In this document: one piece after another, positions 1-64,000 of the stretch
How the letters are laid out: every line of letters begins with the position of its first letter
Position numbering within the stretch: the first letter of the stretch is position 1
From: an uncultured Candidatus Saccharibacteria bacterium
GTDB lineage: Bacteria; Patescibacteriota; UBA1384; DTJR01
Reading direction: 5' to 3'
Length of the DNA stretch: 64,000 nucleotides
Assembly: GCA_964487045.1 (NCBI GenBank)
Contig: CAZAOT010000001.1
Coordinates: forward strand, 4,875 to 68,874
Position numbers and translations under genes: made by a program
Notes under the pieces: model-generated
What the model was told of the DNA's origin: nothing
The model's input: the letters and a program-made list of their open reading frames with translations, nothing else
Database searches by the model: none

Positions 1-444
1 ACTCCTACCCTGCCTTTTGCCAAAATCCTCCCAGTGAGCGATATCAAGACAGACTCCAGCAAACTTATCTACGTTTTCTTTAAAGTCGGATCCGAGTTCG
101 TCTATGTTTTCGACAAAAATATCTCCTCTAAAATCTTTTAGCACGTAATCATCCGCAAGATTCTTCTTGCTAGAGTGGGTGTTAAAGAACTTAGTACCAT
201 ATCGATTCTTGAAGTAATTGATTTCATCAACATTGGTGTCTTCTACTCTGATGTGGACAAAGGGAACATACTCGATCGGGGTTTCGGCCAAAAGTTTGTA
301 GAAGTTGATTCTCTCTGCGGGGTTTAGAAATGTTGGGAAGACTGCTATTTCTTTTAGACCGAACTCTTTAATTTCTTGAATTTTTTCTTTCCAATTTGAG
401 TCCGGGGTAGTCGTTAATCCTAGGTAAATCTTTTGTTTTGCCAT
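1..444 (-). CDS. hypothetical protein, C-terminal part cut by window start
   Basis: ATG at 444-442 on minus strand; frame open to base 1 (checked by hand translation MAKQKIYLGL...FGKRQGRS); no recognisable motif. Confidence 0.4.
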   Translation of the reverse strand, partial: MAKQKIYLGLTTTPDSNWKEKIQEIKEFGLKEIAVFPTFLNPAERINFYKLLAETPIEYVPFVHIRVEDTNVDEINYFKNRYGTKFFNTHSSKKNLADDYVLKDFRGDIFVENIDELGSDFKENVDKFAGVCLDIAHWEDFGKRQGRS

Positions 445-470
445 AAAGAATCGTTCCCGAAGGGAGCTCC

Positions 471-1502
471 TTAATTTTGAGTTTTAAGCTTTGAATTTTG
501 AGTTTGACGCGAAGCGTCAAGATACTCTTTGGAGATTATCCTCTGCCACCACGGCTCGTTGTTTTTGTACCACTCAATTGTTTGCTTCAAACCCTCCTCA
601 AAGGTCACAGATGGCTTCCAGCCGAGCTCGCGGGTGATCTTTGAGTGATCCATCGCGTAGCGCATGTCGTGGCCTTTTCGGTCCTCTACGAAGGTTTTAA
701 AAGACTGATCTTTGCCGAGCTCTTTTAGAATTGCATCGGCCAGTTCGATTGTATTTTTTTCGCTATCTCCACCAATACAATATGTTTCTCCTGGCTTGCC
801 CTTCTCTAAAATCACGTCAATTGCCGAGCAGTGATCGGTGACAAATAGATAATCCCGAACGGCCTTACCTTCCCCGTAAATTGGAACTGGTTTGTCTTTT
901 AATACATTAGTGATAAACAGCGGAATAACTTTTTCCGGAAAGTGAAATGGTCCGTAATTATTGGTGCAGTTTGAGATGGTTATTGGCAGAGAGTAGGTGT
1001 CAAAATAAGCTCTTACCAGATGATCAGAGCCAGCCTTGGAAGCAGAGTATGGCGAGTGGGGATCATAAGGTGTAGTTTCGGAAAATTTGGCTTCTCTGTC
1101 CTCTAGGCTAAGCGAGCCAAAAACTTCATCGGTGGAAACATGGTGAAAGCGCTTGATCCCCTTTTCCTTGGCGGCGTCAAGAAGAATCTGAGTGCCGATC
1201 ACATTTGTCTGGACGAAAACGGCCGGTCCAGTAATTGACCTGTCGACATGACTTTCGGCGGCGAAATGGACTATCTCATCCACTCCACTAACTGCTTTTT
1301 CAACATCTTCTTTGCTCGTAATATCCCCAAGGATAAACTGATAATTAGGATTGTTTTCGACTGACTTAAGGTTGTCTAGATTGCCAGCATAGGTCAAAGA
1401 ATCGAAGTTGATTATCTTAACGTTGTCATATTTTTCAAGCATAAAACGAACAAAATTGCTGCCAATAAATCCAGCGCCACCTGTAACTAAAATAGTTCTC
1501 AT
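471..1502 (-). CDS. rfbB: dTDP-glucose 4,6-dehydratase
   Basis: 343 aa; N-terminal TGGAGFIGS Rossmann motif, YSASK catalytic YxxxK, extended SDR with typical RmlB length and order next to rfbA. Confidence 0.85.
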   Translation of the reverse strand: MRTILVTGGAGFIGSNFVRFMLEKYDNVKIINFDSLTYAGNLDNLKSVENNPNYQFILGDITSKEDVEKAVSGVDEIVHFAAESHVDRSITGPAVFVQTNVIGTQILLDAAKEKGIKRFHHVSTDEVFGSLSLEDREAKFSETTPYDPHSPYSASKAGSDHLVRAYFDTYSLPITISNCTNNYGPFHFPEKVIPLFITNVLKDKPVPIYGEGKAVRDYLFVTDHCSAIDVILEKGKPGETYCIGGDSEKNTIELADAILKELGKDQSFKTFVEDRKGHDMRYAMDHSKITRELGWKPSVTFEEGLKQTIEWYKNNEPWWQRIISKEYLDASRQTQNSKLKTQN

Positions 1503-1510
1503 TATTACCT

Positions 1511-1999
1511 CTATTTGAATTTATCCCAGCCGGCGTCAATCTCCTTGTCAAAAGGATCAATTCGCTCTTCATCAGGATTATTTCTATTATAGTGTTTAGT
1601 GACGTGATAAAAAAGCATGACTGGCTCCTTGGAAATGCTCTTATAGCCATGGGCGACTCCAACTGGAATTAGTATCAGTTTGTAATCACCCTCTCCTGCT
1701 TCCACAATTTGTTTAACTTTATATGTTTTTGAATTCTTGCGTCTGTCGTACATCACGATCACTGCTTTACCCGAAGCGACAAACCAGAGGTCGTCTTGGT
1801 ATTTGTGGTAGTGAAAAGCTTTAATCGTACCTTTGCTTGAGATGGTGAAATTGCTTTGGCCAAATTTCTTCATCAATTTGTCGTCATCACGCAAAACTTC
1901 CATGAAAATTCCAGGTTCAATCTTTTGCTCTAAGTCTGGAATATCTTTGAAGACTTTTAGTTTCTTGATTACTACTCCGTCAATTTTTCCTGTTTTCAT
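1511..1999 (-). CDS. rfbC: dTDP-4-dehydrorhamnose 3,5-epimerase-like cupin (RmlC family)
   Basis: 162 aa small cupin (KAFHYHKYQDDLWFVASGK), sits between rfbB and rfbA with overlapping start/stop; could alternatively be a FdtA-like 3,4-ketoisomerase. Confidence 0.55.
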   Translation of the reverse strand: MKTGKIDGVVIKKLKVFKDIPDLEQKIEPGIFMEVLRDDDKLMKKFGQSNFTISSKGTIKAFHYHKYQDDLWFVASGKAVIVMYDRRKNSKTYKVKQIVEAGEGDYKLILIPVGVAHGYKSISKEPVMLFYHVTKHYNRNNPDEERIDPFDKEIDAGWDKFK

Positions 2000-2760
2000 T
2001 AGAATGATTCTCCATTAGCTTTTCTCATTCTGATTTCATTTTGGATCTCGTTTAAAGCGTCGAAGGTTCCCGCATCGGCCCAGGTTCCATCAAAAACATT
2101 TACTTTGAGTTTATCTTGCTTGAGGTAAATATTGTTGAGGTCAGTGATCTCGATCTCGCCTCGCTTAGATGGTTTTAATTCCTTGGCATGCTTAATAACC
2201 TTATTGTCATAGGTATAGAGTCCGACTACTGCGTAGTTTGACTTTGGTTTTTTGGGTTTTTCCTCGATGGATTTAGCTTTCATTTTATCGTCAAAGCTGA
2301 CGACGCCAAAACGTTCTGGATCGTGAACTTCTTTGGCAAAAACCATTGCTCCGCTTTTGAAATTCTGAATCTCCTTGGAGAAATCATGACCAAGAAAGAT
2401 GTTGTCGCCGAGAATCATAGTTACATCGTCTTTGCCGATAAAGTCCTCGCCGATAATAAAAGCGTCTGCGAGGCCTCTGGGCGCAAGCTGGATTTTGAAA
2501 GTAAAGTCGACGCCGCAGAATTCTCCCCTTTCTCCGTTTTCTTTGCACTTCTGTTGTTCCATCGAGAGCAGGTTGACGAAACTGCCAGAGAAGGTTGGAG
2601 CAGTGATAATGAGAATATCCTTAATCCCGGCCTTGACCAAAGTCTTAATTGGGTAGTAAACCATCGGCTTGTCGTAAACCATCAGGAGCTGCTTGGAAGT
2701 GATATAGGTTACCGGCCTGAGTCTTGTCGCATTGCCTCCAGCTAGAACAATTCCTTTCAT
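1999..2760 (-). CDS. rfbA: glucose-1-phosphate thymidylyltransferase
   Basis: MKGIVLAGGNATRLRPVTYITSKQLL nucleotidyltransferase signature, 253 aa. Confidence 0.8.
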   Translation of the reverse strand: MKGIVLAGGNATRLRPVTYITSKQLLMVYDKPMVYYPIKTLVKAGIKDILIITAPTFSGSFVNLLSMEQQKCKENGERGEFCGVDFTFKIQLAPRGLADAFIIGEDFIGKDDVTMILGDNIFLGHDFSKEIQNFKSGAMVFAKEVHDPERFGVVSFDDKMKAKSIEEKPKKPKSNYAVVGLYTYDNKVIKHAKELKPSKRGEIEITDLNNIYLKQDKLKVNVFDGTWADAGTFDALNEIQNEIRMRKANGESF

Positions 2761-2818
2761 AAGATCCTTTCGTATTTATATGGGACAAATATAGCCGAGT
2801 CTGATAGTAAAATAAAGA

Positions 2819-4666
2819 TCAAGAATTAATTTGCTTTTTAAGACTTAGAAAAACACTTTCCGGAATTTTTTCTTCCAGGGTGCTAACATCGCCAAGATCC
2901 TTGTTTTCTAAAGCGGCTTTAAGTAGTCGCCGCATAATTTTTCCGGACCTGGTTTTGGGTAAGCTATCGATAAATATAATATTTGATACGGCGGCAAACT
3001 TACCAATCGAATTGACGATTAGCTGCTTGATCTCGGACTCAATATCAGCCTCTCTCGCATTTTTTAACTTAACAGCGAAGACAATTATCTGCTCTCCCTT
3101 GATGCTATCTTCAAAACCGATCGCGGCTGATTCGGCGATGAGTGGGTGCAGGTTAATAACGCTTTCTATCTCGGGTGAGCTAAAGCGGTGACCGGCAACT
3201 TTAATAACATCATCGAAACGGCCAAGGATATAAATATCGCCGTCTTTGTCTCTGGTCGCAAAATCTCCTGTTAAATAGCAGCCTTTGAACTTGCTAAGGT
3301 ATGAGTTGATGAATCTTTTTTGGTCTTTATAGATTCCAGTGGTCATTCCAGGCCAAGGCTGGTCAATCACTAGATATCCTTTTTGGCCAGTTGATGCTTG
3401 TCGACCACTTTCGTGAAGTACCTTAACCGACAAGCCTTGAAGAGGCTTGGTAGCCGATCCAGGTTTTTGCTTCTTAGGGCCATCTTTGCGGGGCGAGATA
3501 ATCACTCCACCGGTTTCGGTTTGCCACCAAGTATCAGCAATAGGGCATCTCCCCTGGCCGATCACATCGTGAAACCATTGCCAGGCTGATTTGTTGATAG
3601 GCTCACCGACAGAGCCGAGTTGTCTAAGGCTGGGTAAGTTGATCTTGGTCTTGTCTTCCTCGGCGAATTTCTTGAGCATCCGAATGGCGGTTGGCGAGGT
3701 ATAGAAAATGTCTATTTTATGTTTCTTGATTAGGCGGTACCAGATTTGTCTGTCTGGATAGTCAAGCGTACCTTCTTGCAGAAAAATCGTTAATCCATGC
3801 ATCAGTGGTGCGTAAGTAACATAAGAGTGTCCAGTTATCCAGCCGATATCTGCTGAGCACCAATAAACTGATTTTTGGTTGAAGTCGAAAATTTGCTCAA
3901 AGATCGAATAATTATGTACCAAATATCCGCCTACACGATGGACAATCCCTTTTGGCTTGCCAGTGGAGCCGGAGGTATAGAGAATGAAGATTGGATCGTT
4001 TGAGTCCATTTGCTCAGGTTCTACGTTTTCTTGCCCGATTGATTTTGACAAATTCTTAAAGCCGATACTTCTGCCTTTTGTGGTGAATTTTTCTCGATCA
4101 AAAATCAGTACTTTTTTGACACATTTAACTCCCCTCACAGCCTGATCTACATTTTCCTTAAGGCTGATTTTTTTGCCCCGTCTGTAAGAGATATCACAAG
4201 AGATCACTAACTTGCATGATGTCTCTTCGATCCGCTCACGAAGTGCCTTGGGGCTAAAACCCGAGAAAACAACATTGTGGACGGCGCCAAGTCTTGTGCA
4301 GGCAAGCATTGCAATTATTGCCTGAGGGATCATCGGCATATAAATAGTGATGATGTCACCCTTCTTTGCCCCAAGGCGTTTAAGACAAGCGGCCCAAAGA
4401 TTTACCTCTCTAAGTAAGTCATTGTAGCTAAGCTTAAGCATTTCGCCCGTCTCTGATTCCCAGATAATGGCTGTTTTTGTGCCATGGCCTTTGCTCACTT
4501 GCCAATCAATGCAAACACTCGAAGGATTAATTTTTCCTCCGATAAACCAATCAGTCTTGTTTCCTGATTGCCGGGCGACTTTAGTAAAATTTTGCGCCCA
4601 AGGAAGTTTTCGCCCCTCTTTATCCCAAAATATTTGGCTTTCCTTGCTTAGCTTGTTCATAGTCAT
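2819..4666 (-). CDS. acs: acetyl-CoA synthetase (AMP-forming acyl-CoA ligase family)
   Basis: 615 aa; AMP-binding motif YTSGSTGKPKG, WWQTETGG and C-terminal GRFDDVIKVAGHR typical of Acs. Confidence 0.75.
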   Translation of the reverse strand: MTMNKLSKESQIFWDKEGRKLPWAQNFTKVARQSGNKTDWFIGGKINPSSVCIDWQVSKGHGTKTAIIWESETGEMLKLSYNDLLREVNLWAACLKRLGAKKGDIITIYMPMIPQAIIAMLACTRLGAVHNVVFSGFSPKALRERIEETSCKLVISCDISYRRGKKISLKENVDQAVRGVKCVKKVLIFDREKFTTKGRSIGFKNLSKSIGQENVEPEQMDSNDPIFILYTSGSTGKPKGIVHRVGGYLVHNYSIFEQIFDFNQKSVYWCSADIGWITGHSYVTYAPLMHGLTIFLQEGTLDYPDRQIWYRLIKKHKIDIFYTSPTAIRMLKKFAEEDKTKINLPSLRQLGSVGEPINKSAWQWFHDVIGQGRCPIADTWWQTETGGVIISPRKDGPKKQKPGSATKPLQGLSVKVLHESGRQASTGQKGYLVIDQPWPGMTTGIYKDQKRFINSYLSKFKGCYLTGDFATRDKDGDIYILGRFDDVIKVAGHRFSSPEIESVINLHPLIAESAAIGFEDSIKGEQIIVFAVKLKNAREADIESEIKQLIVNSIGKFAAVSNIIFIDSLPKTRSGKIMRRLLKAALENKDLGDVSTLEEKIPESVFLSLKKQINS

Positions 4667-4668
4667 AA

Positions 4669-6893
<2,225 letters not shown>

Positions 6894-6922
<29 letters not shown>

Positions 6923-7982
6923 CGCAGTAAAAGTAGTATTTTTTGTCGTTTTTATTCTATGCGCAATAATCGCTGTCGCGATAGTTGTTATGTCAATAAA
7001 ATCTCCCTGGTCCAGTAAGCCTCAAATCAAGGAAATTGCTAATTTTGAAAGGCCTTTCTGTGTGGCGCAGGATTCGCAAGAAAGGATATTGGTTTGCGAC
7101 TTTAATGTTAATCAGATTAAGATTTTCGATCAGGCGTTAAAGCCGGTTAGTGTTATCGGGCAAACAGGTACTAAGCAGGGGGAATTTAACAAGCCTCATT
7201 CGATAGATTTTAATTCAAAATCAGAGATTATTGTCAGCGATTATGCGAACAAGCGCGTTCAAAGATTTTCACGAGATTTTGATTTTAAATCTTATCTTGC
7301 GTCTGATAAAAAACTACTGGGTCCCGCTACGGCTTATTTCGGAGGGGATGGCAACCTATACGTAAGCGATTATGACTCAAGCTCTCTTTTAAAATTTGAT
7401 AAAAATGGAAAGTATTTAGGCTGGATAGGAGCCAAGGAGGATGGAAGTCTGACCGATGGTTGGAATCTCTCCGGGAATTCGACTAATTCAACTTCTCCAG
7501 GAGGATTCGATCGCTTGCATGGGGCAAAAGTTGATTCAAATGGCATGATTTATGTTGTTGATTCGTGGAATCACCGCGTCCAGCGTTTTGACGAGGATGG
7601 TAAATTTCGTGGTTTTATCGGCAGCAGGGCGGATGGAACGCTGACCGACGGCTGGGAGCTTGAAGGCCAAGTGACTGCCAGTCAGCTTCCAGGGGGATTT
7701 AATGTACCAATTGCCATCGAAATTTCAGGTGATGACCTGTTCGTCCTTGAGTTTAAGAACGCCAGAATTCAAAGATTCTCAAAATCAGGCGAATTCCTGG
7801 GCTGGTATGGCGGCATGAAAGACGGGGGTCTGACGCCAGGATTTGTTAAATCTGGTTTGTCGATGGAAGGTAATGAGCCCGGTGCTTTTAAAGAGGCTTA
7901 CGATCTCAAGATATATGAAAATAAAATTTTTGTAGCCGATACTGGTAATAAAAGGGTTCAAATTCTAACTTTTGACAAATGA
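6894..7982 (+). CDS. NHL-repeat beta-propeller protein with N-terminal membrane anchor
   Basis: N-terminal TM helix then repeated KRVQRF / HRVQRFDEDGKF / ARIQRFSKSGEF / KRVQIL blocks characteristic of NHL repeats. Confidence 0.6.
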
Positions 7983-8665
7983 ACAGGCAAGAAAAAATAT
8001 TCAAAGAGATTAGGCTTGAATTAAAGCAACCCCAAAGACTGAGTCTCTTTGAAGAGATTGGTCGAGAACTTTTCGCGCAAATAGAAGAGTTTGAGGGTAA
8101 GGCGCAAAATATCGATACTGCTTTTACGAGTAAGCTCAAGTTAATTTGGGTTTTGTCGGGTTCGGGCTCGATCTCAAAAAGCATTCTGGATCATGAGCGA
8201 GGAAGAATTTTTGCAAATACAGATAGGGATCGAATTAAACTTGCCCTGAAGATAGCGCGTCAAAATAAAAATATTTCTATTCTTTACAATGGTACTAACG
8301 AGCAGAATAGTGACTTAGTTAAGGCGATTCGGTCGGGACGGTATGATATTTCTCTCGACCAGGTGAAAATTATTCCTGGGGAAATAAATTGCACGCTTGA
8401 CCAGGTTAGGCTTTTTAGTTATCCTGCCGATATATCGATTAAAGGCGATGAGCTGTTTGGTGTACTTTCACATGCCCCTCATCTAGTTAGGGTGCTTAGA
8501 ATGATGGCTGCTCATAAAGGTAACTTTAAGCAAGCGAAGATACTACCAATTCCGCTGATACTCGATAATCCTAGTGAGGAAGAGGAGTTTATAAAACGAG
8601 AAATAATTGGCACAATAGACTATATATTAAAAAATGAAGCAAGAAGAGAACCTTATGGAAAGTGA
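7979..8665 (+). CDS. hypothetical protein (possibly DUF218/YdcF-like)
   Basis: 228 aa, no clear motif; embedded in the pse operon. Confidence 0.3.
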   Translation: MNRQEKIFKEIRLELKQPQRLSLFEEIGRELFAQIEEFEGKAQNIDTAFTSKLKLIWVLSGSGSISKSILDHERGRIFANTDRDRIKLALKIARQNKNISILYNGTNEQNSDLVKAIRSGRYDISLDQVKIIPGEINCTLDQVRLFSYPADISIKGDELFGVLSHAPHLVRVLRMMAAHKGNFKQAKILPIPLILDNPSEEEEFIKREIIGTIDYILKNEARREPYGK

Positions 8666-9122
8666 TCAAGTAGAAATAAGCCCAATTGGGCCTGGTGATG
8701 TTTTGGATGTTTACAAGCTCTCTAGTCAAAAAAGTGTTCGCGAAAATTCCTTTAATCAAAATAAGATTGCGCTTGAAGATCATAAGAAGTGGTTTGCTAA
8801 GAAGCTCGCTGATAACAATTGTATTATGATCAAAGCTGAGCTCGGAGGGGCTTTTGTTGGTCAGCTGAGGTTGGAAATTGAAGGCAAGGAGGCGCTTATC
8901 GGCATTTCGACCGACGAGAAGGCAAGGGGACGCGGCGTTGCTTCGATGCTTCTTCGAGAGGCGATTGATATTGGCAGAAAAAATCATTTTTCGGTAATTA
9001 ATGCTTATATTAAGCCTTCTAACGAAGCCTCGATTCACCTTTTTGAGAAGAACGGCTGGGTCTACGAAAAGGATGAAATGGTATCTGATAATCTTGCAAA
9101 AAAATATATTTATAAATTCTAA
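8655..9122 (+). CDS. pseH: GNAT family N-acetyltransferase, PseH-like
   Basis: about 155 aa with GNAT acetyl-CoA binding region (ARGRGVASMLLREAI); position between pseC and pseI; start taken at MESDQ (8655). Confidence 0.5.
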   Translation: MESDQVEISPIGPGDVLDVYKLSSQKSVRENSFNQNKIALEDHKKWFAKKLADNNCIMIKAELGGAFVGQLRLEIEGKEALIGISTDEKARGRGVASMLLREAIDIGRKNHFSVINAYIKPSNEASIHLFEKNGWVYEKDEMVSDNLAKKYIYKF

Positions 9123-10174
9123 TGCAATTAAAAATCGGCAAAAAGATAATTTCGCAAAGCGCTCCAGCTTTTATTATTGCCGAGCTTTCTGCTAATCATA
9201 ATCAAGATTTTAAAGTCGCCGCAAAGACGATCGAAGCGATTAAGCAGTCGGGAGCGGATGCGGTTAAAATTCAAACTTATACAGCTGACACCCTGACGCT
9301 AGACTCTGACTTGCCCCATTTCAAAATTAATCAGGGTACGATCTGGGATAAAAAGACCTTTTATGAGCTATATAAAGAAGCTCATACTCCTTGGGAGTGG
9401 CAGCCACGCCTCAAGAAAATAGCCGAGGATCTTGGTTTGATTTTCTTTTCTTCGCCTTTTGACCTGACAGCAGTGGATTTCCTCGAGAAAATGAAAGTGC
9501 CAGCATACAAAATTGCTTCCTTTGAAATCACTGATCATGCCCTGATCGAGTATGTCGCTAAGCAAGGAAAACCGGTTATCATCTCTACTGGCATTGCGAA
9601 GAAGAAGGACATTGAAGATGCAATTAGAGTTTGCAAGAAAGCGGGAAACAAGCAGATAGCCTTACTAAAATGTACCTCGGCCTACCCAACTGCTCCTGAA
9701 GAAATGAATTTAAAGACTCTTGCCGATATGAGCAAGCGCTTCAAGGTGATTGTTGGCCTGTCGGATCATTCTGAGGGTTCGGTCGCTCCAATTACCTCGA
9801 TTGCCCTCGGAGCAAAAATAATTGAAAAGCATTTTATTTTAGATAAGAAGATCGGTGGCCCAGACGCTGAATTTTCCATGGAGCCTGTTGAATTTAAAAA
9901 AATGGTTGAGGATATTAGAGTGGCCGAAAAGACTTTGGGGAAGGTTAGCTATGAGCTGACTGAAAAAACGAAAAAAAGCCGTGGTTTTGCCAGGTCGTTA
10001 TTTGTTGTCAAAGAAATCAAGAAAGGCGAAATTTTTACTTCTAATAACATTCGTTCAATAAGGCCAAACCTTGGTGTTCATCCTAAATACCTTAAAGCAA
10101 TTATTGGTAAAAAGTCGGCTAAAGATCTTAAGCCAGGAGAGCCTATGAATTTAAAATATATTTCTAAATCATGA
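9122..10174 (+). CDS. pseI: pseudaminic acid synthase (NeuB family sialic acid synthase)
   Basis: 350 aa; FIIAELSANHNQDFKVA NeuB N-terminus and C-terminal SAF domain. Confidence 0.75.
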   Translation: MQLKIGKKIISQSAPAFIIAELSANHNQDFKVAAKTIEAIKQSGADAVKIQTYTADTLTLDSDLPHFKINQGTIWDKKTFYELYKEAHTPWEWQPRLKKIAEDLGLIFFSSPFDLTAVDFLEKMKVPAYKIASFEITDHALIEYVAKQGKPVIISTGIAKKKDIEDAIRVCKKAGNKQIALLKCTSAYPTAPEEMNLKTLADMSKRFKVIVGLSDHSEGSVAPITSIALGAKIIEKHFILDKKIGGPDAEFSMEPVEFKKMVEDIRVAEKTLGKVSYELTEKTKKSRGFARSLFVVKEIKKGEIFTSNNIRSIRPNLGVHPKYLKAIIGKKSAKDLKPGEPMNLKYISKS

Positions 10175-10851
10175 GCTGCTTAGCCATAATACCTGCTCGT
10201 GGTGGCTCAAAAAGAATTCCAAAGAAAAATATTATTTCTTTTCTTGGTTCGCCCATGATTAAATATTCGATTGATGCTGCCTTAAAAAGCAAGTGTTTTG
10301 AAGAAATCATGGTCTCAACTGACGACAAGGAAATTGCTAGCGTAGCCTCTCGCCTTGGAGCGAAGGTGCCATTTATGAGAAGTAATGATAATTCGAAAGA
10401 TTGCTCTATTCTTGCTGACGCGGTTCTTGAGGTTATTGAGCAATACGAACAATTGGGGAGAAAATTTGAATATATTTGCGTAATACTGCCAACCGCTCCC
10501 TTGATAAAAGTTAAAACTCTTAAGGAAGGTTTTGCTCTTATCAAAAAGGGGGCTCAGGCGGTTATCCCCGTTGTTGCCTTTAGCTACCCTATTCAAAGGG
10601 CATTTAAGGTTAAAAATACCAAGCTAAAGATGTTTGACGAAGCATTTATGCATGTTAATTCACAGGCTCTCGAGCCCGCTTATCATGACGCCGGTCAATT
10701 CTACTATCTGAAAACTTCTAGTTTTAAAAAACAAAAAAAGATTTTCTTGGACAAATCGCAAGCGATAATTCTTAGGGAGTCTGAGGTTCAGGATATTGAT
10801 GTCTTAGAGGACTTGAAAATCGCCGAGTTAAAATATAAGCTTCAGTCATAA
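10171..10851 (+). CDS. pseF: pseudaminic acid cytidylyltransferase (CMP-sugar synthetase family)
   Basis: AIIPARGGSKRIPKKNI acylneuraminate cytidylyltransferase signature, 226 aa. Confidence 0.7.
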   Translation: MSCLAIIPARGGSKRIPKKNIISFLGSPMIKYSIDAALKSKCFEEIMVSTDDKEIASVASRLGAKVPFMRSNDNSKDCSILADAVLEVIEQYEQLGRKFEYICVILPTAPLIKVKTLKEGFALIKKGAQAVIPVVAFSYPIQRAFKVKNTKLKMFDEAFMHVNSQALEPAYHDAGQFYYLKTSSFKKQKKIFLDKSQAIILRESEVQDIDVLEDLKIAELKYKLQS

Positions 10852-10872
10852 TCTATATAAGAGGAGTGTATT

Positions 10873-11496
10873 ATGTGTGCATTTAAAACAGATCAAGAGA
10901 ATTTCCGGGCTAGCGACTTTGGGGATGAATATATCAATCGTAATTGCGGCGAGGATTTTATTGCCAATCAGGTGAACTATTTTTCTAAAATTTTTGAATA
11001 TACTAGCTCAGTAAAATCAGTCCTCGAATTTGGCGCTAATATCGGGGAAAACCTTAAGGCCATCAAAGTGTTGAAGCCTAAAGCGGAATTATCGGCAATC
11101 GAGATAAATGCCAGAGCCGCCAAAGAAATGAAGAAATGGTCCAAGAACTCAATTAAGGTCTATGAGCAGTCAATTTTTGATTTTAAGGTAGATAAAAAGA
11201 GAGACTTTGTCTTTACAAAGGGTGTTCTTATTCATTTGAACCCGGAAAAGCTGAATCTTACTTATGAGCTTCTCTACAAATCAAGTAAGAAATATATCTG
11301 TATTGGTGAGTATTACAACCCTTTTCCTACCCAGGTTGAATATAGGGGAAATTCTGACAGATTATTCAAGCGCGATTTCGCCGGTGAGATGATGAAGAAA
11401 TATAAGGATCTTAAGCTAGTTGCTTATGGTTTTTGTTATCACAAGGACAATAACTTTCCTCAAGATGATATAACTTGGTTTCTTCTTGAAAAATAA
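10873..11496 (+). CDS. SAM-dependent methyltransferase of the pseudaminic-acid-cluster-associated type
   Basis: 207 aa; VLEFGANIGENL glycine-rich SAM-binding loop; gene position in pse cluster. Confidence 0.4.
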   Translation: MCAFKTDQENFRASDFGDEYINRNCGEDFIANQVNYFSKIFEYTSSVKSVLEFGANIGENLKAIKVLKPKAELSAIEINARAAKEMKKWSKNSIKVYEQSIFDFKVDKKRDFVFTKGVLIHLNPEKLNLTYELLYKSSKKYICIGEYYNPFPTQVEYRGNSDRLFKRDFAGEMMKKYKDLKLVAYGFCYHKDNNFPQDDITWFLLEK

Positions 11497-11499
11497 AAA

Positions 11500-12111
11500 A
11501 TGCTAGTAGTTATCAATCTAAAAATATCCAATTTGAGTTCAGTGCTAAACGCGCTTGATTTCCTTGCTATCAAATATAAGGTTTCAGATAAGGCGGAGGA
11601 TATCAAAGGGGCGAGCGGTTTGATTCTTCCGGGCGTCGGAACTTTTGAAGCGGGTATGGGTTCGCTTGAAAAAAGTGGCCTTCTGGAAGTGCTAAAGCAA
11701 GAGGTTGTAAAAAACAAGAAACCGATACTCGGAATCTGTCTTGGGATGCAGATGTTTTTTGAAGATAGCGAGGAGTCGCCAGGGGCAAAAGGGCTTTCAT
11801 TCTTCAAGGGATCTGTGAGGAAGCTTCCCAAAAACAAGGATTATACGATACCGCGAATTGGTTGGGGCGAGAGCTATGTAAAAAAAGAAATGCTTGGCCT
11901 GAATGTCGGACAAACGAAAGACTTTTATTATATTCACTCTTTCGCAGCTAACCCACTGGACAACGGTATTATTGCAATTACTACTGAGAAAACTGGTGTA
12001 TGCGGAGCGGTGTGTGAGGGAAATATCTTTGGCTGCCAATTTCATCCAGAGAAGAGTCATACTGCCGGACTCAATATACTAAAAGAGTTCGCTAATAAAT
12101 ATTCATCATGA
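11500..12111 (+). CDS. glutamine amidotransferase, HisH paralogue
   Basis: GICLGMQM nucleophile-cysteine motif and C-terminal GCQFHPEKS triad; 203 aa. Confidence 0.7.
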   Translation: MLVVINLKISNLSSVLNALDFLAIKYKVSDKAEDIKGASGLILPGVGTFEAGMGSLEKSGLLEVLKQEVVKNKKPILGICLGMQMFFEDSEESPGAKGLSFFKGSVRKLPKNKDYTIPRIGWGESYVKKEMLGLNVGQTKDFYYIHSFAANPLDNGIIAITTEKTGVCGAVCEGNIFGCQFHPEKSHTAGLNILKEFANKYSS

Positions 12112-12896
12112 AAAAACGACTAATCCCATGTATTTTTTTGAAAAACGGACTGATTATTAGAAGTGAACAATTCAAAACACATCAAATTATTGGTAATCCT
12201 CTTGACGAACTAAGTCGCTACAGCGACTGGGCGGTTGATGAGATTGTTTATATTGATATCTCGGCTGAGCAGGAATATGACATGCGTCGCGACGATCATA
12301 AGGTTAAAGACGATATAAAAAACAAGTTTGATCTGGTCAAGAAAGTCGCCCAGCACTGCTTTGTTCCGCTTGGCTTTGGTGGTGGGATTAGAACAATCGA
12401 TGAGATAAGGCAGATTCTAAATAACGGTGCCGACAAGGTCGTTTTAAATACCGTTTTATTCGAAGATGAAACGATACTACCGGAGTCTATAAAAATCTTC
12501 GGTTCGCAGGCGATCGTTGCTTGTGTCGATTATCGTGGTGATAAAGTTTATCACTCTTCTGGCAAGATTGACTCGGGGAAAAAAGTAATAGATTGGTGCA
12601 AATATTTAGACAAAAATGGAATTGGCGAAATAATATTAAACTCTATTGACCGAGATGGCATGGCCAATGGATATGACATCGATATGATTAAAGAAGTCGT
12701 TTCTGAAACATCTGTACCTGTTGTCGCGCTAGGTGGAGTCGGTGATTATTTCGATTTTGAAGAGTGCTTTAAGGAAGCGAATCCGTCAGCTTGCGCCGCT
12801 GGCAATATTTTTCATTTTAAAGAACATAGTTATTATTACGCCAAAAAAACGCTTTCTGAAGCTGGAATTGATGTACGAAGAGAGTGGGAAGCTTAA
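12108..12896 (+). CDS. imidazole-glycerol-phosphate-synthase cyclase subunit HisF paralogue
   Basis: RLIPCIF, GFGGGIRT, GIGEIILNSIDRDGMANGYD, ALGGVG match HisF barrel motifs. Confidence 0.7.
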   Translation: MKKRLIPCIFLKNGLIIRSEQFKTHQIIGNPLDELSRYSDWAVDEIVYIDISAEQEYDMRRDDHKVKDDIKNKFDLVKKVAQHCFVPLGFGGGIRTIDEIRQILNNGADKVVLNTVLFEDETILPESIKIFGSQAIVACVDYRGDKVYHSSGKIDSGKKVIDWCKYLDKNGIGEIILNSIDRDGMANGYDIDMIKEVVSETSVPVVALGGVGDYFDFEECFKEANPSACAAGNIFHFKEHSYYYAKKTLSEAGIDVRREWEA

Positions 12897-12912
12897 TTAA
12901 ATTCGGAGGAAG

Positions 12913-14049
12913 ATGAAGTTAGGAAAAGTAAAATACTGCAAAAAATGTGTCATGCCAAGCTCTTCCGCAATCCCGGTTGAGTTTAACGATGAAGGGATTT
13001 GCTCGGGATGCCTCGTATCCAAGCAAAAAGAAGAGATCGACTGGAAGAGGAGGGATAAACAGCTAAGGTCACTCCTCGAACAATATCGAAGCAAGGATAA
13101 GTCCAATTATGACTGCATTATTCCAGTAAGTGGTGGAAAGGATAGTTTTTTTCAGGTTCATATGATTAAGAATGTATATGGCATGAACCCCCTTCTCGTT
13201 ACTTACAATGGAAACAACTGGACTGAAACTGGTTACGAAAATCTTCACCGGATGAGAGAGGTTTTTTCTTGTGATCATATTTTCTTTACTCCTAGTATCG
13301 AAGTTCTAAAGAAGCTAAACAGAATTTGCTTCAAGAAGATGGGGGATATGAATTGGCACGCTCATTGCGGTATTTTTACTTACCCATTTATCATTGCGAC
13401 TAAATTCAATATTCCTTTGGTTTTCTATGGAGAGCATGGTTTTATGGATATCGGCGGAATGCATTCTTACAACGACTATATTGAATTTACTAACAGATTC
13501 CGTCATGAGCACGCTTTGAGGGGTTACGAATGGACTGATATGATGGGTGACAAGAAGGATCCTCTTGAGGAGAATGAACTACTTTGGGCCAAATATCCCT
13601 CTGATGAAGAGATCAAGCGAGTTGGTGTGAGAGGGATCTATTTATCTAACTATGTTGGTTGGTATCCTAATAAGCACGCCAAGATGGTCATCGAGAAATA
13701 TGGTTTCAAGGTTCCTAAAAAACCATTCGATCGAACTTATAGGACGATGTCCAACCTTGATGATATGCACGAAAATGGCATCCATGATTATCTCAAATAT
13801 ATTAAATTTGGTTATGGCCGATGCACCGACCATGTTTGCAAGGATATCAGGGATAAAAAAATGACTCGAGAAGAAGGTATCAAGCTGGTTAAGAAGTATG
13901 ACTCTGTCAAGCCAAGTGACCTTAAAAGGTGGCTTGAGTATGTTGGGATGACTGAAAAACAATTTGATAAGATTGCAGATAGCTTCCGCGATCCGAGAGT
14001 TTGGAAAAAGCAAAAAGGTGAGTGGGTTAAAGATAATATCTGGGATTAA
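12913..14049 (+). CDS. N-acetyl sugar amidotransferase (PP-loop ATP pyrophosphatase, WbuX/PseA-like)
   Basis: Cys-rich N-terminus (CKKC...CSGC) and PP-loop SGGKDS; co-operonic with HisH/HisF paralogues. Confidence 0.65.
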   Translation: MKLGKVKYCKKCVMPSSSAIPVEFNDEGICSGCLVSKQKEEIDWKRRDKQLRSLLEQYRSKDKSNYDCIIPVSGGKDSFFQVHMIKNVYGMNPLLVTYNGNNWTETGYENLHRMREVFSCDHIFFTPSIEVLKKLNRICFKKMGDMNWHAHCGIFTYPFIIATKFNIPLVFYGEHGFMDIGGMHSYNDYIEFTNRFRHEHALRGYEWTDMMGDKKDPLEENELLWAKYPSDEEIKRVGVRGIYLSNYVGWYPNKHAKMVIEKYGFKVPKKPFDRTYRTMSNLDDMHENGIHDYLKYIKFGYGRCTDHVCKDIRDKKMTREEGIKLVKKYDSVKPSDLKRWLEYVGMTEKQFDKIADSFRDPRVWKKQKGEWVKDNIWD

Positions 14050-14105
14050 TTCTGTTTGTAGGCAATTGTTTTAAATTAGCCTTCTACTGGCTAAATAATT
14101 AGTTT

Positions 14106-15098
14106 ATGAAGATTGTTACCTCTATAAATCGTATAATAAAGAAAGCTCTGTACTGGAGCCCGGCGGCCCGTTTGTTTGCCAAGCGTGCAAAATATGGGAT
14201 TTTTGACTTTGAAGAAAGCTCAAAGGATATTCCGCTAAAATATTTTGAAGGCTATACCCCGTCGCTCGATATTTTTAATGATTTTTATGGTAATGCGCAT
14301 CAATTGAAAAGATTTGCTGGGCTGAGAGAAAATTATAGAATTCCATACCATGTCGAGCATGGAGTTTTTTTGGATAGATCTAGCTATCATGATGAGCTTC
14401 ATGGGCCTTACAAGAGAATATTAGTTGCTTCGGTGCACCGAGAGGAGGTACTTCGTGAAGAATATAATCGCTCGGCCTATCCAATTGGACCAATCATTGT
14501 TTATGCAAAATCTTTCTTATCAAAGGGTGAAACTGATTTGATAAGAAAAAAATCCGGTAAGACCTTGACGGCTATCCCAGTTCATTCAACCAAGACTGTC
14601 GATTATAGCTATGATGTTGATGGATATTGCAAGGACTTAAAGAAAATTGCTAAGGCAAATGATTTTAAGACAGTTAGGATTTGTCTCTTTTATGAAGATA
14701 TTCAAAAGAACTTACATAAAAAATATGAAAAGTATGGTTTCGAAATTGTGTCTGCTGGCCACATGTTTGATCCTTTGTTCTTGCCTCGATTTAGGTCTAT
14801 AATCGAAATCTCTGATGTTACTTGCTCTAATGCTATTGGCACGCACGTAGTTTATAGTGTGTCTCTTGGAATACCGCATTATTTAAAAAAGCAGTCTTTA
14901 GATTATGAGGATAATGGGGGCGAGATTAGTCAGGATGTATGGGAAGCATATTATGGAGAGACTGAATTGGCTAAAGCATTTGAAAAATATAGTGAAAAAA
15001 TTTCCAATCGGCAGCTAAAGCTGTTAGGCTATTACGCTGGGTTGGATAAGATAAAAACTAAATCTCAGCTAAGACAGCTTTTACTAAAAAAGAAATGA
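14106..15098 (+). CDS. hypothetical protein, candidate glycosyltransferase of the cluster
   Basis: 330 aa, no diagnostic motif; sits between amidotransferase and flippase. Confidence 0.3.
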   Translation: MKIVTSINRIIKKALYWSPAARLFAKRAKYGIFDFEESSKDIPLKYFEGYTPSLDIFNDFYGNAHQLKRFAGLRENYRIPYHVEHGVFLDRSSYHDELHGPYKRILVASVHREEVLREEYNRSAYPIGPIIVYAKSFLSKGETDLIRKKSGKTLTAIPVHSTKTVDYSYDVDGYCKDLKKIAKANDFKTVRICLFYEDIQKNLHKKYEKYGFEIVSAGHMFDPLFLPRFRSIIEISDVTCSNAIGTHVVYSVSLGIPHYLKKQSLDYEDNGGEISQDVWEAYYGETELAKAFEKYSEKISNRQLKLLGYYAGLDKIKTKSQLRQLLLKKK

Positions 15099-16384
15099 AA
15101 AAATATTTAATTAATTTAGTGGAAAGAATTCATCTTCTTGTATTTTCTCACCCAATGTCCGATCGGATGAGAGGATTCTTGGTAAATTTATCATGGTCTT
15201 TCTTCGCTGGATTAGGAGTAATGTTTGTTACGATGCTGATTGGGACCTTGGCTGGTAGATTGATGGGCCCTGAGGAATTTGGAAAATTTAATCTTGTTGT
15301 ACTACTAAGCTCTTACGCGATTTTATTCATCTTTTTTGGTTTGGATATCTCAACGGTAAAAACAATCGTAAAATCGAAAAGCGACAAAGATAAAAAAACT
15401 GCTTTTTTTAGTTCGTTTGTTTTTATCTTCACAATGCTGGCGGTTCTAGCGATTATATCAATCGTATTTGGCGGGAAAATCGCCAGCCATTATCATATCG
15501 AAAAAATAATTATTTTATTTGCTGTTTTGTATACTGCGATGACGTCGGTCAAGTCAGTTTTGGATCTATTGGTTCGTGCGCTTGAGAATTTCAAACTTCA
15601 AGCTATTGGGAAAATGGTAGAGGTGGGGGCGATGTTGGTAGGCTTTATTTTTATCTACATCTTCCTTAAAGGAATGGACTATCGCTCTTATATCGCGATG
15701 GTTATCGCCGGGATCTTTTGCGTCTCAGTCTATTATCTCGTTTTCTTGCGAAAATTCTTCTCAGGATTTTCTCTTCCAGTGCTTGGTCGTCAACTTTCTG
15801 AGGGAAAGTTTTTCATGCTTTCCGCTCTTCTGGCAACCTTTTTTATCTCAGCCGATAGGTTATTGATCGCTAAATATATCGATCTTAAGACCTTAGGGAT
15901 TTATAGCGCATATTACTCAGGTTCATTTGCGCTAGTTCGAACTTTTTCTCAGTTATTTACCAATGTTCTTTTACCGGCTAGTGCCAAGGAAAAAGACAAA
16001 GCGTTTACGGTCAAGCTTGATCAACTAATGATTAAAGGTTTTGTACCTTTGTATCTAATTGTTTGCCTTGCCTTGGTTGTAGTTCTTAGTCTGTTTGGCA
16101 AGGAGTATCCGCTCAGATTAGACTATTTGTCTCTATTCGCTTTGGTGTCGACCCTATTCTTTTTCCAGTGCTTATACGACACTATCATCCTTGATTTACA
16201 TAAGAAAAAATATTTTATATATGTCTTGATATCGAACGTGGTTAACTTATTAACAGTGCTGGCTTATTATCTAATTCTAAGAAGTGCGCATAAATCAATT
16301 AGTTTTGTGCTAATAGGCTTTGCTCTTAATTTGATCGTAAGCATCTTAATTCAAAGAGTATTTGTAAAAAGGATGAGAGCTTAA
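15095..16384 (+). CDS. Wzx-like polysaccharide flippase (MOP superfamily)
   Basis: 429 aa, about 12 predicted TM helices, position in glycan cluster. Confidence 0.5.
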   Translation: MKKYLINLVERIHLLVFSHPMSDRMRGFLVNLSWSFFAGLGVMFVTMLIGTLAGRLMGPEEFGKFNLVVLLSSYAILFIFFGLDISTVKTIVKSKSDKDKKTAFFSSFVFIFTMLAVLAIISIVFGGKIASHYHIEKIIILFAVLYTAMTSVKSVLDLLVRALENFKLQAIGKMVEVGAMLVGFIFIYIFLKGMDYRSYIAMVIAGIFCVSVYYLVFLRKFFSGFSLPVLGRQLSEGKFFMLSALLATFFISADRLLIAKYIDLKTLGIYSAYYSGSFALVRTFSQLFTNVLLPASAKEKDKAFTVKLDQLMIKGFVPLYLIVCLALVVVLSLFGKEYPLRLDYLSLFALVSTLFFFQCLYDTIILDLHKKKYFIYVLISNVVNLLTVLAYYLILRSAHKSISFVLIGFALNLIVSILIQRVFVKRMRA

Positions 16385-16385
16385 A

Positions 16386-17381
16386 GTGGCCCTTCAAGCG
16401 AAAAAAATTGGATGTGTGATTCTAAACTGGAATAACTATCCCGATACCTTGGCTTGCCTAGACTCGCTCTTGAAGGCAAAGGGGAATTTTTCTATCTACT
16501 TGGTTGATAATAATTCTTCCGATAGGTCGGTAACTAAGATATTAGAATGGTTCGATAAGAACAAATTAAATTGTAGAGTGCTTGAAGAAAGCGAATTCCT
16601 GTCTTATAAGCCTAAGAGCAAGGACTCTAGATTCTTTTTGATAAAAAATGATGAGAACTATGGTTTTGCTGGAGGAAATAATATTGGGATTAATTTCGCT
16701 CTAAATCAATTGAATGATTACATAATGCTTCTCAATAACGATACTCTCGTGCATCATAACTTTTTAAGTCAGTTGGTCAAAAAGATTTCGTCCAGTGCAA
16801 AAATTGGTTCAGTTCAGTCGCTAATGCTCTCGATTGATGGAAAATCGATAGACTCTACGGGCCAGGAGATGATCGGAGGAAAAATTCAAGACATTGCCCA
16901 CGGAAAGAATTTTGAAAAATCGATCGAAGGCCGAGAGATATTTGGTGCTTGCGCCGGAGCTGCCCTGTTTAGATCGGAAGTATTTAAGAAAATTGGTCTT
17001 TTTGATTCAGCTTTTCATACTTCGCTAGAAGACGTTGATTTATCTTGGAGAGCTCGTTTAGCGGGGTATAAGAGCTATGTTGAGTCAAGTAGCATCGTTT
17101 ACCATAAAGGTGGGGTGTCTAGAAAAAAAGGGATTAGGCTTGATTCGACGTCGAGCTATGTCGGCTCGAGAAACACTTTAATGATTTATTTGAGATATTT
17201 CCCGGTATCAGCAAGATATTTTTTACCGAGCGTCTATCATCTATTGATCTGCTCTAGCTGTGCGCTCAAACAAGGAAAGGTCGAAGATTTATTTTCGCTC
17301 TTAACTCACTCTTTTAGTTTAAGATTAAAAATAAATAAAAATAAAAACCTAAAATCAGTTAGGAAGAAATGGCTAAAGTAG
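16386..17381 (+). CDS. glycosyltransferase family 2
   Basis: GCVILNWNNYPDTLACLDSL ... YLVDNNSSD GT-A motifs. Confidence 0.65.
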   Translation: MALQAKKIGCVILNWNNYPDTLACLDSLLKAKGNFSIYLVDNNSSDRSVTKILEWFDKNKLNCRVLEESEFLSYKPKSKDSRFFLIKNDENYGFAGGNNIGINFALNQLNDYIMLLNNDTLVHHNFLSQLVKKISSSAKIGSVQSLMLSIDGKSIDSTGQEMIGGKIQDIAHGKNFEKSIEGREIFGACAGAALFRSEVFKKIGLFDSAFHTSLEDVDLSWRARLAGYKSYVESSSIVYHKGGVSRKKGIRLDSTSSYVGSRNTLMIYLRYFPVSARYFLPSVYHLLICSSCALKQGKVEDLFSLLTHSFSLRLKINKNKNLKSVRKKWLK

Positions 17382-18511
17382 AAGAGAAGCAAAGAGAACT
17401 GACCTATCTTGATAAGGTTGATTTTTTTGACAATAATTTTGATTTCTTGCGGTTCTTAGCTGCAACCATGGTTATTGTCGGGCATACCTTTCCTCTATTT
17501 GGTAGCAATTTTGATCCACTGAGCAAAATTACTGAGACCGTGTCGCTTGGACCTCTTGGACTTTTTATATTTTTTATCATAAGCGGCTTTCTTATTACTA
17601 AGAGCTGGCTTGATAAGCCGAACTTTTTTGATTTTTTCAAGAAGAGATTGCTTCGAATAATGCCTGGTCTTATTCTGGCAACCCTTTTTGGCTTCTTGGT
17701 GATTGGTCCACTTGCTACCTCACTAAGTACCAAAGAGTATTTTAAAAACTCGTCGAGCTTCGAATATCTTAAGAATATATTTTTTATGACAAGGGTTGGA
17801 ATACCTAGCGTTTTTGAAAATAACCCTTATTCAGCCGCAATTAATGGATCCCTATGGAGTTTGCCAGTTGAATTTTGGATGTATATTGCTGTGGCAGTGC
17901 TTGGACTTATTGGAATTCTCAAACGAGCTAAGCTTTTTGTTCCTTTTGTAATTCTGGTAATTCTGGCGATGAATTGGCATGTTTTGGTTAGGCCAGAATA
18001 TAAGGGGATGGTGGTGCTCGGAATTTCAGCAGTGCAGTTTTTTCGCCTGGGCCTTTTCTTTGCACTTGGAAGCGCTTTTTATCTATATCGACGTTTGGTA
18101 ATTTTAGATATAAAACTAGTAATCTTTGCCTTAGCAATTCTTGTGCTGACGTTTCACACCACTTTGAGTGATTTAGCGCTAACTTTCATTCTTCCATACG
18201 TAGTTTTGGCATTCGCCTATATTCCGAAAGCAAGATTTCTAAGGAAGTGGGGAAAATTCGGGGATTTCTCTTATGGCATGTATGTTTATGCTTTTCCGGT
18301 TCAACAAACAATTATTCATTTTCTCAAAGATAAAATTAACATGTTCGAATTTTTTTGCTTGGCTTTCATTGTAACTTTGATTCTTTCTTACGGGTCGTGG
18401 CACTTGGTTGAAAAGCAGGCGCTAAAACTTAAAAAGAAACCGATTATTAAGCCAATAGTCGATGGCTTAAGAAAAGCTTTTAGAAAAGTAGTCCCTGGTA
18501 GCTCTCTTTAA
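17369..18511 (+). CDS. acyltransferase family 3 membrane O-acyltransferase
   Basis: FLRFLAATMVIVGHTF N-terminal motif and about 10 TM helices. Confidence 0.65.
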   Translation: MAKVEEKQRELTYLDKVDFFDNNFDFLRFLAATMVIVGHTFPLFGSNFDPLSKITETVSLGPLGLFIFFIISGFLITKSWLDKPNFFDFFKKRLLRIMPGLILATLFGFLVIGPLATSLSTKEYFKNSSSFEYLKNIFFMTRVGIPSVFENNPYSAAINGSLWSLPVEFWMYIAVAVLGLIGILKRAKLFVPFVILVILAMNWHVLVRPEYKGMVVLGISAVQFFRLGLFFALGSAFYLYRRLVILDIKLVIFALAILVLTFHTTLSDLALTFILPYVVLAFAYIPKARFLRKWGKFGDFSYGMYVYAFPVQQTIIHFLKDKINMFEFFCLAFIVTLILSYGSWHLVEKQALKLKKKPIIKPIVDGLRKAFRKVVPGSSL

Positions 18512-19337
18512 CTTCTCGAGGAAAGAGATTGAGAATCTCGGGGCGATTTTTAATCGTCTTAATACCCCGCATCAACATGTAGTCTTTGAGTGCAGTTGGG
18601 ATCAGATAGAACAATTTTATATATGCTGAGTAGAAGAGGACTTTCTTATTAAGATAATCACTCGGGTGATAATGCTCCGCAAACTTTTGATGAATTTTTC
18701 TTTCATACTCGTTCATTATTTTGGTTTTATTGACCGCTGAGGTCTTTGATAAATGATGATGGCGATAGAAATGCAGTACCTCTACCTTTTTGCCAACATA
18801 GCCGTTTATTGAGGCTCTGACCCAGAATTCTCGATCTTCTAAATATTTAAAATTCTCATCAAATCCATTTAGTTTATCGAAAACGGATTTCCTGACTAGA
18901 GATGTCACCATAAAATATTGATAATACTTGAGCAGCTTGGCATCGTAGGACATGACTTGCCAGAATCCCAGACGACTGCCAAACAAAACTTCATTTGGGA
19001 AACAGAAACTTATGTTCTTATCGTTGTCTAACTCTTTCGCCATTATTGATGCGAAATTTTTCTGAATAAGATCATCGGAGTCTAAAAAAAGCAGATACTC
19101 GCCCAGCGCCTTGCTTGCTCCAAAATTTCTAGCCGAGGCAGAGCCACCGTTTTCCTTATAAAATATTTTTAGTCCCTTGTCTTTTTCTAGACTCTTAAGC
19201 AGCTCCTTAGTTTTTGTATCATTTGATCCGTCATCAACAATGATTATTTCGTGCGAGATCTCTTCATCGATATTCTCAAGAGTCTTTTTAAGAAATTTGT
19301 GTGCATTATACACCGGGATGATGATCGAAACTTTCAT
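18480..19337 (-). CDS. glycosyltransferase family 2
   Basis: MKVSIIIPVYNAHKFL ... IIIVDDGSNDTK, DSDD motif. Confidence 0.65.
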   Translation of the reverse strand: MKVSIIIPVYNAHKFLKKTLENIDEEISHEIIIVDDGSNDTKTKELLKSLEKDKGLKIFYKENGGSASARNFGASKALGEYLLFLDSDDLIQKNFASIMAKELDNDKNISFCFPNEVLFGSRLGFWQVMSYDAKLLKYYQYFMVTSLVRKSVFDKLNGFDENFKYLEDREFWVRASINGYVGKKVEVLHFYRHHHLSKTSAVNKTKIMNEYERKIHQKFAEHYHPSDYLNKKVLFYSAYIKLFYLIPTALKDYMLMRGIKTIKNRPEILNLFPREVKESYQGLLF

Positions 19338-20164
19338 GAATAAATCTTTCCAGCTATTCTTGGGACGATATAGTTGTAGAATTTTCTAAGAAAGCTAATT
19401 TTTAGCAAGTTATACTGAACGTAATTTTTAAAATACGCTTTTGTAAATCCTGGATAATCTTTTTTATATCTCGATATGATCTGCAAATGCTCTCTCATCG
19501 CGTGAACCTTATTTTGGTTTGAGTAAGAAGTAGGGTGGAAGTGGTATTTTAGGCAGAAATCTCCCAGGTTAGCGAGTTTGGCATGAGTGCCAATGCGAAG
19601 CCAGTATTCGAAATCCTCAGTGCCGTATTTTAAATCTTCCAGATAGTATCCGATTCTATTTACTAAGCTTTTTCTAAACATTACAGAAGGGGCTACGAAC
19701 ATCGAGGCCATTAAAAGTTTTTTTCTGATCTTTTCGTCAGTTGTTGGCGGAATAAGCTCAAAATTTGGTCCATCCTCGTTTATGACTTTGGTCCAAGTTC
19801 CAATTAAGCCAAGATCGGGATCATTGAGTAGGGCTTTGGATTGTTTCTCCAGTTTCTTTTTATCAATAAACAAGTCGTCCTGATCAAGCCTGGCTATGAA
19901 TTGTCCTTTTGCAACCCTAAGACCTTTGTTTTGCGTTTTGGCTATTCCGAGATTTTTTTCGTTGATTACTAACGTGACATTGTTGGGGTTTTTCTTCTGG
20001 ATTTTTTTTGCTAATTGGAGGCTTTTATCCTTAGAGCCGTCATCAATCAAGACTATTTCTACCTGACTGAAAATTGTTTGATTAAGAACACTCGAAACAG
20101 CCCTCTCGAGTGTTTTTTCTCCGTTGTAAACCGGAATGATAACCGATACTAAAGCGTTCTTCAT
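19334..20164 (-). CDS. glycosyltransferase family 2
   Basis: VSVIIPVYNGEKTLERAVSSVLNQT ... IDDGSKDKS, DQDD motif. Confidence 0.65.
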   Translation of the reverse strand: MKNALVSVIIPVYNGEKTLERAVSSVLNQTIFSQVEIVLIDDGSKDKSLQLAKKIQKKNPNNVTLVINEKNLGIAKTQNKGLRVAKGQFIARLDQDDLFIDKKKLEKQSKALLNDPDLGLIGTWTKVINEDGPNFELIPPTTDEKIRKKLLMASMFVAPSVMFRKSLVNRIGYYLEDLKYGTEDFEYWLRIGTHAKLANLGDFCLKYHFHPTSYSNQNKVHAMREHLQIISRYKKDYPGFTKAYFKNYVQYNLLKISFLRKFYNYIVPRIAGKIYS

Positions 20165-22164
20165 TTTTTTATCTTATAAATTGCAACTCCATCTTGTTCA
20201 AAAACCTTCTCGCCGTTTGCTGGTTTTGCGGTGTTTTCTAAAAACAATCCTTTGTTGTTAATGTCGTTTGACTTATAGTAATTTGGATTTCCAACAAACT
20301 TAGTTTTTTCAAATCTATATTTAGAATAAACAAAATATATATTATCTAGGTCAATTGTCTCAAAAGGAATTTCAGTTATCTCATAAATTGTTTCTTGACC
20401 CGAGGTGTCAACATAGGCGACCTTCTTAAGTTCAACCTGGCTGGCATTATAATCTTGTGCCTGCGATAAAGTTTTGGCAAAAATATCTTGCAAGCTATTG
20501 CTCGGCATTGGGCTTACTCCAAGGAAATTCTTTCCGGCAAAAGAGCTCATATTGAAATTATACGCTTGAGTTGATGCAATTGTGCTTGAGCTTGGCAACG
20601 ATCTGATGAAGTTGATCGCCTTATCTTCTTTTTTTGAAAGTAGAATTCCTCGATTATAGGTGAGGAATATTGAGCCTGCTACACCCGATAAAATAGAGAG
20701 ACTAATAATAACCGAAATTATCGTTGTTGCAGTTTTGCTTATAAGCCTGTTTTTTATTATCAGATATAGCGCTAATACGATCAATAGTGTCAGTCCGGTA
20801 TCGAGAAATATCCAGGCTCTTTCTGGCAAAAAGGCGATCTTGGCAAATCTAGGGTATATCTCAGCAACGAAGAGAAATATTGAAGTAAAAACGATCAAAG
20901 GTAGTCCAAAAAGTAATTCTTTTCTATTAATCTTCTTGCCCACTATGGCGAGTAGGAATATAGAAATAATGGCGATAAGTAAGCCAAGGTAAAAATACCA
21001 TGCGACACCGCTTAGGCCAGGGTATTCAAAAACAATTCCGTCAGGATTGACGTAATGCGAAACATACCACCAGTTCCAAGTAAATTTATCCGGGAGGTTA
21101 TTTATAAAAAAATTTGGAATAAATGCGATCAATTTTGCTTTTTGGGGAATCTTAAGCAAAATCAGATAAGGGGCAGCGATAATTAGGGCGAATATTATTC
21201 TTTTGATTGTTTGACGTGGTTTTAAGGCAAGGCCACTGATCGTCATTGTGACTACAGCCGTGAGACTAGTAAGTATCAATATAATTGCTAATTCATGAAA
21301 AGCGATAGCCGACGTCGCTAACAGAAGGCTCATTGCAACTAATAATTTGTCGTTTTTATAAAGTCCGATCACACTAGTAAGTAAAACTGGGAAGCAGAAA
21401 ATTAGGATGAAAATTTGGGGAATTGAGTATTGAAGCTGAAAATAAAGATATGGCGAGGCAAGAAAAATTAACCCTCCTAGGATTGATAATAAATAATTTT
21501 TGCTTTTAGCAAAAATTGCTATTGGCAGGGTGAAGCTAAGCATTGCCAAAACGGGCAGGAAGAAGATTAGGATAGAATTGATTGAGAGTCCGGTTGAATT
21601 GAATATAAACAAGATAAAGTGCGTGAAGAAAGGCCTTCTCTCGATGAATGGCTGGACTATCGACTGAAGACGAATGCTCTCATTTATTGACGAGACCAGT
21701 ACATATGTATCATCTCCTACAAAATAAGGATAGATGACATAGCAAACTATAAGTAGAGCTATTGGTATCATAATCGGAATAAGCCAGATTAGGCTTTTTT
21801 TCTCAAATTTTAGGTCTGGTTCGCCTTTTATAAAATAATTTATAAGTGTTAGGGCGAGGGACGTGGTGACAACTACTGCAACCGCACCGATTTGGGAGAA
21901 GATTCCAAAGAGTGCAGAGCAAATCATTGCCATAACCAGCGAGGTAAAGACCGAGATCGAGATTGAAAGAATTAAATTAAAAGGAAAAACAAAATATTTA
22001 TTGATTGGTAGTCTGGAGACTAGAAGGGCTCCGGGAAAAAATATTAGATAAACACCTAGCAAGGCAAAAATAATTTTTCCAAAATCATTTTCTTTAAGTA
22101 GGAAAGAGCAAGCATATAGCCCGATAATAATCAGATTTAGAGCAAGAAACTTATTTTTTGGCAT
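20161..22164 (-). CDS. multi-pass membrane glycosyltransferase, GT-C-like (ArnT/PMT-like) or polymerase
   Basis: 667 aa, more than 12 TM helices in N-terminal 500 aa plus soluble C-terminal domain; adjacent to GtrB-like GT2. Confidence 0.4.
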   Translation of the reverse strand: MPKNKFLALNLIIIGLYACSFLLKENDFGKIIFALLGVYLIFFPGALLVSRLPINKYFVFPFNLILSISISVFTSLVMAMICSALFGIFSQIGAVAVVVTTSLALTLINYFIKGEPDLKFEKKSLIWLIPIMIPIALLIVCYVIYPYFVGDDTYVLVSSINESIRLQSIVQPFIERRPFFTHFILFIFNSTGLSINSILIFFLPVLAMLSFTLPIAIFAKSKNYLLSILGGLIFLASPYLYFQLQYSIPQIFILIFCFPVLLTSVIGLYKNDKLLVAMSLLLATSAIAFHELAIILILTSLTAVVTMTISGLALKPRQTIKRIIFALIIAAPYLILLKIPQKAKLIAFIPNFFINNLPDKFTWNWWYVSHYVNPDGIVFEYPGLSGVAWYFYLGLLIAIISIFLLAIVGKKINRKELLFGLPLIVFTSIFLFVAEIYPRFAKIAFLPERAWIFLDTGLTLLIVLALYLIIKNRLISKTATTIISVIISLSILSGVAGSIFLTYNRGILLSKKEDKAINFIRSLPSSSTIASTQAYNFNMSSFAGKNFLGVSPMPSNSLQDIFAKTLSQAQDYNASQVELKKVAYVDTSGQETIYEITEIPFETIDLDNIYFVYSKYRFEKTKFVGNPNYYKSNDINNKGLFLENTAKPANGEKVFEQDGVAIYKIKK

Positions 22165-22495
22165 TGTTAATATTAATGAGCATTATTTCTTTAGCTAGCG
22201 CAATTACCGCCTTCTCAACTCGGTTTGCTTTGACGTAAATTCGATAATTGATGAACAGGACAAAGGCGATTGCCATGCCAAATACCGTTCCTATCCCAGT
22301 TCGTTGTCCTCCGGTTTGCTTGATCAATTCATCGACTAGGTTTGGGTAGTAAGCCAAAGCGAGTATGCCAGCCCAAATCAAGATCCAGAAAACGGTCATT
22401 GTGAATGACTCTTTTTTTCTTTTGAAATCGATAAATGACCTAGAGATGACGAGTAGGCCTAGGACTGTCGCGAATATTTTAGCTATTATTAGCAT
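22151..22495 (-). CDS. small membrane protein (DUF2304-like) associated with polyprenyl-phosphate GT2
   Basis: 114 aa, three TM helices; overlapping stop/start with neighbours. Confidence 0.4.
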   Translation of the reverse strand: MLIIAKIFATVLGLLVISRSFIDFKRKKESFTMTVFWILIWAGILALAYYPNLVDELIKQTGGQRTGIGTVFGMAIAFVLFINYRIYVKANRVEKAVIALAKEIMLININNAKK

Positions 22496-22496
22496 T

Positions 22497-23195
22497 TCAG
22501 CCTGTTATCTTTCTGAATAACAATTTTGCCACTATGTTGATTCCGTTTAAAATTGACTGACCTTTTTTCTTGGAATATCGGCTGTAGATTACTTTGATCG
22601 GTACTTCTTTAATTTTAAGTTTATTTTTTGAGGCTTCCATGATTATTTCACTACAAAATTCATATCCAATTGTGTTGAGCTCGATCGTGTTTAAGGCTTT
22701 TTGTGAAAAGGCCTTAAATCCTGACTGTGAATCACTCGTCCATTTACGGGATAACGCATAGGTTATAAAATTTAGTCCAAAATTACCAATTTTTTTAATA
22801 ATAGGCATGCCTTTATGATTAAGCATTCTCGAGCCGATAACTAAGTCGGCTTTTTGATCTATAATCGGCTTGATCAGCTTCGCGATATCGGAAGGCGAGT
22901 GCTGACCGTCACCGTCAAACGTAACTGCGGCAGTGACGCTTAGGTCTTTTGCAAGCTTAAGTCCGGTTAGGGTGGCGCTCCCCGGCCCGAGGTTTATCGG
23001 TAAATTAAAACACATTGCTCGAGTGTTTTTGATTTCGAGCTCAGAGTTGTCAGTTGAGCCATCATTAATAGCAAGAATCGAAATCTTATTAATCCCTTCG
23101 ATTTTTTTGGGGAGACTTTCTATTACTTGCTTGATTACCTTGCCTTCATTATAAACTGGAATGATGATAGCAAGATGAGTCTTAGCTTGAGGCAT
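22497..23195 (-). CDS. polyprenyl-phosphate sugar synthase, GT2 (GtrB/DPM1-like)
   Basis: LAIIIPVYNEGKVI ... INDGSTDNS; 232 aa short GT2 typical of dolichyl/undecaprenyl-phosphate glycosyltransferases. Confidence 0.6.
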   Translation of the reverse strand: MPQAKTHLAIIIPVYNEGKVIKQVIESLPKKIEGINKISILAINDGSTDNSELEIKNTRAMCFNLPINLGPGSATLTGLKLAKDLSVTAAVTFDGDGQHSPSDIAKLIKPIIDQKADLVIGSRMLNHKGMPIIKKIGNFGLNFITYALSRKWTSDSQSGFKAFSQKALNTIELNTIGYEFCSEIIMEASKNKLKIKEVPIKVIYSRYSKKKGQSILNGINIVAKLLFRKITG

Positions 23196-24108
23196 TTTTG
23201 AAATATTCGATAGTTAGTTTTAGCCCCTCGTTTATTTCTACTTTTGGTTCCCAGCCCAATTCGTTTTTAGCTTTGTCTGCTGCAAGGCTACTATACATTT
23301 GCTCACCCGGTTTTCCTTCAGCGTGATTAATCTCGCTTTCGGACTGAGCGATCTTCTTCATTTCCTGCGCAAGAGAATTAATACTAATCTCGACACTTGT
23401 TCCGATATTGTATGAACCAGTCTTGTCGCTCTCAAGGGCTGCTAAATTAGCCGCTACAACATCTCCTACGTATACAAAATCCCTTGTTTGTTCTCCTGAT
23501 CCGTAAATTGTGCACTCTTCGTTCTTGATCATCTTCTGGCCGAATATTGCCACAACTCCTGCTTCGCCTTTTGGATTCTGTCTTGGTCCATAAACATTGG
23601 CGTAGCGTAGGCAAACAGCTTGAAGGTCTGAAGAAGCTGCGAAGTATGAGATGTATTTTTCAGCGAATAGCTTGTCGATGCCATAGGGACAAACTGGCTC
23701 CTCAGCCGATCCTTCAATGGTTGGTCTTTCAACTTTATCGCCATAAATTGCACCACCTGTTGAAGAAAAGACAAATTTCTTTGTGTTATTTTTGACAGCT
23801 AATTCAAGTAGATTGATTGTGCCGATGACGTTTATGCTCACATCGGTCTGGGGGTCTTCCGTCGAGAGTCGAACAGAAGCTTGAGCCGCAAGGTGACAAA
23901 TTGCTTCGGGGGAGAAGCCTTCAAATACCTTAGCGAGGGCATCCTTGTCGGTAATGTCGATTTCAAAGAATTTAGCCTTCTCGTTTAAGTTTTCTCTTTT
24001 TCCGGTTGATAGATTATCTACAACCGCGACCTCGTGATCACTCTGGATAAGTGCATCGACGAGATTCGATCCAATAAATCCGGCGCCTCCAGTAACTAAA
24101 ATTTTCAT
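23182..24108 (-). CDS. NAD-dependent epimerase/dehydratase (UDP-glucose 4-epimerase-like)
   Basis: MKILVTGGAGFIGSNLVDAL, YxxxK-containing SDR core, 308 aa. Confidence 0.65.
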   Translation of the reverse strand: MKILVTGGAGFIGSNLVDALIQSDHEVAVVDNLSTGKRENLNEKAKFFEIDITDKDALAKVFEGFSPEAICHLAAQASVRLSTEDPQTDVSINVIGTINLLELAVKNNTKKFVFSSTGGAIYGDKVERPTIEGSAEEPVCPYGIDKLFAEKYISYFAASSDLQAVCLRYANVYGPRQNPKGEAGVVAIFGQKMIKNEECTIYGSGEQTRDFVYVGDVVAANLAALESDKTGSYNIGTSVEISINSLAQEMKKIAQSESEINHAEGKPGEQMYSSLAADKAKNELGWEPKVEINEGLKLTIEYFKNASS

Positions 24109-24189
24109 AATTAAGCTCCCTCAAATTTATGAGTTCATCTTAGCTCTTTTCAGGAGTGATCGCAATAGAATAATCGGCGATGGTTTAGA

Positions 24190-24218
24190 TTGACTTGAAG
24201 CCGATATTATGTTATTTT
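24190..24218 (+). promoter_or_regulatory. candidate sigma70-type promoter TTGACT-N17-TATTTT
   Basis: read directly upstream of G+C-rich gene; weak -10. Confidence 0.3.
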
Positions 24219-24268
24219 TTTGTGTCAGGTTTTTTGCAGCCTGCATCACAGCAAGGGAGGGTTGTACC

Positions 24269-25675
24269 TTGAAACTTCGAGATTTGACTAGGGTTAGTAC
24301 GGCCGGTCAGCTTCATCATCTTCTGAGTAAGAAACGAACCCGCAATGAGAATGTCGAGCTGGGGGCTCTGCTCGAGAGTAATCTAGCGCTTGCCAGGCGA
24401 CTGGTCACCTTGGTGGCTGGCTCTGCTGACGCTAGTCTGGTCAAGATGTTCTCACCGATCTTCTGTCTGCTTTCGTCATCTTTGAGGGCGCAGATGATTG
24501 AGTCTTTCAAGCCGTTCAAGAGCAGAGAGTTTCTGTTCTTCGTCTCAAGTCTACCGGCCAAGGGGCTAAGGTACTTGATCAGGGCCCTCGATAAGATGTC
24601 GTCCGTTGACGACACGAGGTTTTGTCTCGGAAAGCTAGTCGTATCAGGCAATCCCGAATGGCCGGGTGTTATCGGCGAGGCTTTTTCGGACAAGGACCTT
24701 GACAGGTTGCGGGCGCGTGAGCCGATCTGTAGCGAACAATCAGAGGAATTCACTTCTCTACAGGCTATTACCTACATGATCGGTAGCTTGCTCTCAGCCA
24801 GCGTCATTCTTCTGCCGGTGTGTGGTCGGAATCCTCGACCCGAATACAACCTCGCTGGTTTCAAGCTGACAGAGATCAGGCCTCATGAGACATTGGTTAT
24901 GAATGGAGAGAAGTCTCAGAACCACTGGCTTCCTTGGGTATTTCAGACAGAGGAGGGAGTTGAGAAGGCGCTCCACTTACTCGAATTCCTCGTCGGCAGT
25001 CTGAGCCTCTGCGATCAGGGCAACGAGTTGCTCAACAGGATTGGTGACGATGCCGAAAGGATGCTGGTAGAGATCAGTGAGCGCTGGGAAGCAATCAAGA
25101 AAGGCGTGCATCGCTGGGTACTCCCAGATGGACAGATGAAGCTTCGGTTCGGAGGCGACTTTGTCTTCTGTGGCCTGATGGTGACAGAACTTCACCCCGG
25201 GAAGAAAGTACCCGAGATGACGGTCAGAATCGTACAGAATCGATTCGGTTACCTCAAGTTCAAGGATCGGCCTCTCGACGAGAATGGCCTTTTTAAGGAC
25301 ATGGACCTCGGTAAGCAGGTCGGACTGCTCGAACTTGGCATCAACCACAAGGTGGTCTGCTGGCTGGCTGATTACGCTTTGCGACCTTCAAACTACAAGC
25401 CAAAGAATGGTGAAGGCAAGAGTCTTGACCCGATCAAGGTCGCGTTTGGCGAAGGCAAGCTGCCTGCTGGGTTTCACCTTCCTGAGTATATGAATCTCCC
25501 GGACAAGATAAAGCAGAACGGCAAGCCTTACGAAGCCAGTGGCGATGCGAAGAAGCGCGCCGAAGCGCTGGGCTGGGCCGAGCCGACTGATGGTCAGACC
25601 TTTAGGATGTCGGGAGATCCTCTTAAGGAAGGCCTTGGCCTTCCGGAACCCCTCGACATCGTATATGATGTCTGA
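24269..25675 (+). CDS. hypothetical protein, G+C-rich orphan
   Basis: visibly G+C-rich relative to flanks; GGGAGGG Shine-Dalgarno 7 nt before TTG 24269 (MKLRDLTRV...); no recognisable domain. Confidence 0.5.
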   Translation: MKLRDLTRVSTAGQLHHLLSKKRTRNENVELGALLESNLALARRLVTLVAGSADASLVKMFSPIFCLLSSSLRAQMIESFKPFKSREFLFFVSSLPAKGLRYLIRALDKMSSVDDTRFCLGKLVVSGNPEWPGVIGEAFSDKDLDRLRAREPICSEQSEEFTSLQAITYMIGSLLSASVILLPVCGRNPRPEYNLAGFKLTEIRPHETLVMNGEKSQNHWLPWVFQTEEGVEKALHLLEFLVGSLSLCDQGNELLNRIGDDAERMLVEISERWEAIKKGVHRWVLPDGQMKLRFGGDFVFCGLMVTELHPGKKVPEMTVRIVQNRFGYLKFKDRPLDENGLFKDMDLGKQVGLLELGINHKVVCWLADYALRPSNYKPKNGEGKSLDPIKVAFGEGKLPAGFHLPEYMNLPDKIKQNGKPYEASGDAKKRAEALGWAEPTDGQTFRMSGDPLKEGLGLPEPLDIVYDV

Positions 25676-25692
25676 TATCTCTCTATCTCAAA

Positions 25693-25734
25693 GGGGCGCA
25701 CTGTCATCCGACAGGGCGCCCCTTCTCTTTTTTG
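25693..25734 (+). terminator. rho-independent terminator
   Basis: GGGGCGCACTGTC...GACAGGGCGCCCC stem then TTCTCTTTTTTG. Confidence 0.7.
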
Positions 25735-25742
25735 TAAAAAAA

Positions 25743-26318
25743 TTACAGACGAAAAACGCGAATTAGCTTTTCGCTGATTAACTCGCCACGTTCCAGTTTT
25801 TCCGGCAAGTATCGAAGTAAATAATTCCTAACTTCAGTCGAACTTTGGGTACCAAGGGGAATTGCAATTGGGGATTTGAAAAAACCAACTGGCTCGATAT
25901 ATAGAATTGATTTTTGCCCATGCTGGGCAATCCAAAATGACTTTAGCTCATAAAACGGAACATAATTTTCTCTTTGCAGCATTCCGCTCTCATCAATCGC
26001 AAATTCGTGAGTCTTAGGCTTCTCATGAGAAAGTTGGAAGGTAACGATGACTGCTAAAATGATTATTATTACTGGGAAAAAGTTACCGGTGTAGATCAAA
26101 ATCAGAGATAAAACCATCGAAACAAGCCCAACTACTAGTGACCAGTAAGGAGATCTTTCAAAAGTATAATAATCTGGTGCTCTCCAGCGCAATATTTTTT
26201 TGATATTACCAAGCTTGATCGGCCTTGGGGTCGTCTTTTTTTCTTCCGGCCTTTTGGAATCTTTTTTGGATTTTTGAGCCGGTTTCTTGGCTATTTTTTT
26301 GTCTTTTTCTTTGGCCAT
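25743..26318 (-). CDS. hypothetical membrane protein with lysine-rich N-terminus
   Basis: 191 aa, K-rich N-terminus then two TM helices. Confidence 0.45.
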   Translation of the reverse strand: MAKEKDKKIAKKPAQKSKKDSKRPEEKKTTPRPIKLGNIKKILRWRAPDYYTFERSPYWSLVVGLVSMVLSLILIYTGNFFPVIIIILAVIVTFQLSHEKPKTHEFAIDESGMLQRENYVPFYELKSFWIAQHGQKSILYIEPVGFFKSPIAIPLGTQSSTEVRNYLLRYLPEKLERGELISEKLIRVFRL

Positions 26319-26351
26319 TAACTTAATTATAGCACAGCGAGATTTTTTCGA

Positions 26352-26762
26352 TTAATCAATCGATTTTTTTATAGCCTCGGCGATTTTTGCTCTTTCTCCA
26401 GATGTAGTCTCTTTACCGGGCCAGAGTTTGAGGCCATCACCGGAAAAACGGGGCATAATGTGAAGATGAACATGTCCGACAACTTGCCCAGCGTCTTTGC
26501 CGTTATTTAGCCCTAGATTAAATCCGCTAGCTCCCACCGCCTCGTTCAAACTAGAGCCGATTTTTTGCGCTAGCTTCATCATCTCGCAAAGATATTTTTC
26601 TTCTACTTCTTCTAGAGAAGCAAAATGCTTCTGGGGAATTACAAGCGTGTGGCCATTATTTACCGGATTTATATCTAGAAAAGCCAAGACGTATTCATTT
26701 TCAAACACTTTGTCAGCCGGGATTTTTCCTTCTATAATTTGGCAAAAGATACAATTTTCCAT
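26352..26762 (-). CDS. HIT family hydrolase
   Basis: histidine triad GHVHLHIMPR, 136 aa. Confidence 0.75.
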   Translation of the reverse strand: MENCIFCQIIEGKIPADKVFENEYVLAFLDINPVNNGHTLVIPQKHFASLEEVEEKYLCEMMKLAQKIGSSLNEAVGASGFNLGLNNGKDAGQVVGHVHLHIMPRFSGDGLKLWPGKETTSGERAKIAEAIKKSID

Positions 26763-26764
26763 CG

Positions 26765-27217
26765 TTAAAATTTCACTAAATTTTTCTCGAGGTCCTGAAC
26801 AATTAGCTTCTTGCCCTTTGTAACTATTTTATACCCTTCTTTTTCAAGAAGCTTTTTTTGATTTTCTATTCCACCTGGGTATTTATCGTTTAATTCTCCA
26901 GAGCCTTTTAGCGTACGCCAGTAAGGGGCACCATCTTTTAATTCCTCGGAGGCGTTAGCGGCTATCCAAGTAAAGATTCCAGTTGTAAGCGGGCAAGCGA
27001 TCGCAGTTTTATGTTTTTTTGCGAAGTATTGTCTTATGAGAGCAACCGAGGCGAGTTTGCCTTTTGGAACTTTCTTCATTACTTCGTAAACTTCCTCGGG
27101 ACATGGGATGTACATTGTTTCTCCACCCCATTTTTCAGCTGCTTCTTTGTCTAATTTTACAATTTTAGGGAGGTCGTTTTTGGTTTTTAGCTTTTCTACC
27201 CATGACTTTTTAGCCAT
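26765..27217 (-). CDS. MGMT-fold DNA-binding protein lacking the catalytic cysteine (alkyltransferase-like)
   Basis: C-terminal DGAPYWRTLKGSGELNDKYPGGIENQKKLLEKEG mirrors the MGMT PCHRVV...G.L.GY.GG...K..LL..EG pattern with Cys replaced by Tyr. Confidence 0.4.
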   Translation of the reverse strand: MAKKSWVEKLKTKNDLPKIVKLDKEAAEKWGGETMYIPCPEEVYEVMKKVPKGKLASVALIRQYFAKKHKTAIACPLTTGIFTWIAANASEELKDGAPYWRTLKGSGELNDKYPGGIENQKKLLEKEGYKIVTKGKKLIVQDLEKNLVKF

Positions 27218-27225
27218 ACTGCTCC

Positions 27226-27711
27226 TTAGAATTTAGGATTTTCTTTTAAACTATCGGCCCATCCACCAACTAGTCCGCTAAGGATAATTACAACAACCGC
27301 AACCAGTAGATGCCCTAGCATTATTTTACCGACCGACCTTTTTTCAGCTTTAGCTATGAAGTAGGTAAGAATTGAGATCAAAATAAGTCCAAATAGTACT
27401 GATAAAATTATCGCTTGGTTTATTTGCAAAAAGAAAAAGGGAAGGGCAAACAAAATTCCAACAGAAAATTTAGAGATAAAGGTGGAAATTGTTTCTTCCC
27501 ATTTTGATTTTTCGTTGTCCCGCTCGGCTTCATCAGCCATAAAAATTGCAAATGAGTCCGACAAGGCGTCGGTGATGGCGATTACGGCGATACCAGCGAC
27601 AATTACAGAAACTGAATGAGTTCCTTGGTTCAGGCCAATCATCATTCCAAGCGTCGTAATAATACCGCTTGTCAGGCCAAAGCCAAATCCTTTTCTAACT
27701 GCTGATTTCAT
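27226..27711 (-). CDS. VIT1/CCC1 family membrane protein (putative iron/manganese transporter)
   Basis: GFGFGLTSGIITTLGMMIGL and overall five-TM layout typical of VIT family. Confidence 0.55.
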   Translation of the reverse strand: MKSAVRKGFGFGLTSGIITTLGMMIGLNQGTHSVSVIVAGIAVIAITDALSDSFAIFMADEAERDNEKSKWEETISTFISKFSVGILFALPFFFLQINQAIILSVLFGLILISILTYFIAKAEKRSVGKIMLGHLLVAVVVIILSGLVGGWADSLKENPKF

Positions 27712-27766
27712 AGTTTGATTTTACTCCTTAATCCAGTGTTTCGGCAAGGGTTATGTTAATTTTTCT

Positions 27767-27795
27767 TCTTGATTTGGCGCCTCGCTTGTACTATA
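27767..27795 (+). promoter_or_regulatory. sigma70-type promoter TTGATT-N17-TATACT
   Basis: -35 at 27767-27772, -10 at 27790-27795, exact 17-nt spacer; precedes G+C-rich plsY-like operon. Confidence 0.5.
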
Positions 27796-27803
27796 CTCTG
27801 CGG

Positions 27804-27821
27804 ATCTCAAGATTTCTCTTG
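27804..27821 (+). promoter_or_regulatory. perfect palindrome CTCAAGA-TTTC-TCTTGAG (candidate operator)
   Basis: 7-bp inverted repeat immediately downstream of the -10 element. Confidence 0.4.
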
Positions 27822-27868
27822 AGTTGCGACGAAATAGTGAACATTGACATAGAAGGGAATGGTTACGA

Positions 27869-29638
27869 ATGCAAGAGCTGGTGCTGTTTGTTGCTGTAAT
27901 CGGCTATCTGATCGGGTCGATACCGATCGGCTATCTGATTGGCAAGAAGTTCGGCGTGAATCTTCTCGAAGAAGGGTCTAAGGCGATCGGCCGGACCAAC
28001 CTCGAGCGGGTTCTCGCGCCGATCATCGGCGCCAAGCGCGCCAAGCTCTGGGGTTATATCGGCGAGGCAGGCGACCAGCTCAAGGGACTCGTCCCAATTC
28101 TGATTGGTATGCTTCTGCTTCGTCTTGACCCCATCTCGCTCGCTGTCCTCGCTACTTCGCTCATTCTCGGCCACTGCTACTCTGCGTTTCTTTTCTTCAG
28201 GGGTGGCAAGGGAGTCGCGACGACGATGGGCATCGTGCTTGCTCTTTGCTGGTACATCGCTGTGCCATGCTACGTGTTCTGGTTTGCCGCCAAGAAAGCG
28301 CTCGAGACCAAGACGCAGGAGGCAACCGCACTCGCTTCGATTCGCGGAGGTCTTCTGGTTGGTGTTCTGGGAGTCATGGTCACGCACGACCTGGCCATGC
28401 AGATCTTCTTCGCCTTTGCTGCGCTTCACATCGTTTTTGCTCACCGCGAGAACCTGAAGCGCTACAGGCAGGAACAGCTGCAGAAGAAGCTTGAGAAAGC
28501 AAGCTTCCCGGACGATATGCCGACCGGTGTATTCATCACCGATGCGGCTACGAACAATCCTGAGACGGTCAAGCGGCTTCTGATGCAAAAGAAGAAGTTC
28601 GCCTGGCTCGTCAACCTCTTTCCGGCCCAGTTCGTCTGCGACGTGATTCTCCCCATCATCCCGATGAAGTACCTGAAGATGGGCGAGGTCATCCTCGAGA
28701 ATGATCTTGGGGCCAAGGTCAGAGTTGTGACCTGGGGCTACCCGGACATCCCAAGACGAATGATGGAGAACCCGGGCCGTACGATCTCGAGGCTACTTGA
28801 TCTTTGTTCATACGTCGAGTCGCTTGGTGCAGACGACATCTGCCTTGGCGCCAACACAGCCAGTGTCGGCGACAAGGGAGCAACGCTTCAGCAGTTTGCC
28901 CAGTCGATCACGAACGGCAATCGCCTAACCTGCGTCTATGCGGTTAAGGCTGCTCTCAAAGTGCTAGACACAATGCTAATCCCTCGAGGAACCGCTGTAG
29001 CAACTGTGGTTGGCAGTGGCGGCTCAGTAGGAGATGGCGTGTGTCAGCTTCTGCTCAAGGCCGGTATCGGACGCCTGTATTTGGTTGGAAGCACTCTTGG
29101 TAAACAGGCTGGTCAGGCAACTGAGCTCTCGAGGCGTTTTGGGGTTCCGGTTGAAGAACTGGGACTAATGGACGCCCTCTCGCGAAGTCATCTGGCCATC
29201 TTTGCCTCTAGTGGTACGGCCAGAGAGAACGCGCACAAGATCAATCCCGAGGCGCTTCCAGCAGGCTTGATTGTCGTTGACATGGAACGCCCGCGCGAGA
29301 TCTCAAAGATGCTTGCCGAGTATGTGTGGCTTCTGCCGAACGATGGTGGCATGGTTGCTATCGAAGGAACGGGCAAGGCTGGGACTGGCTTGCCTGAAGG
29401 CGTTTACTTCCCTTGTTTCAGCGAACTAGCCTTGCGCCTCTTCCGCGGAATCAGGACGAAGTGGTGCTATCCAGCTACTCTCGAGGAATTGAGGGAGGTT
29501 TGGGAAGCGGCTGAGGAGGAAGGCTTCTCTCTAGCTGGTCTGCGTCTTAATGAGCAGCCAGTTGAAGATCATGAGCTTGCTTTCCGTATCGAGCAAGCAG
29601 AGATGGCAAAAGCCTACAAACCCAGGAGGGTGACATGA
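27869..29638 (+). CDS. PlsY-like glycerol-3-phosphate acyltransferase domain fused to a C-terminal Rossmann-fold (GxGxxG) domain
   Basis: N-terminal 200 aa align by eye with PlsY (YLIGSIP, LGHCYSAFLFFRGGKGVATTMG, FAHRENLKRY) but GSGNxGATN motif is GSKAIGRTN; C-terminal about 390 aa contains VVGSGGSVGDGVCQLLLKAGIGRLYLVGST dinucleotide-binding motif; G+C-rich. Confidence 0.55.
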   Translation: MQELVLFVAVIGYLIGSIPIGYLIGKKFGVNLLEEGSKAIGRTNLERVLAPIIGAKRAKLWGYIGEAGDQLKGLVPILIGMLLLRLDPISLAVLATSLILGHCYSAFLFFRGGKGVATTMGIVLALCWYIAVPCYVFWFAAKKALETKTQEATALASIRGGLLVGVLGVMVTHDLAMQIFFAFAALHIVFAHRENLKRYRQEQLQKKLEKASFPDDMPTGVFITDAATNNPETVKRLLMQKKKFAWLVNLFPAQFVCDVILPIIPMKYLKMGEVILENDLGAKVRVVTWGYPDIPRRMMENPGRTISRLLDLCSYVESLGADDICLGANTASVGDKGATLQQFAQSITNGNRLTCVYAVKAALKVLDTMLIPRGTAVATVVGSGGSVGDGVCQLLLKAGIGRLYLVGSTLGKQAGQATELSRRFGVPVEELGLMDALSRSHLAIFASSGTARENAHKINPEALPAGLIVVDMERPREISKMLAEYVWLLPNDGGMVAIEGTGKAGTGLPEGVYFPCFSELALRLFRGIRTKWCYPATLEELREVWEAAEEEGFSLAGLRLNEQPVEDHELAFRIEQAEMAKAYKPRRVT

Positions 29639-30804
29639 ACAGTAGGGTGGCCGTGCTTGGAGCGGGCCAGTTTGGCTTTGCTCTTGCTTGCCGATTGGCT
29701 CAAGGCGGGATAAAGACGGTTCTGTGGGGCCGTAGTCCGCATATTCTCAGCGGTCCGCGGGCAGTCTCACAGCGGTTCAGTGGTGGATCGCCGCCCCTTG
29801 GGCTTCAAGTTACTGGCGGATCAGGTCTTCCCAGCCTGGATGACTTTGACCTGGTCTTTGTCGCCACTGATTCTTCTGGACTCGCTGAGCTAGTCCCGAT
29901 GATCGCCCAGAGTGATATTGGCGATACGCCGGTTCTTCTTGTCCAGAAGGGTCTTGTGAATGGTGTCTCTCCCGTGGAATTCGCTAGCGCCGCCGGACTT
30001 AACGCCGGTTCGTTTACCGGCGCGGCCTTCGCAAGTGACATCTATCTCGGCTCTGAGGCGATGATGATCGTCGCAGCCGAGGACGTTACCCTCTGCATTA
30101 CAGTGATGGAGCTGCTTAAGCCCCTTAAGTTCTGGATAACTGCATGTAGTGATCCAGACGCGATCTGCGCTGCCAACGTAGCGCGAACGATCACCTCGAT
30201 CGAGATGGGTATTGTCAGCGGCTTCGCGGACTACTTGCAGCGCCAATCAAAGTATGCACTGGTGCCGCATAGGTCGCCTGACTTTACTCCAACCGAGATC
30301 GCGGCGGCCACCGCTAGCATCCAGTACGAGTGGCGGGTTGTCTCAGCGATGCTTAGTCCGGTGATTAACTCCTTGCTCTATCCAGAAGTAGTCTCGGATG
30401 ATGTTTCGATCGTGCGCAACATCAATCGCGAGCGCATTCTCAGGGTCCTTTCCGCTGACAACTACCTCTGCAGCGGGATGATACTCGACCGTAACGACAG
30501 GGGAGGAGATTCTCGGGTGACTCTGGGTCTTCCTCTCGCCACACCGGTCTCGCGCAACTGGCGGTTTGGCTATGCGCTTGGCTGCTGGCGTTATGTCCCG
30601 GATGCCATAAGGGCGGTTGCTGACCTTGGAGTGATCCAGGGGCAGCAGAACGCTCTTGATCTATACAAGCGGTTCGGTGCGAGCGCCCCGCCGTTTCTCA
30701 CCTCCCTTGGCCGAATCTTGACTGAAGTGTCAAAGGTCGAGGAGGAGATCCAGGTCATTCGCGATCGTCGCGATGCCTGGTATGAAAAGTACGCTTCTAG
30801 CTGA
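29635..30804 (+). CDS. divergent NAD(P)H-dependent glycerol-3-phosphate dehydrogenase (GpsA)-like protein
   Basis: VAVLGAGQFGFALACRLAQGGIKTVLWGRS matches GpsA N-terminus; region equivalent to GGAVKNVIAIGAG reads AANVARTITSIEMG (Lys to Arg); overlapping stop/start with upstream gene. Confidence 0.5.
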   Translation: MNSRVAVLGAGQFGFALACRLAQGGIKTVLWGRSPHILSGPRAVSQRFSGGSPPLGLQVTGGSGLPSLDDFDLVFVATDSSGLAELVPMIAQSDIGDTPVLLVQKGLVNGVSPVEFASAAGLNAGSFTGAAFASDIYLGSEAMMIVAAEDVTLCITVMELLKPLKFWITACSDPDAICAANVARTITSIEMGIVSGFADYLQRQSKYALVPHRSPDFTPTEIAAATASIQYEWRVVSAMLSPVINSLLYPEVVSDDVSIVRNINRERILRVLSADNYLCSGMILDRNDRGGDSRVTLGLPLATPVSRNWRFGYALGCWRYVPDAIRAVADLGVIQGQQNALDLYKRFGASAPPFLTSLGRILTEVSKVEEEIQVIRDRRDAWYEKYASS

Positions 30805-30823
30805 GCTATGCTCGGTCTTACAC

Positions 30824-30861
30824 GGGCTCCCGGAAGTTTTCCGGGAGCCCGTTTCTTTTTT
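30824..30861 (+). terminator. rho-independent terminator
   Basis: perfect 10-bp stem GGGCTCCCGG/CCGGGAGCCC, 7-nt loop, GTTTCTTTTTT tail. Confidence 0.75.
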
Positions 30862-31729
30862 AGTACAAATCTAACTTTGGTTTTTTCTTTTGATAATTTG
30901 CGAATGCTTTTTTCCAACTTTTTGACCAGTAACCGGGCTTCTTGCGGTAATCTTCAAACAGAAATAATCCGCAGTACGGACAAAGTTTCTCCAATTGTTC
31001 GCGCATCGAATCTTTATCCTCTGGCAGAGTTTTTCTTCCTAAATTGAAGCCCATAATTCGATCAATTGATCCAGCATTCGGGCAAGCATAATAGCCGTGC
31101 TTGGTAAGTGATTTGCCGCACTGGTTTAGAACTAGGCAGCCATTTCTAAAATCTGCATCCTTATATCGTTTGCGATCTCGAGGTGCAGCGTTGATAGAGA
31201 TAAAGTAGCCGTGTATTTGAGAGGTCTTTTTATTGTTTTGGATAATTATGCCTTCTGGCAACTTTTTAATCTCATCTTGAACTTTTTTACCGACCCCATT
31301 GGTGATGATTTTAATTTCTGATTTTGGTGAAAAATCGCGTTTATATTTTAAAAGCAAGCGAAACATCCCCATAGTTTCTGGTTCGAGCGTTGATTCTCCG
31401 CCATAAACCGTTATCCTTCCCCATTTCTTACCCGCTTTTTTCGACTCGGAAATAAATTTTTTCACTTGCTCAATCGTCATTTTCTCGCGCGATGGAGCTT
31501 GGCGACACATCTGAGAGCAGTCGTAACATTTGAGGTTGCAATGATAGGTGGTGATTAAATCTACTTTATTAGGGTCGCTTCTGTAAGCATAACCAAGTAT
31601 CTTGGTCACTCTAGGATTGATTCGAAAACGGTGCCAATTATCTTTTAAGAAAAAATAGCTCCAGCGAGCAGCTTTTTTCAGTGGTTTTATTCTATATACT
31701 ATCTTCCGAACAAAAAAGTTTTCTGTCAC
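30860..31729 (-). CDS. radical SAM domain protein, function unknown
   Basis: CNLKCYDCS (CxxxCxxC) 4Fe-4S motif about 60 aa from N-terminus; extra C-terminal cysteines (CPNAGS, CPYCG). Confidence 0.55.
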   Translation of the reverse strand: MTENFFVRKIVYRIKPLKKAARWSYFFLKDNWHRFRINPRVTKILGYAYRSDPNKVDLITTYHCNLKCYDCSQMCRQAPSREKMTIEQVKKFISESKKAGKKWGRITVYGGESTLEPETMGMFRLLLKYKRDFSPKSEIKIITNGVGKKVQDEIKKLPEGIIIQNNKKTSQIHGYFISINAAPRDRKRYKDADFRNGCLVLNQCGKSLTKHGYYACPNAGSIDRIMGFNLGRKTLPEDKDSMREQLEKLCPYCGLFLFEDYRKKPGYWSKSWKKAFANYQKKKPKLDLY

Positions 31730-31734
31730 GTGGA

Positions 31735-32277
31735 CTATTTTATTTCAATTGATTCGATCTTATCACCGATTTTGATTTTCTTAACGATGTCCATGCCTGA
31801 ACTGACCTTGCCAAAATATGTATACTGCTTGTTTAGGAATGAGCAGTCGACTGTGCAGATGAAGAATTGGTCGGCATTTGAAACTTTAATATCGCCGGCC
31901 CTGGCAATACCTACCGCTCCCTCTGAAAAATTGCTGTCAGATAACTCAGTTGCTTGATCGCCACCGCCGGTGCCGTCTCCCTTTGGGTCACCTCCTTGTA
32001 CGACCCAATCCTCGACGCGGTGAAAAGTTCTCCCAGCATACTCACCGGCAGTAACTTTCTTGATGAAATTATCGACTGTGTTTGGTGCCGACTTAGCGTC
32101 GAGGTCGATTGTAAAACTTCCAGCATTTGTTTTGATAGTAGCCTTCTTATTAATCACATTATTCACGATATTTTCCTTCGATGTCTGCTTGCTAGATGCG
32201 CAAGCGGTTAATGTTAGAGCGAGCCCAAAAACAAAAAAAGCGATAAATATTTTTCTCATAAAGACAATGTAAAACAA
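31735..32277 (-). CDS. cyclophilin-type peptidyl-prolyl cis-trans isomerase, lipoprotein
   Basis: lipobox LTLTAC, cyclophilin core FHRVEDWVVQGGDP...GGGDQ. Confidence 0.7.
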   Translation of the reverse strand: MFYIVFMRKIFIAFFVFGLALTLTACASSKQTSKENIVNNVINKKATIKTNAGSFTIDLDAKSAPNTVDNFIKKVTAGEYAGRTFHRVEDWVVQGGDPKGDGTGGGDQATELSDSNFSEGAVGIARAGDIKVSNADQFFICTVDCSFLNKQYTYFGKVSSGMDIVKKIKIGDKIESIEIK

Positions 32278-32301
32278 CTTAGCCGTTTTGGCAAATCAAT
32301 G

Positions 32302-33474
32302 TTATCTGTTAGATAGGTCACCAATAATTTTTTTGTATGTAGCGACGCTCTTTCTTGGTTTGCGGTCAATTGTATGCAGACCAAACATCATCGAGTAACC
32401 ACTGGCCCACTCAAAGTTATCAAGAAGCGACCAATAGAAATAGCCACGAAGATCATATCCGTCCTTTATCGACTCGCCAAGCTCCTGAAAAACGTTCTCT
32501 AGATAAGCTTGGCGCTTATCGTCATCGATCGTGTCATCGCAAGGAATGCCGTTTTCAGTAATATAAATTGGTTTATTATATTTGCTTGCCTCCTTGATAA
32601 CTTCACAAATTCCAGACGGCTTTTGGATCCAGTGATATTTTTCTTTTTCGGTAATTCGATCGCGGATGAATTTTGGGCTAAAACAGACGAAATGACTCAA
32701 ATAATGATTGATACCTACAAAATCAAAATGTCCCTTTATCTTGTTTAAGAAAAATTCGTTAACTAACCATTTGGCAAGACCAGTTAGTAGTCTATCTTGC
32801 CAAACGGGACGAGAAGGGAAAAATGCGCTCATATTATAAGCAATTCCAATTTGAATATCCTTACTTTCTTTTTTCATTGCTAAATAGGACTGCTTTTGGG
32901 CTGAAATAAGATTAAAAAAAGTTCTGACGCCGTCTAGGTATGCGCCTCGTCTTCCAGGATACCAGTTCCCAGCGATGAATCCGGTCATTACATAGACATT
33001 TGGTTCGTTTAGGACAGACCATAGCTTCACTTCATTGCCGAACTCCTTCGCCATCCTAGAGGCAAACCTAGCAAAATACCAAGGGGCTTTGCGATTGGTC
33101 AGGCCTCCCTTGTCATCTAGCCAGACGGGTAGGGTGAAGTGAAACAGCGTCACCATAGGCTCAATTTTGTTTCTATTGAGCTCGGCAATTATTTCCCGGT
33201 AATGTTCAACAGCCTCTTGATTGAATTTTCCTTCTTCGGGCTCGATTCGTGACCATTCTATCGAAAAACGATAAGCATTTTGAGAAGAATCCTTCAGAAG
33301 TTTAATATCATCACGCCATTTATTGTAACTATCCGCCGCTATTTCAGCAGTATCATGATTATGAATCTTTCCGGGAAGTTTCTCCCACTCAGACCAGTCA
33401 TTGTGCTGGTGCCCTTCGATTTGGTGAGCGCTTGTGGCTGAGCCGAATAAAAATCCTTTTGGAAATTTTATCAT
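32302..33474 (-). CDS. glycoside hydrolase family 1 beta-glucosidase
   Basis: N-terminal FLFGSATSAHQIEG and nucleophile motif IYITENG; 390 aa. Confidence 0.75.
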   Translation of the reverse strand: MIKFPKGFLFGSATSAHQIEGHQHNDWSEWEKLPGKIHNHDTAEIAADSYNKWRDDIKLLKDSSQNAYRFSIEWSRIEPEEGKFNQEAVEHYREIIAELNRNKIEPMVTLFHFTLPVWLDDKGGLTNRKAPWYFARFASRMAKEFGNEVKLWSVLNEPNVYVMTGFIAGNWYPGRRGAYLDGVRTFFNLISAQKQSYLAMKKESKDIQIGIAYNMSAFFPSRPVWQDRLLTGLAKWLVNEFFLNKIKGHFDFVGINHYLSHFVCFSPKFIRDRITEKEKYHWIQKPSGICEVIKEASKYNKPIYITENGIPCDDTIDDDKRQAYLENVFQELGESIKDGYDLRGYFYWSLLDNFEWASGYSMMFGLHTIDRKPRKSVATYKKIIGDLSNR

Positions 33475-33893
33475 CTGACTTTTTTTGAATATTTAGTAAT
33501 CAGATCTTTTACTCCAGCGATGACCGCGTCGCGTACTTCAGGATCACTTTGCGCCACCCAAATTGCCAGGTTGTAGAGCTTAGCCGGCTGAATTGTCATC
33601 CATCTTTTATTTAAGAACAAAAAGATAAGCAATGTTGTGACGGCAATGCGCTTGTTGCCATTTTGAAAGGGATGGTTTTTGATGAGTAGATAAAATAATA
33701 CCGCCGCCTTTTCTTCGAATTCAGGATAGAGATCCTTGCGATTATAGGTCTGAAAGGGTACAGCAAGACAGCTTTCCAGCACTTTTGGAAATCTTGTCTC
33801 AAACGCAGGGATTGGTTCATCCCAAGCCATAGTAGCGATGGCGAGCTGGTGAGCAATATCTTTGATGTGATCAACTCCAATACGCTTGATCAT
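33471..33893 (-). CDS. doc: Doc/Fic family toxin
   Basis: HPFQNGNKRIA matches Doc variant (HxFx[DN]GNKR) of the Fic motif; 140 aa; overlapping stop/start with upstream HTH gene. Confidence 0.65.
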   Translation of the reverse strand: MIKRIGVDHIKDIAHQLAIATMAWDEPIPAFETRFPKVLESCLAVPFQTYNRKDLYPEFEEKAAVLFYLLIKNHPFQNGNKRIAVTTLLIFLFLNKRWMTIQPAKLYNLAIWVAQSDPEVRDAVIAGVKDLITKYSKKVR

Positions 33894-34147
33894 TCTGCTC
33901 CCAAGTCCTTAATGACCGACCCATAATCTCGAAGTGTTTTCTCTACACCCTTAGTAATCAGAGACTTATCGTTGCCAGAAATTTCCCCCGTAATTTTATT
34001 GAGCTCTCCGATTGGTATCAGGTAATTTTTACCAAAACGCTCAGACTTAATAAGCCCAGCCTTTACTCTTCTAAAGATCTGAGATCTGCTCATACCGATT
34101 GCAAGTGCGAAATCGGGGATAGTGATAAATTCCTTTTCATGTTGCAT
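33890..34147 (-). CDS. helix-turn-helix DNA-binding antitoxin partner of Doc
   Basis: 85 aa, HTH (FALAIGMSRSQIFRRVKAGLIKS); start codon overlaps Doc stop; TTGCAT/ATGCAA operator-like repeats upstream. Confidence 0.55.
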   Translation of the reverse strand: MQHEKEFITIPDFALAIGMSRSQIFRRVKAGLIKSERFGKNYLIPIGELNKITGEISGNDKSLITKGVEKTLRDYGSVIKDLGAE

Positions 34148-34569
34148 ATAAGTATATTATGAAACATATGTTGCATCTTGTCAATAGTATGCAACCAAAA
34201 AGAACCATCTTGCAATGGTTCCTTCGGGTGTCTAGCTATAAACTGGTTCGAAGATAGCTTAAACTCTTAACATAAGCTTACCATGAGTTGTCAATGGGGG
34301 TTAGGTAATATAAAAAGCCGGTTTGTTGCCGGTATTTCATTTTTGGCGGAGCGATTTTTGAGAGCTTTTGCGAGGTGGAATCGCAAAATTCCTAAGCAAA
34401 AATCTAATGTATGAGGGATTCGGTCAGCGGTCAAAATTTGCTATTTTTTCCTTATGGAGGGATCCTCGTAAGGCTGGGCAAAGCCCATCTTCCTTGCGCA
34501 CCCTCGTCGAGGGTTCGATCCTTTCCCTCGCAGAAATAAAACACCGACACGAGGTCGGCATTTTATTTC

Positions 34570-34659
34570 TGGCGGAGAGGGAGGGATTCGAACCCTCGGG
34601 CCCCTTGCGAGACCAACACATTAGCAGTGTGTCCCATTCGACCACTCTGGCACCTCTCC
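34570..34659 (-). tRNA. tRNA-Ser(GCT)
   Basis: 90-nt cloverleaf read by hand: acceptor GGAGAGG, anticodon loop CUGCUAA, long variable arm, T-arm GGGTTCGAATCCC, CCA encoded. Confidence 0.8.
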
Positions 34660-34722
34660 ACTCCTGAAATTTTAGCACAAAAAATGAAAAACTCAATTAA
34701 TTGCTAGCTTATTTGAGACTCT

Positions 34723-35628
34723 CTATTTTTTAAGCTCTAGGTAGACCAAAGTCCAGTATGATGAGAAATAAGCCTGTACGATGCCAGCTAGAAAAAACAT
34801 CACGGCCAAAAATGGAATTCCTAGAATTATCGAATAAACGACGGTACTGATTAGGCCGAGCGTCGTATAAACCCCGAAACCAATTAGGGAAAGTATCAGA
34901 CCGATGACTCCGATAACTATCAAAATCCCAAGTCCAGCACCCATATTTAGAACCATTTGTAGAAGCATCGCTAAAATCGAATTGCCAAGATTAGCTTTAA
35001 TTTTTCTAAGAGATCTTACAAAAGCCTCGTAAGTACCTGCCTTTTCCAGAACAATTTCCCTCTTGGCATATTCGACTGTTGGAACTAATCCAAAGCAGAT
35101 TAAAATCATTCCAAGAATGCCGACGAATACTAGGATTCCACCCAAAATGTAAATCGGTAGCGCCTGAACAAAGACCATAAGTAGAATTGGCATGGCCATA
35201 AATACTAACATCCAACCCATGACCAAGGCGCAGACTAACAGTCCGAGAAGAAATAATTTTCCAGCGTAACCCTTGCTAGATGCCCACGCCTGTGAAAAAT
35301 TCTTGAAGTGAGTTTTATTTTCAATTTTATCTACTGAGTTTATAAGCCCTGCTTCTGCTCGAAGAGATAAATAAATAAAAACAATTGCCAAGACAAACAT
35401 GATAAGGGTAGCGATAATTATCGCTGATTCGTGCGTTGAGACCCAATTTGAAATATTATCAGCAATAGGACCAACCTGATCTGATTCATTCATGTTATAT
35501 CCAGAGGACATGCTGTTTGGCATACTGCTTGATCCACCTGCCAAGGAAGCAAGTACTCCAAGACCCCATAAATATCGGTAATGTTTTATATTCTGGAAAG
35601 ATTTCGAAATAATTTTGCCAAAGTCCAT
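34723..35628 (-). CDS. hypothetical polytopic membrane protein
   Basis: 301 aa, about 6 TM helices, no motif. Confidence 0.45.
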   Translation of the reverse strand: MDFGKIISKSFQNIKHYRYLWGLGVLASLAGGSSSMPNSMSSGYNMNESDQVGPIADNISNWVSTHESAIIIATLIMFVLAIVFIYLSLRAEAGLINSVDKIENKTHFKNFSQAWASSKGYAGKLFLLGLLVCALVMGWMLVFMAMPILLMVFVQALPIYILGGILVFVGILGMILICFGLVPTVEYAKREIVLEKAGTYEAFVRSLRKIKANLGNSILAMLLQMVLNMGAGLGILIVIGVIGLILSLIGFGVYTTLGLISTVVYSIILGIPFLAVMFFLAGIVQAYFSSYWTLVYLELKK

Positions 35629-35700
35629 ATTTTCTCCAATTTATTTATATTTTAATTATAAACTTTTTTTTAGGAGTTTGTCTTCTGCTAGAATAATACT

Positions 35701-36828
35701 ATGAAGCGAGATACTAAGATATTTATTACTCTGCTAATTTTTTTCCTAGCAGTTTTGGCTTTCTTCTGTAAGAAGGAGTATGAAAATCTTGATTATTTTT
35801 TGCCGCTTGCTAACTCGATCTTGCATGGAAAATTCAGTGTTAATTGCAACCTAGCGCTAAACGAACTCGTAAACATCAAAAATAGATGCTTTGTAGTTTA
35901 TCCGCCGGCGCCGGCGATCGCACTACTACCGTTTGCGCTTTTATTTGGCAGCAAATTAAGCCAAGTATACCCTGGAATCATCTATGCCTCGCTCGCCGGC
36001 GCCTTGTTCTATCTGGTTCTAAGACGTCTCACAAAAGAACCAGAAGCAATAGCGCTTAGTTTATTTCTGATGTTTGGCACTAATTTCTTCATGATTTCGC
36101 TGATTGGAAGGTCATGGTATTTTGCCCATGTCACCGGAATATTTTTCATGGTTATTTCAGTACTCTTTGCCCTCAAAAAAAAGCCATACTTAGCTGGAAT
36201 TTTCTTAGGCTTAGCTGGCATGAGCCGTTTGCCGATGCTCTTTGCTTTTCCAGCAGTCTTATATCTTCTCAAACCTACCAAAAAAGATTATATAAAGTTT
36301 TTTATTCCAGTTAGCGCAGTTGTTCTTATTTTCTTAGCCTATAATTACTATCGTTTCGGCTCGATATTTCAAACTGGCTACTCCCTGATTCCGGGAGTGC
36401 TTGATGAAGCTTGGTACAAGCAGGGGATTATGTCGCTTAGCTATATACCTAGAAATCTCAAAGCGATGTTCCTGCAAATGCCAGAATATATATCCGTTTT
36501 CCCTTGGTTTGTTCCCAAGACTTATGCCATGGCCTTGTGGCTAACTTCGCCGGCCCTTCTGCTTCTTGTTTTTGGCCTTAAGGACAAGCGCTCCTTAGTA
36601 ATGATGCTGAGCTTCGCTTTAATAATTTTCACCGATTTAATGCACGGCGCGGTCGGATTTAGTCAGTTTGGTTACAGATTTGCGCTTGATGGAATGATTT
36701 TTCTTATTATCGCGATGATTCCAGCCCTTGAGTCACAGCCGATACTATCACTAAGCTTAATCTTTGTAAGTGTAGTGATAAACTTTTACGCTGTTTTGGA
36801 ATATGCGCTTGGTTACTTTCATCCTTAA
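35701..36828 (+). CDS. multi-pass membrane protein, possible GT-C-type glycosyltransferase (DUF2029/GT87-like)
   Basis: 375 aa, 10 or more TM helices; assignment by topology only. Confidence 0.3.
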   Translation: MKRDTKIFITLLIFFLAVLAFFCKKEYENLDYFLPLANSILHGKFSVNCNLALNELVNIKNRCFVVYPPAPAIALLPFALLFGSKLSQVYPGIIYASLAGALFYLVLRRLTKEPEAIALSLFLMFGTNFFMISLIGRSWYFAHVTGIFFMVISVLFALKKKPYLAGIFLGLAGMSRLPMLFAFPAVLYLLKPTKKDYIKFFIPVSAVVLIFLAYNYYRFGSIFQTGYSLIPGVLDEAWYKQGIMSLSYIPRNLKAMFLQMPEYISVFPWFVPKTYAMALWLTSPALLLLVFGLKDKRSLVMMLSFALIIFTDLMHGAVGFSQFGYRFALDGMIFLIIAMIPALESQPILSLSLIFVSVVINFYAVLEYALGYFHP

Positions 36829-37230
36829 ATATCGATTCTGCTATAATTAATCTGTACTAATTTTTCTGCAAAACATTTACTTCTGCGTGAAGTATCTCAA
36901 AAGAGGGGGCACCCCGATTAAATTTACATATTTAACGGGTCGAGGTGACGTACTTTTTTCGCCTAAAATCTGATAGGTAATCGTTCAGTCTCGCCTGGCA
37001 CCCTATTGCATAGCGCGATAGAACTATCACAAGTCTAACAACCTCTTTTTGCTCGCTTTGTTAAAGTCGAAATCATTTCTTTGGTTTTTACAAAGTAGAG
37101 CTAAGCGAAACCAGTCGCTATTATTAGTTTTTTGTTCGAAGGAGGGGAAAATTCGGCAATTGTTTTGTTAGTGATTTTTTTCATACTAATGAGTGGGCGG
37201 TAAGATTTTAAAAAATATTTAAACAAAAGA

Positions 37231-37264
37231 GGCGGGAGCGAAGGGGTTGCCCTTCGCTCCCGCC
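37231..37264 (-). terminator. rho-independent terminator for minus-strand small-protein operon
   Basis: 14-bp stem GGCGGGAGCGAAGG/CCTTCGCTCCCGCC; on minus strand followed by TCTTTTGTTTAAATATTTTTT. Confidence 0.65.
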
Positions 37265-37270
37265 GGGATG

Positions 37271-37423
37271 CTACGCGCTTTTCGCGCGCTTGATGTGGTA
37301 GGCGAGTGAGATGATGGCGCACACCCCACAGAAGAATGGGATTGCGCGTATGTGCTCACCTCCATAGGCCTCAATAAGGCCGCCAGTGACCAGCGATAGA
37401 ATCGAATAGCCCAGAAGACTCAT
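37271..37423 (-). CDS. small hydrophobic protein (50 aa), G+C-rich cassette
   Basis: ATG 37423 preceded by AGGAGTA; translation MSLLGYSILSLVTGGLIEAYGGEHIRAIPFFCGVCAIISLAYHIKRAKSA done by hand. Confidence 0.45.
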   Translation of the reverse strand: MSLLGYSILSLVTGGLIEAYGGEHIRAIPFFCGVCAIISLAYHIKRAKSA

Positions 37424-37433
37424 CGTGATACTC

Positions 37434-37709
37434 CTATTCTAATCCCAGAGTTGCTCCGCCGGCAAAGCGGCGTTCTGTTTCAGCGAGGAGAGCCTTTCCC
37501 TCGATCGTCACCATGTTGTCCGACATGATTCCTTGCTTGTCTGGACAAATGATGAGTTCTGCTTCGCCTGTCAGTCTGACTTCAGCGGAACTCGTTTCCG
37601 CTATCTCGACAAAAAGAGGTGGCTCGTGTGAGCCAGACTTATTCTTCAGACAGACCCAGATACGCGAGCCGACAGGTTGGCGCCTGAGGTCGAAGAAGTT
37701 TAGCTTCAC
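37434..37709 (-). CDS. small soluble protein (91 aa), G+C-rich cassette
   Basis: GTG 37709 preceded by GAGGAGGTAG; GTGA overlap with upstream gene stop; MKLNFFDLRRQ...GATLGLE. Confidence 0.4.
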   Translation of the reverse strand: MKLNFFDLRRQPVGSRIWVCLKNKSGSHEPPLFVEIAETSSAEVRLTGEAELIICPDKQGIMSDNMVTIEGKALLAETERRFAGGATLGLE

Positions 37710-37927
37710 GCTACCTCCTCGCTTGACGCTTCGGCTGTTTCTTCTCTTCTTCCTCTGAACGAAGAGATGATGGCAAGGCCGCCACAGAAGATGCAATTGC
37801 CGCTTGCGAGGAGAGTCACTGAGACTGGCACGTCCTGCTTGATGTAGAGAATACCGAGCAGGACAAGTCCCATGGCGATTAGTCCGAGACCGCTAAGGAT
37901 CAGGCTTATATCCGGTTTGTATTTCAT
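37706..37927 (-). CDS. small membrane protein (73 aa), G+C-rich cassette
   Basis: ATG 37927 preceded by AAAGGGAAAG; two TM helices (LILSGLGLIAMGLVLLGILYI, CIFCGGLAIISSF). Confidence 0.45.
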   Translation of the reverse strand: MKYKPDISLILSGLGLIAMGLVLLGILYIKQDVPVSVTLLASGNCIFCGGLAIISSFRGRREETAEASSEEVA

Positions 37928-37942
37928 TGGTGCTTTCCCTTT

Positions 37943-38077
37943 CTAGCGCGTGAATGCGAACTGGGGAAGGTGCTGCCAGGCGAGAGCAATGGCAGCACAG
38001 AAGATGATCACTAGTCCTACCAAGGCGAGGTAGGCCGGCAGATTGTGCCTTTCTGATTCTAGGAATCTTAGTCGCAT
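37943..38077 (-). CDS. small membrane protein (44 aa), G+C-rich cassette
   Basis: ATG 38077 preceded by GGGAGAGGGAT; MRLRFLESERHNLPAYLALVGLVIIFCAAIALAWQHLPQFAFTR. Confidence 0.4.
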   Translation of the reverse strand: MRLRFLESERHNLPAYLALVGLVIIFCAAIALAWQHLPQFAFTR

Positions 38078-38244
38078 GATCCCTCTCCCTATGTCAAGTT
38101 TCTTGTGTTTTACAGAATTAGGATATTTTACATCAAAAAACCCACCTTATCAAGGGTGGGCGATCATTATTTGATCAGATCATGATATATTAAATGTCTT
38201 AGTCTTGAAAACTTTGCGCATAAGAAGTAGTATTACCCTGATAT

Positions 38245-38321
38245 GCACCCGTAGCTCAGCTGGATAGAGCGTTGGCTTGCGGAGCCAAAGGTCGTAGGTT
38301 CGAATCCTATCGGGTGTACCA
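38245..38321 (+). tRNA. tRNA-Arg, anticodon read as GCG
   Basis: 77-nt cloverleaf: acceptor GCACCCG/CGGGTGT, D-arm GCTCAGCTGGATAGAGC, anticodon stem TTGGC/GCCAA with loop UUGCGGA, T-arm GTAGGTTCGAATCCTAT, CCA encoded; close to E. coli tRNA-Arg by eye. Confidence 0.8.
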
Positions 38322-38322
38322 G
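38301..38322 (+). repeat. direct repeat DR-L (tRNA-Arg 3' end CGAATCCTATCGGGTGTACCAG)
   Basis: exact 22-nt match to 41187-41208. Confidence 0.85.
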
Positions 38323-39776
38323 TACGGAAATGTCAAATTTTGGGAGTTTGCGCCGCCTGCGGCGGCGACTAAATTGTAGGGAATTTTTGCTTCAAAATGC
38401 CACTTTCGATTCTGTAAGAAATGGTTCGAGCCGATATTTTTGAGAAATGTTAGAATTTCCGAATAATCTTCGGAATTTTTTAGTTTATCTGCTTTGGCAA
38501 GCGATAAAATGAACTCTTTGGCCGGTTCGAGCCAAGACAATCCTTTTTGTTCAAAATCTGTAATTTTTTCGTTAATCTCCAGCTTTTCGCTAAGTAGCTT
38601 TTGTTTTCGCAAAGTATATTCTTCGGTTGTAATGACTTCGCTCAGATATACATCGAGTAATTTTTCAAGCTGTTTCGTAATTTCTTCGAGCTTTACTTTG
38701 AGATTTTGAACAGAAGTTTTAGCCAACGTTCTTGCTTGAGTTTCTTGTTTCTCTAATTCAAACAAAACTTTTTTGGTATCTTGGCTCGACAAAGAAACTT
38801 TTTGTAAATACCCATTTATTTGCTCAACGAGTTTTTCTTCTCGCAGATAATGCTTTTCTTGGCAACCACTTTTCTTTTTTGTGCATCGGTAATAGTTGTG
38901 GCCTTTTTGTATTTCGGCAGTAATCGCACAGCCGCAACTTTTACATTTCATAAGCCCAAGAAAAGCAAAATGATGTTTTTCCTTTTTGCGAGGCTTGCCA
39001 CGATCTTTCAATACTTCTTGGCATTTATCAAAAAGTTTCTTTGGGATTATCGGTTTGTGTTTTCCTTCGTATATTTCGCCGTTATATTTCATTAGCCCAA
39101 TGTAGAAAATATTTTGTAGAATTGAATTGATATTGCTGATAGAAATCCTCTTGTTGAGATTCCCGAATAACATGTCATCTTCCGCCCAATTTGCGAGAGA
39201 ATTAAAGGTATATTTGCCGGTTGAATAGAGCTCAAAAAGCTTTCTGACTTTTCTAACCTTTATTTCGTCGACATCAATATTTCTTGTTCTCGGATTATTT
39301 ATATAGCCAACCGGCGCCCAGCCGGGCCAAACTCCATTTCGTATTTTTTGCCTTAACCCTCGTTTTACATTCTCTCGCAAATTGTCTACAAAATATTTTG
39401 ATTGACCAAAAGCAATGTTCAACATGAAAATCCCTTGAGGTGTTGGTTCAAACCAGAACGAAGGAAAACACAAGGATTTGATTTTCTGCCGGTCTATCAT
39501 GTGGATTATCTTTCCACCGTCTACACTATTTCTTGCTAACCTGTCAGGGTGCCAACTCAAAATCCCTTCCGCCTTTCCTTTTTCGATCAATTCTAACATT
39601 TCAGCGAACTTCGTTCGACCAGGTTCTTTGGCAGTTTTGGCTTCGCACAGCGAAGCGACAATTTCAAGTTTTTCTTTGGCGGCAAATTCCCGAAGCTCAA
39701 CTAGTTGAGCTTCAATCGAAAGAACTTGTCTGTCATCATCTTCAGTACTTTTGCGAGCGTAAATTATGTAGCGCAT
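38307..39776 (-). CDS. large serine recombinase (resolvase N-terminal domain, zinc ribbon, coiled coil)
   Basis: MRYIIYARKSTEDDDRQVLSIEAQ catalytic-Ser N-terminus, CKSCGC...YYRCTKKKSGC zinc ribbon, C-terminal coiled coil; start ATG 39776 preceded by AAGGAGGAAA; 3' end runs through IR1-L and 15 nt into tRNA-Arg. Confidence 0.8.
   Translation of the reverse strand: MRYIIYARKSTEDDDRQVLSIEAQLVELREFAAKEKLEIVASLCEAKTAKEPGRTKFAEMLELIEKGKAEGILSWHPDRLARNSVDGGKIIHMIDRQKIKSLCFPSFWFEPTPQGIFMLNIAFGQSKYFVDNLRENVKRGLRQKIRNGVWPGWAPVGYINNPRTRNIDVDEIKVRKVRKLFELYSTGKYTFNSLANWAEDDMLFGNLNKRISISNINSILQNIFYIGLMKYNGEIYEGKHKPIIPKKLFDKCQEVLKDRGKPRKKEKHHFAFLGLMKCKSCGCAITAEIQKGHNYYRCTKKKSGCQEKHYLREEKLVEQINGYLQKVSLSSQDTKKVLFELEKQETQARTLAKTSVQNLKVKLEEITKQLEKLLDVYLSEVITTEEYTLRKQKLLSEKLEINEKITDFEQKGLSWLEPAKEFILSLAKADKLKNSEDYSEILTFLKNIGSNHFLQNRKWHFEAKIPYNLVAAAGGANSQNLTFPYWYTR
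38316..38415. repeat. inverted repeat IR1 left copy (about 100 bp)
   Basis: near-perfect reverse complement of 39817-39916 (2 mismatches); begins with GTACCAGTAC overlapping the tRNA 3' end. Confidence 0.85.
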
Positions 39777-39816
39777 TTTCCTCCTTTTAATTTCATAAAA
39801 ATTTTCTTTTACAATC

Positions 39817-39916
39817 ACAGAATCAAAAGTGGCAATTTGAAGCAAAAATTCCCTACAATTTAGTCGCCGCCGCAGGCGGCGCAAACTCCCAAAATTTGAC
39901 ATTTCCGTACTGGTAC
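39817..39916. repeat. inverted repeat IR1 right copy
   Basis: reverse complement of 38316-38415; ends CCGTACTGGTAC. Confidence 0.85.
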
Positions 39917-40004
39917 TCTATCCTGAAAATTGTTCGAACGTATTTTGGCCGCGAAGCGGCCGAGAAAACACCCCCGAAAATTCCCGACTGAAATTCTGAA
40001 CTTT
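39910..40004. repeat. inverted repeat IR2 left copy (about 95 bp)
   Basis: perfect reverse complement of 40970-41064; starts CTGGTACTCTATCC, shares CTGGTAC with the end of IR1-R. Confidence 0.85.
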
Positions 40005-40161
40005 CAAAACTGCCAAAGAATCTGTTTCAAAAATATCGGCTCGAATCCATTAGTTTGTAAAAGAAAATTTTTATTAATTCAATCAGCACTGATTGATTTT
40101 TTATTCTTCTTGGTATATGCTTTTATTCAACAATCGAAAGCAGAAATATTGAGTTTCTCAA

Positions 40162-40184
40162 TTTCCTGCTTTCGAAGCAGGAAA
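40162..40184 (+). promoter_or_regulatory. perfect 10-bp stem / 3-nt loop hairpin in leader of cargo gene
   Basis: TTTCCTGCTT-TCG-AAGCAGGAAA read directly; not followed by a T-run. Confidence 0.35.
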
Positions 40185-40225
40185 ATCTCTGTACAGGCCA
40201 CAAGGCCGTGCAAGGAGTGAGAACA

Positions 40226-40846
40226 TTGTCTAAGGTCAACAGTATCCAGCTCACGTGTCTCAAGCCGAATGACTGTTCCACCCGACTTGCTCTTCCCGAA
40301 GTCACCTACGACTTTCGGGTGTGGGCTATCATCAACGACCTTGAGAAGGCCGTTGAGAAGGCGGGCGGTGCAACGCTCGCAGTCTTCGCGGGTGTTCCGT
40401 GGGAGTACGGGAGCCGCTCGGTCAACTTTCTCAACTATGTGGCCGAGATGGTGGTGAGAACAAACCGCGGCAAAGGGGAATTCATCGGAAGAAGCTATCT
40501 TGCGAGTGGCGGGATGTCACGGCTCGCAAGCTTGATGAAGGACGTTCGGCCAGACGGACAGATCAGAGCTGTGGTCGACCAAATCACGCGAACAATCTGG
40601 TCCGACCAGCCGATCCCGCGCGGTTTGCCCGACAATCTCTGGTACGAGCAGACGGACTACGAGTCGTTCTGCATCAAGTCGGGCAAAGGTGACATCATCA
40701 GGTGGGTTCCCGAGAATCAAGTTCAGGAGGAGCGGACGATGGGATTTCTCCGCTTGGAGTTTGAGGAGCCCTCTGTCAAGCACTTCTGTCAGCTAATTCA
40801 ACAGCTACATCGCTTTCCGGGTGTGGCCGAGTTCGCCAACGGCTAG
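40226..40846 (+). CDS. hypothetical protein, G+C-rich cargo of IR2 cassette
   Basis: AGGAG 8 nt before in-frame TTG 40226 (MSKVNSIQLTCLKP...); no recognisable domain; composition contrasts with A+T-rich recombinase gene. Confidence 0.5.
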   Translation: MSKVNSIQLTCLKPNDCSTRLALPEVTYDFRVWAIINDLEKAVEKAGGATLAVFAGVPWEYGSRSVNFLNYVAEMVVRTNRGKGEFIGRSYLASGGMSRLASLMKDVRPDGQIRAVVDQITRTIWSDQPIPRGLPDNLWYEQTDYESFCIKSGKGDIIRWVPENQVQEERTMGFLRLEFEEPSVKHFCQLIQQLHRFPGVAEFANG

Positions 40847-40869
40847 CTGTAGACCGGAGTACAAGCAAC

Positions 40870-40899
40870 AGGCAGACCAGCAGTGGCCTGCCTTTTTTC
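40870..40899 (+). terminator. possible rho-independent terminator
   Basis: AGGCAGACC...GGCCTGCCT imperfect stem then TTTTTTCTTG. Confidence 0.4.
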
Positions 40900-40969
40900 T
40901 TGCCGCCAAAGGAGAAATCTGCTAAGATTTCTCTAGTGAGCGAAGCTCACTAAAAAACTTGAAATTGTC

Positions 40970-41064
40970 AAAGTTCAGAATTTCAGTCGGGAATTTTCGG
41001 GGGTGTTTTCTCGGCCGCTTCGCGGCCAAAATACGTTCGAACAATTTTCAGGATAGAGTACCAG
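40970..41064. repeat. inverted repeat IR2 right copy
   Basis: reverse complement of 39910-40004; ends GGATAGAGTACCAG. Confidence 0.85.
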
Positions 41065-41186
41065 AATAAAATTTGCCCCTCGCGGGCTAATTTTATTATT
41101 TGGGAACCATAGGATTCGAAGGCCGCAGCGAGCGTAGGCGAGCGAGGCGGGGTCGATGAATTTGCCAGCAGGCAAATATCAGTGAC

Positions 41187-41208
41187 CGAATCCTATCGGG
41201 TGTACCAG
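41187..41208 (+). repeat. direct repeat DR-R (copy of tRNA-Arg 3' end)
   Basis: exact 22-nt match to 38301-38322, followed by hairpin ATATGAC...GTCATAT and T8 that looks like the native tRNA terminator. Confidence 0.85.
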
Positions 41209-41288
41209 AATATGACCCCGCACAAGTGGAGTCATATTTTTTTTATTGATGTTGTTTGATGAGCGGGGTAAAATTAAATAAATAATTA

Positions 41289-41828
41289 ATGGCAAATTAT
41301 ATGAACGAAGATACAAAGCATAAGTTTCTGTTAGCAATTTTGATTATATTGATCATAGTGCTCCTAGGCTTGGTTGGGCTTATCTATAGACAGATTAAGT
41401 CTGCTAGAGACGTGGCAGCTCGAGAGGATGGCTTGGTGTCAAGCTCAGCTACAATCGCTCCTACGGACAATATCAGTGTATCCTACGACTTGGGGTCACC
41501 AAGCAGCGCAAATACGGAGATACTTGATGGCGTTAAGGACGTCGCAAATAGGTTTATGCAAGCCAAAGAAAATCGATCTCTAGAAGAAGCCAAGCCTTAT
41601 ATGACTGAAGATCTATTTAAGTCGACAGCTCAGGAAGAATTCGCTGGAACGTCTAGTCCGTCAATGGATCGATTTGAGGTTAAAAGTGCCCAAGCGGTTA
41701 AGACTCCAAATACTTATGAAGTTGATGTGGTTAGCTACTGGAAATTAAACGGCGAAGATGCCGAAACGGTTAATTATAGTTTGATAGTTATAAAACAAGA
41801 CGAAAATTATCTGGTTAGTAAATTCTAG
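41289..41828 (+). CDS. hypothetical protein with N-terminal TM anchor
   Basis: 179 aa, single N-terminal TM then soluble domain. Confidence 0.45.
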   Translation: MANYMNEDTKHKFLLAILIILIIVLLGLVGLIYRQIKSARDVAAREDGLVSSSATIAPTDNISVSYDLGSPSSANTEILDGVKDVANRFMQAKENRSLEEAKPYMTEDLFKSTAQEEFAGTSSPSMDRFEVKSAQAVKTPNTYEVDVVSYWKLNGEDAETVNYSLIVIKQDENYLVSKF

Positions 41829-41981
41829 TCCTATTATTTTGATAGAGGACCTCTTAGAGCATTTCGGCTCTACTGATTTTGATATATTTTTCTAATATTT
41901 CAAACAACCTTAATTATATCTGGCAACACAAATAATAATTATTTTTTGGCCAAACACAATTAAGGTTGTATTTAAGTTAAC

Positions 41982-42305
41982 TTAGATATTAAACTTGTCT
42001 GCGTACTGTCCAATGATAGGTAACGGCTTTTCTTGTCCTCCAACTGCATTGATTATACCCATAATCCAGAGGATGAAGACGACTAAACCTCCGACGATGG
42101 AGATGATCTGTCCGATCACCGGTATCACATTAATAATGCTTACCGCTATCGAAGCGATGATCAAAACCAAACCTTGCTTGATGTGAAATTTTACAAACGC
42201 ATCGTTCTTCGCATCAGTTAACAAGGGAACCACGATCAAGATACCTAGATAACACAAAACAGCCATTCCAATATTTTTACTTCCTTCGGCCATATTATCA
42301 CCCAC
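41982..42305 (-). CDS. small membrane protein (DUF4870-like)
   Basis: 107 aa, FVKFHIKQGLVL motif between two TM helices. Confidence 0.45.
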   Translation of the reverse strand: MGDNMAEGSKNIGMAVLCYLGILIVVPLLTDAKNDAFVKFHIKQGLVLIIASIAVSIINVIPVIGQIISIVGGLVVFILWIMGIINAVGGQEKPLPIIGQYADKFNI

Positions 42306-42717
42306 CTTTCTTACTAAATTGTAGCAAAAATTCTGATAAGTAAATACCTTTTAAAATTTTGATTATTATGCTTGCTTTAGCGTGGTTTATCTGGTAAAAA
42401 ATGCATATCACGACCATGTTCGAAGGATGGTGAGCAGATGGCCAGGCATATGAGTTGGCGTAAAGGTGGTCGGGCGAGACCCAAGAGGTGTCACCGAGAG
42501 CAACCGGGTCACCCCGATCCGCAAGGTGCCCAGTGGCGTCACGAACGGTACATCGAGCAGATGCGCGCAAGCCTGAAGCCGGGACAGCTTGAGGCCCTTC
42601 AGGCGCTCAGCCACGGTTACCACAGGTACCGATGAACCACGAGCGCAGTCGTATCCAGAGTCTCAAGCTGGTCTTGTACCGGCGCGAGACTCTTCTTCTT
42701 TAATGATTGATTTTCCG

Positions 42718-43452
42718 TTATTTCTCTTGCCACACTTCTGTGATTACCTGTCTATTTTTTTTGAGGCCCGAACTTAGTGCCCAGCCATCTGCGGTTACAA
42801 ATGCGCATGCGGACTCGCCCCTTCCTCTGGGAATGATTTCTGCAGTTGGGGAAATTGCTCTTACGGATGCGACGGCTTGTTGTAAATCCTTTGTATCAAC
42901 TCGGGGAGAAAAAATAGTGTCGAGAACCTTGAATTGACTTTGCTTTACAGACTCGCCAATATGAGCGATTTGCTTTGCTGGAAGTCGGTATAGGATATGA
43001 CTTAGTAAAATAAAGAACTGGCCATCTTTTTCTAGACGCATCATTAGTGGGCAACAGTCCTTGGCTCTATCAGTATAAGCGCTAACACCACTGTCTGCTG
43101 GTAGAATAACAGCTGCGCTCCAGTTACTTTCATCAATGTAAACAACTTTTCCATCTTTATTTGAAAAAACAGGCATCTCTCCAGAATTATATGATCGAAT
43201 TGTTTGCCCATTCTCATCTTTAATATCCTCTATGGGTCCCTCGATCACAAATTGTTTATCTAAAGTTTCAGTCGGGCCTTCTCCTGAAAATATCATAACT
43301 TTAATGTTGCGGTACTGGTCCAGGATTTTTGCTCTTTTTTGTTCATCGTTAGGATCTTCGGGGGCAGCAGGTGCGCTTGGTATCTCCGTCATACGTTGAT
43401 CGTTAGGGGAAAGATTTTCTGGGTCTATCTGCGAGCGGCTTTCGTTAAGCAT
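42718..43452 (-). CDS. hypothetical protein
   Basis: 244 aa, acidic/proline-rich N-terminus, no motif. Confidence 0.4.
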   Translation of the reverse strand: MLNESRSQIDPENLSPNDQRMTEIPSAPAAPEDPNDEQKRAKILDQYRNIKVMIFSGEGPTETLDKQFVIEGPIEDIKDENGQTIRSYNSGEMPVFSNKDGKVVYIDESNWSAAVILPADSGVSAYTDRAKDCCPLMMRLEKDGQFFILLSHILYRLPAKQIAHIGESVKQSQFKVLDTIFSPRVDTKDLQQAVASVRAISPTAEIIPRGRGESACAFVTADGWALSSGLKKNRQVITEVWQEK

Positions 43453-43496
43453 AACTAGCCTTTAAACTATTATTTAAAATATGTAATATTCCCTAC

Positions 43497-43586
<90 letters not shown>

Positions 43587-43677
43587 CTCCGTCCTCTATT
43601 CTACGGAATTCTATCTTATTTTAGCAATTATTTCAATCCATTTACTAATTATTTTATATTTCCGCTATCTTTTGCTC

Positions 43678-43706
43678 TTGATTGTATGGGTATATTCTAG
43701 TATTAT
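43678..43706 (+). promoter_or_regulatory. sigma70-type promoter TTGATT-N17-TATTAT
   Basis: -35 43678-43683, -10 43701-43706, 17-nt spacer; same -35 hexamer as promoter at 27767. Confidence 0.5.
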
Positions 43707-43750
43707 GACGTGACGAGAATTCGCGTTCATTACAGAGGAGAGAGTGCCAT

Positions 43751-44179
43751 ATGTGTAAGAAACTGATATTTGCTAGTACGCTGGCACCGAAACTCTACTG
43801 CTTGTGCACACCGAGTGAGGAGTTGCTGGAGGTCTTGCTTGAGCGTGCCAAGGACGATGAGTGTCGCGCCGAGCCACTTATGGTGGCCGAACAGGAGATC
43901 GAGTTCGGGCCAGCCAACTATCTTTATGACGAGGCCCGCATGCGCGTCTGTGAGGCTAGTGCAGGCATGGCTACGGTCATGATCCAGGTCGGTAGTCATG
44001 CTGATGGAATTCGATCAGTGCTTGTGCCTGTTGGCGAGAAGGAGGGTGATGACGAAGCCCTGCCTGAAGGGGCTTTGATGCCAGGTATCGGTTGCCCGAT
44101 GGAATGTCTGCTGGGCCTGGGGCTGTTTTGTCTCGTGATCAAAGGCGGCATTTGCGCCGTCCATTATCTGCTCGGCTAA
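43751..44179 (+). CDS. hypothetical cysteine-rich protein with hydrophobic C-terminus, G+C-rich cassette
   Basis: GAGGAGAG SD before ATG; 142 aa with CxC, C-rich C-terminal segment GIGCPMECLLGLGLFCLVIKGGICAV. Confidence 0.45.
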   Translation: MCKKLIFASTLAPKLYCLCTPSEELLEVLLERAKDDECRAEPLMVAEQEIEFGPANYLYDEARMRVCEASAGMATVMIQVGSHADGIRSVLVPVGEKEGDDEALPEGALMPGIGCPMECLLGLGLFCLVIKGGICAVHYLLG

Positions 44180-44200
44180 TGGCCGGGAGGGGAGTACAGC

Positions 44201-44512
44201 ATGTCTTTGTTTGGCAAAAAGGGAGAGCCGAAGCCGCCTAAGGTGAGGAAGGAGCGCAAGCCGCGCGCTCCGATCACCAAGGAGCGAGTCTTTGAAGGGT
44301 TGTTGGCTTTTGGCCGCAACCTGTTGCTGGTAGTGACCGTCGTAGGCATCTTGGCGCTCTCGGCGCTCGTCTACGTCCTGTTCCAGAAGATCGGCGGCGG
44401 CAGTAGCGACCCAGCAACGAAGAACCTGATTCTCGTCGCGACTGCGATGACGGCCGGAGGCGGCTTTTTCACGCTCTGGCTCGGCCGCACCTGGGGCATC
44501 ATCCCGTACTAG
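44201..44512 (+). CDS. small membrane protein with lysine-rich N-terminus, G+C-rich cassette
   Basis: 103 aa; KPPKVRKERKPRAP then two TM helices. Confidence 0.45.
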   Translation: MSLFGKKGEPKPPKVRKERKPRAPITKERVFEGLLAFGRNLLLVVTVVGILALSALVYVLFQKIGGGSSDPATKNLILVATAMTAGGGFFTLWLGRTWGIIPY

Positions 44513-44535
44513 GGCTGATGCCTGCGAGCATCTTT

Positions 44536-44576
44536 GGCGGTTTGTCCGGTCACCCGGACAAACCGCCTTCTTTTTT
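44536..44576 (+). terminator. rho-independent terminator
   Basis: perfect 14-bp stem GGCGGTTTGTCCGG/CCGGACAAACCGCC, loop TCAC, TTCTTTTTT tail. Confidence 0.8.
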
Positions 44577-44644
44577 AAAAACAAAAAAATCGCCCTTTGG
44601 CGAAATAGAGTTCTCTCGTTCTTAGCTCTTAGTTTTTAGTTTTT

Positions 44645-45286
44645 TTATCCTCCAATTTCAGTCTCGAAACCAAATTGTTTGGCTTTGGCGAACTCCTTCT
44701 TGGCGGTTGTATTGTCTTTTAGCTCTTGATAGGTGAGGGATAGAAGATAATGGGCTTGGCCGCAAAGAGGATCGATTTTAAGAGCTTGCTCGAAGGCCGT
44801 TTTAGCCTCATCAAATTTGTTAGCAACCAGAAGAACATGGCCTTGATTGATATATCCATCGCGCCACGAAGCATCTTTTTCAACTGCCAATCTTGCCGCT
44901 GCTTCGGCTCGTTCTACGTCTTTATTTTTCAAAAACTGCTCAGAAAGGGCGACAAATCCTAGGGCATCAGTAGCCTGCGAAGCAACTTCTGCTTTAATTT
45001 TAGTAATATGCTCTTCATAGGTTTGTTTTTGCGCTACCATTGCCGCTTCGTTTGATTTGGCCGAGTATTCATAAACTGACTTAATACCAATATAACTCAT
45101 CACGATCAAGGCAAAGACTCCAAGAACCAAACCGATGCCCTTAAAGGGCACCTTTTTCAAATTTATCGAAGTTATTAGGTCAATTGGCGAGTATTTAAAT
45201 GAAGAAAAAGAGGTAGCTGATTTTCGGTTGTGATGTAATTCGGCTTTTAATTGAGCCGAAAGATGATACGACTTTAGATTATTCAT
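44645..45286 (-). CDS. TPR-repeat protein with N-terminal TM anchor
   Basis: TPR-like helices (AEAAARLAVEKD..., KTAFEQALKIDPLCGQAHYLLSLTYQELKD); start taken at ATG 45286 preceded by AAGGTGGG. Confidence 0.55.
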   Translation of the reverse strand: MNNLKSYHLSAQLKAELHHNRKSATSFSSFKYSPIDLITSINLKKVPFKGIGLVLGVFALIVMSYIGIKSVYEYSAKSNEAAMVAQKQTYEEHITKIKAEVASQATDALGFVALSEQFLKNKDVERAEAAARLAVEKDASWRDGYINQGHVLLVANKFDEAKTAFEQALKIDPLCGQAHYLLSLTYQELKDNTTAKKEFAKAKQFGFETEIGG

Positions 45287-45321
45287 CCCCACCTTGTTAA
45301 GAATAAAAATTAAAAATTCGA

Positions 45322-47427
45322 TCAGAGAGCTGGCCAGGAAGCGTCGATGAGCATTTTGCTCTCTCGTTGCTCCTCGGGTAGCTCTTGCCAACATGCTTCA
45401 GTTACAAACGGCATGTATGGGTGAAGCAATTTCAAGCTTGTTTTCAATATTTTTGTAAGCTTTAAGAGAGACGTCTTTTTTTCTCGTTCATCGCCGCCAT
45501 AAAGACGTTTCTTTTCCTGCTCTATAATCTTATCAGCAAACTCATGCCAAATATAAGCGTACAAATGTTCGCCTGCTTGTGAAAATTTAAACTCATCGAT
45601 CAGTTTTGTAACTTCTGAAGTAACCTTATCCAGATTCTCTATATCTTTTTTATCTTGATCTGAAAAATTAGATTCCTCAGTATCAATTTCAATATTTTCC
45701 AGATTTGTTACTACAAATCTGGCAATATTCCAAATCTTGTTTGAAAAATTACGATACCCTCTGATTTTGCTTTCACCAAGGGCTATATCCTGACCTGCGG
45801 TAGTTCCGACAATCAAGGAATATCTCAGGGCGTCGGCGCCGTATTTTTCGATAATATCTATTGGATCAATCACGTTGCCAAGAGATTTGGACATCTTGCG
45901 ATTCTTTTCGTCCCTTACGAGGCCATGCAGGTAAACAGTCTCAAAAGGAGCTTTGCCTGTCAGCTCTAATCCCATCATGATCATCCTGGCGACCCAGAAA
46001 AACAAGATGTCATAACCTGTTTCCATGACTGTTGTTGGGTAGAAGTTCTTGTAATCTTCAGCATCTTTGTCTGGCCAGCCAAGAGTGGAGAATGGCCAAA
46101 GTCCACTTGAGAACCAAGTATCGAGTACATCTTCTTCTTGCACCCAGCCGTCACCCTCGGGAGCTTTTTTGCCAACATAAATTTCTTCTCCCTTATACCA
46201 AACCGGAATTTGGTGGCCCCACCAGAGTTGGCGCGAGATACACCAGTCGCGTATATTATCCATCCAATGGAAGTAAACTTTTTCAAAACGCTTTGGCATA
46301 ATTTTGATCTCGCCTGACTCCACCGTTTTTTTGGCTTTCTCGGTGAGTGGTTTCATCTTTACGAACCATTGCTTTGATGGAATTGGTTCAATTTGACCAC
46401 CGCAGCGGTAACAAGTGGCTATATTATGTTCGTAATTTTCTTCAATATGATCGATTAGACCCATTTTCTGCATATCTTCGACAATTGCTTCGCGAGCCTC
46501 CTTGGTCTTCATGCCGGTATATTTACCGGTGTTCTCCATCATGCGGCCGTTTTCGTCTATCACTTGTTTAAGTGGAATATCGTTGCGCTGAGCAATTTCA
46601 AAATCAACCAAGGAGTGAGCAGGGGTAACCTTGATCGCACCTGTGCCGAATTTTGGGTCGACGGCGTTATCAGCGACGACAACAATTTCAAAATCTCCCA
46701 GTACTCCCGGAATCATAAATTTCTTGCCAACCATATCCTTATATCTCTTATCGGTTGGGTGAACGGCGACTGCAGTGTCGCCAAGCTTTGTCTCTGGTCT
46801 AGCGGTAGCTAAGGTAAATGGACCATATTTAATCCAGTAGAATTTGCCAACTTCTGGTTTGTGCTCAACTTCATCATCGGCAATTGCGGTGTGGCAGCGG
46901 GGGCACCAGTTAACTGTGCGCAGCCCCTGATAAATAAGTCCCTTATCGTATAAATTTACAAATGCTTCTTTGACTGCTTCGGATAGTCCCTCGTCTAGGG
47001 TAAAGCGTTCTCTTGTCCAGTCACAGGAAGCACCAAGTTTTCTAATTTGAGAGGTGATAGTATTGCCGTATTCTTCTTTCCATTGCCAAACTCGCTCCAC
47101 AAACTTTTCACGTCCTAAGTCGTGTCGCCTCAAACCTTCTTTGGAAAGTTGCTTTTCGACAACATTTTGAGTGGCGATGCCAGCGTGGTCAGTTCCGGGA
47201 AGCCAAAGAGTTGGTTCTCCCCTCATGCGATGGTAGCGAGCCATAATGTCCTCGAGCGTTACGTACATACCATGGCCGATATGAAGTTTGCCGGTCACGT
47301 TTGGCGGAGGCATCGAAATAACAAAAGGTTTTTTACCTTCTTCTATTTTTGGAGTGAAGGATCCGCTATCTTCCCATTTTTTATATATTTCGTCTTCAAA
47401 AACTTTGTGGTTGTAAGCCTTATCCAT
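45322..47427 (-). CDS. valS: valyl-tRNA synthetase, short form
   Basis: PPPNVTGKLHIGHG (class I HIGH, ValRS-type PPPNVTG) and KMSKS; about 700 aa, lacks long C-terminal coiled coil. Confidence 0.75.
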   Translation of the reverse strand: MDKAYNHKVFEDEIYKKWEDSGSFTPKIEEGKKPFVISMPPPNVTGKLHIGHGMYVTLEDIMARYHRMRGEPTLWLPGTDHAGIATQNVVEKQLSKEGLRRHDLGREKFVERVWQWKEEYGNTITSQIRKLGASCDWTRERFTLDEGLSEAVKEAFVNLYDKGLIYQGLRTVNWCPRCHTAIADDEVEHKPEVGKFYWIKYGPFTLATARPETKLGDTAVAVHPTDKRYKDMVGKKFMIPGVLGDFEIVVVADNAVDPKFGTGAIKVTPAHSLVDFEIAQRNDIPLKQVIDENGRMMENTGKYTGMKTKEAREAIVEDMQKMGLIDHIEENYEHNIATCYRCGGQIEPIPSKQWFVKMKPLTEKAKKTVESGEIKIMPKRFEKVYFHWMDNIRDWCISRQLWWGHQIPVWYKGEEIYVGKKAPEGDGWVQEEDVLDTWFSSGLWPFSTLGWPDKDAEDYKNFYPTTVMETGYDILFFWVARMIMMGLELTGKAPFETVYLHGLVRDEKNRKMSKSLGNVIDPIDIIEKYGADALRYSLIVGTTAGQDIALGESKIRGYRNFSNKIWNIARFVVTNLENIEIDTEESNFSDQDKKDIENLDKVTSEVTKLIDEFKFSQAGEHLYAYIWHEFADKIIEQEKKRLYGGDEREKKTSLLKLTKILKTSLKLLHPYMPFVTEACWQELPEEQRESKMLIDASWPAL

Positions 47428-47495
47428 AGGTTTAATATTAGCGCAATTCAAGGAGAAAACAAGATGAAACTGTGAAAGCTGGAAGCAATTAGTGA

Positions 47496-47524
47496 TTGAC
47501 TAATTATTACTCTTGAGCTATATT
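47496..47524 (+). promoter_or_regulatory. sigma70-type promoter TTGACT-N17-TATATT
   Basis: -35 47496-47501, -10 47519-47524, 17-nt spacer; followed by GCCCC-TTAT-GGGGC leader hairpin. Confidence 0.5.
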
Positions 47525-47575
47525 TTCAGGATTGAGTGCCCCTTATGGGGCCCAAAGGACATTGAGGTGATGGCG

Positions 47576-48730
47576 ATGCGAATCGGCATGTTCACTTTGA
47601 CTTATGGAAGGTCTAACGGCGTGGCCGTCTCCGTCGCCAATCTGAGCCGCGCGCTTCGCGAAGCCGGCCATGAAGTTCATATCTTCGGGCCAAGCGGTGT
47701 GGCGGATACAGACGAATTCTACCATCCGTTCGTGACGGTGCGATTTCCCCAGGCTCCGGACTATCCGGTGCCAATACCGAACTTCCTGCGTGCTCTCAAG
47801 ATAGCGCGTCGGTACAATCTTAAGCTTATGCACACTCACCATCCTTGGCTGCTCGGCAGTGATGCGGTGAGGGTGGCGCGCGAGCTGGAGGTGCCGGTAG
47901 TTTCCACGGTGCACACTCAGTATGATTTCTACTCCGAGCTTTTCCCGTGGATTCCGAGCAAATGGAAGCGCAAAGCGCTGCATTGGGTGCTCAGGCGTCA
48001 CCTCTGCAGTGTCGATCTGGTGACGACGCCGGGCATTGGTTCCAAGGCGCGCCTGGATGACATGCAGCTGACTACGCCGGTTCGTCTCGTCACCAACGGC
48101 ACCGACCTGTCGCTCTTCGGGTATGGCGGCGCCAACGAAATCAGACGCCAGCTCAGAATTCCGGAAGGCGCCCAGGTCTTCGGCTATGTTGGCCGGTTCG
48201 ATCCCGAAAAAGATCTCGGCACCCTGATCGATGCGGCGGCTAAAGTGTTCAAATGGCATCCGCGAGCCGTGCTGCTCATGGTCGGCGACGGTAAAGAGCG
48301 CGAATCGCTCGAGTGGAAATCCAAACCGCTCGGCAACCGAGTCATCTTCACCGGCCGAATTGCCCACGAGCAAATCGCGCCCTACTACAGCGCGATGGAT
48401 ATCTTCGTCACGCCGAGTAGGTTCGAGGTTCAGCCGATGACCATCGCCGAAGCGTTTGCCAGCGGTTTGCCGGTCGTTGCTTTGGATGTGCCTGGCAGCG
48501 AGATGGTCCATCACGGCTACAACGGCCTGCTCGTGGATCCAGCCCAACCGGTAAGCGCCCTGGCTCGAGGAGTCAGTCAGATCTTTAGCGACCCATTCCG
48601 ACATCTGACGCTACAGGGCCACGCCAGAGAGTCGGCGCGGCAGTACGAAACCGCCGAAGCTTTGTCACAGATGCTCAGTGCCTACCAAGACGCCGGCTAC
48701 TTCTGCCGCACTCGTCAGTCGTCCGTCTAA
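47576..48730 (+). CDS. GT4 family glycosyltransferase (GT-B), G+C-rich xenologue of the adjacent gene
   Basis: aligns by eye with 48804-49958 product (VHTQYDFYSELFPWIP vs VHTQYDLYAKLIPLPQ; VDLVTTPGIGSKARL vs VDLVTTPGEGSKQRL; EVQPMTIAEAFASGLPVV vs EVQPMTFAEAMATGTPIV); start ATG 47576 with GAGG 8 nt upstream. Confidence 0.65.
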   Translation: MRIGMFTLTYGRSNGVAVSVANLSRALREAGHEVHIFGPSGVADTDEFYHPFVTVRFPQAPDYPVPIPNFLRALKIARRYNLKLMHTHHPWLLGSDAVRVARELEVPVVSTVHTQYDFYSELFPWIPSKWKRKALHWVLRRHLCSVDLVTTPGIGSKARLDDMQLTTPVRLVTNGTDLSLFGYGGANEIRRQLRIPEGAQVFGYVGRFDPEKDLGTLIDAAAKVFKWHPRAVLLMVGDGKERESLEWKSKPLGNRVIFTGRIAHEQIAPYYSAMDIFVTPSRFEVQPMTIAEAFASGLPVVALDVPGSEMVHHGYNGLLVDPAQPVSALARGVSQIFSDPFRHLTLQGHARESARQYETAEALSQMLSAYQDAGYFCRTRQSSV

Positions 48731-48746
48731 CAAGTAATGGTTCCGT

Positions 48747-48778
48747 GGCCGGAGGTTCGCCTCCGGCCTGTTTTTTTT
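48747..48778 (+). terminator. rho-independent terminator
   Basis: GGCCGGAGG-TTCG-CCTCCGGCC then TGTTTTTTTT. Confidence 0.75.
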
Positions 48779-48803
48779 GAAAAAAGGTTCTACAATTAGG
48801 GTG

Positions 48804-49958
48804 ATGAAGATCGCAATTTTTACTAATACCTATTGGCCAACTGTAAATGGCGTAGCTGTTTCGGCGACTAATTTGCGCGAAGGACTCATTCAGCTTGGAC
48901 ATGAGGTTTTTATCTTTGCGCCAGACGACGAAGATTTGAAGAAGTTGAAAGAACAGGCTAACGTTTATCGCTATCCATCTTTCAATATTAAAGAAATTGC
49001 TGATTATGAATTGGCGCTTCCGTCCTTGAAGATTAATGAAGTTTTAGATAAAAATTCCTTTGATATCGTGCACAGCGAACATCCGCTCTGGATAGGAAAG
49101 TGGGGGATGAATTATGCCAAAAAAACCAATACCCCGATTATTACAACCGTTCATACTCAGTACGATCTCTACGCCAAATTAATACCGCTACCCCAGGGAA
49201 TTTTGGTACCAATTTTACATAAAAATCTTAATCGATATTTAAATAATGTTGATTTAGTGACGACTCCAGGGGAGGGATCGAAGCAAAGGCTGATTGAGCA
49301 AGGAGTGAAGACGCCGATCAGGGTGGTTTCAAACGCGACCGATCTCAGTAGGTACTGGAAGGCCAAAGGAGATAAGGTACGCCGTGAGCTGACTAACAAT
49401 AATGAGAAATTGATTGGGTTTGTCGGGCGGCTATCGAAGGAAAAAGACGTTTCTGTCTTACTTGATGCAATGAATCTTATTTTAAATAAAATGCCTGATA
49501 GTAAGCTCATTTTGATTGGTGATGGTCCGGATAGAAAAGAGCTCGAGGAAAAAGCCAAAACTATTTCAAACAAAATTGTTTTTCTTGGCAAAATTGATCA
49601 TAAACAAATCCCTGATTATTATGCCTCCTTTGATATTTTTCTCTCGGCTAGCCAGTCGGAGGTTCAGCCAATGACTTTTGCCGAAGCGATGGCAACCGGT
49701 ACGCCGATTGTTGTTTTTAATGTTGCTGGTTGTAATGATATGGTGAAAAATCGCGAGAATGGACTATTGATTGACCCTAAAAAGGGCGCCCAGGGATTGG
49801 CAGATGCGGTGACAAAGATTTTAGTAAACGAAAAAGAGTTAAAAAAATTAAGCTCTCAGGCTAGAAAATGGGCCAGCCGCTATGATCTGATGACGGCGAC
49901 CAAAGATATGGTTGAAGCCTATGAGCAGGCAATCAAGATTCACTCAAACAAGAACTAA
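48804..49958 (+). CDS. GT4 family glycosyltransferase (GT-B), A+T-rich native copy
   Basis: MKIAIFTNTYWPTVNGVAVS N-terminus and E-x7-E region typical of GT4 retaining transferases (resembles diacylglycerol alpha-glycosyltransferases by eye). Confidence 0.65.
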   Translation: MKIAIFTNTYWPTVNGVAVSATNLREGLIQLGHEVFIFAPDDEDLKKLKEQANVYRYPSFNIKEIADYELALPSLKINEVLDKNSFDIVHSEHPLWIGKWGMNYAKKTNTPIITTVHTQYDLYAKLIPLPQGILVPILHKNLNRYLNNVDLVTTPGEGSKQRLIEQGVKTPIRVVSNATDLSRYWKAKGDKVRRELTNNNEKLIGFVGRLSKEKDVSVLLDAMNLILNKMPDSKLILIGDGPDRKELEEKAKTISNKIVFLGKIDHKQIPDYYASFDIFLSASQSEVQPMTFAEAMATGTPIVVFNVAGCNDMVKNRENGLLIDPKKGAQGLADAVTKILVNEKELKKLSSQARKWASRYDLMTATKDMVEAYEQAIKIHSNKN

Positions 49959-51079
49959 ATACCTAGCCCAATTGCTGTTTTGGCTTCCTTTAGAGTTTCC
50001 TGCGCATCGGGGGCGACTTTTGAAGCGCCGTCCGAGAGAATTTTTTTGAGGTTTTCTTTATCGGCAATCAGTTCGTTAAATTTTTCTCTAACTGGCTTTA
50101 ACTCGGCGATGACTGCTTCTGCCAAGGCCTCTTTGAATTCGCCATAGGTTTTGCCTTCAAATTCTTTTTCAATTTCGCTAATTTCCCGGCCGGTAACCCC
50201 GGAAAAAATATTAAGTAGATTGGTGATAGCAGGTTTATCTTCTCCAGCTTTGATTTCATTTCCAGAATCTGTGACCGCTTTTTTAATCTTGGTTCTAATC
50301 GTCTTATCATCATCAGTTATAGCAATGTAATTTGCGGGTGATGGGGCTGATTTTGACATTTTCTTTTTAGGATCATCAAGTCCCATAATTCTAGCGGTTT
50401 CTTTGCGGATTAAAGGTTCTGGAACGGTAAAGATTTGCCCATATTTATTATTAATTCTTTGGGCAATATCTCGGGTTATCTCAATATGTTGTTTTTGATC
50501 TTCGCCGACCGGAACTTGATCGGTTTGGTAAAGCAAGATATCAGCGGCCATGAGCGCTGGGTAGTCAAAAAGGCCAACTGAACTTATATCGTAGGATTTA
50601 CGTTCGGATTCTTCTAGGATATTTTTTGCAAGGTCTATTCTCTTTTCATTATTATCTTGTAATTCTTTTAGCTGTTCGGGTGAATTTATTTTATCGACTA
50701 ATCTTTTTATGACATTATCTGAAATTCTGTCTCTTATTTCACTCGATTTTTCCTTAAATTGGGTCATGCGGTTAAGCTCACCCATATAGGTATGGCAATT
50801 TAAAATCCAAGCTAGTTCGGAGTGCTCGGGACGGTCAGACTGAACAAAAATTGTTGATTTATTGGGGTCGATGCCAGAAGCAATATAGAGTGCGGCGACT
50901 TCTAGTGTCTTTTCTTTTAAAACTTTTGGATCTTGGGGAACGGTAATTGCATGCAGATCGACGATGCAAAAGATGCACTCGGCTTCATCTTGAACCTTGG
51001 CCCATTGCTTAAGTGCCCCTAAATAATTTCCTAAATGTAGGTTGCCCGACGGCTGTACGCCGGAAAAGATTTTTTTCAT
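49955..51079 (-). CDS. trpS: tryptophanyl-tRNA synthetase
   Basis: GVQPSGNLHLGNYLGA (HIGH-type) and KMSKS; 374 aa. Confidence 0.75.
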   Translation of the reverse strand: MKKIFSGVQPSGNLHLGNYLGALKQWAKVQDEAECIFCIVDLHAITVPQDPKVLKEKTLEVAALYIASGIDPNKSTIFVQSDRPEHSELAWILNCHTYMGELNRMTQFKEKSSEIRDRISDNVIKRLVDKINSPEQLKELQDNNEKRIDLAKNILEESERKSYDISSVGLFDYPALMAADILLYQTDQVPVGEDQKQHIEITRDIAQRINNKYGQIFTVPEPLIRKETARIMGLDDPKKKMSKSAPSPANYIAITDDDKTIRTKIKKAVTDSGNEIKAGEDKPAITNLLNIFSGVTGREISEIEKEFEGKTYGEFKEALAEAVIAELKPVREKFNELIADKENLKKILSDGASKVAPDAQETLKEAKTAIGLGI

Positions 51080-51244
51080 TTTTATAGATCCTTCGACAAG
51101 CTCAGGATTAAAATGCCTTTTTAATTTTCTATTAAAACATTTTCAATTTAACAAAATTAAGGGGTTACCACAACTATTTGCTTGAAAATCGTCTGAAGGG
51201 TGTTAATTTTAATATAGATTCGGGGACCGAAGGGTAGGTGATAG

Positions 51245-51538
51245 ATGAAACTAGCATTTGTCCGCACTGAGAAGGGCTGGCAGCGAGGTTACTTCAGCGG
51301 AAGGATGCTGGTCGTAGGAGACAGCAAGCCAATCTCTGAAGTAGAGGCCAGAAGGCAGCTCAGCTTGCCAGGGGAAACGATCGTCAAGGTGATCGTTTCA
51401 GACCAAGTCTTTCGCGCCTATGACGTACTGATGAGACGGGACGATATGAAACCGGAGCAGGTCCAAATGGGTCTGCTGCCAAAGCCTGACAAACCCCGAA
51501 GAGGGTGCTTGATGTGGTTTCTTCCGCGCCATCATTGA
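51245..51538 (+). CDS. hypothetical protein, G+C-rich
   Basis: 97 aa; SD GGGTAGGTGA before ATG; no motif. Confidence 0.35.
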   Translation: MKLAFVRTEKGWQRGYFSGRMLVVGDSKPISEVEARRQLSLPGETIVKVIVSDQVFRAYDVLMRRDDMKPEQVQMGLLPKPDKPRRGCLMWFLPRHH

Positions 51539-51553
51539 TCCCGAATCTTACAA

Positions 51554-51592
51554 GGGACGCTCCGCCTTGTGCGGTACGTCCCTTTTCCTTTT
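51554..51592. terminator. possible bidirectional terminator between convergent G+C-rich genes
   Basis: GGGACG...CGTCCC stem followed by TTTTCCTTTT; A-run on the other side. Confidence 0.35.
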
Positions 51593-51648
51593 AAAAGTAA
51601 AACGCCCCCCGGACCGTTGGCTCGGGGCATGAGGTTGGCTGGCCGGTG

Positions 51649-51924
51649 CTACTTCTTCTTTGGCCACGCCGGGCAGAGGACGAAGGCAAGCAAGGTGAAT
51701 CCGAGCGCGATGGGCGTTCCGAGGAACGCCCAGGCGACCCCGCTCCATCCCCAGATGGCTCCGGCTGTGACGCACCACCCGATCCATCCGGCGATCCCGA
51801 TGACAAGGGTCCAGAGAATCTTGTCGCCGGCATGGCGGATCCTGGGACAACTTAGGCCGATGAAGACAGCGGCCAAGAGCAATCCCCCTCCAACCGAAAT
51901 CAATGCGGGTACCATCGCACCCAT
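51649..51924 (-). CDS. small membrane protein, G+C-rich
   Basis: 91 aa, three TM helices rich in Trp/Gly; SD AAAGGATGG. Confidence 0.4.
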   Translation of the reverse strand: MGAMVPALISVGGGLLLAAVFIGLSCPRIRHAGDKILWTLVIGIAGWIGWCVTAGAIWGWSGVAWAFLGTPIALGFTLLAFVLCPAWPKKK

Positions 51925-52024
51925 CCTTTCTGTTCTGTTGCCAGATTGTCAAAACGCGATCTGGATATACTAACTCAAGGACAGCTATATTGCAAGCGTA
52001 TGGTTTCGATAATATAGTCGGTTT

Positions 52025-52651
52025 GTGAGTAAATTAATCAAAAGAGCCCGCTTGGCCGGACAAGTTCTGAGATTTGTTCCTTTCTTAAGGATGGCAGCTC
52101 TTAACGGTTCAATTGTCCGCGGGGAAGAAAACAAACAAAGCGATATTGATATTTTAATTATCGCCTGTGCCGGCCGGCTTTATACCTGCCGCGCGTTTGC
52201 AAGTGCATTAATTCATCTAACTGGCTGGCGACGTCATGGCAAAAAAATTTCTGGCCGAATATGCCTCAATTGTTATCTTAGCGACCAGTATTTAGATATA
52301 TTTCCGGAGAATAAAACCTCCGCTTATAAAGTGGCGAAAGCCTATAAATCGTCAATTGCACTAGTAGATGAAGGGCTAGCCCAAAAATTCCAAATTGAGA
52401 ACTCTTGGTTTGAAAAGTTTGAAAAATCATCAAACACCCATACAAAACTTTTACAAGAAGCTTGTTTCATAGGATTTCCATTGAAGCCAAGTGCCAGACT
52501 GCTTGAAAAAATGTTGCTCGGTAAGGTCGGCAATTTTGTAGAGAGAAGGTTAATGCAATATCAACAAAGTCGTATTCTCAGAGGTAAGCGAAAAGGTGAC
52601 GAAATTTACGCAAGCGAAAAAGCGATCAAATTGCATCCAAAAAAGTACTAA
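52025..52651 (+). CDS. nucleotidyltransferase-domain protein (Pol-beta superfamily)
   Basis: GS...SDIDILI motif about 30 aa from N-terminus; 208 aa. Confidence 0.5.
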   Translation: MSKLIKRARLAGQVLRFVPFLRMAALNGSIVRGEENKQSDIDILIIACAGRLYTCRAFASALIHLTGWRRHGKKISGRICLNCYLSDQYLDIFPENKTSAYKVAKAYKSSIALVDEGLAQKFQIENSWFEKFEKSSNTHTKLLQEACFIGFPLKPSARLLEKMLLGKVGNFVERRLMQYQQSRILRGKRKGDEIYASEKAIKLHPKKY

Positions 52652-52658
52652 ATTCAGC

Positions 52659-52687
52659 TTGTTTGCAATGTAGAAAAAAGGTATAAT
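52659..52687 (+). promoter_or_regulatory. sigma70-type promoter TTGTTT-N17-TATAAT
   Basis: consensus -10 at 52682-52687; AAGGAGGG SD follows at 52702-52709. Confidence 0.45.
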
Positions 52688-52711
52688 TTTAGGTGGATTA
52701 TAAGGAGGGAA

Positions 52712-55700
52712 TTGGTCCAAATACCAAAGATTTTTAGCAAATCCAAATTCTTCAGGTTTAGCGAGGTTAAAACTCGCCCGAATCTTGTTATCAAATTTGG
52801 CAAGATAGAAAAAACGGCTGAAGAAAATGCTAAAAAACCTTCTAATTGGTTGATAGTTCTAACGCTAGTTGCAATTGTCATCGTTCAGTCATATTATCCG
52901 TCTGTTCAGACCAAGGCTTCGGGACAGACTTCGATTTCAAAAACTAGCACTTCTGATTGGGCTAAAGGAACTAATTCCGGAGTTAGTACTAGCTCGGATG
53001 AGGTCAAGATCTCTTCTGTGGATGGTTGGGCTAGTGATAACTACGCCTATCGTAAACAATTGACAGTTTCTGCTCAAGCATCTAATACTGTCACAAAAGG
53101 TCATACCTTAAATGCTGCTGGAGTTGGAAGCGGAACTTTTGATGGTAGCGGTGATTATTTTGATCTGGGCGATAATTATAATTCAACTGCATTGCCTGTA
53201 ACGGTTGAAGCCTGGGTCAAGATTACCGGTTCTGCTCCTGGTAGTGCGGGCTGGATGATTTTTGATTCTGATTCAAGCCCAACTTTCTATTATGGTTTTT
53301 GGATGTATGTGGATGTAAATAGAAATGTTTTTTTAAGTTATGGCGATGGTGGAGGTCAGCTATCTACAAATCGTCGCTCTAAAGTTTCTACCGGGACAGT
53401 ATCTCTTGATACTTGGACTCATGTAACTGGAGTGATTCGAGGTGCGACGGATATGTCGATTTATCTAAATGGTGTAGATGCAGGCGGATCTTACTCTGGG
53501 ACGACGAACAATGCTATGGCTCATTCTGTGGATAAAGCTAGGATTGGCTATCGTAATGTTGCAGTTAACCCAATGATGCGAGGAAATATTGACGATCTCA
53601 GAGTTTGGACAAAAGCTCGAACGACCACTGAAGTTACGGCTGATATGAACAAGGAGATATCTGCCCAGGCTAATTTGGAAGGTTATTATAAATTTAATCA
53701 GTCATCTGGAACTTTAGCCGATGATTCTGGTCATAATATCACTGGTACTGCGACTGGAGACGCAGGTTATTCACCATATTCATACGTTTGGGGTGGTATT
53801 GATACAAAGTCTCTAGTTGACGCAGGTAAGATGCGTTCGGACGGGAATGATTTGAGGGTATATTATGGTTCAAATGAAATTGAAAGGGAGTTAGTTCCAG
53901 CGAATGGAAAAACCCTGGCTACATCAGAGGCGACGCAGGTTTTGTTTAAAGCTCAGGCCCAGGTTGCAGGCGGAGCGACGGATAACGGATATTACTTGTA
54001 TTATGGTGATTCAGACGCTACTGATCCAATTGCGAATGTTTATGAAAAGAAGATGCGGGTTAAGAATGCCTATATCAACCCATCCGATGGAGACTCAACG
54101 GCGAACTCTTTGCAGTATAGCGCTGATAATTTTCCAACCGGCGGGGATGGTACTCTCGAACTGTGGTACAAATGGTCGAATCCGGTTTCTAAGTCGTGGG
54201 CAGGACCAATATTTACCGGCAACGACGATAACTCCTGGAGTATCTTCTATGGCAGATCGGGTTATAGGGTGAGATATGGCATTGGTAGTAGCCTTGTTGA
54301 ACCGTCAGGTAGCAATAATGAAGGAGGCGATTGGAACCATGTAGTACTCACATGGCATAACACGGACACCAATTCACAAATTAGAATCTACGAAAATAAT
54401 GCTTTAACACTTTCCAATGATGCTGGAACCAAAATCACAAAATGGCCCGATTATCTAAGGCTTCAAGATCCCCGAGCAGGGTTTGATGGCATAGAGATTG
54501 GTTTGTTTGACATTTATAACACTGCTAAAGATGCAGCATGGGTGTCGAGCCAATACTCAAGGACAACGGCCGTTCCATATGCAGCCGGCAGAGATACCGC
54601 TGCAACTTTTATACACAACTTTGACGGATCCACGTTTGATGCAACGGAAGCCAATGGGGGTTATGCTTTGGGAACCGCAACAGCTACGGCAACAAATGTA
54701 GCAATGAGTGGAGACTATCGAATGGGCGATACCTACGATGAAAGAGCCAATAATTCTTGGGTTAGCGGCGTTTACTATTGGTATGACGATTTTGCCGGCA
54801 ACGGAACGAAGTCGACGCCATGGAGAGAGATTGGAAAAATAAACACCGTTTCGGATGCTACGGTCTTAGGAAATGACCAGCATCTACTTATGAATAAAAA
54901 TAACATTCCAAGCAGCGTCAGAGTGGAAGCCGAAGCCAAAGGTACTGGACCGAAATTTATTTTCAACGACAGCGGTGCCTTTAACACTAACTTTTGCGGC
55001 GATCAGATGACTAGAGATGTCTATCCCGGCGATAGTGTATGGTGGCCAAGGGGTGCGGCGAGCACTTTTATCAGCGCGACTAATCAAAGTTTCATCTTGC
55101 AAAAACGTGATTATATTACTAACGGCAAGAGGATGTATATCGATATTGTAACTCCCGGGAGCTATAGTGGGCTAACCTATGAATACTGGAATGGAACGGC
55201 CTGGACATCTTTTACTCCAACCGATACAACTGCTGGGTTCACTAAAAGCGGTTATATCGATTTCTCGAATATTTATGATTCTCTAAGCGGTAGCAACCCA
55301 CCCACCGTGGGTACTTGTAACTTTTCGGGTCAAACGTATAACCGATTTATTAAAATTACTGCCACGTCAGTTACTACTGCGGCTACTTATAATATTATCT
55401 ACAATCAGTCAGATCATGCCGAAAATTTATTTACTAATGTGTCAAATGCGTTATCCGGTGATCTTCATAGTGCAACTGGTTCGACTACTATCACTCGAAA
55501 TACTAGTGCGTACAAAACAATCGGCATGTCAAAAACGTCAAACACTATCACAAGCTACATGGACGGCTATCAGACCTTTACCTCGACCGCTTCAGGTGGA
55601 GCTTGGGATAATGCGATGATTGGCCTTTCGGCCACGACTGATGCAACTTACGATAGTTTTAAAGCTTACAAAACATTAACTAGTGAACCTTCGACCGCTC

Positions 55701-58615
55701 AGGCTTCCGAGGCTCCTAAATATATAACTGGTTCGTATTATTCATCACCAACTTCTACAGCGGCTGATTCAGGAATTATTAATCTCGGTTGGATAGGAGA
55801 TTGGGGAACTCCAACCGGCTTTTCGGCAAATGTTACTATTCCGACCAATACCTCAATTGAATTCAAGGTCCGTTCTTCTTCGGTAGCCGGGTCAAATGAT
55901 GCTGACTGGACTGATTGGGCGACGATCGGCTCAGCCACAACGACTGGTGAATATAGTGTAGCTCATGCTTCGATGCCAAATATTACTTTGGGCTTGAATA
56001 AATATTTACAAATTAAGGCCACTTTAAACACTACTGACGGAGCTAGTACGCCTATTTTGAGCGACTATACTATATATTATGTTGCTGATACGGATGCTCC
56101 AACTAATCCTTCCGTTAGCTCTCTTACAGTCAATGGAACGTCAATTACTGCTTCTAACTGGACAAGCGTAAATGGAGCGGTTTTGGCGCAATTCTCTGGA
56201 GCAACGGACGCCGACGACCAATCTGGAGTAGCAGGATATTATATATATTTTGGAACGTCCTCTTCGGCTGATCCAGCTGCAAGCGGAGCATACCAAGCTC
56301 ATGTTGGAGCTGTTGGTGATACTCAAAGCTATGCTTCAACAATTACTACATCAGACGATGGAAAATATTACTATCTAATCTATAAAACCAAGGATGGCGC
56401 TGGTAACACTTCAAATGCGTCGACTTTGTATCAATTTGGCTATGATAAAACTAGTCCGATCAAGCCATCATTTGTCTCGGTTTCACCACTTGGATACACA
56501 ACGTCAAATTCGTTCACTTTTACCTGGCCAGCCGCCTCTGACCCAGATGGAGCAAATGGATCTTCAGGGATTAAATATTACGAATATCGTCGTGGCAATG
56601 AAGCCAACTGGTCGCATACGCTAAATAGCAGCCAGACCTCGGTTGCTTCACTTCAAGCTTATCAGGAAGGAGCGAACGCTTTTTATGTGAGGACGGTCGA
56701 TAGAGCTGATAATATCTCCTCTTCATACTCTCAAGTTACATATTATTGGTCAGGAACTGCTCCTGATAAGCCTGTAAATTTATCGGTTAGTCCCGATACA
56801 GCTGATGAAAATAATTTCGTAATATCTTGGGATAAGCCAACTGTTACAGAGGGGAATCCTCCAGTTGCTGGCTATTACTATTCCATCAATGCTTCTCCGA
56901 CGCTAAACAATATTACTTATATTGCTTCGACTGCAAGCCACGTCGAGCTCCCTGCTTCTAGCTATGCTACTAAGCAAGGGGCCAACATAGTTTATGTATT
57001 ATCCGTTAATGAAGCGGGTAACTTCTCGCTAGAGGAAGCATACATCGCCCAGGCAACTTTTAATTGTCAGACCGCTGCTCCGCCAATTCCGGTATCAGTT
57101 TCTATATCAGATACTACCAACCGCGCATATAATATTTATTCTCTCACTACAAAATGGTCGGCTGGAACTGGCCAAAATCAAACAAGTTTTGATCATTATA
57201 CTATTGAGAGATCAACTGACGCGGTAAATTATTCTGAACTTGCTACTACTACTTCTACAGCGTACATCGATGCTTCAAGTTTAAACAATTCAACAACATA
57301 CTACTATCGTATCAAAGCAGTTGATGATGCTGGCTCGACTTCGGCGGTTTCAACTGTGGTCTTTAAAACTCCGACCGGCAAATATCAGACCCCGCCCAAC
57401 TATCTTTCAAACCCTCAAACTTCAAATATTAAATCTTCTTCGGCCACTATTTCTTGGGCCACAGACCGAGTTTCAAATTCAATTGTAAAGTACGGAAAGA
57501 CTCAGTCGAGCCTAAGTGCTTCTAGCGGACAGCTTGACTCGGTTCTAAATCACGTAGTAGAGCTGCTTGGTCTTGAGCCATCTACTACTTATTATTATCA
57601 AGCTCAGTCGCTGGACAACGAAAGAGATTATCAATCTGACGAAGCTAATAGCGAGATGCAATCATTTACGACCTTGGCGGCGCCTGCAATATCAAATGTA
57701 AATGTATCAAATGTCACACTTTCTTCTGCTGATGTAACTTGGGAAACAACGACTCTTGCTGTTAGCTCGCTTAATTATGGTAATAATTCTAATCTTGATA
57801 AAACGCTTGATGATATTTCGGGATCAAATACTACCAAACACTCGGTTAAGCTTACCGATCTAGGGCATTCAACGCGTTATGGTTTTAGAATTTCCGGAAC
57901 AGATGCAGATAATAATGAACTCACTTCAGACCTTTATTATTTTGAGACACTACCAATGCCTCGAGTTGAAAATTTGAAATTAGAAATCGTGAAGGATAAA
58001 TCTAGGCCAGCCATCAAGGTTAATTGGAATACGAATGTTGCTACTTCTAGCATTGTTAAATATTCTGGATCAGAAGAAACACCAAAAGAAGAAGTGAAGG
58101 CCAAATTAGTCACAGAGCATGAAGTATTGCTTGAAAATCTTTCAGACGAAACTAGCTATAAAGTATCGGTATCAGGAATGGACTCGATCGGTAATTTGAC
58201 CGAAGCTTCATCGGCTTCGATTTTGACTCCGCAGGACTCAAGGCCTCCACAGATTTCTGATATTTCGATTGAAACTTCTAACGTTGGGCTAAACCGTCAG
58301 GATAAGGCTCAAGTCGTAGTTTCCTGGAGGACTGATGAACCGGCCACCAGTCGCGTCGAATATGGAGTTGGGCTAAGTGGTGACAATTATGAGAAGCAAA
58401 CCAGTGAAGATGCCAACCTAACAACAAATCATGTTGTGATCTTATCCGACCTCGAGCCAACCTCGCCATATCATCTAAAGGTTAATTCAAAAGATAAGGC
58501 GGGAAATACTTCAAAAAGTGACGATCAAGTAATTGTCTCTAGCGAAGTACCAAGATCGGTCTTGAGAGTTTTGCTAAACGCCTTAGAAGGAATATTTGGA
58601 TGGATAAAGATATGA
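52712..58615 (+). CDS. giant surface protein (1967 aa) with signal anchor, LamG/concanavalin-like and fibronectin-III-like modules
   Basis: N-terminal TM anchor; LamG-like blocks (NIDDLRVWTKARTTTEV); repeated FN3-like modules (YYYRIKAVDDAGSTSAV, TTYYYQAQSLDNERDY); S/T/N-rich. Confidence 0.6.
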   Translation: MVQIPKIFSKSKFFRFSEVKTRPNLVIKFGKIEKTAEENAKKPSNWLIVLTLVAIVIVQSYYPSVQTKASGQTSISKTSTSDWAKGTNSGVSTSSDEVKISSVDGWASDNYAYRKQLTVSAQASNTVTKGHTLNAAGVGSGTFDGSGDYFDLGDNYNSTALPVTVEAWVKITGSAPGSAGWMIFDSDSSPTFYYGFWMYVDVNRNVFLSYGDGGGQLSTNRRSKVSTGTVSLDTWTHVTGVIRGATDMSIYLNGVDAGGSYSGTTNNAMAHSVDKARIGYRNVAVNPMMRGNIDDLRVWTKARTTTEVTADMNKEISAQANLEGYYKFNQSSGTLADDSGHNITGTATGDAGYSPYSYVWGGIDTKSLVDAGKMRSDGNDLRVYYGSNEIERELVPANGKTLATSEATQVLFKAQAQVAGGATDNGYYLYYGDSDATDPIANVYEKKMRVKNAYINPSDGDSTANSLQYSADNFPTGGDGTLELWYKWSNPVSKSWAGPIFTGNDDNSWSIFYGRSGYRVRYGIGSSLVEPSGSNNEGGDWNHVVLTWHNTDTNSQIRIYENNALTLSNDAGTKITKWPDYLRLQDPRAGFDGIEIGLFDIYNTAKDAAWVSSQYSRTTAVPYAAGRDTAATFIHNFDGSTFDATEANGGYALGTATATATNVAMSGDYRMGDTYDERANNSWVSGVYYWYDDFAGNGTKSTPWREIGKINTVSDATVLGNDQHLLMNKNNIPSSVRVEAEAKGTGPKFIFNDSGAFNTNFCGDQMTRDVYPGDSVWWPRGAASTFISATNQSFILQKRDYITNGKRMYIDIVTPGSYSGLTYEYWNGTAWTSFTPTDTTAGFTKSGYIDFSNIYDSLSGSNPPTVGTCNFSGQTYNRFIKITATSVTTAATYNIIYNQSDHAENLFTNVSNALSGDLHSATGSTTITRNTSAYKTIGMSKTSNTITSYMDGYQTFTSTASGGAWDNAMIGLSATTDATYDSFKAYKTLTSEPSTAQASEAPKYITGSYYSSPTSTAADSGIINLGWIGDWGTPTGFSANVTIPTNTSIEFKVRSSSVAGSNDADWTDWATIGSATTTGEYSVAHASMPNITLGLNKYLQIKATLNTTDGASTPILSDYTIYYVADTDAPTNPSVSSLTVNGTSITASNWTSVNGAVLAQFSGATDADDQSGVAGYYIYFGTSSSADPAASGAYQAHVGAVGDTQSYASTITTSDDGKYYYLIYKTKDGAGNTSNASTLYQFGYDKTSPIKPSFVSVSPLGYTTSNSFTFTWPAASDPDGANGSSGIKYYEYRRGNEANWSHTLNSSQTSVASLQAYQEGANAFYVRTVDRADNISSSYSQVTYYWSGTAPDKPVNLSVSPDTADENNFVISWDKPTVTEGNPPVAGYYYSINASPTLNNITYIASTASHVELPASSYATKQGANIVYVLSVNEAGNFSLEEAYIAQATFNCQTAAPPIPVSVSISDTTNRAYNIYSLTTKWSAGTGQNQTSFDHYTIERSTDAVNYSELATTTSTAYIDASSLNNSTTYYYRIKAVDDAGSTSAVSTVVFKTPTGKYQTPPNYLSNPQTSNIKSSSATISWATDRVSNSIVKYGKTQSSLSASSGQLDSVLNHVVELLGLEPSTTYYYQAQSLDNERDYQSDEANSEMQSFTTLAAPAISNVNVSNVTLSSADVTWETTTLAVSSLNYGNNSNLDKTLDDISGSNTTKHSVKLTDLGHSTRYGFRISGTDADNNELTSDLYYFETLPMPRVENLKLEIVKDKSRPAIKVNWNTNVATSSIVKYSGSEETPKEEVKAKLVTEHEVLLENLSDETSYKVSVSGMDSIGNLTEASSASILTPQDSRPPQISDISIETSNVGLNRQDKAQVVVSWRTDEPATSRVEYGVGLSGDNYEKQTSEDANLTTNHVVILSDLEPTSPYHLKVNSKDKAGNTSKSDDQVIVSSEVPRSVLRVLLNALEGIFGWIKI

Positions 58616-61600
58616 GATACATAGCAAAAATTAAAAATCATTTATTGTTTGCCCTTATCTCCATAATGATCTTATCTGTTGTTGTGATTTCGCCGTGGCA
58701 CAAGCCATCTGTTGCGAGAGCGTCCTGGTATCCTGACGCTGCATGGCAATATCGTCAACAGATTGTAATCGATCATACAAAGGTTGCTGCCGATCAATCT
58801 GATTTTCCGGTAATGCTTAAAATTACCAGTCAGTACAATCCAGTTTTTGCTTCAGCCAAAGACGACGGAACTGATATTTTATTCACCTCAAGTGACGGCG
58901 CCACAAAACTATCTCATGAGATTGAAACTTTCTCTAAAACATCAAAAGAACTTTGGGCATGGGTTAAAATTCCTACATTATCATCGAGTAATGATGTGAC
59001 ACTTTATATGTACTACGGCAATGCAGACGCTACGAACCAACAAAATAATAATGACGTATGGTCCAACAATTATTCGGCTGTTTGGCATTTAGGTGAAGCG
59101 AGTGGCAATTCGTTAGATTCCACATCGAGTGGTATTAGTGGAACGATTGGCACTGGGGTGACCCAAAATGTTTCAAATAAGCTAGCTCGATATTATTCTT
59201 TGGCTGGAGCTGGTTCGGTCAATTATGGAAATTCTAGCGCTCTGCCAAATGGTACTTCAGCAAAAACGCTTTGCGGATGGGGAAGGTCTAATAGTGTAGC
59301 TGTAGGCTATCGCTGGATGGCGGCATATGGAACTGGTGCAACTAACCAAGCACTATTTATCGGGATGAATGGTACTACAGCTTATGGAGGAGGGTATGGT
59401 AACGATCTAACTTCGTCGAATTTTTGGTCTGCAGGTGAATGGAAATATCTGTGTGTAACTTATGACGGGACACAAGGAGCTTTGTACGGCAATGGATCGC
59501 AGCTAGTGGCGCCAACCACAAAACCTTGGAGCTTAGTCAGAAATCAGACATATCTTGGTCAGCAAGTGGGTGCAACTGAATACTGGAATGGAGATCTCGA
59601 TCAGGTTACAATCTCATCAACCGCCAGATCTTCAACATGGATTCAGACGGAATACAATAACCAGAATGATCCCGGAAGTTTTGCTACTTTTTACTGGGAA
59701 AAAAATCAGAACAATTATAATCAGACAACGGAAAGTGATTGGCTTTCATCGAACTGGCTTTATAGACAAAAAATTCAGGTCACAAACAATACCGCTTCGG
59801 CGCTTACAGATTATCAAGTTCTAATTGATAGCGGGTCGTTGAACTTATCTAACGTATTTAGCAAGGCAAATTCGGATGGTTCGGATATAAGATTTGGAAA
59901 TAATTCATCTAGTGAAGAGCTTAATTATTATATGCAATCTTATTCTAAGGTTTCTGGTACGGCTAAAATTTGGGTTAAAATACCTTATTTGCCGGCTAGC
60001 GGGAGCGGATATATTTACCTATATTATGGAAATTCTGGCGCTGCTTCACTTTCAAATTTGACAAATGTCAATTCCTCTACTGAAACTAAAATTAGCATTG
60101 GCTTAACAGCAAATGCTACTTCTTATTTTTCATCCTACGTGCCAGCTAACACTATCGACGGCAATACATCTTCAACTTTTTGGCATGGTAATAATGATGG
60201 TCAGCTGCATAATTTATGGGTTTCGGGGATATCTAATAAAATTTTATCGTCTGTTAAGGTTTATCATTACGCTGGACAGTGGGCTTCAACATTCAAAATT
60301 CAGGGATCAAATGATAATTTTGCTTCAGATATTCGGGAATTTGCCAGTGTTACCTCACCAACTCAAAATATGACTTTCTCTAATATTAATGATTCTGCAT
60401 CTTCGGTAAGATATCAAACCCTTACAACTACAAACTGGTATAATCCTACAATTTATGAAATTGAGATTTATACCAAATTTAAAACTGCCTCTAGCGAGCC
60501 AACCTTAATTTTGAGTGGGAGTGAGGTAGCCTTTGATTCCGATATTCCAAGCAATCCATCATCATTTGTCGGAAAAAATATCTCTGGGGGAGCAATAACA
60601 CTTGATCCAACCGCATATTATAATTACACCACGCCAGAAATCTCCTGGCCTACAGTTGGTTCAGCGGGAGGAGCCAGTGACTCAACTACCGGTGTCGACG
60701 GTTATTATATGTATTTTGGGACCAGTTGCGGCGGCGGAGGTGCTGATCCAGCACTGACCAGAGGGCTACTTAGTGACACGGGCTCGGGTCTTCATTACTC
60801 GGCAGCAGTTTCTATATCTGCTCCGACATTATCGACTGATGGAACTTATTGTCTGCGTCTAAAAACTAAAGATGTTGCAGGCAATATTTCTAGTGCTGTT
60901 GAGGCGTTTGTGTATAAGTTTGATGCCTCATCGCCTTCACAGCCAACATATATAGCCGCGAATCCCGCCGGATATACTTCAACCAATTCCTTTTCGTTCT
61001 CCTGGCCAGCCGCTTCCGATACAGGCGGTTCACTTTTTGCAGGGTATCAGTATAAGCGAGGTGGTAGCTCAGGGGACGGTTGGTCATCGACAATTACTCA
61101 AACCAGTGTATCGGGAATTCAATCTTATCAGACAGGTGAAAATATTTTCTTGGTCAGGGCTATTGATAACGCTCAAAATGTTTCAAGCGAGACCCAAACA
61201 AATTACTATTATTCTTCGAACGCTCCAACCAAGCCGACTAGTTTCTCGGCTTCTCCTGAAATATCTGCAACTAACAACTTTTCCTTTAGCTGGACAGCTC
61301 CAGTGCATGACATAGAAATTGATGAGTATGGCTATTCTATAAATGCCGCGCCAACGATGCAAAATATTACTTGGACAGGCTCAAATTCAACTTCAATTGC
61401 GGCCGGGCCATTTGCCACCAAGCAGGGCGTCAATACTATTTATCTTGTTGCCAAAGATGCTGCGGGTAACTACGCTTTTGATCAGGCTAATTATGCTACA
61501 GCGAATTTCGATTGTCAGACTTCCGCCCCGCCAACTCCAGTGGCCGTATCAGCGGTTGACTCCTCGGATAGATCAATTAGCAGATGGATGATCACAACTC

Positions 61601-63063
61601 AGTGGGCAACTGGCACTGGCCAAGACAGCGCCACATTCCATCATTATTCAGTCGAGCGCTCGACAGATAATGCTACATTTACCGAACTTGCTACTACCAC
61701 ATCAACTGCCTACATCGATGCTGATCTATCAAATACTTCCGCGTATTACTATCGAATAAAGTCTGTTGATAATGCTGGATCCAGTTCGGTTGCTTCGACG
61801 ACAGTTTCGAAAACTCCTACCGGGAACTATCCCACGCCTCCAACGATAGTGTCTGAGCCAACTTCAGTTGTTAAAGCGACTTCAGCGACAGTGACTTGGG
61901 TCACAAATAGAGCTTCAACTGGTGCGGTTAAATTTGGCACATCGGAAAGTGATATGGATCGAAGTCAGCTTGATGCGGAGGAGAGGACGGAGCATCAGAT
62001 CACTCTTCCCGGCTTAGAGCCAAATACGACCTATTATTTCAAGGTTCAATCGCTTGATAGTGCTAGGGACTATTCTGATTCCGAAGCATATTCTTCGATT
62101 TTTACGCTAAAGACACTTGCCTCCCCAGGAATTCAAAACGTAAAAATTACCAATATTAGCTTAGATTCGGCTGATATTTCCTGGGAGACTTCGTCCGCTT
62201 CTACAACCTTGATCAGATATGGGACAACGATCAATTATGATAAGTCGTGGGAAGACGCATCCTCATATACGACTAATCACACATTTAAACTTCAGGACTT
62301 AAATCATACGAGCACATATCACTTTAAAATCAGTGGCCTAGATGCTGATGAGAATAGTATCAATTCAGATGACTATGTTTTTGATACTCTACCATTACCG
62401 AAGATCTCCGCGGTTTCTTTTGACACTGACTATTCGGATGCTGAGCCCCAAACATCAATTAGTTGGACGACCAATGTTGCGACAACTTCCTCGGTTGAAT
62501 ATTTTCCAAAAAGCGGAGGCAATGTCGCTTACGAAGAAAGCCAATCAGACCTGATCACTACTCACAAGGTTAAGCTTACAAAGCTTTCCGACAATACGTC
62601 TTATAGTTTTTATGTTTCTGGAACGGATCAATTTGGAAATAAGGCTACTTCAGATGAATATATCTTTAATACCCCGTTTGACTCAAGGCCGGCCCGAATC
62701 ACCGATGTCCAGGTAGAAACTTCAAATGTCGGATTAGATAAACAGGATAAGGCTCAAATCATTGTGTCGTGGAAGACTGACGAGCCGGCTACGACTCAAG
62801 TCGAATACGGCAAAGGTGTAAGCGGTGATTATACAAATAAGACCAGCGAAGATAAAACTCTCACTAATGAGCATTTTGTTATACTCTCAGATCTCGAACC
62901 AAACCAACCATATCATTTACGGGTAATTTCCAAGGACAAGGGTGGTAACGAATCAATCGGAGAGGATACAAACTCCATTCCTGGAGAAGTACCACGATCC
63001 ATGCTGCAGGTCATATTCTCAACTTTTGAAAAAGTGTTTGGTTGGTTGGAAAAATTAGTATAG
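58612..63063 (+). CDS. giant surface protein paralogue (about 1480 aa)
   Basis: start ATG overlaps upstream TGA (ATGA); cleavable signal-like N-terminus; C-terminal about 700 aa collinear with upstream gene (FDCQTSAPPTPVAVS..., YYYRIKSVDNAGSSSVAS); conserved tail EVPRSMLQV...FGWL. Confidence 0.6.
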   Translation: MRYIAKIKNHLLFALISIMILSVVVISPWHKPSVARASWYPDAAWQYRQQIVIDHTKVAADQSDFPVMLKITSQYNPVFASAKDDGTDILFTSSDGATKLSHEIETFSKTSKELWAWVKIPTLSSSNDVTLYMYYGNADATNQQNNNDVWSNNYSAVWHLGEASGNSLDSTSSGISGTIGTGVTQNVSNKLARYYSLAGAGSVNYGNSSALPNGTSAKTLCGWGRSNSVAVGYRWMAAYGTGATNQALFIGMNGTTAYGGGYGNDLTSSNFWSAGEWKYLCVTYDGTQGALYGNGSQLVAPTTKPWSLVRNQTYLGQQVGATEYWNGDLDQVTISSTARSSTWIQTEYNNQNDPGSFATFYWEKNQNNYNQTTESDWLSSNWLYRQKIQVTNNTASALTDYQVLIDSGSLNLSNVFSKANSDGSDIRFGNNSSSEELNYYMQSYSKVSGTAKIWVKIPYLPASGSGYIYLYYGNSGAASLSNLTNVNSSTETKISIGLTANATSYFSSYVPANTIDGNTSSTFWHGNNDGQLHNLWVSGISNKILSSVKVYHYAGQWASTFKIQGSNDNFASDIREFASVTSPTQNMTFSNINDSASSVRYQTLTTTNWYNPTIYEIEIYTKFKTASSEPTLILSGSEVAFDSDIPSNPSSFVGKNISGGAITLDPTAYYNYTTPEISWPTVGSAGGASDSTTGVDGYYMYFGTSCGGGGADPALTRGLLSDTGSGLHYSAAVSISAPTLSTDGTYCLRLKTKDVAGNISSAVEAFVYKFDASSPSQPTYIAANPAGYTSTNSFSFSWPAASDTGGSLFAGYQYKRGGSSGDGWSSTITQTSVSGIQSYQTGENIFLVRAIDNAQNVSSETQTNYYYSSNAPTKPTSFSASPEISATNNFSFSWTAPVHDIEIDEYGYSINAAPTMQNITWTGSNSTSIAAGPFATKQGVNTIYLVAKDAAGNYAFDQANYATANFDCQTSAPPTPVAVSAVDSSDRSISRWMITTQWATGTGQDSATFHHYSVERSTDNATFTELATTTSTAYIDADLSNTSAYYYRIKSVDNAGSSSVASTTVSKTPTGNYPTPPTIVSEPTSVVKATSATVTWVTNRASTGAVKFGTSESDMDRSQLDAEERTEHQITLPGLEPNTTYYFKVQSLDSARDYSDSEAYSSIFTLKTLASPGIQNVKITNISLDSADISWETSSASTTLIRYGTTINYDKSWEDASSYTTNHTFKLQDLNHTSTYHFKISGLDADENSINSDDYVFDTLPLPKISAVSFDTDYSDAEPQTSISWTTNVATTSSVEYFPKSGGNVAYEESQSDLITTHKVKLTKLSDNTSYSFYVSGTDQFGNKATSDEYIFNTPFDSRPARITDVQVETSNVGLDKQDKAQIIVSWKTDEPATTQVEYGKGVSGDYTNKTSEDKTLTNEHFVILSDLEPNQPYHLRVISKDKGGNESIGEDTNSIPGEVPRSMLQVIFSTFEKVFGWLEKLV

Positions 63064-63072
63064 ACTATTCGC

Positions 63073-63762
63073 ATGGCAGATCTAGCAAAAAAAATACTTG
63101 AAAGTATAAAAGCTGGCTTGGGTTTGATAGGAAAGTATCTTTTAATGGTAATTATAATTGCCAGAAATTTTATCACTCGTAAACGAAGACTTTATGCAAA
63201 CCCGGTATTTTATATTGCTCTTATTGGTGCTTTTTGTGCTGGAGTCTATTTAAGACAACCTGCTCAGAATATAATGTCGAAAAATTCTAAGTCAAAAGAA
63301 AAGACGCAGGTAGCTAAAGTTGTTGAAACTGATTTTTATACTGGTTGGGAAAAATATGAAGATCAGTTGGGATATACGATTCGCTACCCGAAAGATTGGC
63401 AATTTAAAAAAGAAGATGAGCTGTCTAGGTCGTTGTGTAAAGATGAATATTGTCTGTATTTTGCGATGAATAAACAAGGGAGTGGGGAATTAAAAATTTT
63501 CCAGCGCTACGACAAAGAGAAGCCAACAGACTCTGGATACTTAAAAATAGGGGAAGAAAAGCTTAAAAAGCAGAAATATCTAGTTGGCGAGAAAGCAAAA
63601 GAATATTATTATCCAAAAACAGTTCAAAATGTTAAAAATTTTCAAATTATTGCCAGTTTTGCTTATAAAAACAAAAAAGTTGAAGAAGCGAGCGTAGATA
63701 TGGAAACGCTTGATTCAAGAGCGATTGCAGAAAAAATCTTGCAATCAATCGAGCTAAAGTAG
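63073..63762 (+). CDS. hypothetical membrane-anchored protein
   Basis: 229 aa, two N-terminal TM helices then K/E-rich soluble domain. Confidence 0.45.
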   Translation: MADLAKKILESIKAGLGLIGKYLLMVIIIARNFITRKRRLYANPVFYIALIGAFCAGVYLRQPAQNIMSKNSKSKEKTQVAKVVETDFYTGWEKYEDQLGYTIRYPKDWQFKKEDELSRSLCKDEYCLYFAMNKQGSGELKIFQRYDKEKPTDSGYLKIGEEKLKKQKYLVGEKAKEYYYPKTVQNVKNFQIIASFAYKNKKVEEASVDMETLDSRAIAEKILQSIELK

Positions 63763-64000
63763 GTTGTTGAATCGGTTCTAACGGGTGATATAATTGACTT
63801 GTATCAAAAAAGGCGGGGGTGCATCTGAAGAAATTCAGATTAGACCTAAATATAAGAGAAAAGTTCTCTCTAGATTCTAAGTCTCGGGGGTATTTATATT
63901 TGACTCATATTTGCAAGTTGAATCGATTTAAGATATCATCTTCCTTTCTAGAGCGAGCTCAAAAAGTGCTTAAAAATATCTGGGACCTTGCCTATCAAAA

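Follow-up and report, generated by a model that had tools for sequence, protein, structure and literature searches.

Chromosomal hotspots of horizontal gene transfer, or genomic islets, are conserved intergenic slots between core genes that hold differing accessory genes across genomes. The locus described here resembles them in its few conserved slots, the tRNA genes nearby, and its atypical composition. It differs in the very small size of its units (0.3-3 kb), each of them insulated on its own, and in being G+C-rich within a reduced A+T-rich genome, the reverse of the usual A+T-rich accessory DNA, with an offset that lasts in vertically inherited islands. Integron cassettes, too, are compact single-gene mobile units among unrelated genes. 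We rejected this candidate, as no attC, IntI, shared recombination site or shared flanking repeats were found, the only recombinase is of the serine type, and the islands have predicted promoters and terminators of their own and are scattered, not arrayed. Regions of GC-biased gene conversion, or isochores, known in eukaryotes and proposed in bacteria, share with the islands a local rise of GC at all codon positions and faster protein divergence. However, we know of no bacterial genome in which such conversion has been described to raise GC3 by 20 points in discrete units of gene size.

The architecture may best be seen as a chromosomal equivalent of phage "morons" of the HK97/HK022 type, as defined by Cumby, Davidson & Maxwell (2012; PMC3594210). 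As with morons, extra genes, often encoding small membrane or accessory proteins, separate genes that stand side by side in relatives, have a predicted promoter and terminator of their own, and differ in composition from the flanking genes. Unlike morons, they reside in a cellular chromosome with housekeeping flanks and not in a prophage, at least two islands occupy the same slot in diverged relatives, and they are G+C-richer than the host. Genomic islands and horizontal transfer have been documented in Patescibacteria (PMC12455944).

Composition of the islands

We analyzed a stretch of 64,000 nt (the window) from a small, A+T-rich, Berkelbacteria-like genome of the Candidate Phyla Radiation (CPR). 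A two-state GC hidden Markov model (HMM) yielded eight high-GC segments of 53-61% GC on a backbone of 38-42%. All eight lie within 24.2-51.9 kb, and none in 1-24235 or 51927-64000. They match, almost base for base, the G+C-rich segments listed in a preliminary description of this DNA.

24236-25722, island 1, 53% GC
27901-30851, island 2, 56.5% GC
37229-38049, island 3, 55% GC
40194-40892, island 4, 57% GC
42409-42692, island 5, 61% GC
43779-44567, island 6, 59% GC
47534-48770, island 7, 59% GC
51221-51926, island 8, 58% GC

A GC content of 57% against 40% over 700 nt is ∼9 standard deviations from chance. The GC3 distribution is bimodal, with 14 island ORFs at 0.56-0.81, 23 backbone ORFs at 0.35-0.47, and none of these ORFs in between. 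GC1, GC2, and GC3 are all elevated in island ORFs, and almost all of them show the coding order GC3>GC1>GC2 on the called strand. As this order and the Pfam hits both fall on the called strand, the opposite-strand ORFs, earlier dismissed as artefacts, can indeed be disregarded. The islands use codons like another genome (AAG at 0.77 vs 0.32 in the backbone, ATC 0.71 vs 0.31, TTA 0.01 vs 0.19). Uniform GC and codon usage, which would have spoken against the mosaic, are thus not what the computation returned. In dinucleotide signature, the islands are closer to one another (delta* 51-98) than to the backbone (107-170); for 3-kb chunks of the host the value is 52±24.

The plus strand carries 10 of the 14 island genes and 4 of the 23 backbone genes of the same region, and most islands are antisense to the adjoining core genes or operons. 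The slots are flanked by A+T-rich core genes encoding aminoacyl-tRNA synthetases, PPIase, and sugar enzymes.

Structure of the units

The predicted signals show the eight segments as putative autonomous accessory transcription units, comprised of a sigma70-type promoter and a strong Shine-Dalgarno sequence (SD), followed by one to four G+C-rich ORFs, with a strong intrinsic terminator at the end.

24190..25735, +, island 1: SD AGGGAGG, TTG start 24269, 468-aa orphan ORF to 25675, readable terminator at about 25691-25735
24190-24218, +, island 1 promoter, TTGACT-17-TATTTT, with a TG
27769..30852, +, island 2: promoter, 5'UTR, two genes, terminator
27769-27797, +, island 2 promoter, TTGATT-17-TATACT
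27844-27852, +, TTGACATAG in the island 2 5'UTR, which also has a hairpin
27869-29638, +, PlsY + acyl-ACP-reductase-like fusion gene (island 2)
29635-30804, +, GpsA-like gene (island 2)
30822-30852, +, island 2 predicted terminator, 14 bp stem
37231..38153, −, island 3: promoter 38153-38125, TTGACATAG at 38097-38089
38077-37943, 37927-37706, about 37700-37434, and 37423-37271, −, four small ORFs of island 3, three of them transmembrane
37264-37231, −, island 3 predicted terminator, 15 bp stem
40194..40900, +, island 4: SD AAGGAG, TTG start 40226, 206-aa ORF to 40846, readable terminator at about 40866-40900
42409..42692, +, island 5: 284 nt, possible 65-aa basic ORF 42438-42635, terminator-like hairpin 42670-42691
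43498-43586, tRNA-Ser adjoining island 6
43678..44567, +, island 6: ORFs 43751-44179 (142 aa) and 44201-44512 (103 aa, transmembrane, GC3 0.81)
43678-43706, +, island 6 promoter, TTGATT-17-TATTAT
44536-44567, +, island 6 predicted terminator, 14 bp stem
47496..48768, +, island 7: GT4 glycosyltransferase, start about 47576, to 48730, GC3 0.70
47496-47524, +, island 7 promoter, TTGACT-17-TATATT
48747-48768, +, island 7 predicted terminator, 9 bp stem, 8 of them GC
48777..49958, +, A+T-rich GT4 paralog directly 3' of island 7, GC3 0.42
51221..51926, island 8: two convergent genes, 51245-51538 (+, 97 aa) and 51924-51649 (−, 91 aa, transmembrane), with a hairpin/terminator region in common at the centre

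The promoter scan recovered all four promoters named in the preliminary description (24190, 27767, 43678, 47496). A site near 40094, upstream of the island 4 ORF, fell below the scan threshold, in agreement with the earlier "weak" call at 40093. The strongest sites with a hairpin and a T-run in 23.5-52.5 kb are all at island 3' ends, while the island-free 1-20 kb contains no such site with more than four GC pairs and no excess over shuffled sequence. An SD match of 5 nt or more is found before 10 of the 14 island genes and 11 of 40 backbone genes, so that SDs are stronger for island genes. These scans and counts support the earlier proposal that the units have their own promoter, SD, and strong intrinsic terminator; the TTG starts at 24269 and 40226 are likewise consistent with the two that had been reported. 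The own promoter and factor-independent terminator of a moron would correspond here to the predicted consensus-level promoters and the strong hairpins with T-runs at island ends, which may insulate each unit from opposing host transcription and permit independent expression. Island 5 is the weakest of the eight units.

The TTGACATAG motif is common to the 5' regions of islands 2 and 3, and the promoters are alike in style across islands. Such uniform control regions suggest a common regime rather than diverse donors.

An integrative element at tRNA-Arg

38245..38321, +, tRNA-Arg(GCG), integration target (ARAGORN, Rfam)
38301..41208, integrative element of 2.9 kb, with a 22-nt direct repeat of the tRNA-Arg 3' end (38301-38322 = 41187-41208)
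39776-38307, −, large serine recombinase gene, flanked by ∼100-nt inverted repeats 38316-38417 / 39815-39916
39910-40004 / 40970-41064, perfect 95-nt inverted repeats of the cargo module (island 4)

Island 4 is predicted to be the cargo of a serine-recombinase element integrated into tRNA-Arg, as a repeat of the tRNA 3' end stands at both borders and a recombinase gene lies inside. The recombinase matches PF00239 (Resolvase), PF07508 (Recombinase), and PF13408 (Zn_ribbon_recom), all above the cut-offs, and its domain content is that expected of a large serine recombinase. It is ∼25% identical to phage serine integrases; its gene is A+T-rich like the backbone (GC3 0.37). A GTACCAG core is common to all four junctions.

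Among the islands, only island 4 resembles tRNA-targeting integrative elements with large serine recombinases (phiC31/TnpX/ccr-type), in the tRNA 3'-end direct repeat, the recombinase domains, and the recombinase ORF running into the att site. The element is only 2.9 kb long, however, and is comprised of two nested modules, each with ∼100-nt inverted repeats. This architecture recalls invertible (Hin-like) segments more than a plain integrase cassette. The cargo repeats break the assembly of Logan contigs, one of which (L100) stops exactly 30 nt (k-1) inside each repeat arm. A search of the flanks gave no direct or inverted repeats above chance expectation for seven of the eight islands. The preliminary description had missed both this element and the clade-wide occurrence of the mosaic.

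Predicted functions of the cargo

The membrane- or lipid-related flavour ascribed to the cargo earlier is upheld by a PlsY-domain fusion, a GpsA-like N-terminal domain, a GT4 glycosyltransferase, and many tiny transmembrane proteins. The island 2 fusion matches PF02660 (PlsY) at 105 bits (Pfam cut-off 24), and the NCBIfam equivalog TIGR00023 at 111.7 bits against a cut-off of 137.2; its C-terminal 380 aa form an extra domain similar to acyl-ACP reductase/PigE. The second protein of island 2 passes PF01210 (N-terminal domain, 31.7 bits, cut-off 23.1), while the C-terminal PF07479 does not pass and all NCBIfam scores are far below the cut-offs. By these matches it appears to be GpsA-like, not a confirmed GpsA.

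The island 7 protein belongs to the GT4 family by Pfam. Its best curated-model match is the monoglucosyl-diacylglycerol synthase NF049988, but with 105.9 bits (174.9 for the A+T-rich neighbour) against a cut-off of 400 we rejected this assignment. Its nearest known relative is the A+T-rich neighbour (38% identity, 274 bits), while its best database hit scores 209 bits and the best external identity is 36%. The two form a clade with the protein P0022 in 155 of 200 bootstraps; P0022 is 42% identical to the neighbour and 34% to the island 7 GT4. For the island 4 206-aa ORF, we found no homolog among 5.8 billion proteins, and a single-sequence AF2 model was unusable (pLDDT 34). Together, the products may remodel the cell envelope: by supplying and acylating glycerol-3-phosphate, by glycosyl transfer of the glycolipid type, and through small membrane proteins.

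Relatives and history of the slots

Relatives with backbone proteins 60-87% identical have islands 1 and 2 in the corresponding slots, and there too the islands are G+C-rich. L087 and L088 have the orthologous operon of island 2 at the same position, G+C-rich as here; in L098 the operon is unfused. The promoter and 5'UTR of island 2 are conserved among relatives. Given the conserved synteny and control region and a phylogeny congruent with the backbone (L087, L088, L098), islands 1 and 2 are probably ancient and vertically inherited. Among the relatives, island proteins are 26-63% identical, against 60-87% for flanking proteins, and ∼75-90% of island 2 4-fold sites have turned over. Still, GC3 is offset from the backbone by 0.16-0.24 in five of five genomes, with a backbone baseline of 0.40 here and about 0.50 in the relatives. 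A single transfer of island 2 followed by neutral decay would require an ancestral GC4 near or above 1. Simple amelioration of one ancient transfer does not account for the persisting G+C-richness of the old islands. Because related genomes hold islands of this kind between the same housekeeping genes, recently acquired foreign DNA is too simple an account of the islands, and something seems to preserve their high G+C content.

Other slots differ in content. In the Berkelbacteria-like relatives L007 and L008, both the island 6 slot (next to a TPR gene) and the island 8 slot (between TrpRS and a 208-aa gene) are occupied by unrelated G+C-rich genes for small membrane proteins. In keeping their place while their genes differ between genomes, these slots are like known transfer hotspots. 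The slots of islands 1, 2, 6, and 8 are thus filled in relatives as well. By contrast, L007 and L008 have TrpRS next to ValRS; here the GT4 pair of island 7 and its neighbour lies between the two, as a moron parts genes adjacent in relatives. The bimodal GC mosaic appears to characterise the clade as a whole; in L096, a relative at greater distance, 20 kb were free of it.

By database counts, the island proteins look like near-orphans. The PlsY fusion has four real relatives, and the three examined on their contigs are all G+C-rich; two of these contigs have the same mosaic context, and the third is the operon alone. The island 1 protein has five relatives in 1.84 billion representatives. The donor search proposed earlier was run on the island proteins and yielded no donor among 5.8 billion proteins: no homolog more than ∼60-70% identical came from a composition-matched genome, and the best out-of-clade hits were 32-36% identical.

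Origin of the islands

The reading we prefer, with about even confidence, is that the islands are moron-like accessory cassettes from a G+C-richer gene pool, set in conserved hotspot slots and in some cases kept vertically since. They would have entered by horizontal transfer into a few tolerated slots. One entry route may still be visible in the island 4 element, apparently integrated by its large serine recombinase into the tRNA-Arg 3' end. Islands 1 and 2 would have entered before the lineage split from its relatives, their proteins then diverging much faster than the backbone. The earlier suggestion of piecemeal horizontal acquisition thus stands in part: it is supported by island 4 on a mobile element and by the GT4 pair inserted relative to L007 and L008, and fails for islands 1 and 2, which are vertical. 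Further evidence against it is that the island 7 GT4, though G+C-rich, clusters with the A+T-rich GT4 beside it and that the GC3 offset outlasts synonymous turnover. On the side of transfer, P0022, the relative in the GT4 subfamily, sits in a uniformly 64% GC contig; on the other side are the missing donor, the co-divergence of island 2 with the backbone at a steady GC3 offset, and the lack of any phage link found for the islands. Serial acquisition with decay predicts genes of intermediate GC, and none is seen.

Two artefactual or non-coding explanations are readily weighed. Foreign G+C-rich reads stitched into an A+T-rich contig, a possibility raised in the preliminary description, would explain the composition contrast itself and nothing more. 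Logan contigs of SRR11845623/24/25 and SRR29243437 are 100% identical to the window, bar one mismatch in one 6.9-kb contig, and cross both junctions of islands 2, 7 (L102), and 8 (L001 and L002) and the right junction of island 1. These separately assembled contigs refute chimerism at those junctions, and with junctions reproduced exactly by independent assemblies of four runs, the same mosaic in contigs of other projects and species, and conserved promoter regions bridging the junction in relatives, an assembly chimera or contamination is scarcely credible. It is just as hard to believe that the segments are structured non-coding RNA genes, although these are typically G+C-rich in A+T-rich genomes, segment lengths near 1.5 and 3.0 kb are reminiscent of rRNA, and island 5 is short with a weak ORF. 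ORFs of 206-589 codons with GC3>GC1>GC2 order and Pfam domains fill the segments and rule this out for seven islands; the Rfam matches are three tRNAs only, none in island 5, which folds no better than shuffled sequence (z-scores -1.0, -0.4).

A more serious, if unlikely, explanation is that the islands are long resident and vertical, in a clade-wide, isochore-like genome of two compartments whose G+C-richness is actively maintained by a force that also speeds protein evolution, such as GC-biased conversion in recombination hotspots, or selection acting on the composition of mRNA or of codons. It would fit the bimodal GC3 of five genomes, offset despite the shifted baseline; the congruent phylogeny, synteny, and conserved promoter and 5'UTR of island 2 at nearly saturated synonymous sites; the excess divergence of island proteins; the G+C-rich GT4 nearest to its own A+T-rich tandem neighbour; the lack of intermediate-GC genes; and the joint rise of GC1, GC2, and GC3, as biased fixation would predict. 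Against it, transfer appears certain from island 4 and the inserted GT4 pair, L096 lacks the mosaic in its 20 kb, and the polarised substitutions are few in number and, with such saturation, return the present composition by construction. The strength of GC-biased conversion reported in bacteria is also small. If this were true, G+C-richness would be a maintained state and not the fading mark of foreign origin. We are rather doubtful of its strongest form, a CPR clade with a stable gene-sized two-compartment genome in which an active process holds autonomously expressed, fast-evolving, mostly membrane-related accessory cassettes ∼20 GC3 points up in every lineage; an even more speculative candidate force is that the cassettes are adjusted to being expressed in a host cell rich in G+C. 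It is improbable, finally, that the cassettes are deposits of a clade-specific G+C-rich mobile element or phage family, true morons repeatedly re-seeded from prophages or plasmids. PHROG matches are limited to the PlsY domain, 2.9 million viral contigs hold no relatives of island 2 or the recombinase, no structural match to viral proteins was found, phage structural genes are absent throughout the window, and the recombinase gene itself is A+T-rich. Such deposits would nevertheless account for promoters, SDs, and terminators of one style; the islands also resemble one another in dinucleotide signature, and the island 4 recombinase resembles phage serine integrases. In addition, the ends of contig L098 overlap by 24 nt, as expected of a cassette bounded by a ∼36-nt direct repeat; the k-1 reasoning behind this estimate was checked on L100.

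Compositional islands

The eight G+C-rich segments of the window, numbered here as islands 1-8 from left to right, are real accessory cassettes, to all appearances autonomous, that occupy conserved slots in a genome of the Candidate Phyla Radiation (CPR) and form a clade-wide pattern. We segmented the whole window with a two-state GC HMM and a 500-nt profile. The HMM yielded eight segments of 53-61% GC against a backbone of 38-42%, at coordinates agreeing with those of the preliminary description; neither the first 24 kb nor the last 12 kb contains one.

G+C-rich islands (GC HMM coordinates) and their coding content
Island 1, 24236-25722: 468-aa orphan
Island 2, 27901-30851: PlsY domain fused to an acyl-ACP reductase/PigE N-terminus-like domain, then a GpsA-like protein
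Island 3, 37229-38049: four small proteins, three of them transmembrane
Island 4, 40194-40892: 206-aa protein
Island 5, 42409-42692: at most a 65-aa basic ORF; no recognisable RNA
Island 6, 43779-44567: 142-aa protein and 103-aa membrane protein
Island 7, 47534-48770: GT4 glycosyltransferase
Island 8, 51221-51926: 97-aa protein and 91-aa membrane protein

Computed GC and codon usage bear out the visual impression of non-uniformity, being bimodal between islands and backbone. Island ORFs (n = 14) have GC of 0.52-0.62 and GC3 of 0.56-0.81, backbone ORFs of the same region (n = 23) 0.36-0.43 and 0.35-0.47, and genes of intermediate GC are absent between these two sets. The islands prefer AAG (0.77), ATC (0.71) and CAG (0.78) and nearly avoid TTA (0.01); the backbone values are 0.68 for AAA, 0.46 for ATT and 0.19 for TTA. 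The combined fraction of glycine, alanine, arginine and proline is 0.30 in islands vs. 0.21 in the backbone. The dinucleotide distance (delta*) is 107-170 between islands and host, 52 ± 24 for host chunks and 51-98 between islands, while tetranucleotide z-score correlations, also suggested in the preliminary description, were too noisy at 3 kb to use. As GC3 > GC1 > GC2 in almost all island ORFs on the called coding strand, and the PlsY and GT4 Pfam domains fall on this strand, the long antisense ORFs are best read as high-GC artefacts, as initially proposed.

The backbone GC3 of the window (0.40) is about 0.1 lower than in contigs of its relatives L007, L008, L087 and L088 (~0.50). At four-fold sites, on the branch splitting the window from L007 and L008, 49 GC→AT and 18 AT→GC changes were inferred with no outgroup polarisation. 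The window lineage appears to be drifting towards A+T.

Assembly

The islands could have resulted from chimeric assembly, as considered from the outset. We compared the window with separately assembled Logan contigs from runs SRR11845623, SRR11845624, SRR11845625 and SRR29243437, retrieved by exact-protein look-up. These agree with the window at 100% identity across 24289-34597, 46393-49469 and 49472-58779, except for one mismatch in a 6.9-kb contig. They span both sides of islands 2, 7 and 8 and the right side of island 1, and this reproduction by independent assemblies rules out chimerism at the junctions covered. The Logan contig with the island-4 cargo stops exactly 30 nt (k-1) inside each flanking inverted-repeat arm, the effect that a real repeat has on a k=31 graph.

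Gene content of the islands

Among 1.84 billion representative proteins the island-1 protein has only five relatives, each with an amino-acid composition of the G+C type; the AF2 model of the island-1 protein (pLDDT 77) shows an ARM-like domain at the N-terminus, and no structural neighbour was informative. For the island-4 protein, no homolog was found in 5.8 billion proteins. The lipid- or envelope-related character of the cargo, noted from the sequence earlier, holds at the level of families (PlsY, GpsA-like, GT4, small membrane proteins) and not at that of equivalogs. In particular, the island-2 PlsY domain is clear (Pfam E 5e-30) and scores under the TIGR00023 equivalog cut-off, the GpsA-like protein has the N-terminal GpsA domain only, and the best curated match of the island-7 GT4, monoglucosyl-diacylglycerol synthase, scores far under its cut-off.

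Expression signals

A consensus scan recovered the promoters previously read at islands 1, 2, 6 and 7 (24190, 27769, 43678 and 47496), all with TTGAYT and a 17-nt spacer, and found another at 38153 for the minus-strand island 3. The strongest terminators (hairpin plus T-run) of the 23.5-52.5 kb region are all situated at island 3' ends.

Strongest terminators of the region
30822-30852: 3' end of island 2
37264-37231, minus strand: 3' end of island 3
44536-44567: 3' end of island 6
48747-48768: 3' end of island 7

Terminators are also readable at ~25691-25735 (island 1) and ~40866-40900 (island 4), and island 8 consists of two convergent small genes around a common hairpin region. The island-free 1-20 kb has no terminator with more than four GC pairs and no excess over shuffles. 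A Shine-Dalgarno match of at least 5 nt precedes 10 of the 14 island genes vs. 11 of 40 backbone genes. The islands are mostly antisense to the local backbone, with 10/14 island genes and 4/23 backbone genes on the plus strand. Judging from these signals, the islands would be self-contained units.

Conserved slots in related genomes

The window TrpRS shares 60-61% identity with its counterparts in a Candidatus Berkelbacteria MAG (L008) and in "WS2 bacterium ADurb.Bin280" (L007), which identifies the backbone as a CPR/Patescibacteria genome of that neighbourhood. Both keep the order TrpRS, ValRS, TPR gene, and in the slots of islands 6 and 8 both carry G+C-rich genes of small membrane proteins (GC3 0.64-0.80 vs. 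~0.50) with no detectable sequence similarity to the window island proteins. The island-7 GT4 and its A+T-rich tandem neighbour (48777-49958, plus strand), together the GT4 pair, are missing between TrpRS and ValRS in both. The ValRS of L008 (10986-13484) has a ~120-aa insertion with CxxC motifs, missing from the window ValRS (45322-47451); that of L007 has a different, N-terminal, low-complexity insertion.

A JGI metagenome contig, L087, is syntenic with the window at 20-32 kb. Its gene order is GT2, DUF2304, GT2, epimerase, 453-aa orphan, 192-aa gene, HIT, VIT1-like, PlsY-fusion, GpsA-like, 324-aa gene, PPIase; GC3 is 0.63-0.74 in the island genes (the orphan and the PlsY-fusion, GpsA-like and 324-aa genes) and 0.41-0.54 in the others. 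The island-2 operon is also present, and G+C-rich, in L088 and L098, the PlsY and reductase parts fused in the window being separate, overlapping genes in L098. A metagenome scan on the VIT1-like backbone gene yielded one further, more distant relative, L096, with no synteny and no mosaic.

Contig L098 (1-3124; Logan SRR30681658, three samples) consists only of the promoter, plsY, the reductase gene, the gpsA-like gene and the terminator, and its ends overlap by 24 nt. With k=31, such an overlap agrees with a cassette lying between copies of a ~36-nt direct repeat (terminator loop region) and not with a simple circle.

Inheritance of island 2

In the relatives, island 2 occupies the same slot and its promoter is conserved; a hairpin in the 5'UTR shows compensatory changes, and TTGACATAG does not vary. 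Its proteins are 63% identical between the window and L088 and 46% between the window and L087, in parallel with the backbone (68-87% and 65-75%, respectively). The shared slot, the conserved promoter and 5'UTR and the parallel distances show that island 2 has been inherited vertically.

The 9-mer occurs exactly twice in the window, at 27844-27852 (plus strand) and 38089-38097 (minus strand), both times just 5' of the Shine-Dalgarno sequence of the first gene, of islands 2 and 3 respectively, and 11-17 nt from the start codon. Before the island-2 orthologs (L087 9976-9984, L088 280-288, L098 142-150), whose proteins are only 46-65% identical, it is unchanged, and it may serve translation or regulation as an element common to these units. 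The 7-bp hairpin at the 5'UTR start (window 27798-27840, L098 ~98-135, L088 ~236-265, L087 ~9935-9965) keeps its pairing by compensatory changes (CTCAAGA/TCTTGAG, ACCGAGA/TCTCGGT, ATCGAGA/TCTCGAT), read by eye, as automatic alignment mis-registered it; it looks like a 5'-terminal stabilising stem-loop.

Mobile element carrying island 4

Repeats and a recombinase gene indicate that island 4 lies on a serine-recombinase element integrated in a tRNA gene. The 22 nt at the 3' end of tRNA-Arg(GCG) (38301-38322) are repeated at 41187-41208, followed by what appears to be the displaced original tRNA terminator.

Components of the element
39776 (probable start, after AAGGAGG), minus strand: large serine recombinase with Resolvase, Recombinase and zinc-ribbon domains
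38316-38417 and 39815-39916: inverted repeats of ~100 nt flanking the recombinase gene
39910-40004 and 40970-41064: perfect 95-nt inverted repeats flanking the G+C-rich cargo

The recombinase is ~25% identical to phage serine integrases. All four junctions have a core GTACCAG and read as four combinations of two left and two right arms, a pattern of the kind site-specific recombination leaves, so that the two modules of this putative integrative element may be invertible. GC3 is 0.37 in the recombinase gene vs. 0.71 in its cargo; hence the mosaic exists even within a 2.9-kb mobile element. At 38307-38417 the recombinase ORF crosses the arm of the inverted repeat and the att core and enters the 3' end of tRNA-Arg, which predicts a changed C-terminus on excision or inversion.

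Origin of the islands

Several lines of evidence argue for foreign origin: the islands differ from the backbone in composition, codon usage and dinucleotide signature, their translation and termination signals depart from the backbone norm, most of them run antisense, the GT4 pair is inserted between genes that adjoin in L007 and L008, and island 4 resides in a mobile element. Among known concepts the phage moron, an accessory gene unit with its own promoter and terminator (PMC3594210), comes closest, and horizontal transfer and genomic islands are documented in Patescibacteria (PMC12455944). The likeliest account is that the islands are moron-like units that entered hotspot slots from a G+C-richer pool by horizontal transfer at different times, some of them long ago; we put its chances at about even. 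It retains part of the piecemeal acquisition suggested earlier, against which stand the lack of a donor, the vertical inheritance of island 2 and the persistence of the GC3 offset.

Neither word-indexed searches nor an exhaustive HMMER search found a donor for the islands among the databases searched. For the PlsY-fusion there are just four genuine relatives (62%, 46% and two stand-alone reductase proteins); contigs were read for three of them (L087, L088, L098) and are all G+C-rich, and L087 and L088 show the same mosaic context. The next matches have 32-36% identity and cover the PlsY domain only. The best external match of the island-7 GT4 has 36% identity; the contexts of such matches (L089, L092) are free-living-type genomes of 61-66% GC, with identity of only 35-36%. 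By score, this GT4 is closer to its A+T-rich neighbour (274 bits) than to any external protein (at most 209 bits). In a neighbor-joining tree the GT4 pair groups with P0022, a GT4 protein encoded at 445-1617 of contig L099 (GCA_030669635.1, DAOVDF010000659.1), in 155 of 200 bootstraps. Among database proteins P0022 is the one nearest to the A+T-rich GT4 (42%); it is 34-42% identical to the pair and comes from a contig of uniformly 64% GC (GC3 0.82), so the subfamily spans very different genome compositions and exists in a G+C-rich organism. The missing donor, the A+T-rich nearest relative of the island-7 GT4 and the vertical inheritance of island 2 all argue against simple recent transfer.

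Protein divergence and synonymous turnover count against it as well. Proteins of the islands change far more rapidly than those encoded next to them (25-30% identity between genomes for the GpsA-like protein, 26% over 205 aa for the island-1 protein). At four-fold sites of conserved residues, third-base identity is 0.28-0.43 vs. 0.23-0.30 expected by composition, in islands as in the backbone, and about three-quarters of inferable four-fold sites changed on the window branch, which implies a relaxation factor of some 0.25-0.45 per lineage. The island-backbone GC3 offset is nevertheless 0.16-0.24 in all five genomes compared, the window included, and tracks the shifted backbone baseline. By a rough calculation on few sites, a single ancient transfer that ameliorated neutrally would require the islands to have started from a GC4 of ~0.95 or more. 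The polarised four-fold counts are small, and at this saturation the equilibrium-GC estimator returns the current composition and hence is uninformative on stationarity. The turnover with a kept offset is a real difficulty for a simple transfer model and no proof of maintenance. Active maintenance of G+C-richness by biased conversion or selection would also explain the rapid divergence of island proteins, the missing GC intermediates and the GT4 paralog pair; we consider it the main rival account, though less likely than not. Deposition by a clade-specific G+C-rich mobile element or phage family is less probable still, as PHROGs, viral contigs (for island 2 and the recombinase) and a BFVD fold search were all negative. 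Within 260 nt on either side of every island, no flanking repeats exceeded shuffled controls except at island 4.

We found in the literature no description of a conserved gene-sized GC mosaic in CPR genomes. If G+C-richness is maintained and not a relict, the window would offer an unusual and clear-cut example of isochore-like structure in bacteria, and the long-debated bacterial GC-biased conversion, or selection on GC, could be tested in one genome with orthologous cassettes. The lineage-specific envelope genes of the islands (glycerol-phosphate acylation, glycolipid-type transfer, small membrane proteins) make up a compartment of their own, which is wired separately and evolves fast. In the prevailing view, CPR bacteria do not synthesise lipids and rely on host cells, and this compartment points to where adaptation to hosts may occur. 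The GC contrast offers an easy way of spotting such genes by composition in other CPR genomes; composition-based filters for recent transfer or contamination would wrongly flag island genes or drop them from metagenome-assembled genomes.

Other features of the window

Structured RNA genes were considered and rejected as island content: Rfam searches of the entire window with gathering thresholds, and of 37-52 kb with E ≤ 1, gave only three tRNAs plus sub-threshold noise, and island 5 folds unremarkably (z-scores of -1.0 and -0.4 for the two strands).

At 33471-34147 a Fic-domain gene overlaps a small helix-turn-helix gene, and both adjoin tRNA-Ser(GCT), the 3' part of which has a 33-nt imperfect inverted copy at 34508-34540 (within 34508-34659). 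The gene pair looks like a toxin-antitoxin or excisionase-type module, and the region may be a remnant of another integration.

Two giant tandem genes (1967 and 1487 aa) at 52712-63063 encode Laminin_G_3 and many fibronectin-III-like repeats and have an unusually high GC2 (0.48) with backbone-like GC3. They are probably surface adhesins, and a 54% identical relative is found in L096.

What the first reader, a model, noticed from the sequence alone, without database searches (positions are those of the whole stretch)
27760..30861. G+C-rich two-gene lipid module: PlsY-like domain fused to a Rossmann domain, plus a GpsA-like protein with Lys-to-Arg change
Gene 1 begins as a recognisable PlsY, with conserved LGHxxxxFxGGKGVAT and HRxNLxR blocks. 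Its acyl-phosphate/G3P motif GSGNxGATN is degraded to GSKAIGRTN. It continues for about 390 residues into a domain with a classic VVGSGGSVG dinucleotide-binding loop. PlsY fused to an oxidoreductase-like domain is not a textbook architecture.

Gene 2 has the GpsA N-terminal NAD(P) loop, but the segment equivalent to the catalytic-Lys block reads ANVARTITSI.

The pair is driven by a consensus promoter followed by a perfect 7-bp palindrome (operator-like). It ends in a 10-bp-stem terminator. plsY-gpsA adjacency is common in bacteria, which supports the homology call. The divergence suggests an altered substrate, such as a different polyol phosphate or an acyl/alkyl donor, or a regulatory pseudo-enzyme.
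Basis: partly seen in the sequence, partly recalled or inferred. Interest (0 to 1): 0.7.

Follow-up and report, generated by a model that had tools for sequence, protein, structure and literature searches.

The report
PlsY fused to acyl-reductase-type domain
A tiny-genome (Berkelbacteria-type) bacterium carries a compact, oddly G+C-rich operon in which PlsY, the enzyme that starts membrane-lipid assembly, is fused to a cysteine-dependent acyl-reductase-type domain and paired with an atypical glycerol-phosphate dehydrogenase; this conserved combination did not turn up in the literature I could search, and it may explain how such bacteria supply PlsY without the usual helper enzyme PlsX.

Summary
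Two translationally coupled genes (27869-29638 and 29635-30804, ATGA overlap) form one transcription unit that is also a sharp G+C island (56% against 42%).

Gene 2 is a full-length GpsA-fold protein from a distinct subfamily. K204 is Arg and N205 is Thr, while the K120-equivalent Lys and the SRN phosphate clamp are kept.

PlsY and the AAR-like domain occur fused in at least 17 protein clusters and as adjacent genes in at least 3 loci. The variant GpsA follows in several distant lineages.

My best reading is a self-contained unit that makes lysophosphatidic acid. The Cys-thioester domain would supply PlsY with acyl-phosphate, substituting for PlsX, which was reported missing in another CPR lineage (Nealsonbacteria). 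The chemistry is inferred, not shown.

I found no literature on this architecture. Unexplained: the module keeps high synonymous G+C in several AT-rich genomes.

The parts
27769..27797 (+). Sigma-70-like promoter, TTGATT-17-TATACT (9 of 12 consensus positions)
   Evidence: Found by the consensus scan. The -35 and -10 boxes align with the equivalent boxes upstream of the orthologous modules in L005, L006 and L007.
27801..27828 (+). Leader hairpin with core CTCAAGA-TTTC-TCTTGAG, lying directly after the -10 box
   Evidence: Inverted repeat of 12-nt arms, 83% complementary. A hairpin sits at the same place in L005, L006 and L007 with compensatory stem differences, e.g. AUCGAGA/UCUCGAU.
27844..27860 (+). 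Conserved leader block TTGACATAGAA plus a purine-rich ribosome-binding site ahead of the ATG
   Evidence: Within the aligned leaders of the window, L005, L006 and L007, TTGACATAG is the only 9-nt block identical in all four. An exact-pattern search finds it upstream of the module in those loci.
27869..29638 (+). Gene 1: fusion of PlsY and an AAR-like domain, 589 aa
   Evidence: ORF. The AlphaFold2 model has pLDDT 89.9 and pTM 0.70.
27869..28483 (+). PlsY domain (aa 1-205), membrane-embedded acyl-phosphate:G3P acyltransferase
27974..28000 (+). PlsY motif 1, GSKAIGRTN, carrying G36K, N37A and A40R relative to Aquifex PlsY
   Evidence: The roles of these residues are taken from PMC5700162.
28511..29608 (+). 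AAR / PigE-N / TAD-type domain (aa 215-580), a Cys-dependent NAD(P)-linked acyl-thioester oxidoreductase fold
29006..29032 (+). Dinucleotide-binding loop VVGSGGSVG (aa 380-388)
   Evidence: G382, G385 and G388 are invariant in the 17 PlsY fusions of alignment A5 and in the 19 sequences of alignment A3. The loop aligns with the GATGDIG loop of AAR.
29414..29416 (+). Codon of Cys516, equivalent to the catalytic Cys294 of AAR
   Evidence: FPCFSE aligns with FACFAE of 6jzq; the C294S mutant entry 6jzz shows Ser at this position. The Cys is invariant in all 19 aligned sequences and in 136 of 137 other family members.
29624..29638 (+). AGGAGG ribosome-binding site and ATGA stop/start overlap, indicating translational coupling of genes 1 and 2
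   Evidence: Sequence read directly. The two genes abut in the same way in L044 and L046, where gene 2 starts on the last base of gene 1.
29635..30804 (+). Gene 2: variant GpsA-like NAD(P)H dehydrogenase, 389 aa
   Evidence: PF01210 scores 31.7 bits. hhalign against canonical GpsA gives 99.85% probability, E 7e-31, over 317 columns. The top 24 Foldseek PDB hits to the model are all G3P dehydrogenases.
30184..30189 (+). Codons of R184-T185, replacing the K204-N205 pair of GPDH
   Evidence: R184 is invariant in all 9 module-linked copies.
30550..30558 (+). Codons of S306-R307-N308, the phosphate clamp equivalent to R269/N270 of human GPDH
   Evidence: Invariant in both the variant and the canonical sequences.
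30822..30862 (+). Intrinsic terminator: 14-bp perfect stem, 3-nt loop and a T-run

Best explanation
The two genes form a conserved three-part unit for the first acylation step of glycerophospholipid synthesis.

Shown:
1. The N-terminal 205 residues are a PlsY with every substrate-contacting residue in place.
2. The C-terminal 375 residues have the AAR / PigE-N / TAD fold, with the catalytic Cys and the NAD(P) loop invariant. I place this domain on the cytoplasmic side, where the PlsY active site lies. That placement rests on my recollection of PlsY topology and was not tested here.
3. Gene 2 is a GpsA-fold dehydrogenase that keeps the general-acid Lys and the phosphate clamp.
4. PlsY and the AAR-like domain are found fused or adjacent in many lineages, with fusion and fission interleaved on a rough tree. 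Gene 2's subfamily follows them, translationally coupled, in several distant lineages.

Inferred mechanism. An acyl group is loaded as a thioester on Cys516, either from an acyl thioester or by NAD(P)+-dependent oxidation of a fatty aldehyde through a hemithioacetal. The thioester is then resolved by phosphate rather than by hydride. This gives acyl-phosphate, which passes directly to the fused PlsY. The chemistry is that of GAPDH and aspartate-semialdehyde dehydrogenase (ASADH), and the function is that of PlsX. The GpsA-like partner supplies G3P from DHAP. If the acyl source is an aldehyde, the NAD(P)H made by the AAR-like domain is consumed by the GpsA-like enzyme, so that aldehyde + DHAP gives lysophosphatidic acid with no net redox change and no ATP or ACP.

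Confidence. It is about 0.75 for the general statement that this is a lysophosphatidate-forming unit in which the AAR-like domain handles PlsY's acyl donor. It is about 0.35-0.4 for the specific acyl-phosphate-supplying direction.

For: Linkage of PlsY and the AAR-like domain:
- At least 17 PlsY fusions occur among the 150 best representative clusters.
- Split plsY/AAR-like pairs occur in L007, L014 and L129.
- PlsY-linked domains cluster together on a neighbour-joining tree, with fused and split forms interleaved.
- There is an independent fusion to a PlsC-type acyltransferase (P0176) and fusions to lipid-binding START-like domains.

GpsA-like partner. It directly follows the fusion or split pair in the window, L005, L006, L007, L010, L014, L044 and L046. 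The signature residues are shared by all copies.

Precedents and need:
- The AAR-fold TAD domain is proposed to resolve its Cys thioester with ammonia rather than hydride (bioRxiv 10.1101/2024.10.28.620694).
- CPR (Nealsonbacteria) genomes were reported to have PlsY and PlsC but no PlsX or ACP. The authors say this raises the question of which enzyme produces the acyl-phosphate (PMC7242380).
- The lineage is Berkelbacteria, a CPR group.
- In L046 and L129 the unit sits among housekeeping genes such as infC-rpmI-rplT and queA/tsaE.
Against: - The characterised relatives (AAR; PigE N-domain, PMC8341465) run reductively, from thioester to aldehyde. They do not make acyl-phosphate.
- The Arg or Lys after the second beta-strand suggests NADP(H), which in cells usually favours reduction.
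- No phosphate site specific to the PlsY-linked clade was found. The ARPR motif next to the nicotinamide loop is shared with AAR-like proteins that have other partners.
- Absence of plsX, fakAB or acpP could not be checked in this genome, because only 64 kb is visible.
- The systematic active-site changes in the GpsA-like partner are not explained by a plain DHAP reductase role.
- Some PlsY-AAR units (L015, L129) have no adjacent GpsA-like gene.
Confidence: 0.4

Rival explanations
1. Reductive branch. The AAR-like domain works as its characterised relatives do. It takes an activated acyl group (acyl-phosphate shared with PlsY, or an acyl thioester) onto Cys516 and reduces it with NADPH to a fatty aldehyde. 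The aldehyde is then used for a non-ester lipid such as an alkyl or alkenyl glycerol phosphate, possibly with the variant GpsA-like enzyme reducing a phosphorylated intermediate. Alternatively it acts as an overflow valve for the reactive acyl-phosphate pool.
For: - The closest characterised families are aldehyde-forming reductases: AAR and the PigE N-domain (PMC8341465).
- The cofactor loop has NADP-type features.
- The oxyanion Asn37 of PlsY is variable in the fused family (A, G, S or N).
- The GpsA-like partner has systematically altered catalytic residues but keeps the phosphate clamp, which is compatible with a different phosphorylated substrate.
- Acyl reductase, G3P/DHAP acyltransferase and a C2-ketoreductase are three of the four activities of eukaryotic ether-lipid synthesis (my own knowledge).
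Against: - No AGPS-like or other ether-forming enzyme lies in the unit or its conserved neighbourhood.
- All lipids detected in a CPR-enriched sample were acylglycerols (PMC7242380).
- Several fused members keep a fully canonical PlsY motif 1 (GSGNIGATN in P0040 and P0042).
- An enzyme that drains PlsY's substrate has no obvious reason to be fused to what looks like a housekeeping PlsY.
Confidence: 0.22
2. Acyl-DHAP route. The PlsY domain acylates dihydroxyacetone phosphate instead of G3P. The variant GpsA-like enzyme (K204R, N205T, T264L) is a 1-acyl-DHAP reductase that finishes lysophosphatidate synthesis. The AAR-like domain handles the acyl donor as in the main model.
For: The GpsA-like subfamily keeps the phosphate clamp and the K120-equivalent Lys but changes the other residues around the substrate C1/C2 position. 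It does so consistently, in all nine module-linked copies. K120 and K204 lie at the C2 carbonyl, and K120 contacts the C1 hydroxyl (PMC9119304). Genes 1 and 2 are translationally coupled.
Against: PlsY keeps H177 and S142, which bind the 2-OH of G3P, together with the whole phosphate clamp (PMC5700162). Known acyl-DHAP reductases are short-chain dehydrogenases, not GpsA-fold proteins (my own knowledge). Some PlsY-AAR units lack the GpsA-like gene.
Confidence: 0.1
3. Ordinary PlsY plus ordinary (fast-evolving) GpsA. The fused domain is only regulatory: an NAD(P)(H)- or acyl-binding sensor that tunes PlsY activity to redox or acyl supply, without turning over a substrate.
For: PlsY and GpsA-like catalytic cores are intact. 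CPR proteins are generally divergent. TAD binds NAD, yet no redox turnover could be shown for it.
Against: The Cys516/E519 motif, the TNGN motif and the cofactor loop are invariant across relatives that are 20-60% identical. This points to catalysis rather than binding only. The K-to-R signature of the partner is also present in L044, which has an ordinary bacterial gene context. That argues against mere CPR-style drift.
Confidence: 0.1
4. A recently acquired foreign island that is decaying or functionally irrelevant. The G+C richness marks horizontal transfer and the motif changes mark loss of function.
For: There is a sharp G+C island bounded by the promoter and the terminator. Other G+C-rich islands in the window include one next to a tRNA gene and a serine recombinase gene.
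Against: - The module sits in the same syntenic slot (VIT1-like and HIT genes on the left, PPIase and GH1 genes on the right) in lineages whose proteins are only 42-62% identical.
- The reading frames are intact and the catalytic residues conserved.
- The 5' leader is conserved, with compensatory changes in the hairpin.
- The contig is identical in four independent sequencing runs.
Confidence: 0.03

Closest known systems
PlsX/PlsY/GpsA pathway of bacterial phosphatidic-acid synthesis
   Same: The PlsY domain has the same fold and the same G3P and acyl-phosphate residues. A GpsA-fold dehydrogenase is encoded next to it. The logic of supplying both PlsY substrates locally is the same.
   Different: No PlsX-family (PF02504) domain was detected in either protein. 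An AAR-type Cys/NAD(P) domain is fused to PlsY instead. The GpsA partner is a separate subfamily (K204R, N205T/P/H, ADxxLC in place of GDLVLTC) that is only 20-24% identical to canonical GpsA. PlsY falls below the TIGR00023 equivalog cut-off and has Ala in place of Asn37.
Cyanobacterial acyl-ACP reductase (AAR; PDB 6jzq, TIGR04058)
   Different: Identity is only about 20%, and the TIGR04058 score is far below its cut-off (21.5 against 449.7). The domain is fused to a membrane acyltransferase rather than partnered with aldehyde-deformylating oxygenase. It has RPR where AAR has YPK next to the nicotinamide loop. The lineage is reported to lack ACP, so the acyl donor is probably different.
N-terminal thioester-reductase domain of PigE (prodigiosin MAP pathway; NF053554)
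   Same: This is the best-scoring curated family for the C-domain (E 7.7e-17 for the window protein; 194 bits for the split relative P0033). Both are AAR-like domains fused to the enzyme of a neighbouring step.
   Different: PigE is fused to a class-III aminotransferase and works in secondary metabolism. Here the partner is PlsY, in core lipid synthesis. The full-length PigE cut-off (850 bits) is not approached.
Terminal amidation domain (TAD) of CarI (PDB 9e4s/9e50)
   Different: TAD is the C-terminal domain of NRPS modules, is NAD-specific through an Asp, and is about 15% identical. Its proposed nucleophile is ammonia, not phosphate, and its own activity is still unproven.
Phosphorylating aldehyde dehydrogenases (GAPDH, aspartate-semialdehyde dehydrogenase, ArgC)
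   Same: This is a mechanistic analogy only: a Cys thioester intermediate interconverted with an acyl-phosphate and an aldehyde, using NAD(P). There is a weak Pfam hit to the Semialdhyde_dh NAD-binding domain (E 0.0065, below the cut-off).
   Different: The catalytic domain has a different fold. No membership is claimed.

Membership tests
PlsY (PF02660 / TIGR00023) | Profile score above the curated Pfam cut-off | tested here: met
   PF02660 scores 105.3 bits against 24.1, covering aa 11-198 and profile positions 1-163 of 164.
PlsY (PF02660 / TIGR00023) | NCBIfam equivalog score (TIGR00023, 137.2 bits or more) | tested here: not met
   The score is 111.7 bits. The other Berkelbacteria-type fusion, P0037, passes with 151.1 bits.
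PlsY (PF02660 / TIGR00023) | Seven-helix membrane fold of Aquifex PlsY | tested here: met
PlsY (PF02660 / TIGR00023) | G3P phosphate clamp (S35, R45, K104, N180) and 2-OH ligands (S142, H177) | tested here: met
   All six residues are conserved. Their roles are from PMC5700162.
PlsY (PF02660 / TIGR00023) | Acyl-phosphate site: H92, T41 and the GGKG loop | tested here: met
   All are conserved.
PlsY (PF02660 / TIGR00023) | Oxyanion-stabilising Asn37 | tested here: not met
   The residue is Ala39 in the window protein. In Aquifex PlsY the N37A mutant keeps 18% activity, and Ser or Gly occur naturally at this position.
PlsY (PF02660 / TIGR00023) | Acyl-phosphate:G3P acyltransferase activity | not testable with these tools
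   This needs an enzyme assay or complementation.
Acyl-ACP reductase family (AAR, TIGR04058) and AAR-like superfamily | Equivalog-level sequence score | tested here: not met
   TIGR04058 scores 21.5 bits against a cut-off of 449.7. The protein is therefore not an AAR orthologue.
Acyl-ACP reductase family (AAR, TIGR04058) and AAR-like superfamily | Two-domain AAR fold | tested here: met
Acyl-ACP reductase family (AAR, TIGR04058) and AAR-like superfamily | Catalytic Cys (Cys294 of AAR) and adjacent Glu | tested here: met
   C516 and E519 align with FACFAE of AAR and are invariant in the family.
Acyl-ACP reductase family (AAR, TIGR04058) and AAR-like superfamily | NAD(P)-binding GxGxxG loop | tested here: met
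   GSGGSVG at aa 382-388, with the glycines invariant.
Acyl-ACP reductase family (AAR, TIGR04058) and AAR-like superfamily | Acyl-ACP substrate and aldehyde product; partnership with aldehyde-deformylating oxygenase | not testable with these tools
   No biochemical data exist. No oxygenase gene lies in the conserved neighbourhood.
GpsA / NAD(P)H-dependent G3P dehydrogenase | N-terminal domain profile (PF01210) above its cut-off | tested here: met
   31.7 bits against 23.1.
GpsA / NAD(P)H-dependent G3P dehydrogenase | C-terminal domain profile (PF07479) and NCBIfam GpsA models above their cut-offs | tested here: not met
   PF07479 scores 12.5 bits against 25. The best NCBIfam model scores 55.4 bits against 202.
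GpsA / NAD(P)H-dependent G3P dehydrogenase | Full-length homology and fold | tested here: met
   hhalign gives 99.85% probability, E 6.9e-31, over 317 columns. The model's top 24 PDB matches are all GPDHs, with 3k96 at TM 0.82. Caveat: canonical GpsA sequences were in the alignment used for modelling.
GpsA / NAD(P)H-dependent G3P dehydrogenase | General-acid Lys (K120 of human GPDH) and phosphate clamp (R269/N270) | tested here: met
   K105 and S306-R307-N308 are invariant.
GpsA / NAD(P)H-dependent G3P dehydrogenase | Second oxyanion-hole Lys (K204), N205, and the GDLVLTC block with T264 | tested here: not met
   The window protein has R184 and T185, with ADNYLC in place of GDLVLTC. The same pattern is found in all nine module-linked copies. 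The roles of K120 and K204 are from PMC9119304.
PlsX (acyl-ACP:phosphate transacylase, PF02504) | Sequence membership | tested here: not met
   Neither protein gives a PF02504 or PlsX hit in the Pfam or NCBIfam scans. Only a functional analogy is proposed.

The most novel reading that the evidence does not exclude
The AAR-like domain is a previously unrecognised acyl-phosphate-forming enzyme. It would resolve a Cys516 acyl-thioester by phosphorolysis and could be fed by NAD(P)+-dependent oxidation of scavenged fatty aldehydes. Fused to PlsY and redox-coupled to the variant GpsA-like enzyme, it would make lysophosphatidic acid from a fatty aldehyde (or acyl thioester) and DHAP without ATP, ACP or PlsX. 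That would answer how PlsX-less CPR bacteria prime membrane-lipid synthesis.
Probability: 0.3. Interest if true: 0.85.

Novelty: new variant of a known kind. Interest (0 to 1): 0.68.

Why it matters
PlsY needs acyl-phosphate. The only known sources are PlsX (from acyl-ACP) and the fatty-acid kinase FakAB. Genome surveys of CPR bacteria found PlsY and PlsC but no PlsX or ACP, and explicitly left the source of acyl-phosphate open (PMC7242380).

A conserved fusion, or tight operon, of PlsY with a Cys-thioester/NAD(P) enzyme gives a concrete and testable candidate for that missing step. Alternatively it points to a new lipid branch that passes through fatty aldehydes.

It also defines two uncharacterised subfamilies, each with clear signature residues: the PlsY-linked clade of the AAR-like family and a K204R GpsA clade. 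It extends the known partners of the AAR fold from hydrocarbon and natural-product pathways into core membrane biogenesis.

Separately, the module keeps a high synonymous G+C content in several AT-rich genomes. This is a puzzle in genome evolution that simple horizontal transfer does not explain.

Tried and rejected
1. A third word-indexed homologue search with the fusion alignment returned only the candidates of the first search and added nothing.
2. The afdb50 fold library was unavailable. I therefore could not look for annotated UniProt proteins with the same architecture.
3. Two alignments were too divergent for locus scanning. The scans that did run were driven by two peptide patterns each, so they are not a census. 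The GTDB scan found one further Berkelbacteria fusion among 29 AAR-like loci. The metagenome scan returned mostly stand-alone AAR-like genes.
4. I looked for a clade-specific phosphate site. The invariant Arg474 in the ARPR motif looked promising, but the same motif occurs in AAR-like proteins with unrelated partners. It does not discriminate.
5. I checked whether the conserved 305-aa upstream partner of the stand-alone AAR-like genes is a hidden PlsY. It is not (hhalign probability 0.2%), and it has no Pfam, NCBIfam or PDB match.
6. Other PlsY proteins of 600-620 aa from the first search (P0007, P0008, P0015, P0017-P0019) have no AAR-like domain. Their C-terminal extensions are unrelated.
7. 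Rfam found no known RNA family in the leader. The whole-leader folding z-scores are not significant. Only the local hairpin is supported.
8. No fusion-like match was found in the plasmid or phage collections. The hits covered either the PlsY part or the AAR-like part, never both.
9. Literature searches for the fusion found nothing relevant.
10. The 241-aa ORF on the minus strand (27863-28588), antisense to gene 1, is treated as a by-product of the high G+C content.

Full report
**What is there.**
The region holds two co-directional ORFs, 27869-29638 (589 aa) and 29635-30804 (389 aa). The stop codon of the first overlaps the start codon of the second (ATGA), and an AGGAGG sits 5 nt upstream of the second ATG. 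A promoter-like site, TTGATT-17-TATACT (9 of 12 consensus positions), lies at 27769-27797. A terminator with a 14-bp perfect stem lies at 30822-30852. The unit has 56.2% G+C. Other 2.9-kb windows average 41.8% (sd 3.1, maximum 50.2%). The stretch above 52% G+C (27801-30800) coincides with the transcription unit. The same contig structure was assembled from four independent sequencing runs, so it is not a chimera.

**Gene 1, N-terminal part.**

I mapped the functional residues defined by the Aquifex structures and mutants (PMC5700162):
- The G3P phosphate clamp (S35, R45, K104, N180) is kept.
- The 2-OH ligands (S142, H177) are kept.
- The acyl-phosphate ligands (T41, H92, the GGKG loop) are kept.
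- The only changes are G36K, N37A and A40R.

N37 is thought to stabilise the oxyanion. The N37A mutant keeps 18% activity, and Ser or Gly occur naturally at that position. Within the fused family the position varies (A, G, S or N). The motif is therefore altered but not degraded. The domain falls below the NCBIfam equivalog cut-off (111.7 against 137.2 bits).

**Gene 1, C-terminal part.**
Residues of about 215-580 are not a generic Rossmann domain.
- They hit the N-terminal reductase region of PigE (NF053554, E 7.7e-17) and acyl-ACP reductase (TIGR04058, E 1.2e-4).
- They hit the AAR crystal structures by sequence (6jzq, E 1.4e-8).
- The catalytic Cys294 of AAR (FACFAE; Ser in the C294S entry 6jzz) aligns with C516 (FPCFSE).
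- C516, E519 and the three glycines of the GSGGSVG loop are invariant in all fusions. The Cys is present in 136 of 137 other family members examined.

AAR and the PigE N-domain reduce an acyl thioester to an aldehyde through an acyl-Cys intermediate (PMC8341465). For TAD the authors propose that the same thioester is resolved by ammonia instead of hydride.

**Gene 2.**
The N-domain passes Pfam PF01210 (31.7 against 23.1 bits), but the C-domain and all NCBIfam GpsA models fall below their cut-offs. A profile of nine module-linked copies aligns with a profile of canonical GpsA over 317 columns at 99.85% probability, E 7e-31. The top 24 PDB matches of the model (pLDDT 78) are all G3P dehydrogenases.

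The family has a consistent signature:
- The K-N pair of canonical GpsA (K204/N205 in human GPDH) is R-T/P/H.
- GDLVLTC becomes ADxxLC.
- SGPSFA becomes TGAAFA.
- The K120-equivalent Lys (K105) and the SRN phosphate clamp (S306-R307-N308) are invariant.

In human GPDH, K120 and K204 together form the oxyanion hole at C2, and K120 also contacts the C1 hydroxyl (PMC9119304). It is a clade character, and it is also present in a distant copy in an ordinary bacterial context (L044).

**How general the association is.**
Close relatives are rare. The word-indexed search of 5.8 billion clusters found only five. An exhaustive profile search with the C-domain found 1,235 representative clusters (465 at E of 1e-10 or better).

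Among the best 150:
- At least 17 are PlsY fusions.
- Other partners include a PlsC-type acyltransferase (P0176), START-like lipid-binding domains, a PilZ domain and class-III aminotransferases (PigE-like).

Split versions, with plsY immediately upstream of the AAR-like gene, occur in L007, L014 and L129. On a rough neighbour-joining tree (no bootstrap), PlsY-linked domains group together apart from the other partner classes. Fused and split forms interleave even within the window's own sub-clade.

The variant GpsA-like gene directly follows the PlsY/AAR unit in the window, L005, L006, L007, L010, L014, L044 and L046, where the fusion proteins are only 27-62% identical to the window's. It is absent next to the units in L015 and L129.

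The lineage is Candidatus Berkelbacteria, according to the NCBI name of P0023 and the GTDB record of L015. The window also carries CPR-typical content: a polysaccharide and nonulosonic-acid gene cluster, tRNA synthetase genes and giant surface-protein genes. It has no other lipid genes.

**Interpretation.**
The repeated fusion, fission and translational coupling argue that the three activities act on one pathway step. PlsY joins acyl-phosphate and G3P. A GpsA-fold enzyme with an intact phosphate clamp is the natural G3P supplier. The AAR-like domain shares with PlsY only the acyl donor.

My preferred model is that the acyl-Cys516 thioester is resolved by phosphate to give acyl-phosphate for the fused PlsY. 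This would replace PlsX, which was reported missing together with ACP in the CPR lineage Nealsonbacteria, leaving the acyl-phosphate source an open question (PMC7242380). If the acyl group enters by oxidation of a fatty aldehyde, the NAD(P)H produced would balance the DHAP reduction by gene 2.

This chemistry is inferred by analogy with GAPDH and ASADH and with the TAD proposal. Nothing here demonstrates it. Against it:
- The characterised relatives are reductive.
- The cofactor loop looks NADP-type.
- I found no clade-specific phosphate site.
- I could not check this genome for plsX or fakAB.

The main rival is a reductive branch that makes fatty aldehyde for a non-ester lipid or as an overflow valve. 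It would give a reason for the altered GpsA site, but it lacks an ether-forming enzyme and conflicts with the acylglycerol-only lipids reported for a CPR-enriched sample. An acyl-DHAP route and a purely regulatory domain are less likely. A decaying foreign island is essentially excluded by synteny and residue conservation.

**Regulatory leader.**
The upstream region is conserved in four lineages (window, L005, L006, L007). It comprises the promoter boxes, a hairpin directly after the -10 box and a TTGACATAG block ahead of the ribosome-binding site. The hairpin stems differ by compensatory changes (CUCAAGA/UCUUGAG against AUCGAGA/UCUCGAU). A 5'-UTR stem-loop is therefore more likely than a protein operator. 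RNAalifold also suggests weak pairing between the UUUCUC of the hairpin and the Shine-Dalgarno region. With only four sequences this is only a lead. No Rfam family matches.

**Composition puzzle.**
Module genes have GC3 of 0.53-0.74, against 0.29-0.54 for their neighbours. This holds in the window, L006 and L010 (which are syntenic, with proteins 42-62% identical) and in two unrelated genomic contexts, L046 and L129. It does not hold in L044, L015, L050 or L051. A single old transfer should have lost this signal, so it remains unexplained.

**Novelty.**
All three parts belong to known superfamilies. However, I found no description of the PlsY/AAR-like architecture or of the K204R GpsA clade in the searchable literature. 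I rate it a new variant of a known kind, and interesting mainly because it makes the CPR acyl-phosphate question testable.

Noticed in passing
window 27801-30800; L006 10001-13940; L010 8253-13254; L046 1195-4034; L129 4388-6110: The plsY/AAR-like(/gpsA-like) unit is a sharp island of high synonymous G+C (GC3 0.53-0.74, against 0.29-0.54 in neighbouring genes). This is seen in several AT-rich genomes, in three unrelated genomic contexts, and in syntenic orthologues that are only 42-62% identical. Amelioration should have erased the trace of a single old transfer. Relatives in L044, L015, L050 and L051 show no such bias.
   Followed up: partly
window 24301-25700, 37201-38000, 40201-40900, 42401-42800, 43701-44600, 47501-48800, 51301-52000: Further G+C-rich islands (above 52% in 300-nt windows) lie in a background of about 41% G+C. 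They include an unknown 488-aa ORF (24209-25675) whose L006 counterpart, a 453-aa ORF with no Pfam hit in the same position, is also G+C-rich. They also include ORFs without any Pfam hit (40208-40846, 44015-44584). One of two adjacent GT4 glycosyltransferase genes is G+C-rich (47513-48730, GC3 0.70) while its neighbour (48777-49958) has GC3 0.42.
   Followed up: partly
window 38074-38097 (- strand), with tRNA gene 38245-38318 and serine recombinase gene 38307-39902: The leader block TTGACATAG, followed by GGGAG and an ATG, recurs in front of a small ORF of about 49 aa at the edge of the 37-38 kb G+C-rich island. That island abuts a tRNA gene and a large serine recombinase gene, which looks like an integrated element.
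   Followed up: partly
L010 11187-13254; L006 12966-13940; L005 3215-4640; window 30860-31729 (-): In relatives, the module is followed by one or two more G+C-rich genes. One gives a weak dihydroorotate-dehydrogenase-like hit (PF01180, E 0.001). The other is a 350-aa protein with an MHDH/MHEH motif and no family hit. In the window this slot is occupied instead by an AT-rich radical-SAM gene on the opposite strand.
   Followed up: partly
L015 807-2528 (Candidatus Berkelbacteria MAG, GTDB representative): This is a second, distinct type of PlsY/AAR-like fusion in Berkelbacteria (83% identical to P0037 in the AAR-like domain, which is itself 26% identical to the window protein). The PlsY domain of P0037 passes the TIGR00023 equivalog cut-off. 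There is no adjacent GpsA-like gene and no G+C bias. I do not know whether the window's genome also has this type.
   Followed up: partly
L052-L128 (metagenome loci), e.g. L058 3020-5035: There is a large family of stand-alone AAR-like proteins of about 360 aa with the same ARPRD and ACMAET motifs. In 42 of 80 loci they are preceded by a conserved 305-aa protein that has no Pfam, NCBIfam or PDB match. In 17 loci they are preceded by a hexapeptide-repeat transferase. The context is housekeeping (coaX, dus, greA, lysS). Their function is unknown.
   Followed up: partly
P0176, P0054, P0148, P0082, P0064/P0068/P0073/P0075 (representative proteins): Other fusions of the AAR-like domain exist: with a PlsC-type acyltransferase (PF01553), with START/polyketide-cyclase lipid-binding domains, with PilZ, and with an unidentified N-terminal region of about 330 aa in proteins of about 700 aa. 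GTDB loci encoding AAR-like proteins of similar size come from Actinomycetota.
   Followed up: partly
window 27863-28588 (- strand): A 241-aa ORF lies antisense to gene 1. It is most likely a stop-codon-poor artefact of the high G+C content, not a gene.
   Followed up: no
window 471-18511 and 52712-63063: There is a polysaccharide and nonulosonic-acid biosynthesis cluster (dehydratases, a DegT aminotransferase, NeuB, a flippase and an acyltransferase_3). There are also two giant secreted proteins (1967 and 1487 aa) with fibronectin-III, purple-acid-phosphatase-N and laminin-G domains. An acetyl-CoA-synthetase-like AMP-binding enzyme is encoded at 2819-4666, and a similar enzyme (same Pfam domains) lies 3.5 kb from the module in L010.
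   Followed up: no
L046 5283-6041: In the P0034-type lineage a gene with the DAGK catalytic domain (a lipid kinase) lies about 1.2 kb from the module, beyond infC-rpmI-rplT. This may be a lipid-recycling context.
   Followed up: no

Follow-up and report, generated by a model that had tools for sequence, protein, structure and literature searches.

A G+C-rich operon for three mini membrane proteins and one conserved small soluble protein in an uncultured Candidatus Saccharibacteria bacterium

Within a 64,000-nucleotide stretch of an uncultured Candidatus Saccharibacteria bacterium (the whole stretch analysed, hereafter the window), the minus strand carries at 38153..37231 a small operon for three mini membrane proteins and one small soluble protein. 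Its four open reading frames (ORFs) encode products of 44, 73, 91 and 50 amino acids (P1, P2, P3 and P4, respectively), and each lies where an initial annotation of the sequence had placed it. We read the locus, with moderate confidence, as a self-contained unit for a complex of membrane mini-proteins that is restricted to its lineage and built around a coupled P2-P3 pair. The operon is real but functionally an opaque orphan, no known system having been matched in our searches.

The expression signals were located on the minus strand at both ends of the operon. A candidate sigma-70-type promoter, assigned by its match to the consensus (TTGATA-17 nt-TAAAAT, 38125..38153; agreement at 10 of 12 positions), is situated approximately 45 nt ahead of the start codon of P1, in the AT-rich spacer that separates tRNA-Arg from the cassette. 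The -35 element of this candidate shares bases with a hairpin detected in the terminator scan (38140..38161; 7-bp stem, then the T-run TTTTTTGATG), which probably blocks read-through coming from the recombinase gene and the antisense tRNA region. The operon ends in an intrinsic terminator (37221..37264; stem, loop and tail at 37264..37231), GGCGGGAGCGAAGGG-CAAC-CCCTTCGCTCCCGCC and then TCTTTTGTTT, with a perfect stem, a 4-nt loop and the TCTTTTGTTT tail; the terminator had thus been recognised correctly in the initial annotation, but its stem comprises 15 bp and not 14. Two other readings of these G+C-rich elements were considered. For a structured non-coding RNA there is no RNA family match in Rfam, where searches at the gathering and E ≤ 1 thresholds returned only sub-threshold matches, to the terminator hairpin. 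An integron attC site was rejected in view of the perfect hairpin with its T-run and the absence of an integron integrase nearby.

A Shine-Dalgarno (SD) sequence is found immediately 5' of each of the four starts (GGGAGAGGGAT, AAAGGGAAAG, GAGGAGGTAG and AGGAGTA for P1 to P4), as had been described. The corresponding anti-SD duplex energies are -9.0, -5.3, -13.1 and -6.8 kcal/mol, GGGAG of P1 and AGGAG of P4 each being located 7 nt 5' of the ATG. An energy of -6 kcal/mol or below was reached by three of the four operon starts, compared with 9% of the ATG/GTG sites of the window and 12% of those within the cassette (binomial estimate, ~0.006).

P3 (37434..37709, minus strand; 91 aa, GTG start) is, judged from its sequence, a real gene conserved under purifying selection, as seen in one comparison within a two-member family. 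Its sole homologue in an exhaustive HMMER search of 1.84 billion representatives is P0003, a protein of 116 aa (42% identity, E = 3.5e-10), and no other is present in a collection of about 15 billion proteins. Word-indexed protein searches with P3, P2 and a P3 profile returned the queries themselves and P0003 and nothing else, and neither P3 nor its profile matched viral contigs or JGI metagenomes. The alignment with P0003 starts from residue 1, in confirmation of the GTG start of P3, and includes the conserved motifs FFDLRRQPxGSxIWV and AETxRxFxGGxTLG. Identity by codon position is 0.57/0.60/0.38, with saturated third positions. The initial annotation had named unconserved frames or a non-coding substitution pattern as evidence against these genes; for P3 we found the reverse, a 42% identical protein with different codons at 25 of the 39 residues identical between the two.

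The P3 product is soluble and acidic (pI 5.4), is predicted to be beta-rich and has no signal peptide; its Cys residues are not kept in P0003. AlphaFold2 models of P3 were unusable (pLDDT 47.6 alone and 49.4 with the two-sequence alignment) and support neither a fold of P3 nor a P2-P3 interaction. A Foldseek search of the PDB with this poor model gave no hit better than E = 0.75 and is given no weight here, and a sequence-profile search of the PDB returned nothing but noise at E > 0.4. A PilZ-like or Tat-signal reading of the P3 N-terminus was discarded, as the motifs disagree with both and Pfam gives no hit.

In a related uncultured genome (92.7-kb ENA contig, ERZ1426829), the gene for P0003 occupies the syntenic locus, just 3' of a gene for a 68-aa two-helix mini membrane protein. 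The order in this relative is a class I tRNA synthetase (tRNA-synt_1), TPR, DUF4870/MamF, proteins of 160, 79, 229 and 68 aa and the 116-aa P3 homologue, followed by GerE, a 377-aa protein, DUF7544 and PPIase, and this order agrees with that of the window. The SD of the P3 homologue is again contained in the last codons of the upstream 68-aa gene, and the terminator after it resembles that of our operon (GGCGGAAGC...GCTTCCGCC TCTTTTTT). The pair of membrane hairpin and P3 is thus conserved by position. At the sequence level, P2 has no detectable homology to the 68-aa protein and shows weak similarity to the 79-aa membrane protein of the relative (shuffle p ~0.001 before correction for 8 tests). 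No significant sequence homologue of P1, P2 or P4 was obtained in our searches, and when the 229-aa, 68-aa, 79-aa and GerE proteins of the relative were compared with the window by tblastn, the P3 match was the only one. P4 is absent from the relative, where the terminator directly follows the P3 homologue. The co-occurrence in other genomes that had been suggested as a check holds for the two-helix/P3-like pair in one relative, but does not extend to P4. A genome-contig scan with the neighbouring 375-aa protein gave no match, and a scan with the class I tRNA synthetase retrieved distant genomes only (best, 57% identity, Candidatus Berkelbacteria), none of which encodes any protein of the operon locus.

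The products of P1, P2 and P4 are hydrophobic (GRAVY 0.69-0.86), with 1, 2 and 1-2 predicted helices, respectively, so that the proposed division into three hydrophobic-helix proteins and one soluble protein agrees with hydropathy. All three show clean transmembrane helices with positive-inside flanks. P1 (37943..38077, minus strand; 44 aa) has a basic N-terminus, after which a single strong transmembrane helix spans residues ~15-34 and includes one Cys (IIFCAAIAL). P2 (37706..37927, minus strand; 73 aa) is a two-helix membrane hairpin with a CxxC (C45, C48) in the middle of helix 2 and an acidic C-terminal tail, FRGRREETAEASSEEVA. P4 (37271..37423, minus strand; 50 aa) combines a weak first helix, a strong second helix with CxxC (C32, C35) and a basic C-terminus. 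A Cys-containing helix motif, [I/F]FC[G/A]x[L/C/I]AI, is common to the three, as are DNA repeats, and P2 and P4 have in common an FCG..AIIS motif and a 22/28-nt DNA repeat; the signal of paralogy at the protein level is weak (shuffle p = 0.045-0.11).

The NCBI record of the source contig annotates P3 only, whereas P2, P3 and P4 were called as genes in independent Logan assemblies of four sequencing runs. P1 is predicted by no gene caller and is the sole ORF of the four missing from the 15-billion-protein collection. The warning that such genes would be missed by length filters could be right, but it does not apply to P3 in the NCBI record or to P2, P3 and P4 in the Logan gene calls. We regard P2 and P4 as probable genes and P1, the weakest of the four, as a plausible one. 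P1 and P2 are in one frame, split by a single TAG and five codons, and P1 could be what remains of a longer ORF that spanned P1 and P2 and was broken by the TAG codon. Small membrane proteins are under-annotated, and in the tiny CPR genomes a large share of genes is without known function. With three of its four genes missing from the reference annotation, the operon is a clean and well-signalled example.

These data also bear on the reading that P3 is the only functional gene, with P1, P2 and P4 being either chance ORFs in G+C-rich DNA or the decaying remains of a larger ancestral operon that encoded membrane proteins, as the 160/79/229/68-aa genes of the relative do. The failure to detect homologues of the three, the shared frame of P1 and P2 with one TAG between, the annotation of P3 alone in the NCBI record and the layout of the relative, in which larger membrane proteins precede the P3 homologue and nothing follows it, would all fit this account. 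Same-strand ORF coverage likewise barely exceeds that of dinucleotide shuffles (p ~0.05, a conservative count). However, P1, P2 and P4 have well-placed SD sequences and clean helices with positive-inside flanks, the coding density of the cassette is 97% with a stop/start overlap, and P2 and P4 were called independently in Logan. A codon model trained on the Pfam-verified G+C-rich genes of the window ranked the annotated frame first of six for each of P1 to P4, in a test that is biased in favour of open frames. Moreover, a two-helix protein 5' of the P3 homologue is kept by position. We consider it rather unlikely that P3 stands as the only functional gene.

In the reading that we favour, the promoter, the four well-signalled small genes and the strong terminator would constitute a self-contained transcription unit. 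Its core would be a translationally coupled pair, the ~70-aa two-helix hairpin P2 followed by the ~90-aa soluble, beta-rich and cytoplasmic P3. The GTG start of P3 overlaps the P2 stop as GTGA, the start-stop overlap that had been noted initially, and the SD site of P3 is contained in the last codons of P2, so that P2 and P3 are probably made together. A programmed frameshift fusing P2 to P3 was rejected, as a slippery site is absent and the frame relationship differs in the relative. P3 would most likely bind P2 on the cytoplasmic side of the membrane, and P1 and P4 would be extra mini membrane proteins that may act as paralogous subunits or modulators of the same small complex. We infer complex formation and topology, as well as any physiological role. 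If the P2-P3 complex is true, it would offer a tractable entry to the lineage-specific membrane biology of an uncultured group. The neighbours of the operon are tRNA-Arg, a GT-C-like glycosyltransferase and a DUF7544 protein. A role associated with the envelope or the membrane would be a guess from the neighbouring genes alone.

The operon is compositionally distinct from its surroundings, with a G+C content of 52-55% versus 36-44% in native and neighbouring genes of the window, and a GC3 of 0.56-0.66 versus 0.33-0.51 in native genes. About eight G+C-rich gene islets with sharp boundaries occur in the 64-kb window, and the operon is one of them. As a class, the genes of these islets have stronger SD sites than native genes (p = 0.013), and all four strong perfect-stem G+C terminators of the window lie at the 3' ends of G+C-rich islets. 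The stronger SD sites and strong terminators point to an evolutionary origin of the islets separate from that of the low-G+C backbone. At least two islets sit where the relative has genes in matching positions. The pattern of about eight G+C-rich islets in a genome of roughly 40% G+C may be of wider interest than the operon itself, as it bears on gene acquisition and replacement in reduced genomes. A sister cassette with the same architecture as the operon is present at 43678-44567.

A second strain (Logan contig L002; reads SRR27710321) carries an identical block (37218..38112, minus strand; 895/895 nt). Differences between L002 and the window amount to 0/895 in the cassette, 48/90 just past the terminator and 7/133 further out. 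Contig ends at 37243-37262 were dismissed as strain breakpoints, since the terminator in which they are located is a palindrome and breaks k-mer assemblies. Compared with horizontally acquired islets, the operon shows the same sharp jump in G+C and GC3, its own strong SD and terminator, a position adjoining a tRNA gene and identity across strains with differing flanks. It differs from them at its borders, where we found no integrase, direct repeats or insertion scars, nor any recombinase-arm remnants. A link to the adjacent serine-recombinase island was rejected because of the absence of arm remnants and the position of the cassette on the 5' side of the tRNA. Given the homologue at the syntenic locus of the relative, a recent insertion at a random site is too simple an account of the operon. 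An extended form of the preferred reading, which is speculative and which we hold to be unlikely, would see in the P2-P3 pair and the P1/P4 paralogues an undescribed kind of complex of membrane mini-proteins, confined to a CPR-like lineage of which very little has been sampled. It would be borne on self-contained G+C-rich cassettes, each with its own promoter, strong SD sites and a GGCGG...CCGCC terminator, and these would be passed between related genomes at syntenic sites beside tRNA genes. One form that such a complex could take is an intramembrane-CxxC module paired with its own beta-protein in the cytoplasm.

A general pattern in toxin-antidote systems is the close coupling of small hydrophobic peptides to a small soluble protein, and the layout of the operon would by analogy fit it, one or more hydrophobic mini-proteins damaging the membrane and P3 or another mini-protein neutralising them. 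The foreign composition of the cassette, its identity between strains with differing flanks and its position adjoining a tRNA gene and the recombinase island are in line with such a toxin-antidote or immunity module. However, no toxin, antitoxin or defence model was matched in Pfam, PADLOC or NCBIfam, and the cassette is outside the recombinase island without a remnant of its repeat arms. Toxin-antitoxin families usually have a patchy, mobile distribution, whereas both members of the present two-member family are syntenic and chromosomal, which is weak evidence in a lineage so thinly sampled. Overall, we find a toxin-antidote function doubtful. Searches with Pfam, PHROGs, NCBIfam and PADLOC gave nothing significant for P1-P4 or the P3 homologue, so that the toxin/immunity and transporter-accessory roles put forward in the initial annotation gain no positive support from these collections. 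A search for systems like this operon in CPR likewise yielded nothing specific, and neither an endolysin nor a transporter gene adjoins it.

With respect to class II holins and pinholins, P2 is alike in its size (73 aa), its two helices, short loop and charged C-terminal tail, and in the coupled downstream gene. This resemblance in size and shape is generic and not diagnostic, and the P2 tail is net acidic. In P4, GG occurs twice (residues 14-15 and 21-22), positions -4, -7, -12 and -15 from the first GG are hydrophobic (by inspection), and the protein might be taken to carry a double-glycine leader; the putative leader, however, is uncharged, has none of the acidic residues typical of such leaders and looks like a transmembrane helix. 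A phage-derived lysis/holin cassette, or a bacteriocin-like locus with such a leader on P4, is further opposed by the absence of holin and bacteriocin matches in PHROGs and Pfam (the best PHROGs matches, with E-values of 0.04-0.2, are all to families without an assigned function). A Pfam scan of ~40 window ORFs revealed no endolysin, spanin, C39-peptidase ABC exporter or phage structural gene. Blastn against phage and plasmid collections gave no match, a viral-contig scan revealed no similarity, and the locus belongs to the syntenic chromosomal backbone in the relative. These results disfavour the lysis/holin role that had been suggested, and we hold a phage-derived cassette or bacteriocin-like locus to be very improbable.

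The membrane-embedded Cys pairs invite comparison with MerE/MerF/MerT and MerP, which similarly combine 1-2-helix mini proteins containing intrahelix paired Cys with an adjoining ~90-aa soluble protein. By analogy, the CxxC of P2 and P4, each in the middle of the second helix, might bind or pass a soft metal or exchange disulfides, with P3 as the soluble partner, and a single Cys in a similar motif is present in P1 and in the 68-aa protein of the relative. In contrast to the Mer proteins, P3 has neither a signal peptide nor a conserved CxxC, the 68-aa protein is without the Cys pair, and no MerE, MerF, MerT, MerP or metal-binding family was matched in Pfam at E ≤ 1. Genes for a metal regulator, reductase or ATPase are absent nearby, as are merR, merA and other mer genes, and the P3 Cys residues are not conserved in P0003. 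A thiol or metal module thus appears very unlikely.

CydX, CcoM, KdpF and MgrB are bacterial small membrane proteins that serve as subunits or regulators of larger membrane complexes. The general class has been described (PMC11429745, PMC10433244). Our operon resembles this class in its proteins of 1-2 helices and less than ~75 aa, its tight organisation, its SD sites and the ease with which its genes are overlooked in annotation. P1-P4 have no sequence relationship to any named small protein, and the operon differs from the class in having no oxidase, pump or kinase in or beside it; its conserved partner is instead the 91-aa soluble orphan P3.

Reading of the minus strand of window 38500..36900, together with an ORF listing, recovered four consecutive small ORFs of the sizes reported in the initial annotation: P1 (38077..37943, 44 aa), P2 (37927..37706, 73 aa), P3 (37709..37434, 91 aa, GTG start) and P4 (37423..37271, 50 aa). 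All Shine-Dalgarno (SD) strings quoted there were found before the four starts at sensible spacing, with predicted SD-anti-SD duplex energies of -9.0, -5.3, -13.1 and -6.8 kcal/mol for P1 to P4, respectively; a level of -6 kcal/mol was attained at only 9% of the ATG/GTG sites in the window, all of which were scored. The expected GTGA is the overlap of the P2 stop with the P3 start, and the terminator closing the operon (37264..37231), described earlier with a 14-bp stem, has a perfect stem of 15 bp, a 4-nt loop and a T-tail. A candidate sigma-70 promoter (TTGATA-17-TAAAAT, 38153..38125; 10/12 consensus match) lies approximately 45 nt 5' of P1. As anticipated, three products are hydrophobic, with one helix in P1, two in P2 and one or two in P4, while P3 is acidic (pI 5.4), soluble and without signal peptide; P3 is a predicted cytoplasmic protein, probably produced in step with P2. 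The G+C content of the operon (0.52-0.55, versus 0.36-0.44 in neighbouring genes) bears out its description as a G+C-rich patch. A further hairpin with T-run on the minus strand (38140-38161), between tRNA-Arg and P1, overlaps the -35 element of the candidate promoter; it would serve as a stop for recombinase-gene read-through running antisense across the tRNA gene.

On sequence grounds, P3 is certainly a real gene. When 1.84 billion representative proteins were scanned exhaustively with HMMER, a single true homologue emerged, P0003, a 116-aa protein of a related uncultured genome (42% identity across residues 2-89, E = 3.5e-10); word-indexed and profile searches yielded no further homologues, and the third match in the HMMER list, a repeat-rich eukaryote-like protein matched over 25 residues only, was disregarded. 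Since the alignment with P0003 begins at residue 1, the GTG start of P3 is fixed. The two proteins share the conserved blocks FFDLRRQPxGSxIWV and AETxRxFxGGxTLG. Codon-threaded identity was 0.57, 0.60 and 0.38 at positions 1, 2 and 3, and different codons were used at 25 of the 39 identical residues, the pattern that marks a protein under purifying selection. The view that all four genes escape annotation holds for P1, which is absent from a 15-billion-protein collection, but not for P3, the only one of the four that NCBI annotates on the source contig, nor for P2 and P4, for both of which gene predictions exist in independent Logan assemblies. Trained on those G+C-rich genes of the window that Pfam verifies, a codon model gave each of P1-P4 its highest score among the six frames in the annotated one, in a test that favours open frames, and the excess of same-strand ORF coverage over shuffles was marginal (p about 0.05).

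The locus of the relative carrying P0003 was compared through the gene table of a 92.7-kb contig, with a DNA-level view from the short contigs L085-L091. Its gene order starts with tRNA-synt_1b, a class I tRNA synthetase (tRNA-synt_1) and TPR, followed after an interval by DUF4870/MamF, GT2 and a 176-aa protein, continues with proteins of 160, 79, 229, 68 and 116 aa, the last being the P3 homologue, and a two-HTH GerE protein, and ends with a 377-aa protein on the opposite strand, DUF7544 and PPIase. Read on the minus strand, the window presents tRNA-synt_1b (49955-51079), the class I tRNA synthetase (45322-47451), TPR (44645-45394), DUF4870 (41982-42305), a recombinase island, tRNA-Arg, P1-P4, a 375-aa GT-C-like protein (35701-36828), DUF7544 (34723-35628) and PPIase (31735-32277). 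The two orders are syntenic, and the P3 gene is thus part of a conserved chromosomal neighbourhood. A phage lysis cassette is disfavoured by this conserved chromosomal synteny, by the absence of a lysin among the roughly 40 window ORFs scanned against Pfam, and by the absence of a phage context.

In the relative, the P3 homologue starts 3 nt past the gene for the 68-aa protein, a two-helix membrane protein; its GGAGG SD sits within the last codons of that gene, and the terminator 3' of it (GGCGGAAGC...GCTTCCGCC TCTTTTTT) resembles that of the window's operon. This layout matches P2/P3, so that the conserved unit is a two-helix mini membrane protein with a coupled P3-like soluble protein. The relative's 68-, 79- and 229-aa and GerE proteins are without detectable homologue in the window; helix-level likeness was faint for P1 versus the 68-aa protein (p = 0.008) and for P2 versus the 79-aa membrane protein (p about 0.001 before correction for 8 tests). 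Co-occurrence of the four genes elsewhere was found in part: the two-helix protein/P3 pair recurs in the relative, while P1 and P4 occur, in the sequences compared, in this genome alone. The JGI metagenome, viral and GTDB-representative collections yielded no other relatives, and the nearest genomes by tRNA synthetase (the best, Candidatus Berkelbacteria, at only 57% identity) encode nothing of this locus. A toxin-antidote module, though possible, lacks support and fits such a two-member, syntenic family poorly. In the related organism, L085 agrees with L086, L087, L088, L089 and L091 up to position 1703, which falls within the GerE/LuxR-type gene that follows the P3 homologue, and departs from them at 1704-1830; the regulator is a truncated 53-aa HTH protein in L085 and a 165-aa two-HTH protein in the 92.7-kb contig, which is strain-level variation.

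A Cys-containing helix motif is common to P1 (IIFCAAIAL), P2 (CIFCGGLAIIS) and P4 (FFCGVCAIIS), with CxxC in the middle of the second helix of both P2 and P4. At the DNA level 22/28 nt are shared by P2 and P4 and 17/21 nt by P1 and P2; protein-level similarity is weak (shuffle p = 0.045-0.11). A double-glycine reading of P4 and a Mer-like reading of the CxxC helices fall short in their other defining features. P1 and P2 share a reading frame, with only a TAG and five codons between them at 37928-37945 (minus strand; FTR*KGKAPMKY), and P1 may thus be the N-terminal remnant of a formerly longer three-helix protein. P4 occupies the same frame.

The operon is one of about eight sharply bounded G+C-rich islets (0.52-0.59, GC3 0.56-0.70) in a window of bimodal per-gene composition, the native genes having 0.36-0.44. 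Islets lie at 24209-25675, 27869-30804 (a PlsY fusion and a GpsA-like gene, core lipid genes), 37231-38100 (the micro-operon), 40208-40846, 43751-44512 (to 44567 with terminator), 47513-48730 (to 48768 with terminator; a GT1 gene directly adjoining a native-G+C GT1 paralogue-like gene) and 51189-52196. Islet genes have stronger SDs than native genes (mean -6.2 versus -2.9 kcal/mol, p = 0.013), and all four perfect-stem G+C terminators of the window (30822-30852, 37264-37231, 44536-44567 and 48747-48768) stand at islet 3' ends. Independent Logan contigs span the low-G+C/high-G+C junctions of the micro-operon (L001, 36197-38272; L090, 34838-37262), which rules out an assembly artefact as the source of the mosaic at this place. 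At the P3 locus the relative's genes, the flanking GerE included, have 49-53% G+C; one possibility is that islets derived from higher-G+C relatives through replacement at syntenic sites. A second strain (L002) matches the cassette at each of its 895 nt, but has 48/90 differences directly past the terminator (37128-37217, L002 columns 896-985; almost unalignable) and 7/133 in the next stretch; this single comparison suggests either recent cassette exchange, with a recombination boundary, or a hypervariable spacer.

A sister cassette (43678-44567, plus strand) shares the layout of the micro-operon: a promoter-like site (TTGATT-17-TATTAT), a 142-aa ORF (43751-44179; acidic N-domain, Cys-rich C-terminal helix), a 103-aa ORF (44201-44512; basic N-terminus, two helices) and a terminator with 14-bp stem of the GGCGG...CCGCC type (44536-44567; GGCGGTTTGTCCGG-TCAC-CCGGACAAACCGCC, then TTCTTTTTT). 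Like the micro-operon, it is transcribed divergently from a tRNA gene, here tRNA-Ser(TGA) (43498-43586). Gene calls for the two ORFs are present in Logan assemblies, Pfam has no match for either, and the relative's gene table lists a 103-aa gene at the matching position and orientation. The 51189-52196 patch (G+C about 53-59%) has as longest ORFs mirror-image 134-aa frames (51569-51973, plus; 51548-51952, minus), whose Pro/Arg/His-rich translations are not protein-like and have weak codon-model support; it has no Rfam match even at E <= 1, and may be the remains of a gene or else a structured RNA not yet recognised as such.

tRNA-Arg(GCG) (38245-38321) has a 2.9-kb island (38301-41208) at its 3' end; the final 22 nt of the tRNA gene (38301-38322) form a perfect direct repeat with 41187-41208. 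Within the island, a gene for a large serine recombinase (Resolvase, Recombinase and Zn_ribbon domains; 39776..38307, minus strand), for which no relative was found in viral contigs, is flanked by 100-nt inverted repeats, 98% complementary (38316-38415/39817-39916); the adjoining 212-aa G+C-rich orphan ORF (40208-40846) is flanked by a second, perfect pair of 95 nt (39910-40004/40970-41064). The core GTACCAG is common to all four junctions. The arrangement resembles a pair of invertible segments placed back to back, or else nested att sites. The self-contained islets across the window and this recombinase structure are arguably of greater interest than the micro-operon. Elsewhere, window 1-24000 holds a nonulosonic-acid/surface-polysaccharide biosynthesis cluster (including NeuB, a DegT aminotransferase, epimerases of the Polysacc_synt_2 and GDP-mannose-dehydratase-like types, a nucleotidyltransferase and a Polysacc_synt flippase), and two very large ORFs (1967 and 1487 aa) occupy 52712-63063.

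Pfam, PHROGs, NCBIfam and PADLOC were silent for P1-P4 and the P3 homologue, as were PDB sequences, phage DNA and plasmid DNA for the micro-operon; Rfam gave sub-threshold matches only, all at the terminator hairpin. The predicted structure of P3 (pLDDT 48-49) was unusable and the Foldseek output from it meaningless. In both genomes the neighbourhood is envelope-related, with a GT-C-like glycosyltransferase, DUF7544 and DUF4870 membrane proteins and, in the relative, GT2. We somewhat favour a small complex embedded in the membrane, where P2 would tether or regulate P3, and P1 and P4 would be paralogous accessory subunits; any specific role for it is put forward with much lower confidence. Of the earlier interpretation, the small-gene operon is real, and the functional classes proposed for it (toxin/immunity, transporter accessory, phage lysis/holin) are without support. 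The micro-operon is an orphan, lineage-restricted small-protein operon, and belongs to a broad kind that is already well known, the small membrane protein operons of unknown function.
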